A stretch of DNA of 64,000 nt from the NCBI GenBank assembly GCA_050952645.1, contig JBMNLI010000017.1, positions 196,970-260,969 of the forward strand, written 5' to 3'. Source of the stretch: Bdellovibrionota bacterium. GTDB lineage: Bacteria; Bdellovibrionota_C; UBA2361; CAKMMH01. Of the stretch, positions 1-64,000 are shown piece after piece (positions within the stretch are counted from its first letter, which is position 1; each line of letters starts with the position of its first letter). The notes under the pieces are model-generated. The model worked only from the letters and a program-made list of their open reading frames with translations. It made no database searches and had not been told where the DNA came from. The translations under genes and the position numbers were made by a program.

Positions 1-70
1 TCAGGCTCTTAAGTAGCGCCTGACTCTAAGAGTCTTACAAGTTTCACTTATCTTAGCATTTGCAAAGATT

Positions 71-132
71 AGGGGGCTAGAGTTGGATAAAAAGCGAGAA
101 ATCGCACCTTCCTCCGCAGGCTCTAGCCCCCT
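71..132 (+). other. Long perfect hairpin (12-bp stem AGGGGGCTAGAG / CTCTAGCCCCCT, about 38-nt loop) in an ORF-free region; candidate structured RNA element
   Basis: Inverted repeat read directly from the sequence; no ORF covers it. Confidence 0.3.
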
Positions 133-341
133 ACGGCGAAATCTTTAAATTAGATATAATAAAGGCTTAAACCCTTATAAGTCCCCCCTTAAAAGTTCGA
201 AGAGATTCTATAGTAATCCGCCTAGGGGAGTCTATTCACTTTAAGGGTGGCAAACATAAAATCCTTGCTCTATGTTTTTGCTCTATATATCATTGCTTAG
301 GTAAGCATTTTTTTTAGACGCACTTTTAGGAGCAAGGCAAA

Positions 342-405
342 GGGGGGCGCAAGGAGGTTTCATCCTTTTTCCTCTGCGCGGCGCCCCCCCTCTTGGTTTA
401 TTTTT
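342..405 (+). terminator. GC-rich hairpin (GGGGGGCGC ... GCGCCCCCC) followed by a T-rich tract; Rho-independent terminator-like
   Basis: 9-bp G/C stem then TCTTGGTTTATTTTTAT; a second weaker hairpin plus T-run at about 510-550. Confidence 0.4.
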
Positions 406-1133
406 ATAGCGTTTATTTTTATAGCGTTTTTTAAAAGGTTCTTCTCGTCTTAATGTTTAAAAACAATTAAGCGATGAGCAACTAAAAAAAGAGGACAACT
501 TGTAAAGGGTTTCGGTAATTTACGAAGCCCTTTTCCTATTTTTAATTAAATTTTTAATTAAACTCGTTTCTTTAATCTTTTTTATTTTTCACATTTTAAC
601 CTAAACATTTTAACCTAAACTTTTCTCTTTTTACATATAAAATTTTTATTTTAATCGACAAACTCACTTAAAAAAATTAAAAAAATTACCTTGCACCCTT
701 ACTTACAAAAACATTGACTACATACTCAAAAATGTTATATTCAATATTATCGTTTATAGATGCCTTCCTTGCCAACTTGCAATTTAGGTATCTAGAAAAG
801 TGCTTACATTTCACTCCCAATATGCAAACAAAAGTGAAAGAACATTACAATTAACCTTTTGGATCATTTCTAAAGCTCGTAATGACAAGTTTTTTTAATT
901 AACCCTAAAAAAACTGCATGCACTTTTCAATTACCCTTTAATTTTAACTAATTACTAAAGAGAGAAATTAGAAAAAGAAAAGGAAGGCTTTCCCATCTCT
1001 AAAAAGTTTTAACCTTGCACTCTTTCTTTTTTCTCTCTTAGGAGGTAAAAATAACAAAAGGCTTTTTGCTTTTTTTATAAATAATATTTTAAAAAGTTTT
1101 TTGCAAAAAAAATAAAAATATTTTGCAAAAAAC

Positions 1134-1170
1134 TTGACTTGCTTTAAAAAAAGAGGTTAATATTGACCTT
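1134..1170 (+). promoter_or_regulatory. Candidate sigma70 promoter (TTGACT, 17-18 nt spacer, TAATAT) driving a non-coding, GC-elevated stretch at 1180-1500
   Basis: -35/-10-like hexamers with canonical spacing; stops in all frames downstream. Confidence 0.25.
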
Positions 1171-1897
1171 TGTTAGTTACTGAGACGTAGCTCACCCTAC
1201 AATTTCTCATAGCTAACAATTTGCTCAATACTTTAGCTAAGGAATTCCTTAAAGCTAGTGTCGAGCATGCTTTCGCCTTATAACAGAGAAATTTAGATAT
1301 GCTTCTCGTTGAAACGTGTCTTCCTACAAAATGCTACGTGCAGTAGGCATAGCAAATCTCTATAACATTTCCCTAGAGTTTGCTGTGGTTTCTTTGTTAT
1401 GTTCAGGGAAGCGAGGAAGGTCGTCGAAAGTAGTTTAGCATTGGCTACTTTCTTAACCTTTACTTGCTTACCCTGAGGGCGAAAGTTAATTCTTGTTATT
1501 TTTAGTTTTGCAAACAACATTTTTTTTTAGCGTTCGCAATTAAAAATTGCAGTTAAAAAATCGCAGGTTAAAAAGTGTTATAAGGTATATTTATATTGGT
1601 GGTTTTAGCAAAGCACTATTTTAGAAAATAGCGATTATAAGGAAATAAAGAGATGCACTCTCCTTGGCTCCTACGCCCCTTTAGTTGATAAGGCTAACAA
1701 GCTGCAAGCCTTTCATTGGGGTAAAGCCTTTCACAAAATCAAAGGGGCGTAGGTGCTCTATTTGAGTTTACTCTTTTTCTTTTCTCGTTATTTACTATTA
1801 TTATTGACGCCTGGCATCGATACATAAATAATTATCTTGTCTATTATTTTAAGCGTCTTGCGTATTATTATTCGCATTTGCTAAAATACCACCTCTC

Positions 1898-2036
1898 GAG
1901 GCGGAGTGGAGGAACTTTTCTTTTCTAGCATCTCTTATTTTCTACCCCTTGATGCTTAGAACCTCTTTGTGCGGGCAACGTGAATGTTTCGCACGGGCAT
2001 TGCGCGTTGTGTTTCCCCACCACTCCACTCCGCCTC
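1898..2036 (+). ncRNA. Candidate structured RNA: 15-bp closing stem (GAGGCGGAGTGGAGG / CCACTCCACTCCGCCTC) enclosing about 110 nt with nested hairpins
   Basis: Long perfect inverted repeat plus an internal inverted repeat TCTAGCATC / GATGCTTAGA; no ORF. The class (6S-like?) cannot be assigned without covariance models. Confidence 0.25.
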
Positions 2037-2482
2037 ACTCTTTAACGCTTCTGTAAAAAAGGAAGCTATAAAGGTTCTTTAGAATGTTTTTATAGATGGT
2101 TTTTAAAAAATTATATATAATTTTTTCTATAAAAAGATTTTAAAGGTGGCAATAAAAAAGATTTAAAGGCTCGCCTTTAAAATCTTTTTCCCATTTTAAT
2201 TCCTTACTTAATTATTATTTACTTAATTTTTTCTAATTTAATTTTCTCTAATTAAATTTTTTATTACATCTGTTAATTTTATTTTTTCAATTTCCCCCCT
2301 TTCTTTGCTTTCTTTTGCCTTGCTTTTATTTGCTTTTCCTTTTTTTTCCCTTAACTTTTTATATTTACTTTTTGATCCGTTTAAAACATTTCATTTTTTT
2401 ATATTTCTTATGGTTGTTTTCTTTTACTTCATTTTTTATAATAAAGTTTCAAACTTAAATTCTAAAATTTTAAAGGCTATTT

Positions 2483-3667
2483 ATGATAAGAGAAATTACT
2501 GAAAATATATATTCACTACGTGCTATAGATTGGAATGTAAGAGAATTCCATGGATACGAAACTAAAAGCGGTTCTACCTACAACTCATACTTTATAAAAG
2601 ATAAGAAAAATGTGCTAATAGACTCTGTAAAACATACATTTAAAGATACATTGTTAAATAATATATCTAGCGCGTTAGAAACTAGCAAGCTAGATTATAT
2701 CGTTTGCAACCACGCAGAGCCAGACCACTCAAGTGCAATTAAGGATGTTATAAAAAAATATCCAAACGCTACTCTTATATGCAACCAAAGATGTAAAGAT
2801 ATTCTCTCTTTGTATTACAACACTACTGATTGGAAATTCCTAATTGTAAAAGATGGCGATACCATAAACTTAGGAGAAAATGAACTATATTTTTACGATA
2901 CCCCAATGGTTCACTGGCCAGAATCTATGATTACATACGTCCCTAATAAAAAACTCCTATTTTCCATGGATATTCTAGGACAACATTACGCCTCATCATT
3001 TATATTTGATTATGAAGAAAAAAAAGAAACTCTACTTTCTGAAGCAACGAAATATTATGCAAATATAGTTTTGCCCTACCCTAAACAAGTTTTAAATGCA
3101 TTAGGAAAAATAAAAAAATTAGATGTCGAAATAATCGCTAATAGCCACGGACTTATAATTAAAAAATATTTGCCTGAGATGCTCTCCTTATACGAAAATT
3201 TTGCTAATGGTATAAATAAAGAAAAAGCATTAGTAATTTACGATACAATGTGGGGAAGCACTGAAAATATAGCCTTTAGTTTAATAAGCGGCCTAAAAAC
3301 TAATAAAGATTTAGAGATTAAAGTTTGCGACCTAAAAACTACTCATAATACTATCGTTGCTAGCGAGGCAATAGATGCAAAATATATCTTAGTAGGCTCC
3401 CCTACCCTTAACTCAAATATCCTGCCTACGGTTGCTAGCACTCTTACTTACCTAGAGGGACTAAAACCATTAAATAAAACTTGCCTCTGCTTTGGCTCAT
3501 ATGGCTGGGCACCTGCATTTGCTAAGAAGATAACCGAATATTTTGAAGCATTAAACTGGAATATATTTTCAGACCCTATAAGCGTTAAATACAAACCTAC
3601 TAACGCTTTTTTAAATGATTGCTTTAATATTGGAAAAACTCTTAGCACTTATAATCAGCATCAATAA
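2483..3667 (+). CDS. Flavodiiron protein (metallo-beta-lactamase-like diiron domain plus C-terminal flavodoxin domain); O2/NO reductase
   Basis: H-x-E-x-D-H motif (CNHAEPDHSS) and flavodoxin-like C-terminal half; 394 aa. Confidence 0.8.
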   Translation: MIREITENIYSLRAIDWNVREFHGYETKSGSTYNSYFIKDKKNVLIDSVKHTFKDTLLNNISSALETSKLDYIVCNHAEPDHSSAIKDVIKKYPNATLICNQRCKDILSLYYNTTDWKFLIVKDGDTINLGENELYFYDTPMVHWPESMITYVPNKKLLFSMDILGQHYASSFIFDYEEKKETLLSEATKYYANIVLPYPKQVLNALGKIKKLDVEIIANSHGLIIKKYLPEMLSLYENFANGINKEKALVIYDTMWGSTENIAFSLISGLKTNKDLEIKVCDLKTTHNTIVASEAIDAKYILVGSPTLNSNILPTVASTLTYLEGLKPLNKTCLCFGSYGWAPAFAKKITEYFEALNWNIFSDPISVKYKPTNAFLNDCFNIGKTLSTYNQHQ

Positions 3668-3683
3668 TAAAAATGCGTTAGGA

Positions 3684-4379
3684 ATGAATAAAATAAAAAT
3701 ATTTATATTAAAAAATCTTGATTACAAACGATGCACTAAATTCCAATACGCTTGTAGAGAAAATTTATTAAAAACTAACAGCAAAAGTTATTTAATTATC
3801 ACTACTCACAATAACGTTATAACATTCGGTAAAAATAAGATTAAAACAGACTTATTAGTAAATGAAGCTTTTCTTAAAAAATTAAGTATCGATTTAGTAG
3901 ATACTAAAAGAGGAGGAAAAATAACTTGCCATGGAAATGGACAAATCGTATTTTACCCTATAATAAATATAAAAGATTTTAGTTTAAAAACTAAGGAATA
4001 CGTACATATTTTAGAAAAAATTTTAATAGACACTCTTAAAAATTTTAATATGAACGCTAAGACTTGCGAAAATATGGAGGGAGTTTTTATAGAAAAAGAT
4101 AACACCTTACAAAAAATAGGCTTTACTGGCGTTCATATAAATAAATACTGCACTATGCATGGAATATCTGTAAATATTGAAAACGATATCTTAAGAATAT
4201 TTAATCTTATAAAACCTTGTGGATATGAAAATTTAAAAGTAACTTCCGTAGAAGAAATTTTAAAAAATAAAATTTCATACGACCTATTTATAGATTGTTT
4301 TATACAAAACTTCTTAAAGCAATTTAATTTTAAAAGTATAAAAAGAATAGAAAAAAAGGATAAAAATAAATGCAAATAG
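3684..4379 (+). CDS. lipB: Lipoyl(octanoyl) transferase LipB
   Basis: RGGKITCHGNGQIVFYPI motif typical of LipB. Start moved to the internal ATG at 3684 to avoid overlap with the upstream gene. Confidence 0.75.
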   Translation: MNKIKIFILKNLDYKRCTKFQYACRENLLKTNSKSYLIITTHNNVITFGKNKIKTDLLVNEAFLKKLSIDLVDTKRGGKITCHGNGQIVFYPIINIKDFSLKTKEYVHILEKILIDTLKNFNMNAKTCENMEGVFIEKDNTLQKIGFTGVHINKYCTMHGISVNIENDILRIFNLIKPCGYENLKVTSVEEILKNKISYDLFIDCFIQNFLKQFNFKSIKRIEKKDKNKCK

Positions 4380-4915
4380 TAGGTGGCACTAAAAAAGGAC
4401 TAAAACTTTCCTCTGTAAAAGGCGATACGACTAGACCTATACTAGATAGAGTTAAGACGGCACTTTTCGATATTATAAGAGAAGATATAAAAGAGAAAAC
4501 CTTTCTAGACCTTTTTGCAGGGAGTGGCTCCGTCGGGCTAGAAGCTTTAAGTCAAGGCTCAAGGCATGCAACGTTTATCGATATAAATAAGAATGCTATA
4601 AAAACATTAAATGAAAATATTACGAAAACAAAATTCCAAAACAATTCTACTATTTATTTTAAAGACGCTTTTAAATTCTTACAAACTAACGAAGCTAATT
4701 TTGATATTATATTTATAGCCCCACCACAATATAAAGAACTTTGGATAAAAGCACTAAAGTTAGTAGACGAAAAAATAAAAGCTCTCTCCCCTGATATGAT
4801 TATCGTTCAAATAGACCCTAAAGAATATAAAGATATTCCACTTAAAAATATGATTTTAGAAAAACAAAAAAGATACGGAAACACTATTCTTCTTTTTTAT
4901 AAATCTTCTTTATAA
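4370..4915 (+). CDS. rsmD: 16S rRNA (guanine966-N2)-methyltransferase RsmD
   Basis: DLFAGSGSVGLEALSQG SAM motif and PPQY motif; 181 aa. Confidence 0.75.
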   Translation: MQIVGGTKKGLKLSSVKGDTTRPILDRVKTALFDIIREDIKEKTFLDLFAGSGSVGLEALSQGSRHATFIDINKNAIKTLNENITKTKFQNNSTIYFKDAFKFLQTNEANFDIIFIAPPQYKELWIKALKLVDEKIKALSPDMIIVQIDPKEYKDIPLKNMILEKQKRYGNTILLFYKSSL

Positions 4916-4973
4916 ATCTTCCTTATAAATCTTCTTTTTAATAAAACACTCACACTCTTTCTTATTAAAACTT

Positions 4974-5325
4974 TTATCCTAAAAGAGATTGAACTTTCTC
5001 TTTTAATTGATTAGCTTGCGCATCTAACGCATTTTTAGAATTAGCTATATTTAGCGTTACCTTATTAGCTATTTTTGCTATCTCTTCAACGTCCCTTACC
5101 TCTGCTTCTGATGCTTCATAGTTAGTAGCTCTAACATCTACGATATCCCTATCTTCAAGTTCTCCTTTTACATATCCTGCCGATATTTTATCGTTAACTA
5201 CAGCCTTAGAAACATCATCTTCACGTTTTCTAGATGCCGATTTTGATGTTGATTTTGATGTTGATTTTAAAGAATTAACATCTAAGCATAAATAATGCGT
5301 TTAATGATCGTATTTCCATATACAC
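4974..5325 (-). CDS. Hypothetical protein, apparently frameshifted near its 5' end (MEIRSLNALFMLR then ...DVNSLKSTSKS...KEKVQSLLG); missing from the ORF track because the long frame has no ATG
   Basis: About 100-codon open frame with coding-like composition; an ATG 14 codons upstream lies in another frame. Confidence 0.3.
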
Positions 5326-5420
5326 CTCAAACTTTTTTAATTTACCTTCCCATCCTTGTGAATAATTTATCGGTATATAAGAAAAAACATTTATAATTTG
5401 AAGCTTTTTAATAAAAATTT

Positions 5421-6035
5421 TTAAAAGGCTAATAAGTATAGGATGATTGTAGCTAATAATAAACCTATGCCTAATACTAATAATAGATCTATTTTACTAA
5501 AAAAACGCACCTTAACTATTTGAGAAAACGGACCATTTTCTAATTTTTTAAAATATTCTTCTTTCGCTTTTTCAAACTTACTTTTTCTTTTTTCCTCTAA
5601 CTCTCTAAAATAATTACTACCATCTTCAGTGCTACATAAAGTCGCTTCACGTTCTCTACTAGAATTTCTAATGCTAAAATCTATCGCCTTTTTCTTTAAC
5701 ATATCTTGAAAATAATCATCAACGGTCTCCTCCTCACTCCAATCCCTAAAGCTTACTAACGTGCTATCGTATTCTTTTCTTTTCTGGTCGTCAGTTAACA
5801 CATTGAAAGCATTAGTGATTATTTGAAAATCTTTTAAGCTATCTTCACTTTCTTGTCTTGAACCTAAAATTTCATTAAAAAAATTAGAATCTGGGTGATA
5901 TATAAGCGCAATATTTTTATAGGCTTTTTTTATAGCCTCCTTACTAGCATTATTAGTAACGCCTAAAATTTCATAATAATTTTTACCTTCAAATTTACTA
6001 GACATATAAAAATACCGATATCTTTTTATAAACAA
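5421..6035 (-). CDS. J-domain (DnaJ-like) protein with C-terminal transmembrane anchor
   Basis: YYEILGV...YHPD J-domain signature; hydrophobic C-terminus. Confidence 0.75.
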   Translation of the reverse strand: MFIKRYRYFYMSSKFEGKNYYEILGVTNNASKEAIKKAYKNIALIYHPDSNFFNEILGSRQESEDSLKDFQIITNAFNVLTDDQKRKEYDSTLVSFRDWSEEETVDDYFQDMLKKKAIDFSIRNSSREREATLCSTEDGSNYFRELEEKRKSKFEKAKEEYFKKLENGPFSQIVKVRFFSKIDLLLVLGIGLLLATIILYLLAF

Positions 6036-6177
6036 ACTTATTGCTTCTTAAATATAACTTCGACATAATATACTTTTAACTTTATTAAAAAATATACTCA
6101 TTTTTACAAAGAAGTATAAAAGATTAATAATAAATGACTAACAATAAAAAAAAACTAACAATAAAAAAACTAACAAA

Positions 6178-8535
6178 ATGACTACATTATCAAACCTACA
6201 AGTAGGAAAATCTGCATACATAACTAAAATCGATTGCTCAGATAAACTCTTAAGAAGAAGAATCTTGCATATGGGATTAACACCTAAGGTAGAGGTAAAA
6301 CTCGTTAAAAAAGCGCCTTTAGGAGACCCTTTACAAGTGCTTGTTAGAGGCTACGAGCTTACTATAAGGAAAGATGATGCAGAAAAAATCTTGATAGACG
6401 ATATACACGATGATTATAAGTGGAATACTACTAATTACAAAAAAGGAGCTACTAAAGAAATCGAGCACCCTAAAAAAGGCGAGTCCTCCTTAAGCGATGC
6501 TTCAAATATTAATTGCATAGCGGGAAGTTTTAATTTTGCACTAGTAGGCAACCAAAACTCTGGAAAAACTACTCTATTTAATGAGCTAACTAAAAGCAAT
6601 CAACACGTAGGTAATTTCCCTGGGGTTACTGTAGAAAGAAAAGAAGGTGCTGTAAAAAGATATCCTAATATTACCATTACGGATCTTCCAGGGGTTTATA
6701 CCTTATCGCCTTTTAGCAATGAAGAAATAGTAACGAGAAATTATTTAATAAACTCCACTCCAGATTTAATAATAAATATTATCGATGCTACTAACATAGA
6801 GAGAAATTTATTTTTAACACTAGAGCTAATGGAACTACAAATCCCAATGGTTATAGCGTTAAATATGATGGATGAGATAGTTAGTAATCGTGGGAAAATA
6901 GATATAAACGGCTTAGAACGAGATTTAGGAATTCCAGTCGTGCCTATATCTGCTAGCAAGAGAGAGGGACTAGAAGAACTTCTCGAGCACTCTGTAAATA
7001 TCGCAGTTAAAAAAGAGTTGCCTAAAAAGCTAGATTTTTGCAGGAATGATAATGAGAAAAATATCGTGCATAAATGCGTTCACTCAATTATGCATCTGCT
7101 TGAAAACAGGACAAAACAAAGGAATCTTCCTGTAAGGTTTGCAGCTACTAAAATTATAGAAAACGACCCCTTTATTTTAAAAGCTTTAGACTTAGACGCA
7201 AATACTCTTGAAAATTGCAAGCAAATCGTTTTACAAATGGAAGAGGAAAAAAAATTAGAAAAAGATGCAATCCTTGCAGATATGAGGTTTTCATTTATCG
7301 AAGAGCTATGTAAAGATTACGTTTGTAAACCTTGTGAAACTAAGGAGCATAAACTATCTACTAAATTAGATAAGATTTTAACTGGGCGCTATAGTGCAAT
7401 CCCTATGTTTTTAGGAATTTTATCTATTATCTTTTATCTTACCTTTGGGCCTTTAGGTGGTTTTTTAGCAAAGTTAATGCAATTTGTTATAGATAAAATT
7501 ACTAATATAACCGACATTACCCTTACTAATTATGGGCTTAACGCATCCGTTCATTCACTTATTATAGATGGTGTATTTGCAGGAGTTGGAAGCGTTTTAA
7601 TATTCCTACCTACCATTATAGTTTTATTTTTCTTTTTATCTATTCTAGAAGACACTGGCTACATGGCTAGGGTTGCTTTTGTGATGGATAAAATTTTAAG
7701 AAAGATAGGACTTTCAGGAAGAAGTTTCGTTCCTATGATACTTGGCTTTGGGTGCTCAGTTCCGGCCATTATGGCAACTAGAACTTTACCATCTGAAAGA
7801 GATAGAAAGATAACGATTTTCTTAACTCCATTTATGAGTTGCTCTGCAAAACTTCCCATTTACGTTTTATTTACAGCAGTCTTTTTTAAGGAATATCAAG
7901 TCTTAGTAATTATTAGTCTATATCTTTTAGGAATTTTCGTAGGGATAATCGCTGCGCTACTTTTAAAAATTTTAGTATTTAAGGGAGAGCCAGTGCCATT
8001 TGTTATGGAGCTTCCTAATTATAGGCTGCCTACTGCTACTAACATTTACAAGCTAATATGGAAAAAAGCGAAAGGATTTATAACTAAAGCTTTTAGTATT
8101 ATTTTTATTGCTACCATAGTGATTTGGTTTTTGCAAAATTTTGATACACGTTTAAATTTAGTTAAAGATGCTCAAAATAGCTTGCTAGCATTATTAGGAA
8201 ATATTTTTCTTCCTATATTTAAACCATTAGGAATGAACGATTGGAGGATAGGCACATCGCTAATTACAGGACTTATAGCTAAAGAAAGTGTTATAAGCAC
8301 ATTTTCAGTATTACTAAACGGTGATATATCAAAACTTTCTACTCTTTTTAATAATCTTACGGCTTTCGTATTTTTAACTTTCTCGCTATTATACACGCCT
8401 TGCGTAGCAACTATTGCGATAACAAAACAAGAGTTAGGAAAAAAGCATGCTCTATTTATCGCTTTTTTTCAATGTGCAGTAGCGTGGATAGTATCATTTA
8501 TAATATACGAGTTAGGACTTATATTTATGCGATAG
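6178..8535 (+). CDS. feoB: Ferrous iron transporter FeoB with a fused N-terminal FeoA domain
   Basis: FeoA-like SH3 segment, G-protein motifs (GNQNSGKTT, DLPG), polytopic C-terminal permease; 785 aa. Confidence 0.9.
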   Translation: MTTLSNLQVGKSAYITKIDCSDKLLRRRILHMGLTPKVEVKLVKKAPLGDPLQVLVRGYELTIRKDDAEKILIDDIHDDYKWNTTNYKKGATKEIEHPKKGESSLSDASNINCIAGSFNFALVGNQNSGKTTLFNELTKSNQHVGNFPGVTVERKEGAVKRYPNITITDLPGVYTLSPFSNEEIVTRNYLINSTPDLIINIIDATNIERNLFLTLELMELQIPMVIALNMMDEIVSNRGKIDINGLERDLGIPVVPISASKREGLEELLEHSVNIAVKKELPKKLDFCRNDNEKNIVHKCVHSIMHLLENRTKQRNLPVRFAATKIIENDPFILKALDLDANTLENCKQIVLQMEEEKKLEKDAILADMRFSFIEELCKDYVCKPCETKEHKLSTKLDKILTGRYSAIPMFLGILSIIFYLTFGPLGGFLAKLMQFVIDKITNITDITLTNYGLNASVHSLIIDGVFAGVGSVLIFLPTIIVLFFFLSILEDTGYMARVAFVMDKILRKIGLSGRSFVPMILGFGCSVPAIMATRTLPSERDRKITIFLTPFMSCSAKLPIYVLFTAVFFKEYQVLVIISLYLLGIFVGIIAALLLKILVFKGEPVPFVMELPNYRLPTATNIYKLIWKKAKGFITKAFSIIFIATIVIWFLQNFDTRLNLVKDAQNSLLALLGNIFLPIFKPLGMNDWRIGTSLITGLIAKESVISTFSVLLNGDISKLSTLFNNLTAFVFLTFSLLYTPCVATIAITKQELGKKHALFIAFFQCAVAWIVSFIIYELGLIFMR

Positions 8536-9763
8536 CTTTAGTTTCTCCTAATGACTCCTCTTTACTAATTTCTTTATTAGCTTCTCTACTAGCTTCTTTA
8601 CTAATTTCTTTACTAGCATCTTTACTAGCATCTTTACTAGGTCTTTCGATTTCTTTACCCGTCAACTCACTATAAACATCTAAAACTTTTAAAATTACAT
8701 TTTCTATTTTATATTTTTCTAACCTTTTTTCATTTAATTTATAATTTATTCCACTTTCAAAAGAAAGTTGCAAAAAGTTTTTTATCACTTCAAAAAAATC
8801 TTCTTTAGACATGCTTTTAGCACAAAAATCATTATTAGATAAAAGCTCGCATATCGCAGGAACTGGTCTACAAATAAAAGGAACTCCTAAAGATTGAGCA
8901 TCGATAGCAGGAATATAAAACCCCTCTGCAAGAGATGGAACTAACATAGCTTTAGCATTTAAAATAAGCAAGGTAAGCCTTTTATTAGACACTGCCCCTA
9001 AAACTTTTATATTTTCCGAAATATCAAAATTTTTTATCTCTCCGCTTTCTAGCAATCTTTGAATGCCGTATCCTACTAAAACTAACTTTGGTAAATTTTG
9101 TTTAGAGAATCTTTCTTCTAGCTTCTTATACGCCCATAAAAGGTCTTCTAGTCCTTTGTGTGGCATCGTATTAGAAAAAACTGAAATCAAGTAATTAAAA
9201 GGAAACTCAGCTTTGCTTTGCATCTCATCTTCATTTACGCTTCTTAACGATACTGCATTTGGCACTACTACTATTTTATCTTGATTTTCGTTTGCATACT
9301 TAAAATTTTTTATTAAAGCGCTTTTAGAAGCCTCGCTTACTGTAATAATTTTTGAAGCTCTTTTTAAAGTCGAGTTTATCCAAATTTTAGCTATAAACGG
9401 ATAATAAAATTTTCTTGGATGCGTTATATGGATAATATCATGCACTGTAGCTACGCTTGGAATACTTATTTTAAAAGGCAAAGTGTAATGTGGAGTATGG
9501 AAAATATCGTAATTTGAAAAATCTATTTTTTTTGATACTCTAAAACTTTCTTTAAAAGAATACGGCTTAGAGTTATCTTCAATTAAATTTACTAAATTAC
9601 TCCAAGCATACTTTCCTATTTTTTCTTTATCACCTAGAAGCGAAACCTCAATACCATGGCTCATTAATAGCCCTTCTATTAAATTCCTAAGTGAAGCTCC
9701 TATGCCTCCATCATCTATTTTTTTTGCATCGATTAGCACTTTAAATTTATTTACATTAGACAT
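8525..9763 (-). CDS. Glycosyltransferase family 1 (GT4-like) with a C-terminal SKDA/SKE low-complexity tail
   Basis: EGFYIPAIDAQSLGVPFIC (E-x7-E-like) motif; tail encoded by a tandem nucleotide repeat at 8560-8650. Confidence 0.7.
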   Translation of the reverse strand: MSNVNKFKVLIDAKKIDDGGIGASLRNLIEGLLMSHGIEVSLLGDKEKIGKYAWSNLVNLIEDNSKPYSFKESFRVSKKIDFSNYDIFHTPHYTLPFKISIPSVATVHDIIHITHPRKFYYPFIAKIWINSTLKRASKIITVSEASKSALIKNFKYANENQDKIVVVPNAVSLRSVNEDEMQSKAEFPFNYLISVFSNTMPHKGLEDLLWAYKKLEERFSKQNLPKLVLVGYGIQRLLESGEIKNFDISENIKVLGAVSNKRLTLLILNAKAMLVPSLAEGFYIPAIDAQSLGVPFICRPVPAICELLSNNDFCAKSMSKEDFFEVIKNFLQLSFESGINYKLNEKRLEKYKIENVILKVLDVYSELTGKEIERPSKDASKDASKEISKEASREANKEISKEESLGETKAIA

Positions 9764-9975
9764 ACGTATACTTTTTTAGAAAAAAAATCCTTTTCCGATT
9801 TTACTTTAGGAGAAAAGTATGATTTTTACTCATCATATTTTTATCATCTTTTTTGTCATCTTAAAATTCTTAAAATTTAAAAAAACTACTATTAAAATAC
9901 TTCTTAACTTTTAATGCCTTTGCTTCAGATTAAATTAGTATCACCAACTTAGCAAAGCCTAAAAAAAAACGATTT

Positions 9976-10004
9976 TTCTAACCCATCTTAAAACGTCAAA
10001 GAGC
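9976..10004. repeat. Solo MITE terminal repeat (TTCTAACCCATCTTAAAACGTCAAAGAGCC) immediately 3' of the GT2 gene
   Basis: Matches the right-end TIR of the MITE family defined in the findings. Confidence 0.5.
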
Positions 10005-10006
10005 CA

Positions 10007-10972
10007 TTAAATTCCTCCTTTAGGAGCATAATTAAAAACATTTCTAATTCTATAAATCTTCTTATCTTGCGACTCGTAATAAGTCCTTACTTGCATTTCT
10101 GCTATTATACCAAACACTATAAATTGAATGCCTATAATTGCGAGCATTACCGCTATTGAAAGAAGCGGTCTATTCCCCATTGGGATATGCATATAAAATC
10201 TTTGGAATGTTAAATAGATAAATAGTATAAAACTAAATAACTCAGAGATTAACCCTAAAAGTCCAAACAGGTGGATAGGCCTTTTTGAATAACCTAGCAA
10301 AAATTTTACTAAGATTAAATCTAAAAACACTCTAGTAGCTTTAGACAATCCGTATTTAGACTTCCCATACTTTCTTTCTCTATGATTAACGGGAACTTCA
10401 ACTATTTTTGCCCCCATTTCGTTTGCTAGCGCCGCTATAAATCTATGCATCTCGCCATAAAGCTTTATTCCTCTTGCAACCTCTCCCGTCATAACTTTTA
10501 ATGTGCATCCGTTATCGTGTAGGTAAACTCCAGTGATTTTTGCTATTATTTTATTTCCTATTTTACTAGGGAGCGTAACCGTTAATTTTTTATCTTGTCT
10601 TTTCTTTCTCCAACCTGCCACTAAATCATAGCCCTCTTCTAGCTTTTCAACCATCATCGGAATTTCATTCGGGTCGTTTTGCAAATCTCCGTCCATAGGG
10701 ATAACTATATCTCCCCTACTATTTTCAAACCCTGCTGCCATAGCGGCAGTTTGCCCAAAGTTTCTTCTAAACTCTATTATTACTAGGCGAAAATCATCTT
10801 TTGCACATTCCTTTAGCACTTTTAACGTTTCATCTTTAGAGCCATCATCTATAAAAATAATCTCATAAGGACGCCCCATTTTTTCTAAAACTTTTTTTAC
10901 CTCAGTGTAGCATTCCTTGACGCTTTCCTCTTCGTTATAAACGGGTATTACTACAGATATACTTTGTTGCAT
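10007..10972 (-). CDS. Glycosyltransferase family 2, polyprenyl-phosphate sugar transferase (ArnC/DPM1-like) with C-terminal TM helices
   Basis: VIPVYNEEESV, DGDLQNDP motifs; 321 aa. Confidence 0.85.
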   Translation of the reverse strand: MQQSISVVIPVYNEEESVKECYTEVKKVLEKMGRPYEIIFIDDGSKDETLKVLKECAKDDFRLVIIEFRRNFGQTAAMAAGFENSRGDIVIPMDGDLQNDPNEIPMMVEKLEEGYDLVAGWRKKRQDKKLTVTLPSKIGNKIIAKITGVYLHDNGCTLKVMTGEVARGIKLYGEMHRFIAALANEMGAKIVEVPVNHRERKYGKSKYGLSKATRVFLDLILVKFLLGYSKRPIHLFGLLGLISELFSFILFIYLTFQRFYMHIPMGNRPLLSIAVMLAIIGIQFIVFGIIAEMQVRTYYESQDKKIYRIRNVFNYAPKGGI

Positions 10973-11248
10973 AAATAAATTTCCTAACTAAACTAAAAAA
11001 TGACACTCTTTAAATTATACTTTAAAAAACTAAATTATAAAAGTTTTGAAAGCCTTATCTTATATAATTTTCTAACTCGTTTAAAATATTAACAAAATCC
11101 TTTTAATTTTAACAAACTTCTTGCATAATAGGAGTATTAGCTAGGAAAAAGGTCTTTTTATTTAAATTTTAAATTTTAAGCGTAATGCTAATAAGAGATA
11201 AAGCCATATTAAAACGCATAAAGAGCTTATTTTTTATATTGAAATATT

Positions 11249-11911
11249 ATGAAAAAAACTATTATCGCACCATCTATATTAGCTAGCAATTTAAGAAATT
11301 TTGAAGATGATATTTTATCCGTTATAGATAGTGGTGCCGATTGGCTCCACGTCGATATTATGGACGGCAGTTTCGTTCCTAGAATTACGTTTGGAGATAA
11401 TATCGTAAAAGCTTTAAGAGAGTTTACGGATATATTTTTAGATGTTCACTTAATGGTTTCAAATCCTATGAAACTAATAGAAGCTTTTTATAATAGCAAT
11501 GTCGATCAAATCACTATACATAAAGAAAGTTTTGATGATGATAAAAAGCTTTTAGATGCTATAGATTATATAAAATCATTAAATTTAAAATGCGGCCTTT
11601 CTATAAAGCCTGACACTCCTATAAGTGAAATAGAAAATTTTTTAGAAAAACTAGACTTAGTCCTCGTTATGTCGGTAGAACCTGGGTTTGGGGGGCAAGA
11701 GTTTTTGGTCTCGTCACTAGAAAAAATAGCTTATTTAAAAAAAGTTATTAATAATTTAAAATTAAGTTGTTTGATTGAAGTAGATGGTGGGATAAATAAA
11801 GAAACCTCTAAACTTTGCATAGAGGCTGGGGCAGATGCATTAGTTGCAGGCACATTTGTTTTTAAATCTAGCGATAGAAAGTCGGCAATTAGAGCATTGC
11901 GTAATTTGTAG
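11249..11911 (+). CDS. rpe: Ribulose-phosphate 3-epimerase
   Basis: Strong family-level similarity (HVDIMDG, MSVEPGFGGQ); 220 aa. Confidence 0.9.
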   Translation: MKKTIIAPSILASNLRNFEDDILSVIDSGADWLHVDIMDGSFVPRITFGDNIVKALREFTDIFLDVHLMVSNPMKLIEAFYNSNVDQITIHKESFDDDKKLLDAIDYIKSLNLKCGLSIKPDTPISEIENFLEKLDLVLVMSVEPGFGGQEFLVSSLEKIAYLKKVINNLKLSCLIEVDGGINKETSKLCIEAGADALVAGTFVFKSSDRKSAIRALRNL

Positions 11912-11991
11912 CAATTTATCATAACAATTTTTAGTAGCAATTTTTTATAGCAATTTTTAGTAATTTATAAATTCTTTATAGGATTTTATAT

Positions 11992-12594
11992 ATGGATATA
12001 TTATTAAATATTTTAAGACTAATTCCTTTTTATTTAATAGGTGCATTTCCTACGGGACTTATAATCGCAAAAATAAATGGCATAGACATAACCGTAGCTG
12101 GTAGCGGAAACGTTGGTGCTACTAATTTAGCTAGAACCATAGGAAAGAAAGCTGGAATTTACACTCTTCTTGGCGACTTAGGAAAAGGCGTTATATCGGT
12201 CTTGCTATGTTATTTTTTTATTTCTAAGGACTTAGAGATGCTAACCTTAGTAGCGCTCGCAACCGTTTTAGGACATTGTTTTTCACTCCCAAAATTAAAG
12301 GGAGGCAAAGGCGTTGCTACAACATTTGGAGTTATACTCGTTATAGACCCTAAAATTGCCTTAGGATTGCTTCTTATCTTTATTACGATTTTTGCTATTT
12401 TTAGGATTGTATCTTTATCATCTATTACTGCCGCTTTATTCTTACCTATTTTATTTTTACTATCTTACGAAGGAAAAGAAAATAGCATACATTATATAAC
12501 GTTTATAAGCACCGTCGTTATTTTAAGGCATGCTGTAAATATAAAACGTTTATTAAAAGGTGAAGAGAAAAAATTTAGCTTTAAAAAGAAATAA
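11992..12594 (+). CDS. plsY: Glycerol-3-phosphate acyltransferase PlsY
   Basis: GSGNVGATN motif, polytopic membrane protein, 200 aa. Confidence 0.9.
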   Translation: MDILLNILRLIPFYLIGAFPTGLIIAKINGIDITVAGSGNVGATNLARTIGKKAGIYTLLGDLGKGVISVLLCYFFISKDLEMLTLVALATVLGHCFSLPKLKGGKGVATTFGVILVIDPKIALGLLLIFITIFAIFRIVSLSSITAALFLPILFLLSYEGKENSIHYITFISTVVILRHAVNIKRLLKGEEKKFSFKKK

Positions 12595-12872
12595 AATATT
12601 AAAGAAGTTTTTTTATTTTTTTAAAAAGAATAGCTCTTCTTGTTTAATATAAAACCATATATAATTTATCTCTAAAATTTACTCTATAAATTTACCATAT
12701 AAATTTACCATATAAATTTAGAAGCATTTTAGTAAAAAGTCTCGATACTATTTTTAGTTATCGTCTCGGCTGTTTATGTATCGATGCTACGTATGGCATT
12801 GAGAAACACAAGAGAATGTTTTGCTATTTAGCTTTTTAAAAAGCTAGTAGCTATAGATGGAAGGAGGACAAT

Positions 12873-13427
12873 ATGTCCTTTTTAAAACGATTTTGGAACT
12901 CCTTAGGGGAGCTCTTTGATTGGTTTGCAATTGCTTGCTTTGCCTTGTTAGTAGTGTTTGCGTTTGCGCAAAATACTGAGATTGAGAGACTCGAAGGCCA
13001 AGTGGCACTTTCTGAATACGCAATTGCGTTACATGGGTACACTGCGGCTCTGAAAAGCGAATTAGCATTTTACGACAAGCTTGCCGAATTGGCTAGGGAG
13101 TACAATGAAGTTGGAGAGGAAGCCGACGCAGCGGTAGGACGCCTTCGCAAACGCCTAGATGAAATCGAAGCAAGAAAGCAAGCTGCCAGCGAGCAAGGTT
13201 TGCAAGAAGCAGCACCGCAACAAGCGACAATGCCAGAAGCGACAACGCCAGAGGCACCGCAACAAGCGACAACGCCGAAAGCAAAATCGCCTGAAGCACC
13301 GCAGGAAGCGGAAGCGCCAGAAACGGAAGCGCCGAAAGCAAAATCGCCAAATGCGACATCGCAAGCATTGCAAAACTCGCAAAAAAAGTCTGGCATCACA
13401 GTAAGGTACTACGAGCAGCACCCTTAA
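12873..13427 (+). CDS. Hypothetical membrane-anchored coiled-coil protein with a P/A/E/T/K-rich imperfect tandem repeat tail; about 47% GC against about 28% flanking
   Basis: N-terminal TM, RBS GGAGG, internal repeats (PEAxxPE...). Antisense ORFs in the track are GC-driven artefacts. Confidence 0.55.
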   Translation: MSFLKRFWNSLGELFDWFAIACFALLVVFAFAQNTEIERLEGQVALSEYAIALHGYTAALKSELAFYDKLAELAREYNEVGEEADAAVGRLRKRLDEIEARKQAASEQGLQEAAPQQATMPEATTPEAPQQATTPKAKSPEAPQEAEAPETEAPKAKSPNATSQALQNSQKKSGITVRYYEQHP

Positions 13428-13635
13428 GTCGTTTAGAAGGTTCTAGGTCTTTTTTTAAGACCTTTTAGGTTCCTTCTAGAGACGCTAGCGACCACTAAGG
13501 AAGCTCTCTTTTTTGAGGGCTTCTTTCTTTTTATCTTTTAAAAATCTTCTCTGTCCCTCTTTTTATTTCTTATTTTTTATCCTAAACTTTTTTTATTCTA
13601 AACCCTACTCTCATTTTGCTTATGTTATATTTTTT

Positions 13636-13910
13636 GGTTCTTCACGTTTTAGGTGGGTTAGAGTCTATCTTCTAATTTAAATTGACAAAATTATTTTACA
13701 AAACTGTTGTTGTTTTATTAAAATAATAGTTAATTTTATTGGTAAAATAAATATTAGAGTTGTTAGGAAAAGTTATCCATAACTGATAGCTTGGCCCCAG
13801 CAATAAAAAGCTAAAGGTCAAGCTGTCAGGCTGTGGATAACTTTCACAAAGACTCCATTAAACAGAATGGCGTTTTGTTTCTCTAGGGGGCCATTTAAAA
13901 CGTGAAGAGC
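13636..13910. repeat. MITE-like element, subfamily 1 (275 bp), TIR GGTTCTTCACGTTTTAGGTGGGTT / CCATTTAAAACGTGAAGAGC; internal DnaA-box-like pair
   Basis: Near-identical copies at 42116..42381 and 62576..62817; internal TTATCCATA and TGTGGATAA. Confidence 0.8.
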
Positions 13911-13982
13911 TAAAAGTTTGGGTTTTATCTTAGGAATATCAACAAAGCTCTGTAATAGAACTAAAATTTTTAGCTAAAAAGA

Positions 13983-15128
13983 TTACTCAAAAATACAAGG
14001 AATAATTATCCTAACCGTAGTTCCTCCTAAGTCTCTATTTTGAATTTCTAGACTACCCCCATGAGCTTTTATATACTCATCGCAAATAAACAACCCTACC
14101 CCTAAGCCTTGTTGTTCTTCTATTTCCCTATCTATTTGTGTAAATAATTTTAAAGCACTTTGCGCTTTCTTATCATCAAAACCTATTCCTCTATCTTTAA
14201 TTTCGATAACCGCATTATTTAATTCCTTAAGTAAATCTATTTCTATCTTAATTTCACCATTAGAAGAAAGCAAACTCGAAAACTTAACTGCATTTTCTAA
14301 CACACGCTCTATCACATCTTTAAAATATACATCATAAATATGCACATTTACGCCACAGCTACAATCTATTATTTCGATATCTATATTTATTTTATTTTCG
14401 AGATTATTTTTAAAATCACTTACTATATCATTTACTAAATCTTTTAAATTATATTTTTTAGATTTTTTTTCTATCTCTTTTTTATGAATTCCTATTTCGA
14501 GTTGTTGCAAAGTTAAAAAATTAGCTATCAATCTTTCTAATCTTTCGCTTCCTTCAACCATTGAATCTAAAAGCTTACTTATTTTTGTATCATCAAAAGA
14601 GTTTCTTCTATCTATTAAAAGCTGAGAAGTGCTTTGAATAGCGTAAAGTGGTGTTCTAAACTCGTGCGACATAGTGTGTAAAATTCTTTTCTTATTTTTC
14701 TCTAAATCTTTTTCTATCGAACATCTTAAATCGTTTACTTTTTTTAACTTGCCTTTCGTTATTGAAATAATCTCATCTGCGTTATACGGTTTTATTATTA
14801 TATCATCTACGCCTAACTCTCTTAATTTATTTAACTCATCTTTATCATCTAGAGAGGTGAGCACTACTATTTGCATATCATAGTAATCTTCAGAAGATTT
14901 AACACTCTCACAAAACTTAAAACCATCTAAAACGGGCATTAGCAAATCGCAAAATACCAAATCAAACCTTTCCTCTTTAATAAGTTCTAAAGCCATTTGC
15001 CCATTATTTGCGCAAGTTATAGATACATCTAAAGTGCTAAGCAGTTTTTTTAAACTATCTTGAACTAAAAAATTATCATCTATTAGTAATATGGACGGTT
15101 TATTATTTAACAAAATATTTTCCCTCAA
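13983..15128 (-). CDS. Hybrid sensor: N-terminal response-regulator receiver domain fused to HisKA plus HATPase kinase core
   Basis: LLIDDN...DLVFCDLLMP receiver motifs; HEFRTPL H-box; G-rich ATPase boxes. Confidence 0.8.
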   Translation of the reverse strand: MRENILLNNKPSILLIDDNFLVQDSLKKLLSTLDVSITCANNGQMALELIKEERFDLVFCDLLMPVLDGFKFCESVKSSEDYYDMQIVVLTSLDDKDELNKLRELGVDDIIIKPYNADEIISITKGKLKKVNDLRCSIEKDLEKNKKRILHTMSHEFRTPLYAIQSTSQLLIDRRNSFDDTKISKLLDSMVEGSERLERLIANFLTLQQLEIGIHKKEIEKKSKKYNLKDLVNDIVSDFKNNLENKINIDIEIIDCSCGVNVHIYDVYFKDVIERVLENAVKFSSLLSSNGEIKIEIDLLKELNNAVIEIKDRGIGFDDKKAQSALKLFTQIDREIEEQQGLGVGLFICDEYIKAHGGSLEIQNRDLGGTTVRIIIPCIFE

Positions 15129-15217
15129 GTATAATATAATTTAAGATATAAACTATTATATGCTTTTAAAGTCGGAAAATATAAGTAAAATCTTAAGGTG
15201 AAAGCCCCCTCACAGAA

Positions 15218-16201
15218 TTATATTGAAAAATCCCCTATATTTCTAAATTTTAAGTACCTTTTTTTAGTTAGCTCTTCGATACTTAATTTTTCTAACTCTT
15301 TTAAATTCCTAAATAATGATGATTTTAACACTTCTGCCATTTCTTTATAATTTCTATGTGCACCCCCTAGAGGCTCTTCGACTATCTCATCTATAATGCC
15401 AAATTTCTTTAAATCCTGTGAAGTAAGTTTTAGAAGCTCTGCCGATTGCTTAATCCTATCTAAAGAAACCTCCTCTCCATCTTTTCCCCATAAAATCGAG
15501 GCGCATCCTTCAGGAGATATAACTGAATAACAAGCATTTTGAAGCATAAGCACTCTATCTGCAACGCCTAGAGCTAAAGCACCACCACTTCCCCCTTCTC
15601 CTATTACTACCGAGATTATTCGAGTTTTTAATGTAGACAAAATCTCTAAATTTTTAGCGATAGCTTGCGCCTGTCCCCTTTCCTCTGCCTCTATCCCTGG
15701 ATAGGCTCCCGCAGTATCGATAAAATTTATAACCGGCAAGCCAAACTTTTCTGCCATAAAAAACAATCTCTGAGATTTTCTATACCCATCGGGTTCAGCC
15801 ATTCCAAAATTACGCTTTAATCTTTCTTGCATGTCTTTTCCACGTTGATGCCCTATAACTATAACGCTTTTACCAGATAATTTTGCTAACCCTCCTACGA
15901 TAGCAGGATCATCTCTAAAGCACCTATCTCCATGAAGCTCTACAAAATCTGTAAATATAAGGTCTATATAATCTAGCGTTAACGGTCTATTTTGATGGCG
16001 TGATATTTGAACTTTTTGATATACAGAAAGCCCTTTATAAGTTTCTTTTCTTAATTTCGATACTTTCTCTTCTAACTCTGCATAATCTTTTCTTACCTCT
16101 TCATCCCCAGCATTTAAACGTTCCCCGAGTTCTGCTAGCCTAACTTCTTGCATTATTAGTTCCTTTTCAAAATCTAGTGGGTTTTTTATTACATTATTCA
16201 T
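15218..16201 (-). CDS. accA: Acetyl-CoA carboxylase carboxyltransferase subunit alpha
   Basis: Full-length AccA-like sequence (327 aa). Confidence 0.9.
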   Translation of the reverse strand: MNNVIKNPLDFEKELIMQEVRLAELGERLNAGDEEVRKDYAELEEKVSKLRKETYKGLSVYQKVQISRHQNRPLTLDYIDLIFTDFVELHGDRCFRDDPAIVGGLAKLSGKSVIVIGHQRGKDMQERLKRNFGMAEPDGYRKSQRLFFMAEKFGLPVINFIDTAGAYPGIEAEERGQAQAIAKNLEILSTLKTRIISVVIGEGGSGGALALGVADRVLMLQNACYSVISPEGCASILWGKDGEEVSLDRIKQSAELLKLTSQDLKKFGIIDEIVEEPLGGAHRNYKEMAEVLKSSLFRNLKELEKLSIEELTKKRYLKFRNIGDFSI

Positions 16202-16267
16202 TTTATTTTCAAACTCCTCTTAAAAGTCTTCATTTCTAAAATTTTTAAGCGATGCTAAAAGCCTTTT

Positions 16268-17320
16268 TTACAACAAACACTTAGGCGATATATAAGAAAG
16301 CCTAACTCCTTTAATGCCATTTTTCATATTTGTTTTTATATCATCTACTAGTTCATTGAAAGTATAATTATATACTAGAAAATCTTTCAACGTTCCTTTT
16401 CCTACGATAGTAGAATTATCACTTAAAATCATACTAGCTTTATTATCTTCGTATTTTGGGAAAATATCCCAACCTCTTTTTTCAGGCTCATTTCTAAAAT
16501 ACGTCATTTGCCTTTTAGCTAAGTTCCTAGTTCGTTTAGCTATATCTTCAATCATACCATCTTTAGAAATTTTTTGCTCTATATATTGCACAGCTTGCTT
16601 ATACCCTATACTTAAAAATGGAGCTAAGTTTTTATCGTATTTTTCTAGTAGTTTTTTAGTTTCTTCTATAAGCCCTAAATCGATTAGCTTTCTAGTTCTT
16701 TCGTTAATATTATTATAAAGCTCCTCTCTTTTTTGACATATTACGTATGCTAGACAATCGTATTTTTTCTCTAAAAAACTATGTTCTTTTTGCACATCTT
16801 TTATGCTTTTATTTGATAAAATCTTAACCTCTAATGCACGAATTATTCTAGTTCTATCATTTGCACTTAAACTTTTAGAAGCCTTACCATCTAACCTTTT
16901 CAGTAGTGCATAAAGAGCGCTCGTTTCTTTTTTTTCTAATCTTTCTCTTAAATTTTTATCGCTACTTTTAAGCGTTGCTAAACCGTGAATTAGCGGCGTT
17001 ATGTACATAGTAGTTCCACCTACTATTATTACATTTTTATCTTTATCATAAATATTAGAAATAGCCTTGCGAGCAAGTTTTAAGTATTTTGCTACATCGA
17101 AATGAGAATTAGGCTCTAATACATCTAGCAAGTAGTGTTCTATTCCTTGCATTTCTTCTTTAGTAATTTTAGCACTTCCTATATTAAAGCCTTTATATAC
17201 TTGCACGGAATCGATACTTACTATTTCCGCACTTATAGCTTTCGCTAACTTTACCGCTAAGGAGCTTTTGCCACTACACGTAGCACCAGTTATTAAAATT
17301 AAAGGTTTATGATTTAACAC
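16268..17320 (-). CDS. miaA: tRNA dimethylallyltransferase
   Basis: P-loop GATCSGKS, DSVQVYKG motif; 350 aa. Confidence 0.9.
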   Translation of the reverse strand: MLNHKPLILITGATCSGKSSLAVKLAKAISAEIVSIDSVQVYKGFNIGSAKITKEEMQGIEHYLLDVLEPNSHFDVAKYLKLARKAISNIYDKDKNVIIVGGTTMYITPLIHGLATLKSSDKNLRERLEKKETSALYALLKRLDGKASKSLSANDRTRIIRALEVKILSNKSIKDVQKEHSFLEKKYDCLAYVICQKREELYNNINERTRKLIDLGLIEETKKLLEKYDKNLAPFLSIGYKQAVQYIEQKISKDGMIEDIAKRTRNLAKRQMTYFRNEPEKRGWDIFPKYEDNKASMILSDNSTIVGKGTLKDFLVYNYTFNELVDDIKTNMKNGIKGVRLSYISPKCLL

Positions 17321-17364
17321 TTTGCCTTAAAATATTTATATATTATTTATATATTTATGATTTT

Positions 17365-17967
17365 TTATTTATCTTTTATAAAAACTAGGTCTTCGCCGTC
17401 CTTTTCTTTAAAAATCATTTTTACTTTTTTATTTCGTGGAATTATTATCTGTTTTCCATAATAATCTGGTCTTATCGGATATTCCCCACAATTCCTATCT
17501 ACTACTACCGCTAATTTCACGATTTTAGGTCTTCCAAAATCGATAAGGGCATCTAGAGCCGCTCTTATAGTTCTTCCCGTAAAAAACACATCATCGAGCA
17601 ATACTATTTTTTTACCTAAAACATTAAAATCTATTTCCGTTCCGTTTAGTATAGGGTCAGTTACTACATTTATTAAATCATCTCTATAAAGAGCGATATC
17701 GATAAAGCCCATTTCTAAATCTACGCTAGTTATATCTTTTATCAACGCTTGCAAACGTCTAGCTACAAACTCTCCTCCGCTTTTTATACCAACTAACGCA
17801 ACGCTATTATCTAAAGGATAATTATCTTCTATTATCTGGTATGCTATTCTCGTTAGGGAAAGAGAGATCTCCGTTTTATTCATTACTTTTGCTATATTAT
17901 TCTCTACCGTATTGCCTACATTATTACCTACATTATTACCTACATTATTTGAATTTATTTTTTCCAT
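17365..17967 (-). CDS. pyrR: PyrR bifunctional pyrimidine regulatory protein / uracil phosphoribosyltransferase, with an N-terminal NVGN repeat extension
   Basis: VDDVFFTGRTIRAALDAL PRTase motif; (NVGN)x3 low-complexity N-terminus. Confidence 0.85.
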   Translation of the reverse strand: MEKINSNNVGNNVGNNVGNTVENNIAKVMNKTEISLSLTRIAYQIIEDNYPLDNSVALVGIKSGGEFVARRLQALIKDITSVDLEMGFIDIALYRDDLINVVTDPILNGTEIDFNVLGKKIVLLDDVFFTGRTIRAALDALIDFGRPKIVKLAVVVDRNCGEYPIRPDYYGKQIIIPRNKKVKMIFKEKDGEDLVFIKDK

Positions 17968-18015
17968 TTTAAATCCTTTTTTATCATTTTAATTTTAAAT
18001 TTTTTATTAGCGATT

Positions 18016-18387
18016 TTAAATCTTATTTTTAACTTCTGCTAAAAAATTAAAAATATATAAATCATAATCTTTTTTACCAATAGTAATATAAAAAACCTCG
18101 TTATATTCTAAAGAAATTTTTATTTCATTTCTAGTCCTAGTTATAATAATATCGTCTTTTCTAGCTGGAATTTTAAGATATTTGATTTGAGCGTATAATT
18201 TTTCTTTTATTTCTATATCAGTTTTCTCATTAGTTAAATTACTGAGTTTAAACATTTGATTTTTTATTTCAAAATAGTAATAATAAAAGGGGATTACATT
18301 ATAAAGCACAAAAACTATAATTAATGCTAAACAAGAAAGCATTATATTTTTAAGTCTTGTGTATACTTTATCATTACTATAAGACAT
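18016..18387 (-). CDS. Hypothetical single-pass membrane protein
   Basis: ORF with one N-terminal TM; no recognisable family. Confidence 0.4.
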   Translation of the reverse strand: MSYSNDKVYTRLKNIMLSCLALIIVFVLYNVIPFYYYYFEIKNQMFKLSNLTNEKTDIEIKEKLYAQIKYLKIPARKDDIIITRTRNEIKISLEYNEVFYITIGKKDYDLYIFNFLAEVKNKI

Positions 18388-18406
18388 TTTTTTATATTAA
18401 CAAAAA

Positions 18407-18787
18407 ATGATATTACGAGAAAGACACAAAATACAGTATTTACTATCTACTGCCATGATATTCTTAGTTCTTGGTCTAGGGAATGTGATTTATGGTCGTG
18501 TAAAATACAAAGAATATAAAAGAATTTATGAGAAAGTGATACTAGAGATCGATGAGAATTCCCCTTACGATAATTTAGAGATCAAAGGTAGCGATTTACC
18601 AAATATTTCTTTGATGCAAAACGGCAATTTAACTGAAAAAACTCGCCATTTAAAAAGAAGTCATGGGAGAATTATATTCTACCAATTTTTCGTAAAAGGC
18701 GGAAAGATTTTTTTAGGAATTAGTTTAATTTTCTTCTTAATAGCTTTTGCCCTTTTTATTAACAAGAAAGATAAAAAAGAATTATAA
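18407..18787 (+). CDS. Hypothetical two-TM membrane protein
   Basis: ORF with N- and C-terminal hydrophobic segments. Confidence 0.4.
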   Translation: MILRERHKIQYLLSTAMIFLVLGLGNVIYGRVKYKEYKRIYEKVILEIDENSPYDNLEIKGSDLPNISLMQNGNLTEKTRHLKRSHGRIIFYQFFVKGGKIFLGISLIFFLIAFALFINKKDKKEL

Positions 18788-18831
18788 AAATTCATTAAAG
18801 TTTTTTATAGGAAAGTTCCGATTAGATAATT

Positions 18832-19707
18832 GTGAAGCAAGATCTTGAGAATGATAACACACTAAATAATACATTAAGCATGGAAGAGGCTAATGCGCTC
18901 GTAGTAGAGAACCAAGCTTGGGCCGAGTCTATCGCTAAATCTGTGGCTCGTGCTTGGAATTTAGACTGGAAAATCGATGGCCTAGACGGTGCTGCTCTAG
19001 AGGCTTTAATTTTTTGCTCAAGACGTTTCGACCCGACTTTAGAGGTTCCATTTAAAGCGTATGCAAGAAAAAGAATTCATGAAGCTTCGCAGGAAGCTGC
19101 GAGAAAATCTAAAGGCTGGGCGATCTCTAGGAAAAAAGACCCAGAAGCACATAAAGCAAAAGAGGTTTCACAAGAATTATTAAAAAGATATCCAGAGTTA
19201 ATGGAAGGACAGCTCGTTATTTATGAAGATGGCGAGGAAGTGGCGAAAGCTAAAAAAGTAAAAAGTCTAGAAGCTCAAAATGAGGTTAAAGAAAAAGCTA
19301 CGAGACTAGTTTTAAGAGAAATGTTATTAGGTGCAGATATTATAGCGACTAGGCAAGAGCTATTACAAGAATATGTAGATCCTGATGAATTATTAGAAGC
19401 AAAAAGGATTATATGCACGATAGCTCTTTTGGAAATAATTCATCAACAACTTATATGGGCAGTTTATTGGGAAGATTTATCTCTTAGAAGCCTTGCGCAA
19501 GAATGGAAGACCGATGAGTTAAATGTTATAAGGGAGCACCGAGTCCTTTTAGATTGGTTTTCTAAAAATCCTAGTGAGCTTAAAAAAGCACTAATTCCGA
19601 AAGTGCGTCCAGGGTTGCGAGCGATAGCCCTTCAAATGAAAAAAAACAATGTAGTAGGTAAATTTACAGAGCTTATTAAAAAGATAGAGGAAGAGTATGG
19701 GAAATGA
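18832..19707 (+). CDS. fliA: Alternative sigma factor, FliA/sigma-28-like
   Basis: Region 2 pattern (...DGLDGAALEALIFCSRRFDP...FKAYARKRIHEA...RKSKGW) resembles FliA; region 4 HTH at C-terminus; GC about 42%. Confidence 0.6.
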   Translation: MKQDLENDNTLNNTLSMEEANALVVENQAWAESIAKSVARAWNLDWKIDGLDGAALEALIFCSRRFDPTLEVPFKAYARKRIHEASQEAARKSKGWAISRKKDPEAHKAKEVSQELLKRYPELMEGQLVIYEDGEEVAKAKKVKSLEAQNEVKEKATRLVLREMLLGADIIATRQELLQEYVDPDELLEAKRIICTIALLEIIHQQLIWAVYWEDLSLRSLAQEWKTDELNVIREHRVLLDWFSKNPSELKKALIPKVRPGLRAIALQMKKNNVVGKFTELIKKIEEEYGK

Positions 19708-20044
19708 TATTAAAAATAAAAAAATAGGTGGGATAGGCAAAACTTCTAAAGCTAATGAGATAAAGAGCACGAGTGAGGTTTCTTCGGTAGATAATGTAGA
19801 AAATATTGATGGAGTTAATAGTGTTAGTGGCGTTCATAGAGTTTCAAACGTATCGGGTATAAATAGCGTTGGTGGTATAAGGGCCAATAAAACTACTAGG
19901 ATTATAACGCTTGAAGAAAGAGAAGCGATTTTTAATATGATTAACGAAGAAGCGGACAGCCTCTTTGGCAAAGATTCAAAACGTGGAAAGGTAGCTAGCG
20001 ATGCAGTAAAAATGGCTATCGATGCAGCGATAGTAAAAGATTAG
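19697..20044 (+). CDS. Putative anti-sigma-28 factor (FlgM-like): disordered G/S/V/N repeat N-terminus, short helical C-terminus; start overlaps the sigma gene stop (ATGA)
   Basis: Size, translational coupling to the sigma factor, disorder-like composition. Sequence similarity to FlgM is weak. Confidence 0.3.
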   Translation: MGNDIKNKKIGGIGKTSKANEIKSTSEVSSVDNVENIDGVNSVSGVHRVSNVSGINSVGGIRANKTTRIITLEEREAIFNMINEEADSLFGKDSKRGKVASDAVKMAIDAAIVKD

Positions 20045-20184
20045 CTCAATTTAGAAGACTCTTCTTGCATATATTAAGTGGGTAAATTGTAATACTTAAC
20101 GCTACACATTTTTAAAAAAACTTGACTAACACTTAATAAGTATCTATGCTAAATACTGGTTGTTTTTAGGTTTTTATAAGATGC

Positions 20185-20865
20185 GTGTCTTATCTTAAAA
20201 ACACAGTAGACATACATGAGGTTAAAATCATGGGCATTAATCTTCTAGGTAGATTTGGTAAAATTAGTCGAGATCAAAAATTATTATTCGGTTTCGTTGG
20301 ATATCATAGGGGGACAATCTATTTAAAGCCAAAAGACCAAGACTTTGAAAAAGAAGAAGAATTGATAAACGAGGCTATAGCTTATGCAACCCTACAAGAT
20401 AGAAAAGTTTTATTTACACTATACGATCCTGAAGAACGTAGATATAAACTTTACATTATTACTAAGGAAAGTACTCTTGAAGCGGTTCGAAACATGCCTA
20501 AACCATCCCCAGTAGACTTCTCCTTGATCTTAGGCTGTTCGCCTAAGCTTAAAAATTTTGAAGATTATGGGGAATATGTACTTTGTGATACAGTTCCGTA
20601 TAGTCGTCTTATTGGTGATGTAATAAAAACTGCAGTAAAAGTAGCAAGAGCAATGGAAAAATGTGTTGTTTTTGAATTCCGTTGGTTTTGTATTGTGTTT
20701 CACTGTATGATTACGCCTGATAGCACCGAACAAGAGAGCATGGATCTTTGCACAACCATTATCGAAGGTGATAGATTCCCCTATTGGAAAGGGGATTTTG
20801 AGGATGAAATGAGATGTGAGGAATCACAAAAAATTCATAACTTTTTTATAGAGTCTTTAGAATAG
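20185..20865 (+). CDS. Hypothetical Cys-rich protein (226 aa) in the same GC-elevated island
   Basis: ORF with candidate promoter TTGACT-17-TATGCT upstream; no family recognised. Confidence 0.45.
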   Translation: MSYLKNTVDIHEVKIMGINLLGRFGKISRDQKLLFGFVGYHRGTIYLKPKDQDFEKEEELINEAIAYATLQDRKVLFTLYDPEERRYKLYIITKESTLEAVRNMPKPSPVDFSLILGCSPKLKNFEDYGEYVLCDTVPYSRLIGDVIKTAVKVARAMEKCVVFEFRWFCIVFHCMITPDSTEQESMDLCTTIIEGDRFPYWKGDFEDEMRCEESQKIHNFFIESLE

Positions 20866-21006
20866 CTCTAATGAGGGATTAGTAGCTAGAGCCTCCGCTC
20901 GACAGCCACCACTTATAGCGAATGCCTTTGCACTTGGGCATAAGGATTTTTCAAAAATATTTCCTTTTATAATCCTTTTACAATCCGATTTAAGATCACT
21001 TTTTAG

Positions 21007-21231
21007 CTAAAATCCAACAAAACCTTTTACCTCTAATTTTAAATCTTCAGTTTCATCGTCGAAAAGAATTTTTGCTTTGTTATTATTTAAAAGAGCTTTT
21101 ACTTTAGATATTTCCTTATCCATATCTAAGTCTAAACTTAAATTCATAGTTTGCTCAAATATAAATTCTTTTATTATACCTGTAAGCGCCTCATCGGATA
21201 ATTTTTTATAATCTATATTTATAATCGTCAT
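21007..21231 (-). CDS. Small acidic hypothetical protein, translationally coupled (4-bp overlap) to the upstream helicase-nuclease
   Basis: 74-aa ORF; ATGA overlap with the 21228..24410 gene. Confidence 0.35.
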   Translation of the reverse strand: MTIINIDYKKLSDEALTGIIKEFIFEQTMNLSLDLDMDKEISKVKALLNNNKAKILFDDETEDLKLEVKGFVGF

Positions 21232-24200
21232 AACTTATATACTTTGCCTGCCATAACAAACATTAGCACAGTATCTACATTAGCCACTTCACCATACTGC
21301 TTAACTAACGCATTTTTATATATCTCTATTTGTGGCTTATAAAAAGATAGCTTGCTTCCTACGTTTTCACTACTTACACTATCAGTCTTAAAATCTATTA
21401 TCTCTATATTAGAAATTTTACCTTTTTTATAACCTAAAACCACCCTATCTATAAAACCCTTATAAATAACATCATTTTGCTTAAACATGATCGGCTCTTC
21501 TACTAGCACCTCTATATCATCTATTTCCCACGTATCAAAATAATACGCCTTGCTAAGCCTTTCTCTTATTTTAGGAAAAGTTAAACTATTTTTAAACTTT
21601 TCAAACATCTCGCTTAACTCACTTTCACTAAAATCATTCTGAGCATCTCTTATAATAAAATTTTTAGCCTCTACATCAACTTCATCTAACCAAGAAATAT
21701 TCTCAAAAAATTTATGGTATACACTTCCCCTTTTTAAAGTCTGCTCTAAATTTATATTTAAAATATCTTTTACTAAATACTCCCCATCTCCCTCTTCGTT
21801 TGACGGACTTTTAACGCTTAAATTTTTTTCCTTTTCTTTCTTCTTAAACGATGTAAAAAGTATTTCTTTATCTTTATTCTTATCTTTATTCTTATCTTTA
21901 CATTTTTTAGCTTCAGATTTTTTTTCTTCTTTTACCTTGTAAAAATCATCATCGCCTATTTTAAAAACCTCTTCGTTAGATATTTTACTTCCTAAGATTT
22001 GTAAAATAAAAGAAGCCATACTATAATAATTTTTCTTAGTTAATTTATTTTTATAATCCTTAGAAATAAAAATACTAAGAGATTGCTTTGCCCTAGTTAG
22101 TGCTACATACAAAAGACAAAAAGTTTCTTCTAATTTTATTTTTTTCTCTTGCAATGCCATTTCAGAATAAACCTCGTGCTCTTTTTCAAGAACTCTACTT
22201 ACACTAGCTTTAGCCCCGAGGAGAACTCTTTTAGGCTTTTTCGTTCTATCTTCATAGTAGTGTAATATTTTATCTTGATGCTTAAATATATCATCTTCTA
22301 TATTAGGAAGCACCACGGCGTCAAACTCTAGCCCCTTTGCCGCATGCATAGTCATCACTCTAACATTAGAAGAAGTTATATTTACCATAGTTTGCAAAGA
22401 TACGTAATTTAAAAACTCATCTATATTTTTCTTTCCTTCTTGGTCATATAAAATACATATATCGATAAGTTGCTCTACTACTAATTTTTCTAAGCTAGAT
22501 AATTTATCTTTTATATCTTTATATAAAAATGATACTACCCCTTTAAAACCATCATCTATAAAAATTCTTTTTAATAATTGAAGCGTCTTATCTCGAACCT
22601 CATCACCAAAAAGCTCCTTTGATACGCTTTTTATCTTAAACAGGCACATCGTATCTCTTCGGTGCTCCATATATTTTAAAACGGAAAGAATAAAAATTAC
22701 GCTTTTAAAATCTACTAAGCGAACCTTTCCCTCTTGACTAGCTTTAATATTGTAAGGTGGTTCATTTAAAGCAAAAATTATCTCTCCTACTAGGTTATTA
22801 CTTCTACATAAAACGCCTATGGAAATTTGAGGATATTTATCTACTAACTCCTTTACTCTTTTACAAGTGCTTATTACATGAATATTATCCTCCCTATCTT
22901 CCTTATCCTCCTTAACATTCTCGTTTGTATCTTCTTTATTCTCTTCTTCTTTTTCTTTCGATATAATTTGAACTAAAACATTCCCCCTTAACTCTTTGTT
23001 ATGAGCTAAATGCTCAGAAAAATTTTCATCCCATTTTTCTATTACATCTTTAAAGCATTCTTCAACATCGATGCTTTTAAAATTTTTACAAATTAAGTTT
23101 ACAAAATCTATAATTACAGGGGATGAACGATAACTTTTTGCTAACACCTCTTTTTTAACTTGAGGCCAATTATCTTTAATAGTTTTAAATATATCTGCTA
23201 CCCCTCCACGCCAAGCATATATCGCCTGTTTTGGGTCTCCTACACAAAAGAAAGTCCTTTCTATGCTAGATAAAATTTCATCGACCATAGGCTTAATAAT
23301 AACCCACTCTTCTCTTGAAGTATCCTGAAACTCATCTAGTAAAATATGCCTTAAACGAGTATCTAACCTGTAATAGATTTCATTTAAATTATCTAACGAA
23401 GCGATTTTAGAAAGCGTCCATTTTAATTCTGAAAAATCTAACGCCCCGATTTTATCTCTAGTTTCTTCATAAATTTTTGAAAATTTTTTTATTAAACCAT
23501 AAATAAGGTTAGTTTTATTATTTAGTTTTTCAATATTGTAAGCACAAAAAAGTTTGATAACTTTTTGTGCTATAAACTTTATATCGATAGGTATTTCTAT
23601 TCGATCAAAAGTAGAAACGCCATTTATTATATTTTGAAACAACTGAGAGGTAAGAAGATTATCAAAATTTCCATTCTCTAAATCGCTTAATAGTTGAGTT
23701 TTTACTTTTAAGTAATTTGCTTTCTCACTTCCATTTTTATTTTTAGGAACTTTAGTATTACTAATATCATTTATAAGAGAAGCGATATAATCTTTACTTA
23801 AAAGCTCTTTATCATAACTTAAACTACCCCATGCTTCTTTTGTAGTGTTTTTAAATTCACTATAAAAACTATTAAAATGCTCAAATAAACTATCACTAAC
23901 GCTTTTTATCTCATTTTTATTACTTATATCGTTTAGAAAATCATATATTTTTTTAGGTTCTTCTTCCTTAAAAAGCTTTATCATAGCCTCTGCTAAGATT
24001 CCATTTTTTACATCTTCCGATGATATATCTATTTTCGATATAAACCCGAGTTCAGTAGAAAAGATGGTCGCAATTTTTGCGAAAAAGCTATCCATCGTAG
24101 ATATCATTATTTTATGTTGAAACTTTATAAGATTATTTAACGCTACTTTAGGAGAAAGCTTTATATTTTCCGAATTTATTTGTAAGAGTAATTCCTTTTC

Positions 24201-24410
24201 TTCCTCTTTATCTAAAACTGCCATTGCAAGTCTCTCTATTACTCTTGAAAGGATTTCGCTTGCTGCTTTTTTTGTAAAGGTAGTCGCTAGAATATTTTCT
24301 ACGCTTTCACCTTCAAGGAGAAGTTTTATATATTCTAAAGTTAATGAAAAAGTTTTTCCTGAACCTGCGTTTGCTTCAATAAGTTTTGCCGTTGCTAAAT
24401 TATTTACCAT
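21228..24410 (-). CDS. UvrD/PcrA-family SF1 helicase fused to a C-terminal PD-(D/E)XK nuclease (AddA-like)
   Basis: Motifs AGSGKT, DEFQDTS, VGDPKQAIYAWRGG, HAAKGLEFD, YVALTRAK; C-terminal GFIDRV...EIIDFKTD nuclease motif; 1060 aa; no AddB-like partner in the window. Confidence 0.75.
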   Translation of the reverse strand: MVNNLATAKLIEANAGSGKTFSLTLEYIKLLLEGESVENILATTFTKKAASEILSRVIERLAMAVLDKEEEKELLLQINSENIKLSPKVALNNLIKFQHKIMISTMDSFFAKIATIFSTELGFISKIDISSEDVKNGILAEAMIKLFKEEEPKKIYDFLNDISNKNEIKSVSDSLFEHFNSFYSEFKNTTKEAWGSLSYDKELLSKDYIASLINDISNTKVPKNKNGSEKANYLKVKTQLLSDLENGNFDNLLTSQLFQNIINGVSTFDRIEIPIDIKFIAQKVIKLFCAYNIEKLNNKTNLIYGLIKKFSKIYEETRDKIGALDFSELKWTLSKIASLDNLNEIYYRLDTRLRHILLDEFQDTSREEWVIIKPMVDEILSSIERTFFCVGDPKQAIYAWRGGVADIFKTIKDNWPQVKKEVLAKSYRSSPVIIDFVNLICKNFKSIDVEECFKDVIEKWDENFSEHLAHNKELRGNVLVQIISKEKEEENKEDTNENVKEDKEDREDNIHVISTCKRVKELVDKYPQISIGVLCRSNNLVGEIIFALNEPPYNIKASQEGKVRLVDFKSVIFILSVLKYMEHRRDTMCLFKIKSVSKELFGDEVRDKTLQLLKRIFIDDGFKGVVSFLYKDIKDKLSSLEKLVVEQLIDICILYDQEGKKNIDEFLNYVSLQTMVNITSSNVRVMTMHAAKGLEFDAVVLPNIEDDIFKHQDKILHYYEDRTKKPKRVLLGAKASVSRVLEKEHEVYSEMALQEKKIKLEETFCLLYVALTRAKQSLSIFISKDYKNKLTKKNYYSMASFILQILGSKISNEEVFKIGDDDFYKVKEEKKSEAKKCKDKNKDKNKDKEILFTSFKKKEKEKNLSVKSPSNEEGDGEYLVKDILNINLEQTLKRGSVYHKFFENISWLDEVDVEAKNFIIRDAQNDFSESELSEMFEKFKNSLTFPKIRERLSKAYYFDTWEIDDIEVLVEEPIMFKQNDVIYKGFIDRVVLGYKKGKISNIEIIDFKTDSVSSENVGSKLSFYKPQIEIYKNALVKQYGEVANVDTVLMFVMAGKVYKL

Positions 24411-24454
24411 AGCTTCTAGTTTATATTTTATCTTTACTTTTAACTAGATATAAA

Positions 24455-24490
24455 AAAGGCTCTTTTGAAAAAACCTTACAAAAGAGCCTT
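24455..24490 (-). terminator. Rho-independent terminator downstream of pyruvate kinase (13-bp perfect stem AAAGGCTCTTTTG / CAAAAGAGCCTTT plus T-run)
   Basis: Perfect inverted repeat followed by T-run on the minus strand. Confidence 0.6.
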
Positions 24491-24610
24491 TGTATATTTT
24501 TTATTTAGTAAATTTTTATTTGCAAAATAATTTACCAAATACTTAACTAAATACTTTATTAAATACTTTACTAAATACTTTGCTAAATAAAATTATAGCT
24601 AATTTTAAAA

Positions 24611-26092
24611 CTAAAACGGAATGATTTGAACTGCCGTAGAGCGACGGTCATCACTTCCTTCTACGTTTATTGCACGTGTGCAAACTGCTATATCCCCTAC
24701 TTCAGGTTTTAAAATCTCTCTAACTCTATCTACTGCCACTTTTAGCGGAACTGGTGAGCCTTCCTCTAGTGTATCTATAAAAACTGGTTGCACACCAAAG
24801 AGCAAACACATTTGTCTTAACGTTAATTTAGTCGCAGTAACTCCAAATAAAGTTTGTGCTGGCCTATATTTAGCGATTAGCCTAGTAGTTCTTCCCGTAT
24901 CTGAAGAAACGATAAGCGCCTTAGCTTGTACTTTATCGGCAGCGGCGCAAGCAGCATATGCGATTGAATCTTGAACGGCCTCTCTTTCTTCATTCTCTAT
25001 TTTTTCTAAATATCCTTCTTCACTTAAATAAGGCTCAATCTCTAATGCAACTTTTCTTAAATATCCTACCGCCTCTTCTGGATTATTTCCGATAGCGGTT
25101 TCCTCAGAAAGCATCACTGCATCTGCACCGTCAAAAATAGCGTTAGCAACGTCCGTCACCTCAGCTCTAGTAGGTCTAATATTAGTTACCATTGAATGAA
25201 GCATTTGAGTAGCAACTATTACAGGTTTTCCTAGTATGTTAGCTTTTGCGATAAGTTCTTTTTGAACTACGGGCAATCTTTCCATAGGGATTTCAACCCC
25301 AAGGTCGCCACGAGCTACCATAATGCCATCCGTTACTTCTAAAATTTCATCTATCTTTTTTAAAGATGTTTTACATTCAATCTTAGAAATTACTTTTAAT
25401 TTTGAGTTTTTAGATTTTATATAATCCTTTATTCTCTTAACATCCTCAGGAGTTTGAACGAATGAAAGAGCTACATAATCAAAATTTCTTTCTAATCCCC
25501 ATTTTAAATCTTCTATATCTTTTTCAGTAGTTGCAGGAAGTGGAATTACATTATCAGGGAAAATTATTCCTACTCTACTTCTTAATTTACCACCTCTAGT
25601 AACTACGCAAGATACAACGCCATCTACTACATCCACAACCTCTAGCTCTATAATACCATCTGCTAAAAGCACCCTATTGGTTTTTTGTAAAACTAACGAT
25701 GGATCGAAAACGCCAACGTATAAAGTATCTACCGAACTTTTCTCCGTTTTACTATGTTTAATTTGAATTTTATGGCCATTTTTTAACTCTGGGAACTCTT
25801 CTCCATCTAACTCGGTAATTCTTATTTTTGGGCCCGATAAATCTTGGAGCACGGCCACTGGAACTTTTAGCCTTTCACTTACGTTTCTAACTCTTTCTAA
25901 AAGAGCGCCATGTTCTTCATAAGAACCGTGCGAAAAATTTTGTCTAAATACGTTAACTCCAGCTTTGATAAGCTTTTCAATCATTTCTTCGCTACTAGAT
26001 GCTGGCCCTAAAGTCGCAACAATCTTAGTTTTCCTAAACACTTGCTCGTTTGAACACGAACAACAATCACAATCAGCTTTACATTCCGTCAT
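24611..26092 (-). CDS. pyk: Pyruvate kinase with an unusual Cys-rich N-terminal extension (MTECKADCDCCSCS)
   Basis: Full PK fold motifs; 493 aa. Confidence 0.9.
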   Translation of the reverse strand: MTECKADCDCCSCSNEQVFRKTKIVATLGPASSSEEMIEKLIKAGVNVFRQNFSHGSYEEHGALLERVRNVSERLKVPVAVLQDLSGPKIRITELDGEEFPELKNGHKIQIKHSKTEKSSVDTLYVGVFDPSLVLQKTNRVLLADGIIELEVVDVVDGVVSCVVTRGGKLRSRVGIIFPDNVIPLPATTEKDIEDLKWGLERNFDYVALSFVQTPEDVKRIKDYIKSKNSKLKVISKIECKTSLKKIDEILEVTDGIMVARGDLGVEIPMERLPVVQKELIAKANILGKPVIVATQMLHSMVTNIRPTRAEVTDVANAIFDGADAVMLSEETAIGNNPEEAVGYLRKVALEIEPYLSEEGYLEKIENEEREAVQDSIAYAACAAADKVQAKALIVSSDTGRTTRLIAKYRPAQTLFGVTATKLTLRQMCLLFGVQPVFIDTLEEGSPVPLKVAVDRVREILKPEVGDIAVCTRAINVEGSDDRRSTAVQIIPF

Positions 26093-26558
26093 AAATGCAC
26101 CTTTCTCCTTTTATTTGATTATAATTATAAATTTATATTCACAATATATATTACGCACATACATATCATAAATGTATTATGCGTATATAATGTTTAAAAA
26201 ACGTTATACATATATAACTTTATACACATATATATATGATGCTAAAAAATTTAAGATGATTTTGTAAAATATCTTCTTTCTTTTTTATCTTTTATTTTTA
26301 AATTACCAAAATTTAATTATAATTTTTAAAACAACTAAAAAATTATACTCCGATAATATTATTTTTAAAGATAAAAAGTTTAAGGCTATAAATAACACCA
26401 TTTAAGCTTTTTAAAATCAACTAGTTAGATAAGGGTTTTAGAAAAAAATATTTTTTTAGATAAAACTATAAAACTAGTAAGTAAATTAACTAATAAGAAG
26501 ATCAACTAATAAATAGATTAACTAATAATAGCTAATAAAAAGATTAATAATAAAAAGA

Positions 26559-29009
26559 TTAATGAGTAGATAAAGAGACACCCTCATCTTTTTCAGGATA
26601 GTTTATTTTTCCATCATTATTATCATCTTCATATAAAAATTTATCTCTTATTTCTCTTTCTTCTTGTAATTTCTCAAAAGCCTCTTTGCTATCTATACGC
26701 AAAGCCTCAAAAAGTGCCTCATCGGCATGAGAGATAGGCACTAACTCTAAATCTTTTCTTACAGTAGCTGGTATTTCTTCTATATTCTGCTCATTTTCTT
26801 TAGGAAAAAGTATCTTTTTAATTCCCCCCCTATGAGCTGCTAGTGCTTTTTCTTTTAAACCACCAATAGCAAGGATATTTCCTCTAAGTGTAATCTCACC
26901 AGTCATCGCTACATTTTTATCTACTGGAATTCCCGTTAATGCAGAAACGATAGTAGTAGCGATAGTTACGCCCGCAGATGGACCATCTTTAGGGATCGCC
27001 CCTTCAGGAACATGCACATGGAGGTCTATTTTATCATAAAAATATTTCGGAAGCCCTAGCATTTCAGCTTTAGAACGAACGTAGCTTAGAGCTGCCTTTG
27101 CAGACTCTTGCATCACATCTCCTAATTTTCCTGTAATTAACAAACGTCCTTTTCCAGGCAAAACCGTAGTTTCAATCGCAAGGAGTTCTCCGCCTCTTTC
27201 AGTCCAAGCAAGCCCAGTGGTCATTCCCGTTTGGTGTTGTTCTTCATGTTTTCCGTAGCTATAAATAGGTTGCCCTAAATATTTATTTATATTTTCAGCC
27301 GATACTACTACTTTATGTTTTTTATTATTTTCTACTACCTCCATAGCGGCCTTTCTACAAAGCGCAGCTATGGCTCTTTCTAAACTTCTAACTCCAGCCT
27401 CTTTCGTGTATCGCCTAATAATTTCTACGTAAGCAGAATCTTCTATAGTAATATTTTCAGGTTTTAAACCGTTTTGTTCTAACTCTTTTTTGTATAAATA
27501 TTTTTTAGCGATAACTAGTTTTTCAAGCTCAGTATAACCTGATAAGCTTAATATTTCCATTCTATCCATTAAAGGTTCTGGGATTTGATGGAGTGCATTC
27601 GCCGTGCAAACGAACATCACATTCGTTAGGTCGTATTCACAATCTAAATAGTGATCACTAAAATTAACATTTTGCTCAGGGTCTAAAACCTCTAAAAGTG
27701 CAGCCGATGGGTCGCCTCTAAAGTCTGCCGACATTTTATCTATTTCATCTAACAAAAATACTGGATTACTTTTCTTAGCTTTTTTTATAGATTGTATTAT
27801 TTTCCCTGGCATCGCTCCGATGTAAGTTCTTCTATGTCCTCTAATTTCTGCCTCATCTCTTACACCACCTAAGGAAATACGCACAAACTCTCTATTAACG
27901 GCTCTTGCTATTGAGCGTCCTATCGATGTTTTACCAACCCCTGGAGGTCCTACTAGACACAAGATTGGTCCTTTTATTTTTCCTACTAATTTTTGAACTG
28001 CTAAATATTCTAAAATTCTTTCTTTTACTTTTTCTAAGCCATAATGTTCTTCTTCTAATACATCCCTTGCATGATCCATATCTATATCATCTACAGATAT
28101 TTCATTCCAAGGAAGAGATAGCATCCAATCTACGTAATTTCTTACGACCGTTGCTTCTGCCGACATAGGAGACATCATCTTTAATTTTCTTATTTCTTTT
28201 TCAGTTTTTTCACGAGCCTCATCTGGCATATCTTTTTCTTTAAGCTTATCTTCAAGTTCTTGAACCTCGTTTCTAAAATCATCTTTATCTCCGAGTTCTT
28301 TTTGGATAGCACGCATTTGCTCATTTAAGTAATACTCTTTTTGCGTCTTTTCCATTTGTTTTTTTACTCTATTTCGTATTCTTTTTTCTACTTGCAATAT
28401 TTCTATTTCAGATTTCATAAAATCTAAAACTTTTTCGAGTCTTTCTTTTGGATCTACAGTTTCTAAGAGCGATTGCCTATCTTCAGGCTTTATATTTAAT
28501 TGAATGCCGATAGTATCTGCAAGTTTAGAAGGGTCTTCTATATTTTTAACTTGCATTATCATTTCAGGACTTACTTTTTTCCCAAGATTAACGTAATTTT
28601 CAAACGATACATTTACGGAACGCATCAACGCCTTTAATTCAGTCGTAGTTTCAAACTCTGCACTTAACTCTTCTACATCTACGAGCATACAATCTTCATT
28701 ATCGTGATGTTTTAATATTCTAGCTCTAGCTTTTCCTTCGATTAAAACTTTTATTGGGCCATCTGCAAGTCTAATTAGTTGAACGACTTCACCTAAAGTG
28801 CCAATCTCAAAAATATCTTCTTGAGTTGGTGAGCTAGTTCTTGCATCTTTTTGAGCAGCTAGCATTATTAGCTTTCCTTGATTTTGTGCTTCTTCTATGG
28901 CTCTAACGCTCTTTTCTCGCCCTACAAATAGTGGCACTACTTGAGCAGGAAAAACTGCTGGTTCTCTTAATGCTAACAACGGAAGAGGATTCTCAATTTT
29001 TAATTTCAT
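26559..29009 (-). CDS. lon: ATP-dependent Lon protease
   Basis: LON N-domain, AAA+ GPPGVGKTS, catalytic S/K proteolytic domain (PKDGPSAG); 816 aa. Confidence 0.95.
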
Positions 29010-29170
29010 GAAATAACCTTACCTAATAAAAAAATATTTTCACTTTCACTATAATGAACAAATCGGAAAGTTTCAAATATTTATTAATACTTATTTTTAA
29101 ATTTCTCTTTATTTATTTTTCTTTTAATTTATTTATTTCTCTTTATTATTAATTATTACATTATATCTAA

Positions 29171-29247
29171 TTCATAGTATCTCTAATTCATAGTATCACA
29201 AATCATAGTATCACAAATCATAGTATCACAAATTATAGTATCATTTT
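29171..29247. repeat. Five tandem copies of a 15-bp unit (TCATAGTATCACAAA), followed by a very AT-rich tract, in the lon/birA divergent intergenic region
   Basis: Direct repeats read from the sequence; iteron-like or operator-like. Confidence 0.6.
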
Positions 29248-29559
29248 ATACACTTAAAGATATATACATATATTATATAATATATAAACGTATAAGCATA
29301 TAACATATAATAATAGATAATATGTAATATATTACTAATATATAATAACTATTGCATAAAAATTCAAATAAAAATTTTTCTATATGCTTTTTTTATTAAA
29401 TAAATTTATTTAACAAAATACATTTTTTAAGATGACTTTTAAAACTAAGATGGTTGCTTTTTTTATTATTTTTATTATTTTAATAAAGTCTTTTAAAAAT
29501 AAGTGCTTACGCTTTTTTAAAACAAACATTTTAAGAATATTTAAATATACCTTAATATT

Positions 29560-30291
29560 ATGGGAAAATATAACATCATTACATTTGATTTATTAGACTC
29601 TACTAACACTTATGCGCTACAAAACATAGATGCGCTAGAGGATAGAACGTTAATTTTAGCTAACTCTCAAACTAAGGGGCGTGGAAAATTTCAAAGAGGC
29701 TGGGAATCTCAAAACACGAAAAATATTTACGCTTCATTAGTCTTAAAACCGAAAAATAATTTAGATTCCAAATTCTTTTTTGGCAATATCACGCAATTTT
29801 TATCGGTTATTATTTGCGATATATTAAAGCAATATGGAGTTCTCCCAGAAATTAAATGGCCTAATGATATTTTAATATCTGATAAAAAAATATGTGGTAT
29901 TCTTACTGAAAAAAGCACTAAAAATGCTGGGGTAGTCGTTGGCTTTGGAATAAATTTAGAACTTAAAAAAGAAGAGGCAGAAAAAATTTCTAGGAAAGCT
30001 ACGTCGCTAAGTGCTGAATTAAAAGCTAAAAAAGATATCAATAAAATATCTTTTTTAAACTTACTATTAGATGCTTTTTTTATGGAATACGACTCATTTT
30101 TATTAAATGGTTTTGATTTTTTTAAAGAAAGGTATATTAAATATTCTAATTTTTTAGGAAAGGAAATTCTTATAAATAATTTTGATACTAGCATTAAAGG
30201 TATAGCTAAGAGCATTAACGATGATGGAACGCTAACTATTGAAAATGAAAACAAAAAAGAAATTAAAATTATAGCAGGAGAGATTGCATAA
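29560..30291 (+). CDS. birA: Biotin--[acetyl-CoA-carboxylase] ligase (class I, no HTH)
   Basis: GRGRxGR-like KGRGKFQRGWES motif; 243 aa. Confidence 0.8.
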   Translation: MGKYNIITFDLLDSTNTYALQNIDALEDRTLILANSQTKGRGKFQRGWESQNTKNIYASLVLKPKNNLDSKFFFGNITQFLSVIICDILKQYGVLPEIKWPNDILISDKKICGILTEKSTKNAGVVVGFGINLELKKEEAEKISRKATSLSAELKAKKDINKISFLNLLLDAFFMEYDSFLLNGFDFFKERYIKYSNFLGKEILINNFDTSIKGIAKSINDDGTLTIENENKKEIKIIAGEIA

Positions 30292-30606
30292 AAAGCGTGA
30301 TGCTTTAAAATTAAAACTAGCAAAAATATAAAATTTCAATAAAAATCTTTTAAAAAACTCTTCAAAAAAAAAATTATAGGAAAAATCAAAAGAAAATCCT
30401 CAATAAAATCAATATGTTATAAATATTTGTAAGATTTTACAAAGATCTTACAAGGTTATTACAAATCTATGACAACTCGTTTTTAAAAATAAGCTAAAAC
30501 ATTATCTAAATTTTTTTTGCACTATGTGTTTTACGTAAATATCGAAGTGAAATACTAAGGCAAAATATTAAAACAAAATATTAATCATATAGGAGATAAA
30601 AATAAA

Positions 30607-31275
30607 ATGGAAAATGTTTTAGTAAATAATATTGAAAATGAAACTGTATCTTTAACCGACTTAGAGTTAATAACACTTTTGAAGCGAGAAAAAAACCAGG
30701 ATGCTTTTCAGGAGATCATTAATAGGTATGCTGAAAAAATTTTTACGCTTTCATTTAGGATTACTAGAAATAAGGAAGATGCTGAAGAAGCTTTGCAAGA
30801 TACGCTTATTGCGGTTTATACAAAAATAGATTCTTTTAAAGAAGAATCTACTTTTTCTAGTTGGCTTTATAGAGTTACTAGCAATGCTGCGTTTATGGTT
30901 ATTAGAAAAAGGAAAAAGACTGAGGCTATTTCGCTAACTGATACTGAGGATTTTACTACTTCGCAAATAATTACAAAAAATAATTATGAAGATATAAATT
31001 ATTTAAGCACTAAGCATGAGCTTCAAGAAAAATTAGAGTTAGCGCTTCTTAAACTTCCTAAGGATTACAGAGAGATATTTATAATGCGTGATGTAGATAA
31101 GATTTCTAATAAGAAGATTGCGCAAAAGTTTAATTTAAGTATTCCTGCTACTAAGGCTAAAATTCATCGTGCTCGACTTTTGCTTAGAAAGGAACTTAAA
31201 AACTATTATGAAGATTATACTACTAGTAAAGAGTTTATTAAAACTCCGAAAGAGTGTATCGATTTTGCTATGTAG
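30607..31275 (+). CDS. ECF-type sigma-70 family sigma factor
   Basis: Region 2 and region 4 (helix-turn-helix) signatures; 222 aa. Confidence 0.8.
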   Translation: MENVLVNNIENETVSLTDLELITLLKREKNQDAFQEIINRYAEKIFTLSFRITRNKEDAEEALQDTLIAVYTKIDSFKEESTFSSWLYRVTSNAAFMVIRKRKKTEAISLTDTEDFTTSQIITKNNYEDINYLSTKHELQEKLELALLKLPKDYREIFIMRDVDKISNKKIAQKFNLSIPATKAKIHRARLLLRKELKNYYEDYTTSKEFIKTPKECIDFAM

Positions 31276-31675
31276 ATATATCTAAATATGCTATGCAAAG
31301 CTTTTTAGTGGTAAAAAAACAAGAAGATAAAGGAAGATAAAAAAAGCAAAAAGGCAAGAAAACAAAAAATCTGAAGAAGAAATAAGCAGAAAACAAAAAG
31401 ACAGAAAACAAATAGATAAAAAACAAATAGATAAAAAAAGAGCGTAGGGGAAAACCTGAAGTGTCTCCCCTATTAAAGCTCTTTTTTAAGCTAGCGCATT
31501 TAGTTTTTCTTTTACGCTAGGGGTCTATTGTTTAAAAACCATTTTGCTAGTTCATAGTTGCTTGTGATTTTTAGTTTGCAAATTTTAACAAGCTGTAAAT
31601 AAAGATAGAGTGCATTAAAAACTCTATTTTGCAGCATCTTTTTTACTTCAAGCTTTATTAGTTTTTTTAAAGCTT

Positions 31676-32353
31676 TTAGTAAAACTGTATGCCGTCAATG
31701 GTGATTTCGCATACTAGAACTATTCCATTACCTTTTTTATTAAGCTTATCTTTAAGCGTGCTCAAAATCGCTTCTTGCTCTGCGAGAACATCTTTAGCGT
31801 CGTAGTTTTGGAAAACCTCACTAACTAAAGGCTCTAAAGTAGTCTGCAAGTAGTTGTTGATAAGAGTGTTTTTCTTATTTGACTTTGCTTGTTTAGAGTT
31901 AAGTTTAGGGTAAAGTTTAGATGGGTCTTCCGTCAAAATTTCATAATTTACCAAGAAATTAGCACCGACGTCACTTCCATCTTTAGTTTTAATATTAAAA
32001 CTTTTTCTAGCCATTCCTTGCCTATCTTGACGCATCACCCTTTCCCATGGCTTTCTAGGCTTTGGCTCTTTGTACCAAATGTTTGAAACGATGCCACCCT
32101 TAGCGATTACTACTCCATACCTATTACTCTCTAATGGGTCAATGTAAAAAGTAGAAGTGACGTTTAAGAAAACACCCACGATATACAAAACGAGAATTGC
32201 TTTTAACAATACGATGACAGGTTCTTTTGTGTGAAACAGGCGAACAGAATCTAGCTTTTTAAAAAAAGAGATAGCTAGTAATCCTAAAGCCACTACGGCA
32301 TATATTGTGCAAATGGTAAAAATCATTGTTATTTTCCCCTTTCTATCAAGCAA
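31676..32353 (-). CDS. Membrane protein with SPFH/band-7-like domain
   Basis: N-terminal TMs; NIKTKDGSDVGANFLVNYEILTEDPSKLY resembles the SPFH core. Confidence 0.45.
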   Translation of the reverse strand: MLDRKGKITMIFTICTIYAVVALGLLAISFFKKLDSVRLFHTKEPVIVLLKAILVLYIVGVFLNVTSTFYIDPLESNRYGVVIAKGGIVSNIWYKEPKPRKPWERVMRQDRQGMARKSFNIKTKDGSDVGANFLVNYEILTEDPSKLYPKLNSKQAKSNKKNTLINNYLQTTLEPLVSEVFQNYDAKDVLAEQEAILSTLKDKLNKKGNGIVLVCEITIDGIQFY

Positions 32354-32612
32354 AATATTTTCGCCTTAAAAAGAGTTATTGAAATTTAGAACTTGCTTTT
32401 AAAATCACAAACGCTTGTGTATTATAACAAGTTAAACAAAAAAACCGTCTTATTACTTTATTTTTTACTATTTATCTTCTACCCTTTCTTATTTCATAAA
32501 AAAAGCTCTAAGACGAGAGTGAATTTAGCCTAACTTAAGTTCTTACTCAACTTTTTTTCTAGCAAAGCTCGTCTCCTCTAATGCTTTAGCTCCGTAGTAT
32601 TAAAAACTAGCC

Positions 32613-33584
32613 TTAAACTACTTTCTCTAAAAACTCTAAGAACTCTTTGTAAGTATTTATATTCATGGCTTTTACTCTAAGGTCGCTTGCTCCATCAAAG
32701 CCTGAAAAATAAGTTTTATAAAATCTTTTCATTACTCTAAAATCTTTTTCTTCTTGCCAAAAATCATTAAACATTTTTCCATGTTTTTTTAAAATTTCCA
32801 CCTTGTCTTTTAATGGCATCTTTAAAAAATAATCCTTAGGAACATTCTTAAAAATATACGGATTAGTAATCGCTCCACGCCCTATCATAATTCCATCTAC
32901 CTTAGAATATTCTTGTTTTTTAATACCATCTTCAAAAGATACGACATCGCCATTTCCAATTATTACTATATCTTTATTTATAATATTTTTTAGCTCTACA
33001 AACTTTTTTATTTCATCCCAATTAGCTTTACTAGCAAACGTTGAACGAACAGTTCTTCCGTGAATGGTTATAGCATTTGGATTTAATAAAAACAAAAACT
33101 CTCCCCATTTTTCGGTATCATACTTTCTATAACCTAATCTTGTTTTTATACTTATTGGTAAAACATCTTTTACCGCTTCCTTAGTAGCTAAAAAAATTTC
33201 TTTTACTAAAGTAGGATTATTGACTAACGCACCACAAGCATTATTTTTTAATACTTTAGGAACTGAACAACCTATATTGATATCTATTCCATCGAAACCT
33301 AACTCTAAAACATCTTTAGCTACTTTATAATAATTCAAAGGATTATTTCCCCAAAGCTGCGCTACTATCGGCTTTTCCTGTTTTTTATATTTAAGCCTAT
33401 GAATCACCCCATCTTTTCCTCTCGAGCAAAGCCCATCAGTATTTACAAACTCAGTAAAAAGCACATCTGGGCACGAAAGCTCCTTTACTAAATTTCTAAA
33501 CACCGTATCCGTTACGCTCTCCATGGGGGCTAGCGCAAAAAATGGCACTTTTAAATCTTTCCAAAAGTTTTTTTTACTATTCAT
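32613..33584 (-). CDS. dus: tRNA-dihydrouridine synthase
   Basis: FALAPMESVTD... TIM-barrel Dus signature; 323 aa. Confidence 0.85.
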   Translation of the reverse strand: MNSKKNFWKDLKVPFFALAPMESVTDTVFRNLVKELSCPDVLFTEFVNTDGLCSRGKDGVIHRLKYKKQEKPIVAQLWGNNPLNYYKVAKDVLELGFDGIDINIGCSVPKVLKNNACGALVNNPTLVKEIFLATKEAVKDVLPISIKTRLGYRKYDTEKWGEFLFLLNPNAITIHGRTVRSTFASKANWDEIKKFVELKNIINKDIVIIGNGDVVSFEDGIKKQEYSKVDGIMIGRGAITNPYIFKNVPKDYFLKMPLKDKVEILKKHGKMFNDFWQEEKDFRVMKRFYKTYFSGFDGASDLRVKAMNINTYKEFLEFLEKVV

Positions 33585-33975
33585 ATTTAAGTTAATTGTT
33601 TAAGTTAATTATCAAGACTAATTATCTATACTAAATTATCTATATTATTATTAACAGAGCAAATTATTAAAAATATACTATCAATAAGCATTGCTTATGC
33701 GCTACTAACAAAAATTAGTTCTTCACGTTTTAAGTGGGGTAGGAAAAAAATTGTTTCTTTAATTAGCTTAAAAGAAAATTGGCTTTGATAGAAAACTAGC
33801 TATAAATTAAAAAAAAATGACAACTATATTAAAAGTCAATTTTCTTTTGGCCCCCGTGGTGAGTGATACTAATCTTTTAGAGTTTAAAATCACTTTGAAA
33901 CGTGAGGAACGTTTTTAGTTCTTCACGTTTTAAGTGCGGTGGAAAAAAATGTTTCTTTACTACGTTTAAATTTTT

Positions 33976-36575
33976 CTACCTTAAATCTTTTGCAATATTT
34001 TCTAGTAGTGGCGGTCTTAATAAAATATTTCTTGCTTCTAACGCCTGCGCGGCAAGAGATGGGAACACTCCTTCAAGTCTAGATATTTGATTTAAATGAT
34101 CGGCGGTTTGAGAAATAAGTCTTGAAGCATCCCCTTCAGCTACTCCTGCAAGCCTAAGTATCGATGCAAACGATGACCAATCTTGCGAATCCATCCAAGT
34201 AGTTACAGTAATAGCAGCAGACGGCTGCACTACTACCTCATCTCTATTCTTATTTTCATACGCTAATTTTACGTACTCTACAATTCTCGTCATCTCATCA
34301 AAATACTGTTTCTTTATAAGATTCTTTTTAATATTTATATACGACCTATAAGAATCTCCAGCAATGCTAGCTACAAGCCCGACTAGTTCATAAGCATCTA
34401 AATCTTCAAAAAGTCCACTATCGATAGCCTCAGCGAGTTCTAAAACCAAACTCGTGCAAAGTTCTGCCGCCCAATGTCCTTTAGGAGTTAATTTTTTATC
34501 TTTTATATGTCCTAAACTTTCTAGAACTCTAACCGTATTTTCTAATTGTAAAGATTGCCTATTTTTTAGGAGTTCCACTTCTCTTTGTCTTCTATTTATC
34601 TTCTTTCTAAATTTTTTAGCAACTTCAGTTTGAAGTGTATCTTTCTTTTCTTCATACTCTCTTTGTAATTCCTTTAGCTCCTCTTGAAGTTTGCTAGCTT
34701 CTTTTCTATCTAGAAAACCAGCAAAACTTTTTTCTACTAAAAATCTTAAATCTTCAACGGAACGAAATTTTAATAGATTAAGAACCGTTGATGGTGCTGC
34801 AAAATAAGCAGACCTTAAAGGCTCTACGGGTTTTTTTATAATATCACTTACCACTCTTGCATCTGAAAAAAGCCCTGGCGCTACTAAACAAATTCCCACC
34901 GAATCTTTTCCACGTCTTCCAGCTCGACCAGACATTTGCTGAAACTCAGACGAGGTTAAAATTTTAAATCCATCTGCCCCTCTTTTGCTATGAGCAGTAA
35001 TCACAGTCGTTCTTGCAGGAAAATCTACCCCTGCTGCCACAGTGCCAGTTGCTATCATAAGCCTAAGAACTCCTCTTACCATAAGTTCTTCTAAGAGCAA
35101 TCTCCAAAGCAAAAGTTGCCCAGCGTGATGCGCCCCAGCCCCAGTTTTTATTAGTGCTTCATATTGAAGATGCCCAAAGATAACCTCTCTTTCCATGGAA
35201 TATTTTTCAACAATCTTTTCAACCTCTGCTTTCAGCACTTCTTGTTCGTCTAGCGGAAGTTCAGCGCTAGGTCTTATTGAAAGTTTTTCTATATCATCAT
35301 CACACTGTCTTCTCGATGTTCTAAATAATAATGCTGGAAGTAAATTGTCTTTTTTTAATTGCATCAACATTGTATATACTGGATATTCACTTATCATTTT
35401 ACTAATTTCACCTTTTTTTATATTGCTATTATATTACTTTATATATTACTTTAATTTATTTTTTAATTTATTCTCTACATTTTAAGATAGTTAAAACTAT
35501 CTAACACATACATTTTCCCATATGCATAAAGCGTTAAAAACCCTAAAAGTTTACCTTTAGCGTCCTTTTATACGGCTCTTTCTCTGTTTTCCGCTTTGCG
35601 TTCCTTTTCCTTTAAAATTACTTTTAGTTCTTCTAGATGTTTTTCCTTTTCTTCGCCACCCCTCATCTCCTTTATAAGCCTTTCTAAATGAGATTCTCGT
35701 AAACTTCATTCCACTAGAATCAAGTCCTGCCTTGCCATAATAATCTAAAACATCCTTACAAACATTTCCCTTTTTATCATTTAAAGGTATAGGGCCAAAA
35801 TCAGGATGTAAAAACCCATATCTTAACTCTACAGGTCTATCATACTTATAAACTACATTACACTCTTTGCCTCTAACCTCTTTTAACCAAGCGGCTATCT
35901 CATCTGCATTTGAAATCGATGCAGAAAGCATTAAAAGCGCCGCTTCTTTTGCACTCAAAATTATACTCTCTTCCCAAACGGCACCTCTTTGAGGGTCTGC
36001 AATATAATGAACTTCATCAAAAACTACTAAAGAATATCTTTCTTCGACTTTATATAACTCATTTCTATAAATTTCAGTCGTTGCGATTAAAATATTTGCA
36101 TCAGTATCTATTTTTCTATCGCCAGTTAAAATACCTACTTTAAATTTAGGCTCAAATATTTTTTAAACTCATTATATTTAGTATTAGAAAGTGCCTTTAA
36201 AGGCGTCGTGTAAATAGAACGCCCTCCTTGTTCGGCATTAGCTTTTATCGCCTCTAGAGCGATAAAAGTTTTTCCTGCTCCCGTCGGGGCTACTACGAGC
36301 GTATCATTTCCAAGGACTACGGATTCTATGGCTTCTTTTTGAAAATCATCTATAACAAATTCCGTATTTTCAGGAACTCCTATACCAGATAAAAACTCTT
36401 TTTTCTCTTTACTTATCCTTACCCCTCTACTATCACCACCATTACTATTGCTACTTCTCTTCTCGATACTGTTCTTATTGCCGTTCTTATTACCATTCTT
36501 ATTATTGTCATTATTCTTTTCCTTATTATTATCCTTATTCCTATTATTTTTTTTATTATTATTTTTATAACTCAT
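33976..36575 (-). pseudogene. Ski2-like/DEAD-DEAH superfamily-2 helicase broken into 3 or more ORFs (36135..36575 N-term motif I; 35557..35958 motif III; 33976..35397 motifs IV-VI) with an ORF-free gap at 35398..35556
   Basis: PTGAGKT (motif I), DEVH (motif II) encoded in a different frame between 35958 and 36135, SAS (motif III), QMSGRAGRRG (motif VI); multiple frame changes. Confidence 0.7.
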
Positions 36576-36789
36576 ATAAAATTTCCTTAAATCTTTTTTA
36601 AAAACTAACCTTTCTTTTAATTTATTTTATTTAAAATTTATTTTTTAAAACTTTAAAGCTCTTAATATTTTAATCTAATCTTAATTTAGAGAGCAAAAAT
36701 TCTCTTTAGTATTTACACAACCGCTCTTTAAATCCTTTAAAAAAATATCACCTTTAGACATACCTTAAAACGTCAAAGAACCTAAAAAT

Positions 36790-37073
36790 TAGCTCTTCAC
36801 GTTTTAAGTGGGTTAAAGTCTATCTTCTAATAAATTGACAAAACTATTTTGTTCTTCACTTTTAAAGGTGATTTAAGACCTTAAAATTAGTATCACTCAC
36901 CTCACGAAGCCCAAAAGAAAATTGACTTTAAAGGAATTGGCATAAAATAAATTAACTTTAAATATAGCTGTAATTTTTTTTTTGAAACTATAGTTAGTTT
37001 TATATAAAAGTCAATTTTCTTTTAAGCTAACCTAAAAAACAATTTTTCTAACCCACTTAAAACGTCAAAGAAC
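36790..37073. repeat. MITE-like element, subfamily 2 (284 bp), uninterrupted; contains the intact intron target CACGAAGCCCAAAAG
   Basis: TIRs GCTCTTCACGTTTTAAGTGGGTT / AACCCACTTAAAACGTCAAAGAACC; copy at 48078..48302. Confidence 0.8.
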
Positions 37074-37200
37074 CTAAAAATTAGCTCTTCACATTTTAAG
37101 TGGGTTAAAGTCTATCTTCTAATAAATTGACAAAACTATTTTGTTCTTCACTTTTAAAGGTGATTTAAGACCTTAAAATTAGTATCACTCACCCCACGAA

Positions 37201-39097
37201 ATAGGGTAGAGCGAGGGCTATACCCTCTCCCTCCCGTCGCACCGTACGTACGGGTCTCGTATACGGCGCTCCATTAATATAATATCAAGTAATACTCAGG
37301 TAATACGTCAAAGGGTCGATTAAACCAATTCGTTCCTTTGTTTTACGCCCCAATATTTTAGGGCTTAATGCATAATTCACTACGTACCACGAACTGCGTC
37401 TATACCAGCCGAGTCTGCTGTTAGCAACCTTATAGATTTCTTCATTTCTAAAATTGCAACCAAGCATTCGGTTCAATTTCTTAAGATTTAGATAGATTCG
37501 TCTCGGCAATTTCCACTGTTTAAGTATTATAACCCTCACTTTGTGTCTAAGCCATTGACCATATTTATCTATAAAAGTCTTAAGAGTTCCTATCTTATAA
37601 TAGTTTATCCAACCTTTAATTAACCAGCTTAGCTGTTGAAATGTCGAACCTAACGTTCGTGCCATTGCCTTCCGTCTACAAAGAATTTCTCTAGTTTTAT
37701 CATAGAGTTTTCGTTTGCGATCTTCAGCAGGTTTACATTTCCAAGTTTTATACCCACTCTTCCAGTAGGTAAAGCCTAAGAAAGTGCTTTCCGTCGGCCT
37801 AGAGATTTTACTCTTACTTGAATTAATTTTAAGTCGTAGCTTACGCTCCAACCAACTCGCAACGGACTTCATTACTCTATTAGCAGCCTTTTCACTTCTA
37901 ACAAATATATTACAGTCATCGGCATATCTAACAAACTTAAGTCCTCTTGCTTCCAGTTCCTTGTCGAGTCTTATCAAGGTATATGTTAGATAATACTGGG
38001 GATAATGGACCTCCTTGCGGAACTCCTTTCTCACTTACAGTAAACAATCCATCTTCCATTATACCAGCTCTTAAGAACTGTCTTATCAATCGTAGTGTCT
38101 TCGCATCTTTGATGCGTTCCCTGATTATCGAAATTAATTTGTCGTGATTAACAGTATCAAAATATTTCTCTATGTCTAGGTCTATAACCCAATCATAGCC
38201 TCTTTTCAAGTACTCAAGAGTTCTATATACTGCTAGATGGCAATTCCTTCTAGGTCTAAAGCCATAGCTACTATTACTAAAATACTTTTCGTATCCGCGT
38301 GCTAGTATTTGCGCTACCGCTTGTTGAATTACCCTATCTACTACTGTAGGTATTCCTAAAGGTCTCATCTTACCATTAGCTTTAGGTATATACACTCTCT
38401 TAACTGGACTCGGCTTATAATTCCCTTCACGTATCTGAGATTTTATCTCTTCTCTGTGAACGGCAAAATAGTCTTCAAGCTCATCTACTGGCATATCATC
38501 TACACCAGATGCACCTTTATTTCGCTTAAACAGCCTTTATAGCCTCATCTATATTTTTGTCTGATATAATTAGTTCAATCAATTCCACCTGTTGCTCCTC
38601 CCTCTGTTTGTAAAGCTACTAGAAAACACCCCCTCTATCTTCTGCCCCCACAGGTTACGTTCCTGTTTGTTAGGCATATCCTTCAATTTCGGACTCTTCT
38701 AGCCTTGCTTACAGTGATTCACAATATATTAACGTTCAACCCTTCCTTGAGTGGTGTCTCAAGTACTATGGTATCAACTGACTTCCAGATATAAGCTTTA
38801 TATCGCACGTGCATAGCACGCTATCTGGACCTCCCGGGGTAAGGCATAGTTCTTTCACCAGACAACCTCCAGATTTACTCGTTTGGTTTTACGTTTGTCT
38901 TTAGGGCTTCGGTTTGTAGCGCAACCTCACCCACCATTTAGCCTTGTATCTGGTTTCTGTTCGTAGGCTCCTTGGTTTTGATCCGCCACTTCCTTCACTC
39001 TAACATTACTGCTTCGAGCTTGTGGCATCACTACACTTGGTGACAACTACCCGTGACGGGACTTTCACCCGCTAGAACTATGTCGTGCCCGGCACAC
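37201..39097 (-). mobile_element. Bacterial group II intron (about 1.9 kb) with 5' GUGUG and 3' ...CUACCCUAU boundaries, no En domain; inserted into a MITE
   Basis: Boundaries defined by alignment with the uninterrupted MITE copies; RT/maturase ORF inside. Confidence 0.8.
37285..38494 (-). CDS. Group II intron-encoded reverse transcriptase/maturase, split into two ORFs by a +1 base in an AA run near 37985
   Basis: RT domains (RPLGIPTVVDRV, GVPQGGPLSPVLSNIYLD | RLDKELEARG, YADDCNIF) and maturase domain X. Removing one A restores ...NIYLDRLDKELEARG... Confidence 0.8.
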
Positions 39098-39270
39098 GCC
39101 CAAAAGAAAATTGACTTTAAAGGAATTTGCATAAAATAAATTAACTTTAAATATAGCTGTAATTTTTTTTTTGAAACTATAGTTAGTTTTATATAAAAGT
39201 CAATTTTCTTTTAAGCTAACCTAAAAAAACAATTTTCTAACCCACTTAAAACGTCAAAGAACCTAAAAAT

Positions 39271-39990
39271 TTAAATATTATATCTACAAGATATAAAATA
39301 TCTTAACTCTTTATTACTAATATTTTTTATGTTTTCTTTTTTATCATCATAAATAAGCACACCATCATTTAAAGCTAATAGATGACTAACAACTGGAAAA
39401 AGTCGCCTTAAATCGTGGCTTACTATAATCATCGTTAAGTTATATTCTTTTTGTAAATTAGATATTAACTCCATAATTACTGCGCTAGCTACTGGGTCTA
39501 GCCCACTAGTAGGGTCATCTAACAAAACTACGCTTGGGGTAGACACTAGCGCTCTTGCTAGAGATACTCTTTTTCGCATACCACCGCTAAGCTGTCCTGG
39601 CATTTTTAAATAACTATCTTTAAGCCCTACCTTATCTAGTATATCAAATATTTTGTAAGTATAATTTTTTCTTTTTTCATCACTTAAAAGCGATAAAGAG
39701 TTTCCTCTAGTAAGTGGAAAAAGAACATTATCAAAAACGTTCATCGAATCGAAAAGTGCTCCTTCTTGAAACATAAGTGAAACGTCGCTTTTATTTTTTA
39801 TACCAAGGTCGAAAGTGCCACTATCTTGCTCATATATTCCTGCAAGAACTTTTAGCAAAACGCTCTTTCCAGAAGCGGTAGGGCCTATTAACCCTGTAAT
39901 TGTGCTAGCTTTTAAACTAAATGAAACATCTTTTAGGGCTTCAACATTGCTAAATGATTTCGTTATATTATTAACTTCTATATTTTTCAT
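39271..39990 (-). CDS. ABC transporter ATP-binding protein (single NBD, MlaF/Ttg2A-like size)
   Basis: Walker A GPTASGKS, signature LSGGMRKR, Walker B LLDDPTSGLD; no permease gene adjacent. Confidence 0.8.
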   Translation of the reverse strand: MKNIEVNNITKSFSNVEALKDVSFSLKASTITGLIGPTASGKSVLLKVLAGIYEQDSGTFDLGIKNKSDVSLMFQEGALFDSMNVFDNVLFPLTRGNSLSLLSDEKRKNYTYKIFDILDKVGLKDSYLKMPGQLSGGMRKRVSLARALVSTPSVVLLDDPTSGLDPVASAVIMELISNLQKEYNLTMIIVSHDLRRLFPVVSHLLALNDGVLIYDDKKENIKNISNKELRYFISCRYNI

Positions 39991-40094
39991 ATATATATTT
40001 TTTTTTATAATTATTCTTGCTAACTATTCACGCTAATAATTCACGCTAATAATTTTTCGTAAAGAGAAAGTAATAACATTTTTAAAAAGTTTCT

Positions 40095-41327
40095 TTATAA
40101 AAATTCCTGTATTTTGCTATCTAGCTCTTCTATTGAAAATGGTTTTGCTAAAAATGCCTTTGCTCCATATTCTAACATTTTATTTACTGCATCTTGTGAA
40201 CTAAATCCACTTATTACTATAAACTTTACATCGGGTCTTATGGACATTAGGTCGATAAAGAGATCTTCCCCAGAACCATCAGGCATTAACATATCTGATA
40301 CTACAAGGTCGAACTGCCCTCTTTGTTTTTTAAATATATCGTATGCTTCTTTAACACCACTAGCTACATATACATCATACCCTAAAAACTTCAATCCATC
40401 AAAAAAAACCTCTCTAATTATCTCTTCATCATCAACAAAAAGTATTTTTCCGCTTTTTTGTTTTTTCTTTTCATTATTTTGTTTCTGATTATCTTGTTTT
40501 TCAAAATTTTCATCTTTTGCTAATGGGAGTGTTATTCTAAACGAACTTCCTTTACCCTCTTTCGATGCACATTCTAATTTTCCATTAAGACTTTTTACTA
40601 TTTCAAAAGTAGTGCATAAGCCTACGCCAGTTCCGTTATCTCCTTTAGTAGTAAAATAAGGCTTTAAAATATTTTCTTTTATCTTATTTGACATACCTAT
40701 ACCATTGTCGGTAACTGAAAATTTACAAAATTTATCATCTATCTTTTCTAGCACGATTTGTATTTTAAGATTTTCTTTATTTTGGCATTCTTTTAAAGCG
40801 TCTACTGCGTTAACTACTAAATTTATAAGAATTTGTGCCATGGATGCTTCAATAGCTTTTATATAAATATCATTTTCTAATTTAGTTTCAATTTCATAGA
40901 TAGGAGGCACCGAGGCTCTTAATAGAAAGATGGTATCTTTGAAAACATTCGTTAAATTTAAAACTTTTAGTTCATCATTTAATTTTAGCTTAGAAAAATT
41001 TAAAATTTGTTTTGTAAGCCCTGAAGCTTTTAAAATAGCATTTTCGATAGAAGAAATAGAATCTAATAGCTCACGGGCTTCGTCTAAGTTTTTCTTAGAG
41101 TTTTTTTCTTGGTTTTCTTCTTGGTTTTTTTCTCGGGTTTTTTCTCGGGTTTTTTCGGATTTTTTTTCTAGAGATCTTTTTATAAAAGATATATGCCCCA
41201 TCATTCCAGTTAAAATATTATTAAAATCATGAGCAACCCCACTAGCTAAAACGCCTAAACTTAAAAGCCTTTGATTGTGCAGTTTTTCATTCGTTTTAAG
41301 TTTATTATCATTATTTTTTTCATTCAT
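40095..41327 (-). CDS. Hybrid sensor histidine kinase (HisKA plus HATPase) with C-terminal receiver domain; contains a KTREK/NQE low-complexity insert
   Basis: VAHDFNNIL H-box, G1/G2 boxes, C-terminal KILFVDDE...DLVVSDMLMP receiver. Confidence 0.8.
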   Translation of the reverse strand: MNEKNNDNKLKTNEKLHNQRLLSLGVLASGVAHDFNNILTGMMGHISFIKRSLEKKSEKTREKTREKNQEENQEKNSKKNLDEARELLDSISSIENAILKASGLTKQILNFSKLKLNDELKVLNLTNVFKDTIFLLRASVPPIYEIETKLENDIYIKAIEASMAQILINLVVNAVDALKECQNKENLKIQIVLEKIDDKFCKFSVTDNGIGMSNKIKENILKPYFTTKGDNGTGVGLCTTFEIVKSLNGKLECASKEGKGSSFRITLPLAKDENFEKQDNQKQNNEKKKQKSGKILFVDDEEIIREVFFDGLKFLGYDVYVASGVKEAYDIFKKQRGQFDLVVSDMLMPDGSGEDLFIDLMSIRPDVKFIVISGFSSQDAVNKMLEYGAKAFLAKPFSIEELDSKIQEFL

Positions 41328-41729
41328 TATAAATATTACCTAAAAGATTGTTTAATGCCTCTTTGTAATCCGCTATAACTATTTGATATTATTAGACAAT
41401 TTATCTTTTTAAAAAAATTATCTTTTAAAATCAAGCATTTTCGGTATAAAATGCTATTTGAGTATTTTTGAAAGCATTTTTTAAGAGAATTAAAAAATTT
41501 AATTATTTACTCTAACTTATTTGATCTAATCATTAAAATAATTTTAATAATAATTTAATGATAATTCAAGGTAAGAACGATGCTTTTAAAATCACTAAAG
41601 TTTAGTATATTAAATTTTATCAAATCTTAAAATAGGAATTATAAGTCTTTAGGAGGTTTTTTGTTGACTTAAAGTTTTTTTAGGGGATGCCCTAAGGATT
41701 TCTATTTTAAATATTATGGAGTAAATTAA

Positions 41730-42032
41730 ATGGCTGATTTACAAAAGGGCATTGTAAAGTGGTTTAATGATGCTAAAGGATTTGGTTTTATACAAAGTGA
41801 GGCTGGAGAAGATGTTTTTGTTCATTATTCAGCAATAACGTCTGATGGGTTTAAAACGCTAAAAGACGGCGAAGAAGTTACTTACGAAATTGAAAAAGGC
41901 GAAAAAGGACTTCACGCTTTATGTGTAAACAGGACTAAAAAAATCGCTAAAGACAAGCTTAAAGCACCTAAAGAAAACGCTCCTAAAGAAGATGCCTTAG
42001 CCAAAACATCAAAAGAGGAGAATTTAAATTAA
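41730..42032 (+). CDS. Cold-shock protein (CspA family) with a lysine/alanine-rich C-terminal extension
   Basis: [18 protein letters not shown]1 motif; 100 aa. Confidence 0.9.
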
Positions 42033-42115
42033 AGTCGATTTTCTAGTTCTTCACGTTTAAAGGGGATTAGAAAAATTGTTTTTTTAAGGCTAGTTTAAAA
42101 TCTCTTAAAAAAAAT

Positions 42116-42381
42116 GGCTCTTCACGTTTTGAGTAGGTTAGAGTCTATCTTCTAATGTAAATTGACAAAATTATTTTATGAAACTGTTGTTGTTTTATTA
42201 AAATAATAGTTAATTTTATTGGGAAAAATAAACATTAGAGTTGTTAGAAAAAGTTATCCATAACTGATAGCAAGACCTAGTAATTAAAAGCTAAAGGTCA
42301 GGCTGTGGATAACTTTCACAAAGACCCCATTAAATAGAATGGCGTTTTGTCTCTCTTAACCCACCTAAAACATGAAGAACC
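42116..42381. repeat. MITE-like element, subfamily 1 (266 bp), 3' of the csp gene
   Basis: Collinear with 13636..13910; TIRs GGCTCTTCACGTTTTGAGTAGGTT / AACCCACCTAAAACATGAAGAACC. Confidence 0.8.
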
Positions 42382-42614
42382 TCTTTTTATATAATTTTTC
42401 TTATTAAAAAGCATCCTTAATTTCCTTATATAAGCCACTTAAAATAATTTAACACTTTCAACACGTTATCATAAAAATAGGCACTTTTCAAGTATTGTAT
42501 TAGGCAGTTTTCAGGCTTTTCGTTAGGCACTTTTCAGGCGATTTGCTATGCAATTTTCAAGGCTATGCAATTTTCAAAAGGGGGGGAAACTAAAACTCAT
42601 ACGTGCCTAGGCTT

Positions 42615-43646
42615 TTAGAAGCATTTGCCTGCTAACTGTCCGCAAGCGGCTGCTATATCTTTTCCTTTTGAATAGCGAATAGTAGTCGTTATTTTAGAAT
42701 TTAATAGATTATTTGCAAACTCGAAAACTACTTTTTCATTTGGGGTTTTAAAAATATTTTCATCACACTCATTATAAGGGACTAAATTTACTTTAGCTTT
42801 TAGGGACGACACTATCTTTCTTAATCTTCCTAAATCTTCTCTAGTATCGTTTACTCCTTTTAGCATCACGTATTCTATCGTAATTTTTCTTTTACCTTTA
42901 AGTTTAACTTCTTTTAGTGCTTCGATTAACATCTCTAATGGATATTTTTTATTTATTGGCATTAAAAAATCACGAAGCTCATTCGTTGTAGCATTTAGAG
43001 AAACTGCTAAGCTTGCTTTTATCTCCTGCTCAAAAAAATCTTTTATCCTTGGGACTATTCCACAAGTAGAAACTGTAATTTTTCTTGCACTAAAGGCATA
43101 TCCGTATTCATCGTTTAAAATATCTATTGCCTTTACTACATTATCATAATTTAAAAATGGCTCTCCCATTCCCATAAAAACGATATTAGTAAAATCTTGC
43201 AAATGAGCGTTTGCATCGTAAAGCAAGAACCTAACTTGTCCTATAATTTCCGATACTTCTAAATTTCTTTTAAATCCTAATTTAGCGGTTTGACAAAATG
43301 CGCAATTCATAGCACAACCTACTTGTGAAGAAATGCAAATAGTATTTCTTTTATCTTGTTTTATAAATACAGATTCTATATATGAGCCATCACTCAATTT
43401 GAAAGAATATTTTCTTGAGCCATCTTTAGAGTTTAATTTTTTTTCTAGTGTTAATTCTGGAAAAGAAAAAGTAACCTTAAAAATTTCTCTAGTATCTCTT
43501 TTAATATCGGTCATTAAAGAAAAGTCGGTTATCCCTCTAGCGTATACCCATTTAAAAAGCTGGTCTGCTCTAAACTTTGGAAGTTCAAATGTAGCACTTA
43601 AGTAAGAAGCTAAGTCTTGTCTAGTAAAATTAAAAAAATTTATCAT
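42615..43646 (-). CDS. rlmN: 23S rRNA (adenine2503-C2)/tRNA methyltransferase RlmN (radical SAM)
   Basis: CAMNCAFCQT radical-SAM cluster motif; 343 aa. Confidence 0.9.
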   Translation of the reverse strand: MINFFNFTRQDLASYLSATFELPKFRADQLFKWVYARGITDFSLMTDIKRDTREIFKVTFSFPELTLEKKLNSKDGSRKYSFKLSDGSYIESVFIKQDKRNTICISSQVGCAMNCAFCQTAKLGFKRNLEVSEIIGQVRFLLYDANAHLQDFTNIVFMGMGEPFLNYDNVVKAIDILNDEYGYAFSARKITVSTCGIVPRIKDFFEQEIKASLAVSLNATTNELRDFLMPINKKYPLEMLIEALKEVKLKGKRKITIEYVMLKGVNDTREDLGRLRKIVSSLKAKVNLVPYNECDENIFKTPNEKVVFEFANNLLNSKITTTIRYSKGKDIAAACGQLAGKCF

Positions 43647-43889
43647 ATAATTTATAAAGTTTTCTTAAAAGAATTTTTTAGGGGGTAGCTTTACGAGTAT
43701 CTAAATACGCACTTTGTATAAGTTAATTATCTTATTTTTTAAGCTCTTTTGCACGTTTATTAAGTTTTAAGCACTAAAAACTAGCCTTATTTCTCCTTTA
43801 AAGAGAAATCTTTTAAAAGAAAATAATTTTTAAGAGCCTCTTTAAAAACGTGCGAAAGAGTAAAAAAACGCAAAAAGATTAAATTAAAC

Positions 43890-44300
43890 TTATAATTCTG
43901 GAAAGAAAAACTCGACTTCCGTTTTAGCATTTTCTATACAATCAGAGCCGTGCACAGAGTTTCTATCGATACTTTCTGCGAAGTCTGCTCTAATAGTTCC
44001 TTTTTCCGCTTTTGCTGGGTCTGTTGCTCCCATAAGAGTTCTATTTTTAAGAACTGCGCCCTCTCCTTCGAGAACTGAAACTACCACTGGGCCACTTATC
44101 ATAAATTCTACTAACTCATTATAAAAAGGCCTATCTTTATGAACTTCATAAAATTTTTGTGCTTGTTCTTTAGTTAAAGTTAGCATTTTTATTGCTATTA
44201 TTTTTAAGCCGTTATTTTCAAAACGACTCAAAATATTACCTATAACACTTTTCTCCACTGCATCAGGTTTTATTATCGATAAAGTTCTTTCTATAGTCAT
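43890..44300 (-). CDS. ndk: Nucleoside diphosphate kinase
   Basis: NGSD/HGSD active-site region (NSVHGSD); 136 aa. Confidence 0.95.
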
Positions 44301-44487
44301 AAATATTATCTCCTTTTAATTAAATACAAATTTATATTTTTATTACACTCTTAATTTATACACTCTTAACTTAGCAATTAATTTATACGCATTTTTACTT
44401 ATACGCATTTTAATTTATTTTATATTTTTATTACCTTTTTTTGTTATATGCTTTTATTTTAAGAAAAGTTTTGCTTGTATACAGAAA

Positions 44488-44736
44488 TTATGCTTCAGCT
44501 TGTTCTACTGCCTTTGGCGCTTCTTTTAATCTTTTTATTATACGTCCTTTAGTTAAATCGTAAGGCGATATTTCGACTACTACTCTATCTCCTGGAAGTA
44601 CTCTAATATAGAAACGTCTCATTTTACCTGCAAGGTATGCAAGGAGTTCATGTCCGTTATCGCATTCAACTCTAAAAGTGGTATTAGGGAAACATTCCTT
44701 TACCACGCCATTTAATTCTATTGTATCTTTTGCCAT
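44488..44736 (-). CDS. infA: Translation initiation factor IF-1
   Basis: S1-like IF1 sequence ([16 protein letters not shown]...PYDLTKGRI); 82 aa. Confidence 0.95.
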
Positions 44737-45094
44737 ATATAAACTTTTTATTTTAAAATTGTTAATAAAGTTCTTTTTTAAAAGTAAACATTATTTAGGT
44801 TATTACATACTACTACACTTCTATGCTTTTTTAGTATACTTTTTATAGTATACATTTATAGCTATACTTTTATAGCTTAAAGGATGCTTTCATATTTTAT
44901 GAAAAGAACTTAAGTAAAATTTAGCCTGTTTAAAAAAGATAAAAATTTTTTCTCTTTTAAAAAATCTTTTGGCTTTCTTTAAATAAACTTTTTATATGAT
45001 AACATTTTTTAAGCAAAAACTGCAAAAGCTAGAATTAAAAAAGTAGCGAAAACTCCCTTACTTTCAATTTTTGATTTTACAAATTAGTTATTTA

Positions 45095-46520
45095 TCAATT
45101 AAGTTTACTAAAAACATCTTTGTGTTCTCTAAGAAAATTTATTGCCGCCGATTTAGCATCTAAGTCTTCATTTTGGTTTTTAGCTATTTGAAGCCATTTT
45201 AAAGCTTCTTTTTTATCTGTCGCTACGCCTTCTCCATTAAAATACATCATGCCGACATAAGCGGCACCTCTAGGATTCCCTTGATCTGCAGCTTTTTTAG
45301 CCCATTTAAATGCTTCTTTAAAATCTTTAGAAACTCCTTTCTCAATTATATACATATTAGTTAAAAAAAAGCTGGGCAAGTACGCTTCCACGCTCCGCAC
45401 CTTTTTTATACCATTTTACAGCTTCTTGATAATCTTGAGGAACTCCTTGACCAAGTTCATAGACAATGCCTAGGTTAGTCAATGCGTTAGCATTTTCTTT
45501 CTTAGCAGCTTTTCTATACCATTTTATCGCTTCTTTATAATCTTTTAGAACGCCTGCTCCTAACCTGTACATGCTTCCTAAATTATCTTGAGCTATAGCA
45601 TCTCCTTGCTCTGCGGCTTTTTTATACCACTTAAATGCCTCTTTATTATCTTTAGGAATGCCCTCACCATTTAAATACAAAGAACCTAAATCATTTTGAG
45701 CAATAGCAAGGCCTTGCTTGGCAGCTTTTTTATACCATTTAACAACCTCTGTATAATCCTTTGAAACACCTTGCCCATTTAAATACATCAACCCTAAATT
45801 ATACTGAGCTATGGCGATTCCTTTCTCTGCGGCTTTGATATGCCATTTTGCCGCCTCTTTATAATCTTGAGAAACTCCTTGTCCTAAAAAATACATATTA
45901 GCTAAATTAAATTGAACATTCACATCGCCTTTTTCAGCAAGAGTTATGCAAGAGTTTAATTCTTCGGAGTTAAGTTTTATATCATCTACGTTAAAGTCCT
46001 TTTTATTAAACTCGATTTTCTTTTCTGTTAAAGGGCAAGCTATTTTTTTTCCGCCGCAAGAGTAGAATAGTATTAGGAGTAATACGATTGTGATTGCAGA
46101 TATTTTTATAATTTTTTTATTTTTGCATTCGTTATTTTCTTTATTTATATTTTCTTTATTTATTTTTTCTTTATTTACATCGCTTTTATTTACATCTTTT
46201 TTATTATCGATAAATTTATTATCATTAAATTTATTATCGTTATTTTTATTACTTATTAAATTGCTAGTTTCTCTATCGTTTATTTCATTTTTAAAAACCT
46301 CACTAGCTTTTTTCCATAAAAAAGTTTCTAAGTTATCATCTTCTAAGCTGTTATCTAAAGTGCTACTAGCTAAAGTGCTATCATCTAAAGCACTACTATT
46401 TGAAATTAACGTATCTTTACTTATTCTACCTTTTTTAATTTTTTCTAAAATTTGAGATTTTGAAAAACCTCCTACTGGTTTTCCATCGATAAGCATATAG
46501 TAAATATTATTATTTTTCAT
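45095..46520 (-). CDS. Sel1/TPR-like repeat protein with N-terminal TM/signal and N/K-rich linker; split into two ORFs by +1 base in an A8 run at about 45362-45372
   Basis: Seven or more Sel1 units (GxGVxxDxxEAxKWYxKAAEQG). Removing one A gives ...AQLFLTNMYIIEKG..., in phase with the repeat. Confidence 0.75.
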
Positions 46521-46585
46521 AACCTTCTTTTCCTAAAAAAGAAACACTAAATTTAATATAAAGAACTACTAGAAGTAGTATAACG

Positions 46586-47971
46586 CTACTCTTTAAAATA
46601 CTTGTCTAAAAACATTCTTCCTAATTGCGATGCGGTTTTCATAAACTTTCCATTATGAACTATTACTATAGCTACCGCAATTTGTGGGTCATTTGATGGA
46701 GCACTCGCTATAAACCAATTCGTAAGCCCTTTAGGATTATCTCCATTTAACGTGCCAGTTTTTGCCGATACTGGTATTTCAAAATTTCTAAAATATTTTT
46801 TAGAAGTCCCCGAAGTAGTCGTCTTTGCCATCATTTTTAAAAGCTCATCGGCCGTGCCCTTATTCATAACTTCTTGCAGAACTTGCGGTTTGCTTTTATA
46901 GAGAATCTCCCCCGTTGGCGCTACGACTCTACTTATCATATAAGGCTTTGGAATCACCCCCTTGTTAGCGACACCTGCCATAATCATCGCAGCATGAAGC
47001 GGACTTATGCGAACATCTCCAAACCCTGCACCAGTTCGACTAAGCTCATAATCTCCCTCAGGAATATTAGCTTCACTACTAGGCTGTATCATATCAAACG
47101 GAAGCTCCTCATTAAAACCAAACCTATTTGCATAATTCATCAAAGTCGCTTGATTTAAATATTTTAACGCCACTCTACCAAAAACAGGATTACAAGATTT
47201 TCCTAAAGCATCTGAAAGAGACATATGCCTTTTATCTAACTTACCACTAGGGGCATAATTATACTTATTTAATATATAATCGCTTCCCCTATACGCTATG
47301 CGAGAATCTGCACGCAGAACTCCAGCCTCTAAAGCTGCCGTAGCAGTAACTATCTTAAATAACGAAGCCGCAGGAAGCCCAGCATACAATTCAAAATTAG
47401 GAATATCTGAAAGCCCATCCATTGCTACAACTCTTCCCGTCTTAGGTTCTAAAGCTACTAGTGCTACGTGTGGCACCTCTGCTTGTTCTAAAATACTCGT
47501 AGTGTAACTTTGAAGTTCTGGGTCTAACGAAAAAAACACTATATTTCCAGCACGTGAAACCGCCTTTAAAGATTTCTCCGTCTTATACAATTCTTCATCA
47601 AACGACGGAATCTTAGTTAACAAAAATGAATTGTCTTTTAAATTTACTAAAAGCTTAACTGGAGGAAATTTCTCTAAGCTACCTAACGCCTTAATATTCA
47701 TTCTAGGTTTAGGAGCTTCTTTTTTAATATTAGTTTGAACTATTAGTTTTTTTACACTATTAGATGGATTGTGAAATCCAAAATAGTAAATGGCTATAAA
47801 AGCAGGTACGAAAAAACAAGATATAAAAGCTAAATACGAAAAAATTTTTTGCTTCTTTAATTTATACCTCTTGCGTTTCTTAACAACCTGCCCCTGAAGA
47901 CAACTTGGTTTATCACTTTTAAAAAAATTCATCATAATTACAATAAAAAGGTAAATAAAAAAATTCTTCAC
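46586..47971 (-). CDS. Class B penicillin-binding protein transpeptidase (PBP2/FtsI-like)
   Basis: SxxK (ASLFK), KTGT motifs; N-terminal TM; 461 aa (start uncertain). Confidence 0.7.
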   Translation of the reverse strand: MKNFFIYLFIVIMMNFFKSDKPSCLQGQVVKKRKRYKLKKQKIFSYLAFISCFFVPAFIAIYYFGFHNPSNSVKKLIVQTNIKKEAPKPRMNIKALGSLEKFPPVKLLVNLKDNSFLLTKIPSFDEELYKTEKSLKAVSRAGNIVFFSLDPELQSYTTSILEQAEVPHVALVALEPKTGRVVAMDGLSDIPNFELYAGLPAASLFKIVTATAALEAGVLRADSRIAYRGSDYILNKYNYAPSGKLDKRHMSLSDALGKSCNPVFGRVALKYLNQATLMNYANRFGFNEELPFDMIQPSSEANIPEGDYELSRTGAGFGDVRISPLHAAMIMAGVANKGVIPKPYMISRVVAPTGEILYKSKPQVLQEVMNKGTADELLKMMAKTTTSGTSKKYFRNFEIPVSAKTGTLNGDNPKGLTNWFIASAPSNDPQIAVAIVIVHNGKFMKTASQLGRMFLDKYFKE

Positions 47972-48077
47972 GTTTTAAGGTGTTTTTAAAACCTCAAAAT
48001 TAGCATCACCCTTAAAGCTCTTAAAGCACTGGCTTTAACTCTTAAAATTATCATCAATTATTTATCATCAATATTTA

Positions 48078-48302
48078 GGCTCTTCACGTTTTATGTGGGT
48101 TAAAAACCTTTAAAATTAGTATCACTCACCTCGACGAAGCCCAAAAGAAAATTGACTTTAAAGAAATTTGCATAAAATAAATTACTTTAAATATAGTTGT
48201 AATTTTTCTTTAAACTATAGATAGTTTTCTATAAAAGCCAATTTTCTTTTAAGCTAACCCCCAATAACAATTTTTTCTAACCCACCTAAAACGTGAAGAA
48301 CC
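48078..48302. repeat. MITE-like element, subfamily 2 (225 bp) between kdsA and the PBP gene; partial solo end at about 47965..48010
   Basis: TIRs GGCTCTTCACGTTTTATGTGGGTT / AACCCACCTAAAACGTGAAGAACC; intact CGAAGCCCAAAAG site. Confidence 0.8.
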
Positions 48303-48333
48303 ATTATTTATCATCAATCGCTTATCATCTATT

Positions 48334-49193
48334 TTACGCTATTTCTCTAATTCTTAAAAGCCTATCTATTAAGCTTGGAAATTCCTTAAGTGGCACCATA
48401 TTAGGCCCATCACTTTTAGCTTTTTCTGGCTCTGGGTGAGTCTCAAAAAACAGCCCATCGCAACCTATCGCCATTGCACATCTTGCTAGAGGCTCTACTA
48501 AGCTTCTATCCCCACCTGAAGCATTTCCTAGGGCGCTCGGTTCTTGCACGCTATGCGTCGCATCGAAAATTACTGGTGCTCCAAAAGATTGCATCTTAAC
48601 TACTCCCTTAAAATCGTTTACTAAGCGTCCATAACCAAAAAAAGTTCCTCTCTCACAAATCATCACATTTTTATTCCCCGTACTATTAACCTTTTTTATA
48701 ACATTTATCATATCCGTAGGTTGCATAAATTGCCCTTTCTTAATGTTTAAAGGCTTATTAGTTTTTCCTGCAGCTAAAAGCAGATCCGTTTGTCTAGCTA
48801 AAATGCTGGAATCTGAAGCACATCACAAACATTGGCCACAATTTGAGCTTGATAGCTTTCATGAATATCTGTAATTACGGGAAGCCCCGTTTCTTTTTTA
48901 ACCTTTAATAGAGCGTTTAACCCCTCTTCGATACCTATACCACGAAAAGAATCTATGCTAGTTCTATTAGCCTTATCGAACGAGGCTTTAAATATAACAT
49001 TTATATTACGAGTTTCTTTTAAATTACTTAAAACATCGGCAATTTTTAGCAAGATTTCTTCGCTCTCTATAACGCAAGGACCCGCAATCAATAATAAAGG
49101 CATGCCCTTTCCAACTTTAAAATTTGCTATATTAACTATATTATTAGTATTTAATTCCATTTTTTCACATCCTTTTAAAAATATTATCATCAA
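48334..49193 (-). CDS. kdsA: 3-deoxy-8-phosphooctulonate (KDO8P) synthase, split by a 1-base deficit in a T run at about 48797-48801
   Basis: N-terminal ORF ends ...QIPAF*; adding one T gives [33 protein letters not shown]..., continuous with the C-terminal ORF. Confidence 0.85.
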
Positions 49194-49259
49194 TATAATA
49201 TATAAAGGGTAAAATAAATAGTGAAAGTTATTTATAATTTTTTTTAAAGGAGACTTAAA

Positions 49260-49823
49260 GTGGCATTTTGGAAAAAAGGAGATTCATCAAAAAATAATCT
49301 ATCAAAAAATAATCTATCAAAAAACAATCTATCAAAAAATGATTTAAAAAATAATTTAGAAGATAACGAGCAAGACGCATCTTCTAGCGACAATTATTCT
49401 AATAATAAATCAAACGATACTTTTGCGATTAAAATAACTAGTAGTAAAGAAGATTCAAAAGATAATTCAAAAGATAATAAATCACAAGAAATTACTACTA
49501 ATGTAGTTCGTTCTGCATTAGGTGCAGGCACAGTTATTCAAGGCAAGCTTTCTTTTGATACGCCAGTTAGCATCGATGGAAAATTAAGTGGGGAGTTATT
49601 TTCTTCCGAAACCGTTATTATAGGAAAATCAGGCGTAGTAGATGCGACTATCGACGTTCGCTCACTCGTAGTTTATGGAAAAATCAAAGGTGATATTAAA
49701 GTATCAGAAAAAGCTACCTTTTTAAATGGCGCTATAATCGATGGCTCTATTTCTACACCATCTTTAATAGTAGAAGAAGGAGCAACGATAAATTGCAAAT
49801 TCGAGATGAAAAAAAAGAATTAA
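49260..49823 (+). CDS. Bactofilin (DUF583) cytoskeletal protein with an N-terminal KNNLS repeat extension
   Basis: Beta-helical bactofilin core ([15 protein letters not shown]...[11 protein letters not shown]...); (SKNNL)x4 repeat. Confidence 0.7.
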
Positions 49824-50018
49824 AATATAAAGAACGAAATTTTTTTCTGTAATAGCTTTAAAGAAATTCTCTAAATACTCGCTTTTATTTGCCACTATTT
49901 AAATAAAAAAAACGATCTATTTTTTTACATAAATTTTTACAGAAATCTTTACATAAATCTTGGTGTTCTTTTAAGTTGCTATCAAGCTTTAAAGATTTTA
50001 GTTTTACTTATTTTTATT

Positions 50019-50091
50019 AGTTCTTTACGTTTTGTTTTAAAATTCTCAAAATAGCACTATCCTACCTACACGCCTAAAACGTGAGAAAACC
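50019..50091. repeat. Miniature (73-bp) derivative of the MITE family: two TIR-like ends with a short spacer, 3' of rplS
   Basis: AGTTCTTTACGTTTTG ... CGCCTAAAACGTGAGAAAACC. Confidence 0.5.
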
Positions 50092-50138
50092 TTTTTATTT
50101 CTACTATTTTGATTATCTATTTTGATTATTTGTTTTGA

Positions 50139-50473
50139 TTATCTTTTCTTAATCTTAGCAGCTTTACCACGAAGGTCTCTTAGATAATAAAGTTTTGCTC
50201 TTCTTACACGTCCTTTTGAAACGACCTCTATCTTATCTACTCTTGGGCTATGGACAAAAAAAGTTCTTTCAACTCCTATGCCACCAGCGCTAATTTACGA
50301 ACTGTAAAAGTGCCACCAGCTTGAGTGCCACCATTTCTTTTTATTACAACGCCTTCAAAAATTTGGATACGCTCTTTATTACCCTCTACGATTTTTGCAT
50401 GAACTTTTACAGTATCACCAGCTCTAAAATCAGGGATATCAGTTTTTGTATAATCTAAAGCATTTGCGTTCAT
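50139..50473 (-). CDS. rplS: 50S ribosomal protein L19, frameshifted by a 1-base deficit in an A run (CGTAAATTAGC, expected CGTAAAATTAGC)
   Basis: N-terminal 65 aa in the track ORF; C-terminal ...[51 protein letters not shown] is in the +1 frame. Confidence 0.85.
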
Positions 50474-50653
50474 CTTTTTTACCTTCTTTCCTTTTTTCTT
50501 TTGAAATTCAAACTACTACTTATAACTACTCACACTTTTTAAAATGCATATCAAAATAATATAACATAACTAAAAATATAGTAAATAGGTTTACCAAATG
50601 ATTTTTTATGTTAAAATGTAAAATTGTAATTTTAAAATAACTATAAAATTTTT

Positions 50654-50995
50654 ATGAATACAAAACTTAAGTATAACATAATAAAAAGAAAAAAGAAAAC
50701 TTTAAGGCCTAAAGAGGATCCTAAAAAAGAAGAAATAATAAAAAAAATTTCAGATATTTTCGATGAAAATGGCTACAAAGTGCGTAGGGAAAAATTGCAT
50801 CAAGGTTTCGGCTGGAAAGCGATAAGTGGTTCTTGCAGAGTTAACGATGAAAATTTAATTTTTTTAGATAGGAAGCTTGGGCAAGACGATCAAATGATTT
50901 TTCTTATGCTACAAATAAAAGAAAAAGACCTTGGCATGCCTAAAGATTTGCTTTTAGAAATACCAGATAAATTAAAAAAGATAGCTAAAATCTAG
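50654..50995 (+). CDS. Hypothetical basic protein (113 aa)
   Basis: ORF only. Confidence 0.35.
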   Translation: MNTKLKYNIIKRKKKTLRPKEDPKKEEIIKKISDIFDENGYKVRREKLHQGFGWKAISGSCRVNDENLIFLDRKLGQDDQMIFLMLQIKEKDLGMPKDLLLEIPDKLKKIAKI

Positions 50996-51848
50996 AGTTA
51001 AATCTCAACAAGTGTTCTTTTGCTCCATTTAGTGTATCTCTAGTTTTATTATTTTTAGTTATCACTACCCTATATCTAATAGAGTAAATCCCTTTATCCA
51101 TATTTTTATGTCTATATTTAACATTAGTATGATAAGTTAAAATCTTTTTTCCAAGTTTAAAAAATTTATCTTTTACACCATTTCTTTTTAATTTTCTTAT
51201 ATGTATTAAATATTTAAATCTCGCATTATTTCTTTTTTTATTCTTTCTAATGGTAGCTTTTAAAACTTTAGGAAGTTTTATAAGTAGAGCATTTCTATTT
51301 TTTAATTTTTTAATTTCTGGCCTTGGCACTTCCATTCTTGGATATGCAAGCTTTATTGCATTAGAGTTTCTAGGCGTTTTAGTTGGTGCAGCGGTAGGCG
51401 TAAAACTAGGAGTAAAAGTAGGCGTAAAAGTAGGAGTAAAAGTCTGCGTGTTTGTAGGGGTAAAAATTATCGTGCTAATAGGCTCTATGGTAGGAGTATT
51501 AGTTTTAGTAGGAGTAGATGTATAAGTAAAGCTTGGTGTGCTAGTATTTTCTGGCGTTATAATATTAGTAGGAGTGAAAGCATACGTATTAGTATTATTT
51601 AAAGTAGGAGTTGGTGTAAAAGTAGCGGTAGCTGTAAGAGTAGGAGTAAGGTTAGGAGTTTTAGTAGGCGTTAGTGTGGGAGTTAGAGTAGGAGTTGGAG
51701 TTAGAGTCCATGAGTATCCTTTAGGAGTTTCATCGCAACCGTTTTCTAATGCATTAAATCTTTTAATGTTAAAATCTGCAAAAGGATCGTCTTCTGGTTC
51801 ATCATCTACGCAATCATCTAAGCAGTTTATTATTCCATCGCCGTCCAT
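50985..51848 (-). CDS. C-terminal fragment of the IS-disrupted RCC1/Ca-binding/TP-repeat surface protein (DxDxDG motif, TPT repeats, basic tail)
   Basis: The frame stays open upstream of the ATG through the IS boundary and is in phase with the 53725..56345 gene once the IS and one TSD copy are removed. Confidence 0.7.
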   Translation of the reverse strand: MDGDGIINCLDDCVDDEPEDDPFADFNIKRFNALENGCDETPKGYSWTLTPTPTLTPTLTPTKTPNLTPTLTATATFTPTPTLNNTNTYAFTPTNIITPENTSTPSFTYTSTPTKTNTPTIEPISTIIFTPTNTQTFTPTFTPTFTPSFTPTAAPTKTPRNSNAIKLAYPRMEVPRPEIKKLKNRNALLIKLPKVLKATIRKNKKRNNARFKYLIHIRKLKRNGVKDKFFKLGKKILTYHTNVKYRHKNMDKGIYSIRYRVVITKNNKTRDTLNGAKEHLLRFNSRF

Positions 51849-51931
51849 ATCATCAGTGTTTTTATAAGTTCTACCGTAATACTGGGCTTGCTTACCGTAA
51901 TAAGTAACCTTAACTTTGCAAAAAAGTTCAC

Positions 51932-53167
51932 CTAAAATTTTTTTTGTAATTTTTTATTTATTTGAGCAGCTTTTAATCTTACCTTATCAGCATCTATATC
52001 AAACGCATTTAATATAGTTTTTTGTCTTTTGCTTACTGCATAGCTCAGCTGATATAAATCCTTACTCCCTCTTACCATTTCAATTTTTTCAAGTTCTTTT
52101 AATGCGGCAGGAACATTCATATAGTTTGGCTTTTTTGTTAGCTTAGAAAGTTCTTCATTAAGTAGAATATAAATGCGATTGCGAATTATAAGTGCTATAA
52201 ACTCTATAAAAATTTTAGCAGATACTGCCTGAGATGAATGAACTCTCATACTTTTTGAGCCTAAAAAAGTCTTATCAATAGCAAAAAGTTTCTCAGTTGC
52301 GTCTCTACCCTTGTAAAGTATTATAGCTTCTTTAGCACTCATTTCTTCCGAACTAACAAGACAAAAATACCCACATAAATTAAGAGCCTTTTGAATTTCA
52401 TCTGCTCTCTCTTCTACTTTTCTTAACTTTCCTTGATTGTCATAACTTAAATCAAAAAATTGCTTATACGTTTGTCCAAACTTTGTATCTTTGCCAATAT
52501 GGTTTTTTAAAAATTGTTCAAACTCCTCTAATTTAATTTCTAGTTGCTCCCTCTCAAATGCTTGCTTTTCCGCACTAAAATAAACATGAAAATAACGCTC
52601 CTTACTATCATCATCATATAATTTTGATTTCACTGTAGTGCCATATACCTTGTATAAGCGAATACTACAGTCTCTTTTAGACTCAAATGTATTCCTGTTT
52701 TCTTCTACTAATTTAGAAACTAAAGCCTTACACCCTTTTACCATCAATAAAAAAGAAAAACCACTATTATCCATATATTGAATATTATATTTACTAAAAT
52801 AACCACGGTCTAAAATAAATCCTATCTTTTTATATCCATACTCTATAACCTTATCTGCCATATGAGTAAATTGAGAAACGTCTGTAATAGAACCAGGATA
52901 CTCTTCGTAAAATAACGGAACTCTATTCGTTTGATCAAAGGCAATGGATAAATTAAATACTGGGAATCCTTTTTCGTCTTTCGCTTTACCAAACTCTACT
53001 AATTCAACATCACCTGCTTGACAGTTCTTATTAGTCGAATCATATGAAACGTAAACCATTTGATTGCGATCTTTTCCCTTGTTCCAATCGTCAAGAAAGT
53101 TAATTATCTGCTCTTTGCTAACAGAAGAAAGAAAACGACTTATGGTAGAATCACTATAGATGCGCAT
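51932..53167 (-). CDS. IS1634/IS4-like DDE transposase (C-terminal 411 aa; frame open upstream to about 53290 without an ATG)
   Basis: Transposase-like sequence; upstream extension ...SQYYPDYAFSHPLF is paralogous to the end of the 53332..53622 ORF. Confidence 0.7.
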   Translation of the reverse strand: MRIYSDSTISRFLSSVSKEQIINFLDDWNKGKDRNQMVYVSYDSTNKNCQAGDVELVEFGKAKDEKGFPVFNLSIAFDQTNRVPLFYEEYPGSITDVSQFTHMADKVIEYGYKKIGFILDRGYFSKYNIQYMDNSGFSFLLMVKGCKALVSKLVEENRNTFESKRDCSIRLYKVYGTTVKSKLYDDDSKERYFHVYFSAEKQAFEREQLEIKLEEFEQFLKNHIGKDTKFGQTYKQFFDLSYDNQGKLRKVEERADEIQKALNLCGYFCLVSSEEMSAKEAIILYKGRDATEKLFAIDKTFLGSKSMRVHSSQAVSAKIFIEFIALIIRNRIYILLNEELSKLTKKPNYMNVPAALKELEKIEMVRGSKDLYQLSYAVSKRQKTILNAFDIDADKVRLKAAQINKKLQKKF

Positions 53168-53331
53168 ACCTTTTGTAAAGAGTGGATGAGAAAAGGCGTA
53201 GTCTGGATAATACTGACTGACATTCTCTTCATTTACAATAAAATAACTCGCTAAATCAAGTATAAGTTCACTACGTTCACCAAAATGTTTTTTTTAGTAA
53301 AAAAGGCAAATTAAATTCATTTGCTACTTTT

Positions 53332-53622
53332 TCAATCACCAAGTGGGGGACCTATACGAAGACAACAACTGCGTGAAGCGTCTGAAAATTTCTCGGGCAT
53401 AGGGGCATCTGGAAAATAATTACTATAATTGTCATTAGGGTACATAATATCATCTCTACCATCAACTAATTTTCCAATAACGCTACGCTTTGGATTAGTA
53501 TACTGTTTCTCTTTATTATAAGTGCGATCGTATTCAAAAAGCACATATTTTGCTTCCCCTTTTTCTCTTATAATTATTTTATTTCTTTGCTCTGGTAATG
53601 GAACTGTTCGATTGTAATTCAT
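53332..53622 (-). CDS. N-terminal transposase fragment (96 aa) of the same IS or a diverged second copy
   Basis: IS1634-type N-terminus; ends ...NYSNYFPDAPMPEKF, homologous but not identical to the upstream extension of the main transposase ORF. Confidence 0.5.
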   Translation of the reverse strand: MNYNRTVPLPEQRNKIIIREKGEAKYVLFEYDRTYNKEKQYTNPKRSVIGKLVDGRDDIMYPNDNYSNYFPDAPMPEKFSDASRSCCLRIGPPLGD

Positions 53623-53724
53623 AAAACCTCCTTTAGGTTAACGGTTGCACTAAAAGTATAGCATAGTAAATACACAGATGCAAGTAAAAAAAATGCATAA
53701 TTTAACGATTATTTCTTATTTATT

Positions 53725-56345
53725 TTAATTGATTATTTGTTTAGGTGAACTTTTTTGAAAAGTTAAGGAAGTAAAAGTAGCATTATCATCTAGATTAGGA
53801 CATTGGTCGTAAGGGTCTAAAACTTCATCTCCATCGTGATCGTTTATATCGCAATAATTTTCAGTAAGAGTTTTACATCTATAAACTCCCTTTCCTATAA
53901 CATCATAAGTAATGCCACCGATTACTATTTCGCCAGTTTTTTCCGAACACTCTTCCCCTATAAAAAAATCTTCATCGATACGACCATCGTAATCATTATC
54001 TAAACCATCACAAAGTTCAGGCTGTGGCTCAGGCGTATACGTTGCCGTGTTAGTAGGTGTATTAGTCGGCGTGTTAGTAGGTGTATTTGTTGGCACCGTC
54101 GGCGTATTTGTAGGAGTATTTGTAAAAGTATGCGTGAATGTAGGAGTAAAGGTAGGCGTAAAGGTAGGCGTTGATGCGGCGCTAGATGAACTACTATGAA
54201 AAGAAGTAGTGCTACTACTGCTACTACTAGGAGTACCATTTGGTGAAGAACTACTATGAAAAGAAGTAGTGCTACTACTGCTACTACTAGGAGTACCATT
54301 TGGTGAAGAACTACTATGAAAAGAAGTAGTGCTACTACTGCTACTACTAGGAGTACCATTTGGTGAAGAACTACTATGAAAAGAAGTAGTGCTACTACTG
54401 CTACTACTAGGAGTACCATTTGGTGAAGAACTACTAGATTGCACATTACCTTGCGAGCTAGCACTACTACCACCTCCAAAAATAATTATACCGTCTCCAT
54501 CCATATCTCCAAACCCTAAACCTTTCATCATGCGTTTACCGTCTGAAGAAAAATCTTCATCTATTTTTCCATCACAATCATTATCTAAGCCATCATAAAT
54601 TTCTAAGGTTTTCGCATCCATATTCGCTTGTGCATCACACAAAACAGGACTATCAGATATTAAACCAGCACAATAATATTTTCCATTTTCAAGGCATACT
54701 CCAAGTCCAGCAGAGCAACTTAAATTTATAGAAGAATACAAACTATCTTTACAACAAGCAGGCGTATTTGCACTACAAACTATCAGAGGCTCTTCTGTGT
54801 CTCCATTGTAGCAAGTTAGCACTCCCTCTCCTAAACATTGATTAGCTAAACCATTATCGCACTCTTTACCTAAGTTTGCATAATTCCAATGCGTAGAACA
54901 ATTAGTAGGAAACATTAGAGCTTCCCCTCCTAAGAATATCTGAGTAGGCGTTTGTCTAGAAACTTTAGTGCCATCTCCAATTTGTGCTAAAGTATTATTT
55001 CCAGTGCTGTAAAGTTTTCCAACCACATTTATTATATATAAATTATTGCTAACATTTATAATACGTTTTACATCACTAAAAATAAATTCAGGTGTTTTTT
55101 GATTAATAGTAGTATTATTCCCAATTTGTCCAAAATCATTTTTTCCAAAACAGTAAAGATTATTATCACTCGCAACTACGCAAGTAGAATTGCTAGCAAG
55201 CGACATACTATAAACACCGTCTAGGACTTTATAAAACGGACTAGAAACGCTATCCCCTTTTCCTATTTGTCCGTAATTATTAGCGCCACTACAATAAAGC
55301 TTATTCTCGTTAGTTATAGCGCAAATATGGTACTCTCCTATTGAAACTTGTTTTATATCATCTAAAACTTTTAATGGTGCTGAAACTTTGCTATCTTCTT
55401 TTGCGTCGATCGGCTTATAAGTAGCATTATTATTTCCCCAACAATAAAGCGTTCCGTCTACTTTTATAGCACAAGTATTAAGGCTAGTTATACTAACATT
55501 GCGGACATTTTCAAGCACTTTCTTAGGAGTATTCACGGAAGCGCTTAAAGTTCCGCTACCTACCTGACCAAAGCTATTTCCTCCCCAACAAAAAAGATCT
55601 CCATTAGTTTTAATAGCACAAGCGTGCGCAACTGAAGAATTTTGCAAAGACACATAACTTACATCATCTAAAATTTTAATTGGAGATACCACTCGAGAAC
55701 TAAAAGTGCCATTTCCTACATTTCCAACTTCATTATAGCCCCAGCAATATAGCGCTCCTAAAGTAGTTATAGCACATGTAGTCCACCCTCCTACTGCCAC
55801 TTGGCTTATATTAAGCTTAGGAAGTATCAACTTAGGTGTAGTCTCGTAGGTAGTATCCCCCGAGCCTAATTGACCATAATCATTTTTTCCAAAACAATAA
55901 AGCTTGCTATCTGAAATAGCACAAGTATGATCATAGCCTACACTAACGGCACTTACATTTGTAAGCCCCACAATTTTTTTAGGAGTCGATACGTGATAAT
56001 CTTTAGATGTTATTTGACCATGTTCATTTAACCCCAGCAGTAAAGTTCTCCACTTACAGAAATAGCGCAAGTAGTGCTCCCATTACTTGCTACCTGCTTT
56101 ACGCTATCTAATATAACGCTATCTAATATAGGGGCTGATGCAAAACAAGGACTATTAGAAAATATTATGATAAATAAAAAGATAAATAAAAATAAGAAAA
56201 AATTAGAAAGAAAACTAGAGAATCTTTTTATAGTTTCTAATGGTTTTCTACTATATATTTCCTTACTATATATCTCGTTATATACCTTATCATATATAGA
56301 GGGAAAAAAATTCAATAAGTTATGTTCTTTTATGATAAAATTCAT
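53725..56345 (-). CDS. Secreted RCC1-repeat protein with thrombospondin-type-3-like DxDxDG Ca-binding motifs and S/T/P-rich mucin-like linker; frameshift at about 56045 (TT for TTT); last 15 codons derive from the IS inverted repeat
   Basis: Signal peptide; RCC1 signatures (LYCFGKNDYGQLG, LYCWG.N..GQ); four perfect 60-bp tandem repeats; CDGLDNDCDGKIDED motifs. Confidence 0.8.
54181..54440. repeat. Four-plus perfect 60-bp tandem repeats inside the RCC1 protein gene (encode SSSSPNGTPSSSSSSTTSFH units)
   Basis: Four identical 60-nt lines in the sequence. Confidence 0.9.
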
Positions 56346-56720
56346 AAATTAAAAATAATCAAATAAATAAAAAATAAATAAATATGCCTACGCATAAAAT
56401 AAAAAATAAAATAAAAAACTTTAAAATTTACTTACTTTTTTAAAAATAAATACAAATCAATAAATCGATATTATCGATACTTTGATGTAAAAAGCGAGTT
56501 TTCGTTGCTATCACTTAAATTTTTTTTTAATTTTTTATAATTTTTTTGATTATTTAGGCGTTTTTTTAAGAAAATTTATACTTTTTTACCTCTATTTTAG
56601 CATTTTTTTTAATTTTTATATTTTTCAGTGAATTTCAGTGACATCTAATTATGAGCCAATAGGATGATAGCTTTAAAAACTTTAGGAAGTTTTATAAGGA
56701 AGAGCTTTTTTGTTTTTAAT

Positions 56721-57056
56721 TTATATTAACGGTTGTTTTCTTTCTTGATTTAATTTTTCAGCCGACAATCGCACGTTAGCAATATTTTCATAAACTACAT
56801 CGCCCGTATCTTCTGCATCTTGTATAACGGCAGACTTTAATGCTGAATAATTAACTATGCCTAGTCTTTGATTTTCAGGAACGAATATTTCACCACATGC
56901 TTTACATTGTGCTACTACCACTATTCCAGCAAAAGTCACCTTTGAAAGGTCTGTTAAAAAATCACTATCATCGGCTCCCTTTAACCCACAATAAGGACAA
57001 GTAATCTCATCTATAAACGTTTCCGCTAAACCTTTTAACCTAAACTTTATCGCCAT
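56721..57056 (-). CDS. Hypothetical zinc-ribbon protein (CPYC ... CKAC)
   Basis: Two CxxC pairs; 111 aa. Confidence 0.4.
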   Translation of the reverse strand: MAIKFRLKGLAETFIDEITCPYCGLKGADDSDFLTDLSKVTFAGIVVVAQCKACGEIFVPENQRLGIVNYSALKSAVIQDAEDTGDVVYENIANVRLSAEKLNQERKQPLI

Positions 57057-57113
57057 ACGTAAATATTTCCTCCCTATCTTGCCTTAAGTTTAACCTAAAA
57101 AAAAATCTCTACC

Positions 57114-57464
57114 TCACACCATTTCAAACACATTATCTAACATAAGTAGCTTAAAAATCTCATCGACAAAACCACTAGCATCTTTTATAACTAATTTTCC
57201 GTTTTCTTCTTTTAATTTTTCATTACACGATAGAATCTTTCCTATACCATAACTATTTATCACTTCGACTTGAGACATATCTAATACGATATTTTTCTTG
57301 CCTTTCTCAAGAAGATTACTAAAAGCTTTCGTTAAGGCCTCACCGCTTTGCTCCGAATCTAAATCCTCGGTTATCTTAATAACCGCTTCACCTCTAGGCG
57401 ATATTTCCGTTAGAAACTCTAGATCTATATACTTATTATTCATAAGTTTTATATCGGATATCAA
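57114..57464 (-). CDS. STAS-domain protein (anti-sigma-factor antagonist, SpoIIAA-like)
   Basis: STAS fold signature with conserved Ser region (VEVINSYGIGKIL); 116 aa. Confidence 0.65.
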   Translation of the reverse strand: MISDIKLMNNKYIDLEFLTEISPRGEAVIKITEDLDSEQSGEALTKAFSNLLEKGKKNIVLDMSQVEVINSYGIGKILSCNEKLKEENGKLVIKDASGFVDEIFKLLMLDNVFEMV

Positions 57465-57723
57465 CGCTTTAAACTTAATATTTTTTAATATCTTTCCTTA
57501 CCATTTATTTATAATTTATTTATAATTTATTTACCGCTTATTATTTACGGTTTATTTGCTACTTATTATTACAAAATTAAAGCTAACTATATCTTTAAAC
57601 TTAAGATTTTTCTTTATTTTCCCGAATATTTACACAAGACTTCAAGGATAAAAAACAAGGATAAAAACAAAAAAATAATGATAAATAAAAAATAAACTAA
57701 AGAATTTTCAAGGATTTTTTATT

Positions 57724-58665
57724 ATGAATGATAACTCTTTACAAAACAGTCAAGAAAATAACCAAACGTATAACCAAGAAGAATTTAAGACTGAACATGA
57801 AATCGCCGTCGATTGGAGAGAAATCCTAACTTGGGTCGATGACTTACCACCGATGCCACACGTAGCCTCTAAAGTTATAAACTTACTAAGTTCTCCTAAT
57901 ACGACATCTGCCGAGCTAAATGAGTTTTTAAAAAAAGACACAGCATTAAGTAGTAAAATTTTAAAAATAGCTAACTCTGCACTATTTTCTAGACAACGAG
58001 AAATTACAGGCATAAATCAAGCCGTAATGCTAATAGGATTTCAAGCGCTAAAAGGTATCGTCGTTGCAGCAACTATAAGACAAATGAATCAGACATTAAG
58101 TTCAATACAAAAAATTATTTGGGATCACAGTATCGCTACCGCTATGTTTTCTACTAATATTTCAAAATCTTTAAAAAAACCTTACTCAGATGAGATGTTT
58201 CTTTTCGGTATGCTCCATTCGTTAGGACATTTCGTTATTTTAAATTATAATGAGACTAAAAATCGATTTAAGGATGTTATGAACCTTATAAAAGAAAACT
58301 CTTGCGACTACTGCACGGCAGAACAAGAAATTTTTGGATTTACACACCCTCTTATAGGTGCGCTAGTAGCTAAGAAATGGAATTTTTCAGCAGAAATTTG
58401 TCAAATAGTTCTTCATTACGCTAGCTCGCTAGAAAGTTTTAAAGAAGAAAACGTGCAAACTGAAAAAACACTTATACTAAAATTATCAGATATCTTATCT
58501 CACACTTTAAAATTAGGAAGCCCTGAAGGATACAAAGACTTAACTAATGATATAGTGCCAATATGTAAACTTATAGGTTTTAATAAAGATACTCTAAACG
58601 AAGACTTGCAAAATATCGTAGAACTTACCGAAAAGCAATACGAAGCTGAAAAAAGCATTTATTAA
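57724..58665 (+). CDS. HDOD-domain signalling protein
   Basis: HDOD-like segment (LPPMPHVASKVINLL...ILKIANSALFS...HS.GH). Confidence 0.6.
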   Translation: MNDNSLQNSQENNQTYNQEEFKTEHEIAVDWREILTWVDDLPPMPHVASKVINLLSSPNTTSAELNEFLKKDTALSSKILKIANSALFSRQREITGINQAVMLIGFQALKGIVVAATIRQMNQTLSSIQKIIWDHSIATAMFSTNISKSLKKPYSDEMFLFGMLHSLGHFVILNYNETKNRFKDVMNLIKENSCDYCTAEQEIFGFTHPLIGALVAKKWNFSAEICQIVLHYASSLESFKEENVQTEKTLILKLSDILSHTLKLGSPEGYKDLTNDIVPICKLIGFNKDTLNEDLQNIVELTEKQYEAEKSIY

Positions 58666-58797
58666 AAATAGATTAAAAAAAATAGATTAAAAAAATTAAA
58701 GGATAACAAGAAAAATCCTTAAAGGTTTTTATCTTATATTTTCACTTTTTATTTGCTTTTTATATTTTCACTTTGTCTTTCAATTTGTTCTAAAGTT

Positions 58798-59391
58798 TTA
58801 TCGCTGAGTTTCATCGCTAGGATTTTCTTTCTCCCCTTCCTTTACCTCTTCTTCCTTAACCCACAAAGGATGTCTAGTAGAATACTTAGGATCATCAAAA
58901 ATAACTTGCACGCCTTTTCTATTTCTTAAATTTACAAACAATGGAGCTTTTAAATTTGCCGTAGTCGAACTCAACTCTTTTCTAACCGTAACTATAATTA
59001 AAATTGCGTATTCGTCATCTTCTCTAAAATCACACAAAGGATCGTTTAAAGGCGGCTTTAAAGAATACTCAACTCCGAATTCATACCCATCGATAACTAC
59101 AAAAGCTAGCGCAGGGTCGTCTGCACTATGAAGCCAAGAAAAAGGCGCTTTATGTTCAAGCATTACAAACTCAGTGTTTTTAGGAAAACCTATAAGCCCA
59201 GAGGGAAAGTAAATTAAACTTTCCTTTGGAACCTTTAAATCACCAAAGCGTAAACTTTTTATAATTATTTCTTCTTTAGAATTTTCAGTATTACTTTCTG
59301 CATCACTTTCTACACTATTTTCTGCATTATATGCCACACTACTTTCACATTCATTTTTTACATTTTCACACATAAAGACTTGCCTACCCAA
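58798..59391 (-). CDS. fliW: Flagellar assembly factor FliW with an acidic N-terminal extension
   Basis: FliW core (FPSGLIGFP...FVMLEH...SWLHSADDPALAFVVID); adjacent to csrA. Confidence 0.75.
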   Translation of the reverse strand: MGRQVFMCENVKNECESSVAYNAENSVESDAESNTENSKEEIIIKSLRFGDLKVPKESLIYFPSGLIGFPKNTEFVMLEHKAPFSWLHSADDPALAFVVIDGYEFGVEYSLKPPLNDPLCDFREDDEYAILIIVTVRKELSSTTANLKAPLFVNLRNRKGVQVIFDDPKYSTRHPLWVKEEEVKEGEKENPSDETQR

Positions 59392-59410
59392 AAAATATTA
59401 TTTCTAAATA

Positions 59411-59704
59411 TCACTTCTTAGAAACTACGAGCTTATTTAACTTAGCACTGCTACATTTTTTGTCTTTATTTTCATCGATATATTGGTCTAATACATTAAG
59501 CTCTTGTCCACTTTCTAAAGGAGAACTAGCGGCAACCTTATTTTCTTCTAATATTTGTAAATATATTTCTTCTCTATATATTTTATAATTATAAGGCGCA
59601 TCTACACCTATTCTTGCCTGACTCCCCTTTACATCGAGGACGATAATCTTTATATCATCACCAACAAAAATACTTTCACCAGCTTTTCTCGTTAATATAA
59701 GCAT
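59411..59704 (-). CDS. csrA: Carbon storage regulator CsrA with C-terminal extension
   Basis: [37 protein letters not shown] core. Confidence 0.85.
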
Positions 59705-59963
59705 CTTTTGCCTTCCTTGGCTAAAACAATAAAATAAACAATATAAATAAAATACATTAGAAGCTTATAAAAAAAATGAAATTTTTACAATAGTAATGTT
59801 TCAAAATAGTTTAGATCGCTATTTTACCGCTATATTATCACCTAATTATCACACATTATTACCAAATTATCACTATTTTGGCACTATTTATGCATAAAAT
59901 TAAGCTATATAGCCATATTTTTTTATTTTTATAAATATTATTTTAAATTATTTCTAAAAAACG

Positions 59964-61046
59964 ATGCGTATAAATTTCGATTCTAACTACAACGATATAA
60001 AGAAAATTTTAAGGTCTTACGATAACCTAAACTCTATCTCTAATAAAAACTCTAATAAAAAAGAACTTTCTCTTAATAATACTCTTAATAACACTTTTGA
60101 TAACACCTTTAATAATACGCTACAAGATGTTTTAACTAATGATGAAAATCTAATAAAAACGAGCGCTAATAATATGAAGCAAGATAGCATTCAAAATAAT
60201 GCTAAAGGTAGTAGCTGTGCAAAAACTAAATTAAGCTTTATTGAAAATGATATAAATGAGCAAAATTTATTTACTCTAAATTTAGAAGATTTTGAACTAG
60301 AAAAAGCAGATATTTTAAATAGCAAAGTTAAGTTTAATAATCATTATAACGTACTAGAAAATAGCTTTAGAAATGATATCGATGATTTTGATAGCGATTT
60401 TGATAACGATTTCGATAATGAAAATAATGTCAAAACACCGACCATCGTTTCTGCAAAAAGAATATCATCTGACAATAATTTGTCATTGAATAATAATTTT
60501 AAAGCAAACGTAAATAGAATAGATAAAAAAATAATATCAAAAATAATAAAAGATGAGGGAAAAAGACAAGGGATAGACCCTGCACTAGCGTTAGCCGTTG
60601 CTAAAGTAGAATCATCTATGAACCCTATGGCTGTAAGCACAGATGGTCATTACAGTAAAGGCTTATTCCAACTTTTAGATAACACTGGAAAAGAACTTAT
60701 GGCAAACTTTGCCAATTACGAGCACTACTCCCCTTATGATATAGAACAAAACTCTACTTTAGGTATAAATTACTTAAGAGAACTGCATCAAACTTTCTCT
60801 AAAGTAAATACATTAAGCAATAATGCAACGACAAATATAGCACTAGATGCCGACTCGCTAGAAAAATTCGCAATAGCGGCCTTTAATGCTGGGCAAGGAC
60901 GAGTAGCTAGCGCTCAAGAAAAAGCTTTAAGAGATGGAAAAGACCCAAGAGTGTTTGAAAATGTTTATGAATACCTACCTAACATAACTAAAGATTACGT
61001 AAGAAAAGTTTTAGCTACACGTGATGAGTTTTCAAGAAATATTTAG
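59964..61046 (+). CDS. SLT-domain lytic transglycosylase with N/D-rich low-complexity N-terminal half
   Basis: C-terminal AKVESSMNP...GLFQL SLT catalytic region. Confidence 0.7.
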   Translation: MRINFDSNYNDIKKILRSYDNLNSISNKNSNKKELSLNNTLNNTFDNTFNNTLQDVLTNDENLIKTSANNMKQDSIQNNAKGSSCAKTKLSFIENDINEQNLFTLNLEDFELEKADILNSKVKFNNHYNVLENSFRNDIDDFDSDFDNDFDNENNVKTPTIVSAKRISSDNNLSLNNNFKANVNRIDKKIISKIIKDEGKRQGIDPALALAVAKVESSMNPMAVSTDGHYSKGLFQLLDNTGKELMANFANYEHYSPYDIEQNSTLGINYLRELHQTFSKVNTLSNNATTNIALDADSLEKFAIAAFNAGQGRVASAQEKALRDGKDPRVFENVYEYLPNITKDYVRKVLATRDEFSRNI

Positions 61047-61261
61047 AATAGAAATTTAAATAAGAATTTATAGAATAAACATTTTAGTAAAACATTTTAG
61101 TAAAATACTTTAATAAAACTTAAATAAAAGTGCGAAGAACATCTACAAAAAATTATAAATAAAATGTCTACTGTTTACACAACATCAAAAAATATTATAA
61201 AATCATAATTCTTTAAAAAAATAAAAAAATGGAGAGTTTTATTTATAATGGATAAGATATA

Positions 61262-62506
61262 ATGGATAAAAAAAGAGTCGTAATAACTGGCTTAGGTTGC
61301 GTGTGTCCGTGTGGGAATAACGTATTAGATACTTGGAAAAATATTGTAAATGGAAATTCTGGAATAGATTACATTACTCAATTTTGCACGGATGATTTTC
61401 CAATAAAAATAGCAGGAAGCGTTAAAAATTTTAGAACAGAAGATTACATAGAACCAAAACAAATAAAAAAAACAGACTATTTTACTAGATTTGCTATCGC
61501 TGCTAGCAAACAAGCTATGCAGGATGCAAAATTAAGTGGAACTTCAACTTATAAGCCTGAAAGGATGGGTTGCATCTTAGGTATAGGAACTAGTGGCATT
61601 CGAGTATTAGAAAAATATTGCGATGCTTATAGAGAGGGTGGCGCAAAAAAAATATCGCCTTTTTTAGTCCCTGCTCTTATAAGCAATTTAGCAGCTGGTA
61701 ATTTAGCAATAGAACATGGGTTAAAAGGGATAAATTACGTTATAACTAGTGCATTTGCTTCATCTGCTCATGCTATTGGGGAGTCTTATAGAATGATTAG
61801 AGATGGCAATCACGATGTAATGCTAACTGGCGGAGCAGAAAGTATCATTACGCCTCTAGCACTCGGTAGCTTTGCAGCTATGAAAGCACTTGCAACGAAA
61901 AGCGATGACCCCAAGCGCGTCTCTAGACCTTTCGATGCTAAAAGAGATGGCTTTGTAATGAGCGAGGGCGGAATAATTTTAGTTTTAGAAGAGTATGAAA
62001 AAGCTAAACGTAGAGGTGCTAACATTTACGCCGAGATAATTGGTTATGGTTTTTCTTGTGATGCTTACCATATAACGGCATTACCTAAAAATGCAACGGG
62101 GGCTATCGCTTGCATGAATATGGCATTAAAAAATGCTGACATAAAAAAAGAAGATATCGACTATATAAATGCTCACGGCACTTCTACACCTATGAATGAT
62201 AAGACTGAAACTCTTGCTATAAAAAAAGTTTTTGGAGAACACGCCTACAAATTAAGCGTTAGCTCTACAAAGTCTACTACGGGACATTTGTTAGGAGCTG
62301 CTGGTGCTATCGAGGCTTTAGTTTGTGCATTAGTTATAAAAAATAATATTATTCCACCTACTATAAATTTAGAAAATAAAGATCCACTTTGCGATTTAGA
62401 TTATACGCCGAATATATATAAAGAAAAAAACGTAAGATACGCCCTTTCTAATTCATTTGGTTTCGGAGGAACTAACGCAAGCATTATTTTCAAAAAGTGT
62501 AGTTGA
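61262..62506 (+). CDS. fabF: 3-oxoacyl-[ACP] synthase II
   Basis: Cys-His-His active-site context; 414 aa full length. Confidence 0.95.
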   Translation: MDKKRVVITGLGCVCPCGNNVLDTWKNIVNGNSGIDYITQFCTDDFPIKIAGSVKNFRTEDYIEPKQIKKTDYFTRFAIAASKQAMQDAKLSGTSTYKPERMGCILGIGTSGIRVLEKYCDAYREGGAKKISPFLVPALISNLAAGNLAIEHGLKGINYVITSAFASSAHAIGESYRMIRDGNHDVMLTGGAESIITPLALGSFAAMKALATKSDDPKRVSRPFDAKRDGFVMSEGGIILVLEEYEKAKRRGANIYAEIIGYGFSCDAYHITALPKNATGAIACMNMALKNADIKKEDIDYINAHGTSTPMNDKTETLAIKKVFGEHAYKLSVSSTKSTTGHLLGAAGAIEALVCALVIKNNIIPPTINLENKDPLCDLDYTPNIYKEKNVRYALSNSFGFGGTNASIIFKKCS

Positions 62507-62575
62507 TAAAAAACAATTTAAAATTTCTAATTAACTAAAGGTCTCTAATGCAACGTGAGGCTCTATAAATTTTTA

Positions 62576-62817
62576 GCTCTTCACATTTTGAGTGGGTTAG
62601 AGTCTATCTTCTAATGTAAATTGACAAAATAATAGTTAATTTTATTGGCAAAAATAAACATTAGAGTTATTAGGAAAAGTTATCCATAACTGATAGCCTG
62701 GCCTAGCAATTAAAAGCTAAAGGTCAAGCTGTCAGGCTGTGGATAACTTTCACAAAGACCCCATTAAACAAAATTGCGTTTTGGTTCTCTCGGCCCCACC
62801 TAAAACGTGAAGAACCA
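62576..62817. repeat. MITE-like element, subfamily 1 (242 bp, internal 30-bp deletion), 3' of fabF
   Basis: Collinear with the 13636 and 42116 copies; same DnaA-box-like pair. Confidence 0.8.
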
Positions 62818-63134
62818 TTTTTTTAAAATGGCATAATTTTCTCTATCGCTTTAAAAAAATTTTTATTTTTTTATATCTTTTTATATCTTTTAAAATCTTA
62901 CTATTTATACCTTTTTACAGCTTTAAAAACGCTTCCTTTAAAAAAAATCTTTAAAAACTTTTTCGCTTTTTAAAAACTTGGCAAAGCTTTTGCAAGATTG
63001 CTTTATAAATACGGTTCGCTAGGAAATAAATTCCTAAAAAAGAAAAAAGGATTTTGAAATACTTTTTTATTTAGTTATTTATTTAGTTATTTATTTAATT
63101 ACATAATTTATTTAAGCCAAGGAGAGCAAGCAAA

Positions 63135-63998
63135 ATGACTATAAATATTAGAACGAATGTCGCATCATTAGTATCGCAAAGAAACTTAGATAGTAGCACA
63201 GCGAGTATAAACTCTGCTTATGAAAGATTATCATCGGGTCTTAGAATTAACCATGCTAGAGACGATGCTGCAGGTCTTGCAATTGCAGAGAGTTTAAAAG
63301 CTGATGCAAAAGTTGCATCCGTTGGTATTAGAAATGCAAACGATGGCATCTCTATTATTTCTATTGCCGACCAGGCGATAGGACAAATCGGAAATGTGCT
63401 TAGTAGATTAGCAGAGCTTGCTCAACAATCTGCAAATGGTGTGTATAGCAATACTCAACGTTCAGCACTAGCAAACGAGTTTGTAGCATTAACATCGGAA
63501 ATTGAAAGAATTGCCGTAACGACATCATTTAACAAATTACAATTATTAAGCGGTGGTGGTGAGGTTGTATTCCAAGTAGGTTTCGATGGAAGTTCAACTT
63601 CGCAAGTAAGTTATAAGGGAGTAGCAGCTACTCTCGAGGCTCTAGGGCTTGCAGATGAGGGGACATCAAATGTAAATGTTTCCATTATTGCAGATACCGA
63701 TTTAGCTTCTCAATCTGCTGCGCGTATCGCTCTAGATGCGATAAATAATGCTATTGCATCTTGTTCGAGAAATAGAGGAACTCTTGGTGCTGCTGAGGCA
63801 AGACTAGAGGTTACTATCAGCAACTTACAAGTTGCGAGAGAAAACTTTAGAGCTGCAGAAAGCCGTATCCGTGATGTTGACGTTGCTTCTGAAGCAGCTG
63901 AGCTGACAAGATTAAATATCTTACAACAAGCAGGTTCAGCAGTGCTTGCACAAGCTAACTCTCAACCTCAATTAGCATTACAATTATTACGTTCATAA
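63135..63998 (+). CDS. Flagellin (short, 287 aa; D0/D1 only)
   Basis: Conserved N-terminal (LSSGLRINHARDDAAGLAI) and C-terminal (LQQAGSAVLAQANSQPQLALQLL) flagellin helices. Confidence 0.9.
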   Translation: MTINIRTNVASLVSQRNLDSSTASINSAYERLSSGLRINHARDDAAGLAIAESLKADAKVASVGIRNANDGISIISIADQAIGQIGNVLSRLAELAQQSANGVYSNTQRSALANEFVALTSEIERIAVTTSFNKLQLLSGGGEVVFQVGFDGSSTSQVSYKGVAATLEALGLADEGTSNVNVSIIADTDLASQSAARIALDAINNAIASCSRNRGTLGAAEARLEVTISNLQVARENFRAAESRIRDVDVASEAAELTRLNILQQAGSAVLAQANSQPQLALQLLRS

Positions 63999-64000
63999 TG

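Follow-up and report, generated by a model that had tools for sequence, protein, structure and literature searches.

MITEs of the Correia, RUP, BOX, and ERIC types are dispersed, intergenic, hairpin-forming, nonautonomous elements that can carry promoters or alter mRNA stability. RUP and Correia elements are of the IS630 type and have TA duplications.

ISL3 insertion sequences are flanked by 8-bp repeats and prefer AT-rich DNA (PMC3469429, PMC1590026); ISArsp7, for instance, has the inverted repeats GGCTCTTCGCGTTTCGTGGTGAAT and an 8-bp duplication (PMC6305408). A 187-nt MITE of Microcystis aeruginosa with GGCTCTTCG ends and 8-nt duplications has been assigned to ISL3 and is considered to be mobilized in trans by ISL3 transposases (PMC11448079). 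Group IIC introns recognize a stem-loop in DNA together with an IBS1 of 3-4 nt and insert just downstream (PMC1702495, PMC10190682).

The repeats described here lie in the window, the whole 64-kb stretch of DNA from an uncultured Bdellovibrionota bacterium that was analyzed. They are probably MITEs whose ends and target duplication suggest that an ISL3-family transposase is encoded elsewhere in the genome, with the stem of one subfamily (B) acting as the homing site of a group IIC intron. Like the Microcystis MITE, they are short, noncoding, stem-loop-forming, and multicopy, with imperfect TIRs beginning GGCTCTTC and 8-nt target duplications. In contrast to that element, they occupy another host phylum and have another internal sequence, and their partner is missing, whereas matching ISL3 elements reside in the Microcystis genome; neither an intron association nor a structure of two subfamilies and chimeras is reported for the latter (PMC11448079). 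The family had been proposed as undescribed, which does not hold for its kind, ISL3-type MITEs having been published for Microcystis (PMC11448079); the particular family, which was not found in the sequence collections or papers searched, is new. The present elements are also dispersed, intergenic, hairpin-forming, and nonautonomous like those of the Correia, RUP, BOX, and ERIC types, which are, however, mobilized by or derived from families other than the putative ISL3.

Anatomy of the repeat family

The 24-mer GGTTCTTCACGTTTTAAGTGGGTT has 10 matches in the window at up to three mismatches, while 100 shuffles yield none; further, more degenerate ends were recognized by eye and through repeat families D5, D7, and D16. 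Eight intergenic loci in the 64 kb harbor subfamily A (about 245-275 bp), subfamily B (about 195-225 bp), chimeras of the two, truncated copies, and a 73-bp mini element (Table 1). Alignments confirm the predicted discrete, TIR-bounded, noncoding units in two internal subfamilies with common ends, and the coordinates originally given are accurate to within 1-2 nt apart from the entries corrected below. Every full copy has TIRs of 24-30 bp, and the termini are of the form GGYTCTTC. The elements span 73-285 bp, all below 500 bp, and have no coding capacity, the longest ORF inside any copy being 41 aa and without support. Folding of the copies is very strong (z = -7 to -8). Identity is 88.8-93.1% among A copies and 87-99% among B copies of the window, or 82.8-99.1% when the B copies of two metagenome contigs (L036 and L037) are included.

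Table 1. Repeat copies and intron features of the window.
Feature	Coordinates	Strand	Basis or context
Solo subfamily-B right end (...CTAACCCATCTTAAAACGTCAAAGAGCC)	9966..10005	+	Repeat family D16, sequence, alignment
Full subfamily-A MITE, 276 bp	13636..13911	+	Between convergent genes
Subfamily-B MITE, 195 bp, internal deletion, degenerate second TIR	33717..33911	-	Alignment
Second B copy, truncated (end fragment)	33917..33965	-	5 nt past the 33717..33911 copy
Right-end fragment opening the tandem array	36755..36782	+	Repeat family D16, sequence
Chimeric copy: ~60 bp A-type left end + complete B (36852-37074)	36791..37074	+	Repeats D9, D12; alignment
Second chimeric copy of the tandem array, intron-interrupted	37083..39263	+	Repeats D9, D12; sequence
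Group IIC intron	37201..39097	-	Rfam matches, junctions
Intron-encoded reverse transcriptase/maturase	37285..38588	-	Pfam RVT_1 + GIIM
B end fragment, truncated	42045..42100	-	Inverted-repeat pairs I4, I13; alignment
Full subfamily-A MITE, 266 bp	42116..42381	+	Between converging csp and rlmN (Pfam)
B left-end fragment, truncated, variant TTCTTCACGTTTTAAGGTG...	47965..48011	+	Repeat family D19; alignment
Full subfamily-B MITE, 225 bp, reference copy	48078..48302	+	Sequence, folding
73-bp mini element, B-type ends, interior deleted	50019..50091	+	Sequence, alignment
Subfamily-A MITE with 34-bp internal deletion	62575..62816	+	Sequence, alignment

Two supposed solo ends at about 33712 and 33905 belong together: they bound a single shortened B copy that runs in reverse orientation (33717-33911) and pairs with the reference copy as inverted repeats I1, I10, I17, and I18. 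The interval 37082-39263 does hold a MITE copy, yet not the plain element proposed, being interrupted by a 1,897-nt group II intron. It and its neighbor, predicted at 36790-37073, are genuine elements but chimeras, in which an A left end is fused to a complete B copy. The two are 99.1% identical and belong to a true tandem duplication (36755-39271) whose period is 292 bp (D9, D12). Its 8-bp spacer TAAAAATT comes after the right-end fragment (36783-36790), stands on each side of the first chimera, which lacks the intron and represents an empty intron site, and recurs after the second (39264-39271), where it overlaps the stop codon of an ABC-ATPase gene. The A/B chimeras, the tandem array with its common spacer, the truncated neighbors, and the mini element are products of recombination and slippage between copies.

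Target duplications and the mobilizing transposase

Flanking 8-mers were compared at seven testable loci, four of which display 8-bp target-site duplications. The mini element, borne out as predicted, is bordered by a perfect duplication (TTTTTATT/TTTTTATT, 8/8), and the tandem array contains TAAAAATT three times (8/8); the reference B copy matches at seven of eight positions (AATATTTA/ATTATTTA) and the 62575-62816 copy at six (AAATTTTT/ATTTTTTT). Random intergenic 8-mer pairs give P(8/8) = 4.5e-4 and P(>=7) = 3.6e-3. All recognizable duplications are 8 bp long and 100% A/T. At the other three testable copies, none is recognizable (13636, with 4/8; 33717) or present (42116), and homopolymer indels in the assembly could distort such A/T-run flanks either way.

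The A/T-only 8-bp duplications, the GGYTCTTC termini, the 24-30-bp TIRs, and the lack of coding capacity argue for nonautonomous transposons of the ISL3 type, and two subfamilies with common ends fit mobilization in trans by one transposase. The termini follow the GG(C/T)TCTT... form of published ISL3 inverted repeats and of annotated ends, which read GGCTCTATAAT/GGCTCTTTGTC in ISEfa11 (duplication AAGAAATG), GGCTCTATAC/GGCTCTTTGTC in an E. faecium ISL3 (duplication AAAATTAT), and GGGTCTTCCC...GTGGTGG in ISKox3 (duplication ATGCATAT). A Xanthomonas ISL3 carries the motif GGTTCTTCACCC at the 3' end of its transposase gene, a tentative IRR that has its first 10 nt in common with the MITE TIR; neither a left end to match it nor a duplication was identified. 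The present elements resemble ISArsp7, ISEfa11, ISKox3, and IS31831 in their GG(C/T/G)TCT... termini, inverted repeats of ~24 nt, 8-bp duplications, and AT-rich targets. They differ from these insertion sequences in their small size (73-285 bp), the lack of a transposase gene, and the interior of the inverted repeat (ACGTTTTARGTGGGTTA), which is specific to this family.

The elements would be deletion derivatives that keep just the ends recognized by a DDE transposase. The enzyme would bind the TIRs (GGYTCTTCACGTTTTARGTGGGTTA), cut at the GG termini, and insert the element into A/T-only 8-mers, and repair of the staggered cut would duplicate those 8 bp. Mobility is deduced from anatomy only, and the family may still be active.

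As originally predicted, the cognate transposase, expected to be of the PF01610 type, is absent from the window. With seven ISL3 transposases as queries, tblastn gave a best E of 1.6 there, and every E value exceeded 1 when related loci were included; 57 ORFs of 80 aa or more were listed, and Pfam searches of 56 of them (fabF, the remaining one, was named by homologue search) yielded no matching transposase. No autonomous element with the MITE TIRs was found in the window, and no Bdellovibrionota IS emerged when collections of genomes, metagenomes, and viruses, evidently without this organism's contigs, were scanned for exact 19-mer matches. The window does hold a transposase, that of an IS1634-family IS (51908-53768), which was rejected as the partner because its TIRs and 6-bp duplication differ from those of the MITEs.

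With the partner element not found, a DDE transposase of another family with roughly 8-bp duplications (IS6, IS256, IS1595, ISAs1, or IS66) might be considered, although it is an improbable source. IS6-family inverted repeats begin with GG (GGTTCTG... in IS257) and the duplications are 8 bp, such that neither feature is exclusive to ISL3. However, the string GGCTCTTC-CGTTT--GTGG, common to the MITE ends and ISArsp7, extends well beyond GG, GGTTCTTCAC is common to the MITE and the putative Xanthomonas ISL3 end, and the published ISL3-type MITE starts identically. IS6 elements transpose via cointegrate formation and, to our knowledge, are not known to leave MITEs. The mobilizing family would most likely be ISL3.

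A group IIC intron in subfamily B

The original prediction overlooked the group IIC intron and its tie to subfamily B. Compared with the copy in the window, the three metagenome copies are slightly shorter (1,894 nt) and 99.4-99.8% identical. Rfam models match D1-D4 and D5-D6 (RF02001, 106.7 bits; RF00029, 42.1 bits), and RF01998 reaches 34.7 bits (E = 4.6e-4), just below its gathering score of 35. The reverse transcriptase gene is broken in this assembly by two single-base insertions; the corrected 433-aa protein is 100% identical to P0121 and has RVT_1 and GIIM as its only domains, the endonuclease domain being absent (Pfam). Its best PDB matches, 7uim (5e-107) and the GsI-IIC RT (6ar1, 1e-99), are IIC reverse transcriptases, compared with LtrA at 2e-47. 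The 5' end of the intron, GTGTGCCGGGCA, resembles that of B.h.I1, GTGTGCCAGGCA. Like B.h.I1, E.r. IIC, and GsI-IIC, it is a small intron with a GUGUGCC start and an IEP of ~430 aa without an endonuclease domain, has a 4-nt IBS1, and sits a few nucleotides past a DNA stem-loop.

The fold of MITE-B is an extended hairpin. Its inner stem of 17 bp (AAAAGAAAATTGACTTT/AAAGCCAATTTTCTTTT in the reference copy) is AT-rich, encloses a loop of ~75 nt, and presents an A-tract/stem/T-tract layout on both strands. Four independent junctions, found on two strands, were compared; each is placed 4 nt past the 3' arm of this central stem, the site in the window reading ...AAAGTCAATTTTCTTTTGGGC|TTCG, and three of them have T as IBS3. 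The homing site consists of the MITE-B stem and the four nucleotides that follow it (GGGC or AAGC). Since IIC introns recognize a stem-loop and a 3-4-nt IBS1, and the palindromic stem is laid out alike on both strands, the intron occurs in MITE-B copies of both orientations. B.h.I1, E.r. IIC, and GsI-IIC insert at intrinsic terminators or attC sites; the stem-loop in the present case is a MITE's central palindrome. A sister intron, whose IEP is 77% identical, follows a canonical terminator. No paper linking IIC introns to MITEs was found in the literature searched, and the bidirectional homing site is a noteworthy addition to the known kind of MITE.

It is conceivable, if doubtful, that MITE-B does more than offer a passive landing site and that the 2.1-kb MITE::intron composite could move as DNA via the ISL3 transposase. 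The palindromic core could give the intron a safe, multicopy homing site on both strands, and MITE-B could also provide a promoter-like element (TTGACT-N16-TATAGT, ~80 nt upstream of the insertion point) and intact transposon ends. If so, the retroelement would gain a second, DNA-based route of spread, with IS, MITE, and intron forming three nested layers.

Genomic distribution

All eight loci are intergenic, compared to 42% of A/T-only 8-mers (P≈0.001), and six of nine copies lie no more than 31 nt from a stop codon, in mixed orientation relative to the upstream gene. The placement almost exclusively 3' of genes, as first described, says little: the loci fall into six tandem, two convergent, and no divergent spacers, with 33, 6, and 7 available, respectively, and the probability of hitting no divergent spacer is 0.27. 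As to the suggestion that the copies double as terminators, a canonical intrinsic terminator was found inside none of them; terminators belonging to the gene upstream of the 13636 element lie ahead of it, at 13445-13526. Selection is the presumed cause of the intergenic distribution: genic landings would be lost, and the survivors would sit in spacers, often a few nucleotides past a stop codon.

Members of the family also occur outside the window. A different Bdellovibrionota genome, of a second species (L034), has an A copy at another locus, with 89-93% identity in the MITE versus 78.7% nt identity in fabF, and in three JGI metagenome contigs (L035-L037) the intron is bordered by B copies. 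Independent assemblies of the same strain keep the copies at both loci checked (62575 and 42116). Short-read contigs of this strain (L027, L028, and L038) end 40-50 nt inside copies, the first two at 40 nt inside the 62575-62816 copy.

Such conservation across species above that of fabF, together with the exclusively intergenic loci, the proximity to stop codons, the very strong folding, and the choice of the A-tract/T-tract stem by a terminator-seeking IIC intron, could also reflect host-maintained structured repeats (REP/BIME-like, terminator, or mRNA-stability modules) that spread by recombination and whose distribution mirrors function. This explanation is less likely still than another transposase family: target duplications of 8 bp and defined GG ends are hallmarks of a transposase, and the truncated, chimeric, and tandem copies resemble decay rather than maintenance. 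The mixed orientation, the nonsignificant divergent-spacer bias, and the lack of internal terminators, with one upstream gene having its own, likewise argue against it, and selection against genic insertions accounts for the distribution without function. REP/BIME identity (20-40-nt imperfect palindromes, no duplications, RAYT) was rejected for units of this length with TIRs and 8-bp duplications, and Pfam revealed no HUH/Y1-type (RAYT-like) transposase among the 56 ORFs scanned. The reading of the copies as parts of a single larger duplication or as assembly artifacts, which the 292-bp tandem period and indel errors in the assembly might suggest, is effectively refuted by the unrelated flanks of the eight loci, which mark dispersed copies, by 7-13% divergence between copies, and by their presence in independent short-read assemblies and another species.

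As to individual gene neighbors of the MITE copies, the solo B right end lies 1 nt from the stop codon of a GT2 gene (10007-10972, minus strand; Pfam), the B end fragment at 42045-42100 lies 12 nt past the csp stop codon, and the 62575-62816 copy lies 69 nt past fabF.

Anatomy of the repeat family

The 24-mer terminal repeat, searched with up to three mismatches, yields 10 matches in the window and none in 100 shuffles, and further, more degenerate ends were added by repeat detection and direct reading. Alignments divide the copies into two subfamilies, A and B, with identical termini. The repeats are real, and most of what the original prediction said of them is correct. The copies lack coding capacity, leaving no usable ORFs from which MITE-encoded peptides could serve as search handles, and they fold far more strongly than shuffled sequences (z of -7 to -8). 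The element at 36790, previously listed as a full element, is indeed a repeat but not a plain unit; it is a chimera in which approximately 60 bp of an A left end precede a full B copy, and this chimera is duplicated in tandem with a period of 292 bp and 99% identity.

Coordinates of the MITE copies, introns, insertion sequence, and other features (window positions unless another contig is named; flanks are the 8 bp to the left / right, with matching positions)
Feature	Position	Strand	Remarks
Subfamily A copy	13636-13911
Subfamily A copy	42116-42381
Subfamily A copy	62575-62816		34-bp deletion; flanks AAATTTTT / ATTTTTTT, 6/8
Subfamily B copy	48078-48302		flanks AATATTTA / ATTATTTA, 7/8
Subfamily B copy	36852-37074
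Subfamily B copy	33717-33911		reversed and shortened
Truncated copies	33917-33965, 36755-36782, 42045-42100, 47965-48011		adjoin four full copies
Mini element	50019-50091		73 bp, B-type ends; flanks TTTTTATT / TTTTTATT, 8/8
Tandem array	36755-39271		TAAAAATT before, between, and after units, 8/8 three times
Group IIC intron	37201-39097	-	boundaries GTGTGCC...CCCTAT
Sister group IIC intron	L047 (JGI 3300060823), ~960-2885		8 nt past canonical terminator AAAAAACGGAC-CGGGTGT-GTCCGTTTTTT
DnaA-box 9-mers	13832-13840, 42304-42312, 62738-62746		in A copies
Promoter-like motifs	37014-36987, 39203-39176, 48241-48214	-	in B copies
IS1634-family IS	51908-53768		NF033559, 223 bits
IS1634-family transposase gene	51932-53167	-
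6-bp duplication of the IS (AAGTAA)	51902-51907, 53769-53774
RCC1-repeat gene, two parts	50985-51848, 53725-56070		split by the IS
60-bp tandem repeats	54125-54484		within the RCC1-repeat gene
Sel1 gene	45095-46520		tandem-repeat stretch 45180-45931
kdsA	48334-49193		broken by indel
IEP	37285-38588		broken by indels
Ski2-like helicase gene	33976-36575		broken by indel

A group IIC intron in the subfamily B hairpin

The segment 37082..39263 had been taken for a plain element, a reading that missed a group IIC intron. Group II intron domains were detected with Rfam on the minus strand inside the MITE copy at 37083-39263, and the adjacent tandem copy provides the uninterrupted intron site. The intron-encoded reverse transcriptase/maturase (IEP) is interrupted by two single-base insertions. 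The corrected IEP (433 aa) is 100% identical to P0121, a protein from JGI metagenomes, and its closest solved relatives are group IIC reverse transcriptases (7uim, 5e-107; GsI-IIC, 1e-99). The same intron is present in three JGI contigs (L035, L036, and L037) with a length of 1,894 nt and 99.4-99.8% identity; the window intron is 3 nt longer than these independently assembled copies, in which the IEP is intact.

In L036, the intron occupies the same site in a further B copy that differs in its flank and TIR variant; in L035 and L037, it is inserted in B on the opposite strand. Without exception, it lies exactly 4 nt past the 3′ arm of the 17-bp central stem of B. The junction falls between ...AAAGTCAATTTTCTTTTGGGC and T on one strand; on the other, ...AAAGCCAATTTTCTTTTAAGC is followed by T in L035 and by A in L037. 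This placement conforms to the IIC rule, which comprises a stem-loop, a 3-4-nt IBS1, and a 1-nt IBS3 (PMC1702495, PMC10190682). The MITE-B palindrome thus serves as a bidirectional homing site for the intron.

A sister intron from the same metagenomes, whose IEP is 77% identical, lies after a textbook terminator downstream of an ABC-transporter gene and offers a comparator for target choice. The MITE-B intron offers a clean case from nature in which a transposon hairpin, on either strand, replaces the terminator as the target of a group IIC intron; no paper linking IIC introns to MITEs was found in the literature searched. An intron housed in the MITE-B hairpin on both strands is more interesting than the MITE family itself. 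Moreover, empty and filled sites adjoin in one tandem array, a ready substrate for mobility experiments.

Target duplications and probable assignment to ISL3

With the MITE ends set by the conserved RGYTCTTC termini, comparison of the 8 bp on the left and right revealed 8-bp target-site duplications at the mini element, copies 48078 and 62575, and the tandem array. For random pairs of intergenic 8-mers, the probability of an 8/8 match is 4.5e-4 and that of at least 7/8 is 3.6e-3. The recognisable targets are all pure A/T. No duplication was found in the flanking 8 bp of copies 13636, 42116, and 33717, an outcome to be expected where copies have recombined or decayed. A search for empty MITE sites via the flanking proteins returned only contigs also carrying the copy, or nothing. 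Copy 48078 lies in a short array of TTATCATC(A/T)AT motifs (48030-48077 and 48303-48330), which accounts for the 16-nt ATTATTTATCATCAAT on both of its sides, the left one offset by 5 nt; there is no long target duplication.

Published ISL3 elements start with GGCTCTTC and generate 8-bp duplications; the inverted repeats of ISArsp7 are GGCTCTTCGCGTTTCGTGGTGAAT (PMC6305408), and the family is reported to generate 8-bp repeats and to prefer AT-rich DNA (PMC3469429, PMC1590026). Annotated ISL3 elements were also taken from plasmids, with their ends located by motif-anchored reading. ISEfa11 has ends GGCTCTATAAT / GGCTCTTTGTC and duplication AAGAAATG; an E. faecium ISL3 element has GGCTCTATAC / GGCTCTTTGTC and AAAATTAT; and ISKox3 has GGGTCTTCCC...GTGGTGG and ATGCATAT, each duplication being 8 bp. 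In a Xanthomonas ISL3 element, the putative IRR GGTTCTTCACCC is a single motif match, and the left end and duplication were not found. The MITE end, GG(C/T)TCTTCACGTTTTARGTGGG, fits the ISL3 pattern and agrees with the putative Xanthomonas end over its first 10 nt. In Microcystis, a MITE of 187 nt that has GGCTCTTCG ends and is flanked by 8-nt duplications is already assigned to ISL3 (PMC11448079); it resembles the window MITEs in being a short element and in the length of its duplications. Because both ends and duplication match ISL3 elements and the Microcystis MITE, the family is best explained as ISL3-type MITEs. Such MITEs are already known, so the kind is not undescribed, as had been claimed; the Bdellovibrionota family is an addition to the few documented.

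The autonomous partner of an ISL3-type family would be a 1.3-1.6-kb element with GGYTCTTCACGTTTTARGTGGG ends encoding a PF01610 (DDE_Tnp_ISL3) protein. As originally proposed, a transposase of matching type is not in the window: tblastn with seven ISL3 transposases gave no match there or in related loci. Exact 19-mer scans of genome, metagenome, and viral contig collections gave no Bdellovibrionota match. This negative says little, since L036 holds the pattern yet is absent from the scan output, and the collections are therefore without relevant samples. The metagenome 19-mer matches were rejected as further copies, being chance matches inside genes. BLAST of plasmids with the TIR as query produced a single chance match, and the TIR as a string in the literature returned primers only.

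Two candidate partners were discarded. Of the 57 listed window ORFs of 80 aa or longer, 56 were scanned with Pfam and one, fabF, was identified via homologue search; the only transposase among them belongs to an IS1634-family IS. This IS is ruled out by its TIRs (approximately 29 bp, CCTTAACTTTKCAAAAAAGTTCACCTAAA) and its 6-bp duplication, both of which differ from those of the MITEs. The second lead was an AT-rich motif, GAGGTCTTCACGTTTTACGTGGGG(A/T)CCACTTCACGTTTCGAGC, which recurs in L001-L026 (e.g., L008 2832-2853), often at contig ends, with approximately 20 matches in Actinomycetes and Acidimicrobiia MAGs of 64-73% GC. In L001, L005, and L008, GAGGTCTTCACGTTTTACGTGGGG marks one end of a common element of at least 2.7 kb encoding a 693-aa DDE-like ORF with a weak PF13751 match. 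The lead was dropped, as the ORF has no NCBIfam or ISL3 match and no inverted partner of the motif occurs within 5 kb; the resemblance to the MITE TIR may be coincidence.

Copies beyond the window

The repeats bounded by the 24-mer are not confined to the window, with B copies in the JGI contigs and an A copy in L034, a contig of a second Bdellovibrionota genome (sample SRR31061295). The same strain as that of the window is contained in the Logan assemblies ERR10905742 and SRR31061295. Its short-read contigs L027, L028, and L038 stop 40-50 nt inside copies, the behaviour expected of repeats, and the family explains the fragmentation of short-read assemblies at gene ends in this lineage.

In L034, the A copy lies 20 nt past an unrelated gene and is cut short by the end of the contig. 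The copy is 89-93% identical to the window A copies, the same range as among those copies, while FabF is 78% identical (protein) and fabF 78.7% (nucleotide). That non-coding MITE DNA is more conserved across species than fabF argues that it either spread recently between these lineages or is under constraint. These identities suggest recent horizontal spread among co-occurring predators.

Genomic position and possible functions

All eight loci are intergenic, as compared with 42% of A/T-only 8-mers (P~0.001), so target preference alone does not suffice and selection against genic insertions is also required. The occupied spacers (6 tandem, 2 convergent, 0 divergent) come from 33, 6, and 7 available, respectively, and the probability of no divergent spacer is 0.27; the proposed bias towards sites 3′ of genes is thus not significant. 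Several copies lie 2-31 nt from a stop codon, which fits A/T-rich targets at gene ends.

A general terminator role is disfavoured. No canonical terminator was found inside any copy by a consensus scan, to which AT-rich stems with large loops are invisible, and before the element at 13636 the upstream gene already has two terminators. The MITE-B core has the A-tract, stem, and T-tract of a bidirectional terminator, with an AT-rich stem and a loop of approximately 75 nt, making such a role possible for MITE-B only. Without evidence to that effect, the approximately eight loci per 64 kb marked by the family should not be taken for regulatory DNA.

The window contains three perfect DnaA-box 9-mers (TTATCCACA), all of them within the three A copies, against 0.5 expected by chance. 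Each is hairpin-paired with TTATCCATA, and the L034 copy retains both; it is conceivable that the MITE spreads putative DnaA-binding sites. The B copies keep a promoter-like TTGACT/TTGGCT-N16-TATAGT, approximately 80 nt upstream of where the intron inserts and on the same strand as it, and the palindromic stem puts TTGACT on the other strand too. In an AT-rich genome, this motif is a consensus match only.

Other features and assembly quality

The window has a G+C content of approximately 31% and carries ordinary housekeeping genes, namely fabF (identified via homologue search) and, by Pfam, csp, rlmN, kdsA, lon, pyk, accA, flagellin, and CsrA/FliW. Single-base indels break kdsA and the IEP, both read at the DNA level, as well as the Ski2-like helicase gene, whose split was judged from ORFs alone. 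The kdsA indel and the first IEP frameshift (a TTT run) lie in or beside a short homopolymer run, and the second IEP frameshift is an additional A in GATAAGACTC. A 3.35-kb window stretch matches a short-read contig exactly apart from indels. The broken genes are probably residual long-read assembly errors, not pseudogenes. The Sel1 gene, built of 108-bp Sel1-repeat units, appears split as two overlapping ORFs, and the tandem repeats of the RCC1-repeat gene are near-perfect (99% identity).

Follow-up and report, generated by a model that had tools for sequence, protein, structure and literature searches.

The window, that is, the whole 64-kb stretch of Bdellovibrionota DNA that was analysed, contains a group II intron of 1897 nt on the minus strand (39097..37201), which splits one of two tandem MITE-like repeats. 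The intron is located 174 nt downstream of the stop codon of an ABC ATPase gene and has the same orientation. This gene ends at 39271, and its stop codon overlaps the 8-mer at 39264-39271. The repeats and the target hairpin are arranged as follows.

33710..33957, minus strand: copy A4, a diverged member of the same hairpin-bearing repeat family, with one intact site (AAGC) and one degraded site (GGCC, 33838-33852) (BLAST)
36790..37073, plus strand: MITE-like copy A1, 284 bp, both target sites empty (minus strand, between 36909 and 36908; plus strand, after 37027) (sequence, BLAST, folds)
37082..37200, plus strand: left part of MITE-like copy A2, read on the minus strand as the 3' exon, which starts TTCGTG (98.4% identical to 36790-36908)
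39098..39263, plus strand: right part of copy A2, with the right terminal inverted repeat at its end (BLAST)
39098..39216, minus strand: 5' exon, made up of the target hairpin in the occupied repeat copy (sequence; folds of the equivalent empty copies)
39264..39271, also 36782-36789 and 37074-37081, plus strand: 8-mer TAAAAATT bounding the repeat units (sequence)
48078..48302, plus strand: MITE-like copy A3, core element of 225 bp, neither target site occupied (BLAST, folds)

The repeat units are short (225-285 bp), non-coding and multicopy, and form two subfamilies with common terminal repeats. The imperfect terminal repeat motif RGYTCTTCACGTTTTAAGTGGGTTA (~25 bp) occurs 13 times in the 64-kb window with at most 3 mismatches, versus 0.00 expected. 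For an element with these terminal inverted repeats the label MITE seems reasonable. The 8-mer TAAAAATT is found ahead of the first tandem copy, between the copies and past the second one, and 18 nt of a further right end remain at 36764-36781. Thus the region is an array with a 292-bp period and about 2.1 units. The initial annotation correctly placed the two copies in tandem, 8 bp apart; these 8 bp are TAAAAATT, which flanks A1 and A2 but is part of the tandem period. The flanks of other repeat copies are AT-rich sequence with only 4-6 of 8 matching positions. The copy at 48078-48302, previously listed as uninterrupted, reads GACGAAGCCC and not CACGAAGCCC.

The boundaries of the intron were determined by BLAST of the empty copy (36782-37081) against the window. 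Positions 1-127 of the query match 37074-37200, and positions 128-300 match 39098-39270. The two matches abut in the query, with neither a gap nor an overlap, and thus exactly 1897 bp (37201-39097) are inserted between CGAA and GCCC. No target-site duplication was observed in this comparison of the empty and occupied copies. The junctions on the minus strand are ...AATTTTCTTTTGGGC|GTGTGCCGGG...CTCTACCCTAT|TTCGTGGGG.

Group II introns are recognized by GUGYG/AY termini, domains V and VI with a bulged branch-point A, and a protein with reverse transcriptase (RT) and maturase (X) domains encoded in domain IV. All of these are present here. The intron starts with GUGUG and ends with CCUAU, in agreement with GUGYG/AY. 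The Rfam model RF02001 (group-II-D1D4-3) matches 38844-39015 on the minus strand over its full length (106.7 bits, E = 7.8e-21). The match to RF00029 (domain V/VI) scores 42.1 bits, the gathering score being 40, and its end coincides with the 3' boundary at 37201; the bulged A of domain VI is 7 nt from the 3' end of the intron. Hence the element is a real, precisely bounded group II intron. The initial annotation had derived the 1897-bp insertion, the canonical ends (the 3' one being AU) and an RT/maturase lacking an endonuclease domain from the sequence, and had proposed looking for domains V and VI near 37201; each of these points is borne out. The parts of the intron are listed below.

37201..39097, minus strand: complete group II intron, assigned to class IIC (Rfam, exact insertion relative to the empty copy, 100% identity to the copies L118-L122 apart from three inserted bases)
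38844..39015, minus strand: core of ribozyme domains I-IV, AGGAA at intron nt 104-108 (RF02001)
38917..38920, minus strand: EBS1, 5'-GCUA-3', intron nt 178-181, in the 8-nt loop GC-GCUA-CA (covariation with 5'-exon ends in related introns)
38681, minus strand: extra G at intron nt 417, within the ribozyme part, ahead of the ORF (six-copy alignment, absent from the five others)
37285..38588, minus strand: RT/maturase ORF, GTG start preceded by AGGGAGGAG, two +1 frameshifts (translations, Pfam)
38530, minus strand: extra T at intron nt 568, which shifts the frame of the ORF for the first time, after ...EAIKAV (translations, six-copy alignment)
37969, minus strand: extra A at intron nt 1129, which shifts the frame a second time, after ...NIYLDK (translations, six-copy alignment)
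37201..37271, minus strand: domain V/VI (RF00029 alignment)

After repair of the two frameshifts the ORF encodes 433 amino acids and is 100% identical to the intact protein P0001. In one Bdellovibrionota MAG the identical 433-aa protein is listed under four NCBI accessions, and a further copy there is broken; this MAG carries MGI6680067, MGI6680120, MGI6680199, MGI6680507 and MGI6680412/414. In Pfam, the repaired ORF contains RVT_1 (3.3e-46), GIIM (2.9e-9) and nothing else; in particular, no HNH or other endonuclease domain was found. The best matches in PDB are the RT of the E. rectale IIC intron (7uim, 5e-107) and the GsI-IIC RT (1e-99), compared to 2e-47 for LtrA and 1.6e-37 for 6me0.

The protein matches, domain V and the EBS features together place the intron in the bacterial class C (IIC), judging from sequence comparison. 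The initial annotation had mentioned class C introns as a comparison only; on this evidence the intron itself is a class C one. In the alignment with RF00029, CGC replaces AGC as the triad of domain V, and the distal stem and loop of this domain are 3 nt shorter than in the Rfam consensus; the window sequence reads GAGCGCCGUAU, where the consensus is gaGAGCCGUAU. The sequence UGAAGGAAG (intron nt 101-109) is aligned with the conserved UGAAGGAAg of RF02001 and contains the AGGAA bulge motif in the epsilon-prime region. The CGC triad of domain V, a distal stem shorter by about 2 bp and the AGGAA motif have been described as hallmarks of IIC introns (PMC1702495). Assignment to class B, D, E or the chloroplast-like class (IIB) was also considered, about 590 nt of the intron being non-coding; these classes are excluded by the protein matches and domain V.

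The EBS1 loop was identified by its covariation with the exon: in related introns, read by eye, it tracks the last 3-4 nt of the 5' exon (CGAA/TTCG, AACA/TGTT, CTTA/TAAG, TCAT/ATGA, ACGT/GCGT). In the window copy, G-C-U of EBS1 pairs with the terminal RGC of the 5' exon, which amounts to 3 bp only. EBS2-type pairing between the ribozyme and the 5' exon is at the level of chance (10 seven-mers observed, 9.5 in shuffles).

The 5' exon is a hairpin. It is formed by a 17-bp perfect inverted repeat, AAAAGAAAATTGACTTT and AAAGTCAATTTTCTTTT, which is followed by GGGC and then by the intron. The insertion point is therefore 4 nt past the 17-bp stem, or 0 nt past it with G-T pairs included. The loop closed by this AT-rich stem is about 80 nt long. 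In the empty copies the stems fold on both strands (z = -3.3 to -4.9), with 0-4 unpaired nucleotides ahead of the site. Since the stem is palindromic, there is one target on each strand, ...TTTTCTTTTGGGC| and ...TTTTCTTTTAAGC|. The mirror target of copy A2, on the plus strand after 39216 (TTTTAAGC|TAAC), is empty. The target motif AATTTTCTTTTRRGC occurs 8 times in the window, versus 0.35 expected, and one of the seven exact target sites in the window is occupied. A scan for consensus terminators found none at the hairpin, as its stem has no G-C pairs. Promoter-like matches in this region do not exceed the chance level.

The same geometry is found in related introns. The pattern GTGTGCCGGGCA-N10-20-GGGTGAAAGTCCCG was searched for in genome contigs, and yielded a comparative set of more than 116 sites of related IIC introns in MAGs of Clostridia, Bacteroidota and Gammaproteobacteria. 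For 112 related-intron sites among the matches listed, the median folding energy of the upstream 45 nt is -14.1 kcal/mol versus -4.1 kcal/mol in controls (p = 3e-53), and the site is most often 4-6 nt from the stem. An exact 41-mer of the intron had 0 matches in metagenome contigs, a collection that evidently holds no samples with this organism.

Near-identical copies of the intron from other assemblies also lie at the foot of this hairpin, some on one strand of the palindrome and some on the other. In L119 the site is unchanged, but it belongs to another repeat copy, and the genomic flanks differ; L118 and L120/L121 occupy the mirror site on the opposite strand, and L123 uses a short-loop variant of the hairpin, whose folding is not significantly better than that of shuffled sequences (z = -1.4). 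The 3' exons differ among the copies (TTCGTG.., TAACTC.., ATGCAA.., TCTTCT..), and those of L120 and L123 are not cognate repeat sequence. Since sites at the hairpin foot are used irrespective of the strand, and two of the 3' exons are unrelated, the target appears to be the hairpin plus RGC rather than the repeat as a whole. At the same time, AATTTTCTTTTRRGC is common to all occupied sites, and these data alone do not separate recognition of structure from recognition of a 15-nt sequence. The initial annotation proposed that the intron targets a multicopy repeat and suggested a search for further copies. The sites of these copies are indeed related to each other, and the multicopy target holds in the form of the hairpin inside the repeat together with a 3-nt IBS1. 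A long MITE-specific homing sequence does not, as both strands of the palindrome are used and unrelated 3' exons are tolerated.

Taken together, these data make it very likely that the element is a IIC retroelement that was reverse-spliced, on the minus strand, into single-stranded DNA at the 3' foot of the stem-loop of a MITE-like repeat. Insertion at this position of a stem-loop would follow the known IIC rule, with the 17-bp internal inverted repeat of the element taking the place of a GC-rich transcription terminator. The intron RNP would recognize the DNA stem, the 3-bp pairing EBS1(GCU)-IBS1(RGC) and one EBS3-IBS3 pair; the first base of the 3' exon is T in most copies. As the protein has no endonuclease domain, cDNA synthesis is presumably primed by the nascent strand at the replication fork. 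Reading of the stem as a structure in single-stranded DNA, rather than as a sequence, and priming at the fork are suggested by analogy with the systems described in PMC10190682 and PMC4424553, and the intron may be active at present.

One could suppose instead that the intron homes in the IIA/IIB manner, reading 20-35 bp of the MITE sequence via EBS1, EBS2 and protein contacts, with no role for the hairpin. The stretch of at least 15 nt, AATTTTCTTTTRRGC, common to all known 5' exons, and the identical position of the intron in two independent repeat copies would agree with this. However, such homing is improbable: EBS2-type complementarity does not rise above chance, the EBS1 pairing is short, domain V and the protein have IIC features, the 3' exons are wholly different, and insertions are found on both strands of the palindrome. 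The identical position in the window copy and L119, at different loci but in the same repeat family, could also result from a single insertion event, if the loaded repeat, a 2.18-kb unit bounded by terminal inverted repeats, spread as a whole by DNA transposition or repeat duplication, to which this family is clearly prone in tandem. Here the two host repeats share only about 96% identity and have different terminal repeats, whereas their introns differ in nothing but the three inserted bases, so that the repeats had diverged before the intron arrived. Moreover, other copies are at the mirror site or in half-repeats, and the adjoining tandem copy A1, 98% identical, is empty. All this makes spread of the loaded unit highly improbable.

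An extension of the preferred reading, reverse splicing at the foot of the hairpin, is a two-tier parasite system made up of the intron and the repeat family, with EBS1 (GCU) tuned to the RGC past the palindrome of one MITE family. We regard this as rather unlikely. If it were true, every MITE copy that arises would provide two landing pads, one on each strand, and loaded MITEs, 2.2 kb with the intron between two terminal repeats, could be moved by the MITE transposase, opening a DNA-transposition route for a retroelement. The MITE hairpin may then also double as a de facto terminator of upstream operons, e.g. of the ABC ATPase gene.

The intron is 1894 nt long in five other copies (L118-L122) and 1897 nt in the window, and in the six-copy alignment the window copy is set apart from the five others only by three 1-nt insertions, of which two disrupt the ORF. 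Probably these extra bases arose as assembly errors, the repeat being multicopy. Against five identical copies the window copy has three insertions but not one substitution, whereas the genuinely diverged copy L123 shows the reverse, with about a dozen substitutions and no private indels. In two of the three cases the extra base extends a homopolymer. Contigs built from short reads are interrupted at the repeat, so that the intron belongs to those multicopy regions that escape polishing. The frameshift of the broken 185-aa ORF of the window was found in no other assembly by ORF look-up. On the other hand, short-read contigs of two further samples match the unique window flanks at 100% identity over 9504 bp without a single indel, and thus the assembly of the window is accurate in general. 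The neighbouring helicase gene is a genuine pseudogene with the same split in an independent assembly, and, as mentioned, one copy in the related Bdellovibrionota MAG has a broken ORF too. It is conceivable, though doubtful, that the bases are real and the window copy is a recently inactivated, non-autonomous intron. The window copy is either an intact, master-type one with three spurious bases, or a very recently disabled one; in the latter case intact copies at other loci of the genome could serve it in trans. In annotation, the broken ORF should be treated as a probable assembly artefact, and the repeat as one that breaks contigs in short-read assemblies.

IIC introns that insert after intrinsic terminators include B.h.I1, O.i.I1, GsI-IIC and the E. 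rectale IIC intron. The intron of the window resembles them in its protein of about 430 aa with RT and maturase but no endonuclease, in the small ribozyme with the CGC triad, short distal stem and AGGAA, in the 3-4-bp EBS1-IBS1 pairing without EBS2, and in the position of its site, which is non-coding, co-oriented with the upstream gene and a few nucleotides past a DNA stem-loop. The target itself is different. Terminator targets are GC-rich, with a small loop and a separate T-run, whereas here the 17-bp stem is almost pure A/T, the T-rich stretch is inside the stem arm, and the hairpin with its ~80-nt loop is part of a dispersed repeat. In canonical IIC targets the stem measures about 12 bp and the loop is small (PMC10190682).

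This is a tidy example of the known IIC targeting rule, not a new kind of system. A second group of IIC introns, the IIC-attC introns such as S.ma.I2, insert at the attC sites of integrons. Like them, the intron described here represents a IIC lineage specialized on repeated, imperfectly palindromic elements that fold as single strands, and thus its supply of targets depends on another mobile system. Unlike them, it uses both strands of a nearly perfect palindrome, and its host is a MITE-like repeat and not an integron cassette site. According to the title of Leon and Roy 2009, listed in PMC4424553, attC targeting relies on a bulged stem-loop motif. Bacterial group II introns at palindromic multicopy extragenic repeats are also found in Pseudomonas putida KT2440, where, as given in a table of PMC1525189, only two of nine copies are associated with REP elements; here, each of the five occupied sites recovered lies at the repeat hairpin. 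The stem-loop rule of IIC introns thus extends beyond terminators and attC to a dispersed palindromic repeat, with the same intron on both strands of the palindrome, and one selfish element supplies niches for another in an AT-rich Bdellovibrionota genome. The natural variants of the hairpin (long or short loop, GGGC or AAGC, degraded GGCC) are ready substrates for tests of structure versus sequence in IIC targeting.

The sense strand of the intron is the G-rich, gene-rich strand. This orientation fits insertion into the lagging-strand template, for one copy and with gene-orientation bias as a confounding factor. The use of both strands, the variable 3' exons and the strand orientation lend indirect support to recognition of the stem-loop as a structure in single-stranded DNA and to priming at the fork.

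The group II intron occupies positions 39097..37201 of the minus strand, within the second of two tandem MITE-like repeats. Read directly, the minus strand at its ends is ...AAAGTCAATTTTCTTTTGGGC / GTGTGCCGGGCACGAC ... GCTCTACCCTAT / TTCGTGGGGTGAGTG, where slashes mark the exon/intron junctions. When the uninterrupted repeat copy (36782-37081) was searched against the window with BLAST, its positions 1-127 matched 37074-37200 (98.4%) and positions 128-300 matched 39098-39270 (97.7%). The two halves are directly contiguous in the query, with zero gap and zero overlap, and thus the insert is exactly 1897 bp (37201-39097) between CGAA and GCCC, as the initial annotation had proposed. No target-site duplication at the intron was seen in this comparison of empty and occupied copies, which is what reverse splicing would leave. 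Rfam models searched over the whole window matched twice, both times within the insert:

38844-39015, minus strand, RF02001 (group-II-D1D4-3), 106.7 bits, full model length
37201-37271, minus strand, RF00029 (domain V/VI), 42.1 bits, final model position at the proposed 3' boundary

Domain V, anticipated near the 3' boundary in the initial annotation, is present, and its match ends at 37201.

The intron belongs to class C (IIC). The closest solved relatives of its protein are IIC reverse transcriptases throughout: the E. rectale IIC RNP protein (7uim, E = 5e-107, residues 3-430 aligned), the GsI-IIC RT (1e-99), and Roseburia and Eubacterium IIC RT fragments (about 1e-90), whereas LtrA (IIA) and the 6me0 maturase gave 2e-47 and 1.6e-37. 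The RNA hallmarks of IIC introns were listed by Toor et al. (PMC1702495). All of them are visible in the Rfam alignments: a domain V triad CGC instead of the AGC of other classes (GAGCGCCGUAU versus consensus gaGAGCCGUAU), a distal stem of domain V shortened by a 3-nt deletion, and the AGGAA motif (UGAAGGAAG). The EBS1 loop, placed by homology, is at intron nt 176-183 (GC-GCUA-CA). In examples of related introns read by eye among the matches listed, the central four bases of this loop change along with the last bases of the 5' exon (CGAA with TTCG, AACA with TGTT, AAAG with CTTT, CTTA with TAAG, TCAT with ATGA, ACGT with GCGT). Here EBS1-IBS1 pairing amounts to 3 bp, GCU with GGC or AGC. Further complementarity between ribozyme and 5' exon is no greater than in shuffled controls (10 seven-mers versus 9.5), and thus there is no sign of EBS2. 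The group II intron in a MITE-like repeat is confirmed, and what had been a comparison with class C becomes an assignment based on the protein, domain V, AGGAA and EBS1.

The host repeat is 225-285 bp long, AT-rich (25% GC) and non-coding. Imperfect inverted repeats of about 25 bp form its ends (RGYTCTTCACGTTTTAAGTGGGTTA; 13 in the window, none expected). There are two subfamilies with common terminal inverted repeats:

36790-37073, subfamily A (hairpin-bearing), empty
37082-39263, subfamily A, carrying the intron
48078-48302, subfamily A
33710-33957, minus strand (reverse orientation), subfamily A
13629-13913, subfamily B (interior differs)
42109-42389, subfamily B
62573-62823, subfamily B

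The subfamily B interior contains a DnaA-box-like inverted pair, AGTTATCCATAAC / TGTGGATAACT. The two copies at the locus form a short tandem array and are not independent insertions: they start 292 bp apart, the 8-mer TAAAAATT stands before, between and after them, giving the 8-bp spacing noted initially, and an 18-nt remnant of a further right end lies upstream. The label MITE is fair as "MITE-like", given the short, non-coding element with terminal inverted repeats; it is not proven. No clear target-site duplications were found for the remaining repeat copies in the window. The copy at 48078-48302 is flanked on both sides (48040-48075 and 48303-48340) by the 11-mer TTATCATCAAT and its variant TTATCATCTAT, possibly as an iteron-like array or as a duplicated target of some length.

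In minus-strand reading, the right-hand portion of the repeat serves as the 5' exon. It holds a perfect 17-bp inverted repeat, AAAAGAAAATTGACTTT ... AAAGTCAATTTTCTTTT, with arms spaced by about 80 nt; after the second arm come GGGC and the intron. The empty copies, folded as single-stranded DNA, form the 17-bp stem on both strands (z-scores -3.3 to -4.9). On the plus strand the stem is followed by four unpaired bases, AAGC, and on the minus strand it can be extended through GGGC by G-T pairs. The geometry of IIC targets is a stem, a short spacer, IBS1 and IBS3 (PMC10190682; PMC4424553), and the predicted arrangement of hairpin and site matches it. For related introns, no fewer than 112 distinct sites were compared with control windows: the 45 nt before the site have a median folding energy of -14.1 kcal/mol versus -4.1 in the controls (Mann-Whitney p = 3e-53), and the gap between stem and site is most often 4-6 nt. 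Related introns among the matches listed have an upstream GC-rich hairpin followed by a T-run, whereas the present hairpin consists almost entirely of A/T, with the T-rich stretch inside the stem arm. The hairpin loop also contains a sigma-70-like sequence, TTGACT-16-TATAGT (10/12), at 39176-39203 and 36987-37014 of the minus strand, about 80 nt upstream of the intron 5' end. Promoter-like matches in the AT-rich repeat region are not beyond chance (11 versus 9.5 expected).

Five occupied sites were compared, the four others being on contigs from other assemblies.

Occupied sites (position; 5' exon / 3' exon; remarks)
Window copy; minus-strand hairpin foot; ...TTTTGGGC / TTCGTG
L119; position as in the window; ...TTTTGGGC / TTCGTG; other repeat copy, about 96% identical, terminal repeats and genomic flanks differ
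L118; mirror site, plus strand; ...GC / TAACTCCC...; 3' exon continues into the right terminal repeat
L120/L121; mirror site; ...AAAGCCAATTTTCTTTTAAGC / ATGCAAAAAAGC; 3' exon not cognate repeat sequence
L123; short-loop hairpin variant; ...AAATTTTCTTTTGGGC / TCTTCTAAG; 3' exon at the end of an unrelated gene

In all five the intron lies at the 3' foot of the hairpin, on either strand, so that other copies occupy related and not unrelated sites. The intron demands little of the 3' exon, which starts with T at all but one of these sites. In L120 (2069-2085) the 3' exon resembles the subfamily B interior, and in L123 (2380-3324) it falls at the end of a 116-aa gene; in neither is the repeat continued, which points to repeats that are mosaic or halved, or to recombination among copies of the intron.

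The same 15 nt (AATTTTCTTTTRRGC) are common to all occupied sites, and thus the stem arm could conceivably be recognised by sequence. The window contains seven exact and one degraded (GGCC) occurrence of this motif, versus 0.35 expected, and just one is occupied. Spread of a loaded repeat as a single unit is argued against by the identities, 80-96% among the host repeats versus at least 99.2% among the introns. The repeats, being less alike, diverged first, and the intron invaded them later, recently and repeatedly.

The intron ORF starts with GTG at intron nt 510 (window 38588), just after AGGGAGGAG, and is broken by two +1 frameshifts, after ...EAIKAV and after ...NIYLDK. Deletion of one base at each yields a 433-aa protein with the domains RVT_1 and GIIM and no others, in agreement with the RT/maturase lacking an endonuclease domain described initially. 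It is 100% identical over the full length to an intact protein from a public collection (P0001), whose cluster includes P0121 (four NCBI accessions from a single "Bdellovibrionota bacterium" MAG) and a split copy, P0122 and P0123, from the same MAG. Alignment with five intron copies (L118-L122; sources: three JGI metagenomes, two Logan assemblies) showed no substitutions and three additional single bases in the window:

38681, extra G
38530, extra T
37969, extra A

Thus the element is 1894 nt elsewhere. The unique flanks of the window are 100% identical, with no indels, to short-read contigs from two other samples, L001 (1914 bp) and L124 (7590 bp), both of which terminate within the repeat. 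The truly diverged copy in L123 (99.2% identical) has substitutions and no indels of its own. Three insertions without substitutions, limited to a multicopy element, are most like unpolished assembly errors, and this is the probable explanation. That the bases are real and the window intron was inactivated very recently is less likely.

IIC introns are described as lying downstream of inverted repeats, transcriptional terminator motifs included (PMC1702495), integron attC sites are targets of a minority of them (PMC4424553), and REP elements are associated with 2/9 group II intron copies in Pseudomonas putida KT2440 (PMC1525189). Text searches of an incomplete body of literature turned up no earlier IIC intron that specialises on a MITE hairpin and inserts into either strand of it. 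The insertion mechanism is the known IIC one; new here are the kind of element that hosts the intron, the fact that the palindrome is used symmetrically, and Bdellovibrionota as the lineage. The initial interpretation is supported and sharpened: the intron is of class C and sits at a hairpin carried by a repeat.

The stop codon of an ABC ATPase gene (39271-39273, minus strand) adjoins the repeat. Downstream of this gene, at a distance of 174 nt and in the same orientation, lies the intron, the usual position for IIC introns. The plus-strand GC skew is negative in 15/16 4-kb bins and the majority of window genes are on the minus strand, so the intron sense strand is presumed leading-strand sequence. 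As weak evidence from a single copy, this fits an endonuclease-less intron invading the lagging-strand template. The GC content of the intron (40.5% versus 31.4% in the window) and the next-nearest proteins, about 77% identical and from metagenome contigs, are consistent with horizontal acquisition.

A Ski2-like (DEAD / DSHCT) helicase gene (33976-36575, minus strand) is split into three ORFs, with a frameshift near 36145 and, at 35398-35556, a gap rich in stop codons. The split is identical in the independent short-read contig L124 (100% identity over 7590 bp), and thus this is a real pseudogene. Coding tandem repeats were observed at three positions:

45180-45931, 108-nt period, about 7 units, 60-80% identical
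54125-54484, 60-nt period, central three units 99% identical
13197-13367, 15-nt period, encoding a stretch rich in proline and alanine

Follow-up and report, generated by a model that had tools for sequence, protein, structure and literature searches.

Clustered frameshifts in a digester-derived Bdellovibrionota genome very probably reflect consensus errors in the deposited assembly

Results

The window analyzed here, a 64,000-nucleotide stretch of DNA, lies within a contig of 403.5 kb that belongs to a metagenome-assembled genome (MAG) at NCBI, "Bdellovibrionota bacterium", a genome bin from an anaerobic digester (locus tags ACOX3T). The genome has a GC content of 31% and displays long spacers, Sel1 and RCC1 proteins, many copies of insertion sequences (IS) and introns, and a 2.2-kb ORF-free stretch. 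In total, 11 indel events were found in the window, 10 of them coding, and 8 of the ~60 genes are broken. The features are as follows.

33976..35397, minus strand: C-part of a HelY-like helicase (Helicase_C and DSHCT domains), a separate intact gene; the product is 100% identical to P0121 (NCBI ACOX3T_07795)
35557..36575, minus strand: N-part of a HelY-like helicase (HelN, DEAD domain), a separate gene; A6 for A7 at 36159-36164
37201-37271 and 38844-39015: intron RNA
37288..38588, minus strand: group II intron reverse transcriptase (RT)/maturase; two one-base insertions, at ~37969-37972 (not a run change) and at ~38528-38530 (T3 for T2)
45015..45019, minus strand: intergenic site; a T5 run here, T4 in contig L085 (HiFi-derived)
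45095..46520, minus strand: Sel1-repeat protein gene; T8 for T7 (A8 on the plus strand) at 45363-45370
48334..49160, minus strand: kdsA; TTTT for TTTTT at 48800-48803, with TAG directly after
50142..50473, minus strand: rplS (ribosomal protein L19); AAA for AAAA at 50294-50296
50985..51848, minus strand: Thr/Pro-rich ORF; an extra TC, (TC)2 for (TC)1, at 51037-51038
51932..53622, minus strand: IS1634-family transposase; two one-base insertions, A8 for A7 at 53288-53295 and C5 for C4 at 53345-53349
53725..56345, minus strand: RCC1-repeat protein gene; TT for TTT at 56030-56031

All the events, seven insertions and four deletions, fall between 36.16 and 56.03 kb, which is 31% of the window (range test, P = 0.0016 for 8 loci), and the other ~40 kb hold no indel event. 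Moreover, the recognised genes of the window are free of nonsense codons. The deposited NCBI record has the same breaks, listing the fragments MGI6681367/68, 80/81 and 83. The initial annotation had named five frameshifted sites, in rplS, kdsA, and the RT, Sel1 and RCC1 genes. All five are indeed present in the sequence, and one-base edits lead to full-length proteins, in which single unbroken Pfam matches span each junction (L19, 10-110/111; DAHP_synth_1, 9-254/270; RVT_1, 1-204/205). However, the second RT frameshift, the two transposase breaks and the HelN break were missing from its list, and its RT and RCC1 coordinates were ~15 nt away from those given above.

The earlier claim that every frameshift is a length change in an A/T run does not hold. 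The runs at the affected sites, 2-8 nt in length where frameshifted, are of the types A3, T4, T2, T8, A6 and A8, in addition to the C5 run in the transposase, the dinucleotide in the Thr/Pro-rich ORF and the non-run site in the RT. The latter had been read as AA for A. Nevertheless, given that, of the 117 homologues showing the motif YLDKLDKEL, all but one have a Lys, as do 100%-identical intact copies, the extra RT base is not an AA-for-A change. As A/T runs of at least 2 nt hold 41% of the coding bases here and those of at least 3 nt hold 25%, and real slippage mutations share this bias with sequencing errors, the association with A/T runs says little by itself about the origin of the breaks.

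In rplS, one added A yields a full-length L19, and at the corresponding site the DNA of relatives reads AGA AAA ATT AGC, with a run of A4-5. Similarly, one added T in kdsA yields QIPAFLARQTDL, and relatives read GCA TTT TTA GCA, with a T5 run. Both repaired proteins resemble those of relatives to the same degree on either side of the breaks; for KdsA, the identity is 0.73-0.80 before the break versus 0.77-0.82 after it. In three relatives (L001, L081 and L082), L19 and KdsA are intact and encoded in a single frame. A slippery heptamer of the form X XXY YYZ is absent at both sites, and by codon-anticodon rules the sequences CGT AAA TTA of rplS and GCA TTT TAG of kdsA would be predicted to re-pair poorly in the -1 frame.

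Independent sequence was available from ERR10905742, a PacBio HiFi run of anaerobic-digester sludge (PMC10541625, Table 1), from which the Logan contigs L085, L086 and L087 derive. Over 5,543 matched bp, these contigs differ from the window by one substitution and four indel events. The strain in ERR10905742 is the same as that of the window, with one SNP in 5.5 kb. Two of the four indels are located exactly at the rplS and Sel1 sites: L086 has AAAA in rplS and encodes an intact 111-aa L19, the same as the repaired protein, and L085 has T7 in the Sel1 gene, the ORF of which stays open through the site. Besides the Sel1 site, the intergenic T5/T4 is the only difference in the 3,333 bp of L085. 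In the Thr/Pro-rich ORF, the extra TC alters the C-terminus between L086 and the window. The intergenic and TC differences are ambiguous, for the HiFi-derived contig could be the wrong side in either case.

Five further indels were revealed by comparing HelN, the RT and the transposase with intact versions, and they are accompanied by no amino-acid change in 1,303 aligned codons (1,323 with 20 RT residues that match in the third frame). The repaired HelN of 339 aa exactly matches P0372, the product of a Logan contig gene. The RT without its two extra bases is the same as P0241 (JGI) at all 402 aligned residues, its first 20 residues matching in the third frame; P0241 in turn equals P0367, and four copies are present within the same MAG. 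The repaired transposase of 562 aa is an exact match to P0376, for which the same MAG has four accessions and which JGI and Logan contain as well. Altogether, the checkable differences amount to nine indels and one substitution, and intact alleles are on record for five of the seven repaired proteins (rplS, Sel1, HelN, RT and transposase), a count that leaves out the Thr/Pro-rich ORF.

The two helicase genes had been described as one genuinely decayed gene, broken several times and interrupted by an ORF-free gap. Sequence analysis revealed instead two conserved genes. The 120 best hits of the C-part are without exception stand-alone proteins (468-484 aa), and homologues of the N-part stand alone as well, at 288-306 aa. 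Between the two parts, the segment 35398-35556 is a normal spacer that provides a ribosome-binding site and an ATG, and the break in HelN is a single one-base deletion. A single decayed helicase gene is thus ruled out, since the parts stand alone in relatives and carry only one indel.

Discussion

The frameshifts are very probably consensus errors in the deposited assembly and not biology. We read the breaks in rplS, kdsA and their neighbours in this way because intact versions exist in other read sets from this strain and in further copies within the same genome. The organism has intact rplS, Sel1, HelN, RT and transposase genes; in these five cases, the earlier proposal of assembly length errors, not pseudogenes, is borne out directly by the intact versions. 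For kdsA, a search for an independent sequence of the same strain found none, and for RCC1, there is no independent read set covering the site. The kdsA break bears the same signature as the checked sites, and we infer that the organism has intact kdsA and RCC1 as well. Between ~36 and ~56 kb, the consensus would contain one-base miscounts and one two-base miscount, mostly in short homopolymers, and each miscount disrupts an otherwise perfectly conserved gene, whether essential or not. The clustering probably stems from thin or noisy long-read support in an unpolished stretch.

Long-read assemblies are known to yield this artefact (PMC9262707, PMC12007338). Like the indel errors described for long-read or low-coverage (meta)genome assemblies, the present ones are one-base changes mostly in homopolymers, come without substitutions, vanish in accurate data and are blind to function, as essential rplS and kdsA are affected alongside mobile elements. 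They differ in that many lie in runs of 2-4 nt, that ~20 A8/T8 runs are correct, remaining in frame within intact genes, and that they are confined to ~20 kb. Together with the excess of insertions over deletions, the errors in such short runs and the correct A8/T8 runs are unlike classic homopolymer undercalling. The clustering of 11 events in 20 kb versus none in the other ~40 kb is likewise without an explanation in the data at hand.

Two of the breaks recur in Logan contigs from SRR31061295: that of HelN in L084 (7,590 bp, 100% identity) and that of RCC1 in L088 (2,410 bp, 100% identity) as well as in the NCBI annotation ACOX3T_07900. At the least, the MAG and the reads of this run are in agreement, which speaks against an artefact; if SRR31061295 consists of accurate short-read data, the two alleles would be real in that sample. 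Accordingly, a mixed case is conceivable, in which most breaks are errors and HelN (A6) and/or RCC1 (TT) are real variants in the SRR31061295 population, arising from recent inactivation or on/off switching. Both are accessory genes, and the intact HelN comes from a different Logan contig, so both lengths are on record. However, SRR31061295 probably holds the very reads behind the MAG, in which case its agreement is not independent, and systematic miscalls return whenever the same reads are assembled. In addition, the runs are short (A6/A7 and T2/T3) and no substitutions accompany the changes. We therefore regard the mixed case as unlikely. It is also quite unlikely that some of the length variants (RCC1 TT/TTT, HelN A6/A7, conceivably kdsA) are real alleles circulating in digester populations. 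If true, accessory genes of the host-interaction type would be switching through short homopolymers or beginning to erode, beside numerous active copies of group II introns and IS1634. Phase-variable contingency genes, which switch by slipped-strand mispairing in homopolymers, offer a parallel, as both A6 and A7 of HelN occur in public contigs and Sel1 and RCC1 are of the surface or host-interaction type. In contrast to such genes, the tracts here are short, the breaks affect essential genes just as much, and no single accurate data set gives evidence of both alleles.

Alternatively, all the frameshifts could be real recent mutations, for example in a mismatch-repair-deficient or decaying host-associated lineage with another copy of rplS or kdsA, or in a non-viable subpopulation. 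The AT-rich genome with its long spacers, Sel1 and RCC1 proteins, many IS and introns and ORF-free stretch is compatible with some erosion, and genuine slippage also prefers homopolymers. Nevertheless, rplS is normally indispensable and its AAA offers no route for slippage or recoding, and the near-identical strain has intact genes. Indels exceed substitutions by 9:1, the opposite of what normal divergence produces, and a mutator would raise substitutions too. The sister copies of the IS and introns encode identical proteins. Real mutation throughout is thus highly improbable. Pseudogenes of reductive evolution are similar in being frameshifted genes of an AT-rich genome with mobile elements, but the genes here have one or two lesions each, neither nonsense codons nor amino-acid substitutions, and equal conservation on either side of the breaks. 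With intact alleles on record for most of the repaired proteins and no relaxed constraint visible, true pseudogenes were rejected.

The initial annotation had offered as its own alternative that the indels are genuine and rescued by transcriptional or translational slippage, as reported for AT-rich endosymbionts. Rescue of this kind at expression, through slipping RNA polymerase or a ribosomal frameshift, has its precedents in Buchnera and Blochmannia. Low-level slippage of RNA polymerase is conceivable at the T8 of Sel1 and the A8 of the transposase, and in kdsA a stop codon lies right at the shift site. The rescued frameshifts of these endosymbionts are comparable in that single indels in A/T runs interrupt otherwise intact genes of AT-rich genomes, including information-processing genes (PMC3017870; reviewed in PMC5009743). 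However, documented rescue involves tracts of at least 9 nt (PMC3017870, PMC5009743), and insertion slippage climbs exponentially with run length (PMC5574713). The endosymbiont tracts are 9-12 nt long and their shifts are conserved across populations and species, whereas the runs here are of 2-8 nt, the essential genes having AAA and TTTT only, and the shifts are neither kept in the three relatives nor present in the same strain in the HiFi data. Given also the lack of slippery heptamers at rplS and kdsA, we consider such rescue extremely improbable.

Programmed frameshifting, as in prfB (+1), dnaX (-1) and the IS3/IS1 transposases, resembles the present case in that two overlapping frames make up one protein, and one affected gene is a transposase with an A-run. 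In contrast, rplS and kdsA have neither a slippery motif nor a stimulator, and the transposase needs two shifts, both in the sense of an inserted base and not of -1 re-reading, while intact one-frame copies exist in the genome. A programmed ribosomal frameshift was rejected, as neither rplS nor kdsA has a slippery site in the correct register and their orthologues are single-frame.

In summary, this case illustrates that public Logan contigs from unrelated runs, and sister copies of mobile elements in the same assembly, can tell a real frameshift from an error without recourse to reads. The frameshifts themselves reveal no new biology. Given that the breaks are very probably consensus errors, the affected loci, and probably many others elsewhere in the MAG, should be kept out of pseudogene counts. 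Nor should they serve to infer that this lineage has undergone genome erosion, lost LPS synthesis or adopted recoding; the record needs polishing.

Census of indels in the window

A whole-window ORF map, three-frame reading of all suspicious junctions and comparison with other sequences gave a full census of 11 indel events in the window (GC ~31%), comprising seven insertions and four deletions. No in-frame stop splitting a recognised gene was found in the whole window. Here helN denotes the N-part gene of a HelY-like helicase, and RT the group II intron RT/maturase.

Indel events in the window
Event 1: 36159-36164, helN, A6 for A7
Event 2: ~37970, RT, +1 outside any run; one surplus base at ~37969-37972, minus strand, frame regained on its removal
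Event 3: ~38529, RT, T3 for T2
Event 4: 45015-45019, intergenic, T5 against T4 in a HiFi-derived contig
Event 5: 45363-45370, minus strand, Sel1, T8 for T7; frame regained by dropping one T
Event 6: 48800-48803, minus strand, kdsA, T4 for T5 in GCA TTT TAG; adding one T gives ...QIPAFLARQTDL...
Event 7: 50294-50296, minus strand, rplS, A3 for A4 in CGT AAA TTA GCG; adding one A gives a continuous L19 reading
Event 8: 51037-51038, Thr/Pro-rich ORF, (TC)2 against (TC)1 in a HiFi-derived contig
Event 9: 53288-53295, IS1634 transposase, A8 for A7
Event 10: 53345-53349, IS1634 transposase, C5 for C4
Event 11: 56030-56031, minus strand, RCC1, T2 for T3 in TGG GGT TAA; frame regained by adding one T

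The five breaks of the initial annotation (rplS, kdsA, Sel1, RCC1 and RT) were each confirmed on the minus strand. As it had stated, a one-base correction yields full-length proteins, with a single continuous Pfam match spanning every junction: Ribosomal_L19 (10-110/111) for L19, DAHP_synth_1 (9-254/270) for KdsA, RVT_1 (1-204/205) plus GIIM for RT, seven Sel1 repeats for the Sel1 protein, and an RCC1-like domain unbroken over the junction. The NCBI annotation lists HelN in pieces of 200 and 146 aa, the transposase in pieces of 443 and 96 aa and an RCC1 N-fragment of 95 aa; thus, the indels are present in the deposited record.

The claim that every frameshift is a length change in an A/T run does not hold, given that event 10 falls in a C-run, event 8 in a dinucleotide and event 2 outside runs. 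At event 2, reading the site as AA for A would give R, but K (YLDKLDKEL) is found in all but one of 117 homologues with the motif and in identical intact copies, which rules this reading out. Furthermore, A/T runs of at least 2 hold 41% of the coding bases of the window, so the A/T-run association is weakly informative; such a preference is common to replication slippage and sequencing error.

All 11 events lie inside ~20 kb (36159-56031) and none was seen in the other ~40 kb, with no breaks seen in 2.2-33.6 kb or 56.4-64 kb. This clustering is significant by a range test (P = 0.0016 for 8 loci; 6.6e-5 for 11 events). Further candidates at 13450-14000, 20950-21330, 29380-29700, 31200-31800, 41250-41560 and 57450-57800 proved to be adjacent-ORF junctions at ordinary gene boundaries.

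Positions 1-2240 hold ~2.2 kb without an ORF above ~85 aa in any frame, which is unusual for a bacterial genome; an Rfam scan stayed empty up to E <= 0.1, and a repeat scan revealed nothing notable. A heavy load of sequence errors, DNA erosion or a long spacer could each account for the region. At 12873-13427 lies a low-complexity ORF of 184 aa that is locally GC-rich and rich in Ala, Pro, Gln and Thr; four ORFs of 81-109 aa overlap it, one in the same orientation and three antisense. This is probably a repeat-driven composition artefact.

Comparison with same-strain sequence

Logan contigs of the public run ERR10905742, a PacBio HiFi dataset from anaerobic-digester sludge (PMC10541625, Table 1), align to 5,543 bp of the window.

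Logan contigs of ERR10905742 aligned to the window
L085: window 45639-42305, 0 mismatches, two one-base gaps (Sel1 T7, intergenic T4)
L086: window 49934-51213, 0 mismatches, two gaps (rplS AAAA, TC unit)
L087: window 57532-56602, 1 mismatch, 0 gaps

These contigs encode a 111-aa L19 identical to the predicted repair, and their Sel1 ORF is open straight across its frameshift site. Exact look-up placed the repaired HelN (339 aa) on record as a Logan gene product (P0372), and the repaired transposase (562 aa) under P0376, with four accessions in the MAG that contains the window and further entries from JGI and Logan. A junction-centred chimeric query led to an intact RT: the repaired RT matches P0241 (JGI) at 402/402 aligned residues, and P0241 differs only in its start residue from P0367, present in four copies in that MAG. 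Altogether, the checkable differences are nine indels against one substitution, and HelN, RT and the transposase show no amino-acid change over 1,303 aligned codons. In real divergence of bacterial strains, substitutions far outnumber indels. Assuming even one indel per ten differences, the probability of at least nine indels among ten differences is ~1e-8.

The feature is an assembly artefact, and we consider it highly probable that the frameshifts are consensus indel errors, to which long-read or low-depth assemblies are well known to be prone (PMC9262707, PMC12007338). The preference of the initial annotation for assembly length errors is borne out by intact versions for rplS, Sel1, HelN, RT and the transposase, and the reading of the tested genes as true pseudogenes is rejected. 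ONT-type homopolymer undercalling was not adopted as the specific cause, because the frame is kept at ~20 A8/T8 runs and there are more insertions than deletions.

The rplS-kdsA block in relatives

The order L19-bactofilin-KdsA-PBP is kept in three relatives (Bdellovibrionota MAGs and Logan contigs L001, L081 and L082/L083), with KdsA identity of 78-81%, L19 identity of 87-90% and intact genes in all. One of these contigs, L081, also encodes a 691-aa ankyrin protein. The relatives read AGA AAA ATT AGC at the rplS site and GCA TTT TTA GCA at the kdsA site; the window is thus short of the ancestral runs by one A and one T, respectively. Identity to the relatives is the same on both sides of the break, in kdsA (0.73-0.80 upstream versus 0.77-0.82 downstream) as in rplS (0.85-0.90 versus 0.88-0.90). 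The block as a decaying segmental duplicate was dismissed on its conserved synteny and its intact other genes.

The other proposal, genuine indels rescued by slippage, is rejected. Transcription insertions climb exponentially with run length (PMC5574713) and documented rescue involves tracts of at least 9 nt (PMC3017870, PMC5009743), but the essential genes here offer only AAA (rplS) and TTTT (kdsA). Moreover, a slippery heptamer is absent from both sites, and the shifts are missing in relatives and in the same strain.

Independent sequence over the kdsA or RCC1 junction was found in none of the collection look-ups, chimeric query or JGI scans. Repaired KdsA (275 and 286 aa) and RCC1 (873 aa) are absent from the protein collection by exact look-up; two scans of JGI metagenome contigs gave no match to either junction's DNA pattern at either run length; the chimeric query gave no 100% match across the kdsA, RCC1, HelN or transposase junctions; and a genome contig scan returned only relatives at <=78% KdsA identity. 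Exact look-up also failed to find truncated L19, the KdsA N- and C-fragments, bactofilin, PBP (three starts), the Sel1 and RT fragments and the transposase C-fragment on record. Pseudogenisation of kdsA is unlikely, given an essential-type gene, no decay seen and an ancestral T5.

Source data and the helicase genes

Logan contigs of a second public run, SRR31061295, match the window exactly at 29204-36793 (L084) and 54407-56816 (L088), reproducing the helN and RCC1 breaks. A mixed case, in which one or both of these breaks are real variants, appears improbable. SRR31061295 is likely to be the read set behind the MAG, and its agreement with the window is therefore not independent. For helN, another sequence on record has the intact allele. 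No SRR31061295 contig came up when genes between 36.8 and 54.4 kb were looked up. We read this as thin support in the source data, which would explain the indel clustering; together, the clustering and the missing contigs suggest a local depth or quality trough.

The helicase, held by the initial annotation to be genuinely decayed, turns out to be two adjoining genes (33976-36575, minus strand; HelY/Ski2-like): a DEAD-domain N-part short of one A, and an intact C-part of ~470 aa with Helicase_C and DSHCT, 100% identical to NCBI ACOX3T_07795 (annotated 'MAG: Bdellovibrionota bacterium'), whose contig measures 403,525 bp. With the concatenated helicase as query, 120/120 best matches were stand-alone proteins of 468-484 aa covering the C-part only, so the split recurs in the relatives found, and N-parts, too, are found as proteins of their own (288-306 aa; P0242, P0255, P0279). 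The supposed ORF-free gap at 35398-35556 is an ordinary intergenic spacer; at its end stands AAAGGTGA, separated by a short spacer from the ATG.

Mobile elements and occurrence of the lineage

The window carries a group II intron (37190-39230, minus strand; Rfam RF02001, RF00029) and an IS1634-family element (51932-53622, minus strand). At least four intact copies each of the intron RT and the IS1634 element, identical at the protein level, are found in the same MAG, together with another broken RT copy (P0368/P0369) near ACOX3T_02820; accordingly, these mobile elements have been active recently, with errors scattered over the copies. At its end, the RCC1 protein (53725-56345, minus strand) carries four tandem copies of 'SSSSPNGTPSSSSSSTTSFH' together with TPT/FTPT runs, and the ORF just past the IS element (50985-51848, minus strand) has similar TPT-rich runs and shares the 'MDGDGII' motif. 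This RCC1-IS-TPT block lies between rplS and a STAS-domain gene (57114-57464) with its 111-aa neighbour; the relatives are without the whole block, which therefore looks like an insertion.

Finally, a near-identical strain (one SNP at 56644 in 5.5 kb) turns up in ERR10905742, public HiFi data from a UK anaerobic digester, as well as in SRR31061295, an unrelated public run. Hence digesters appear to be a recurrent habitat of this uncultured, AT-rich Bdellovibrionota lineage.
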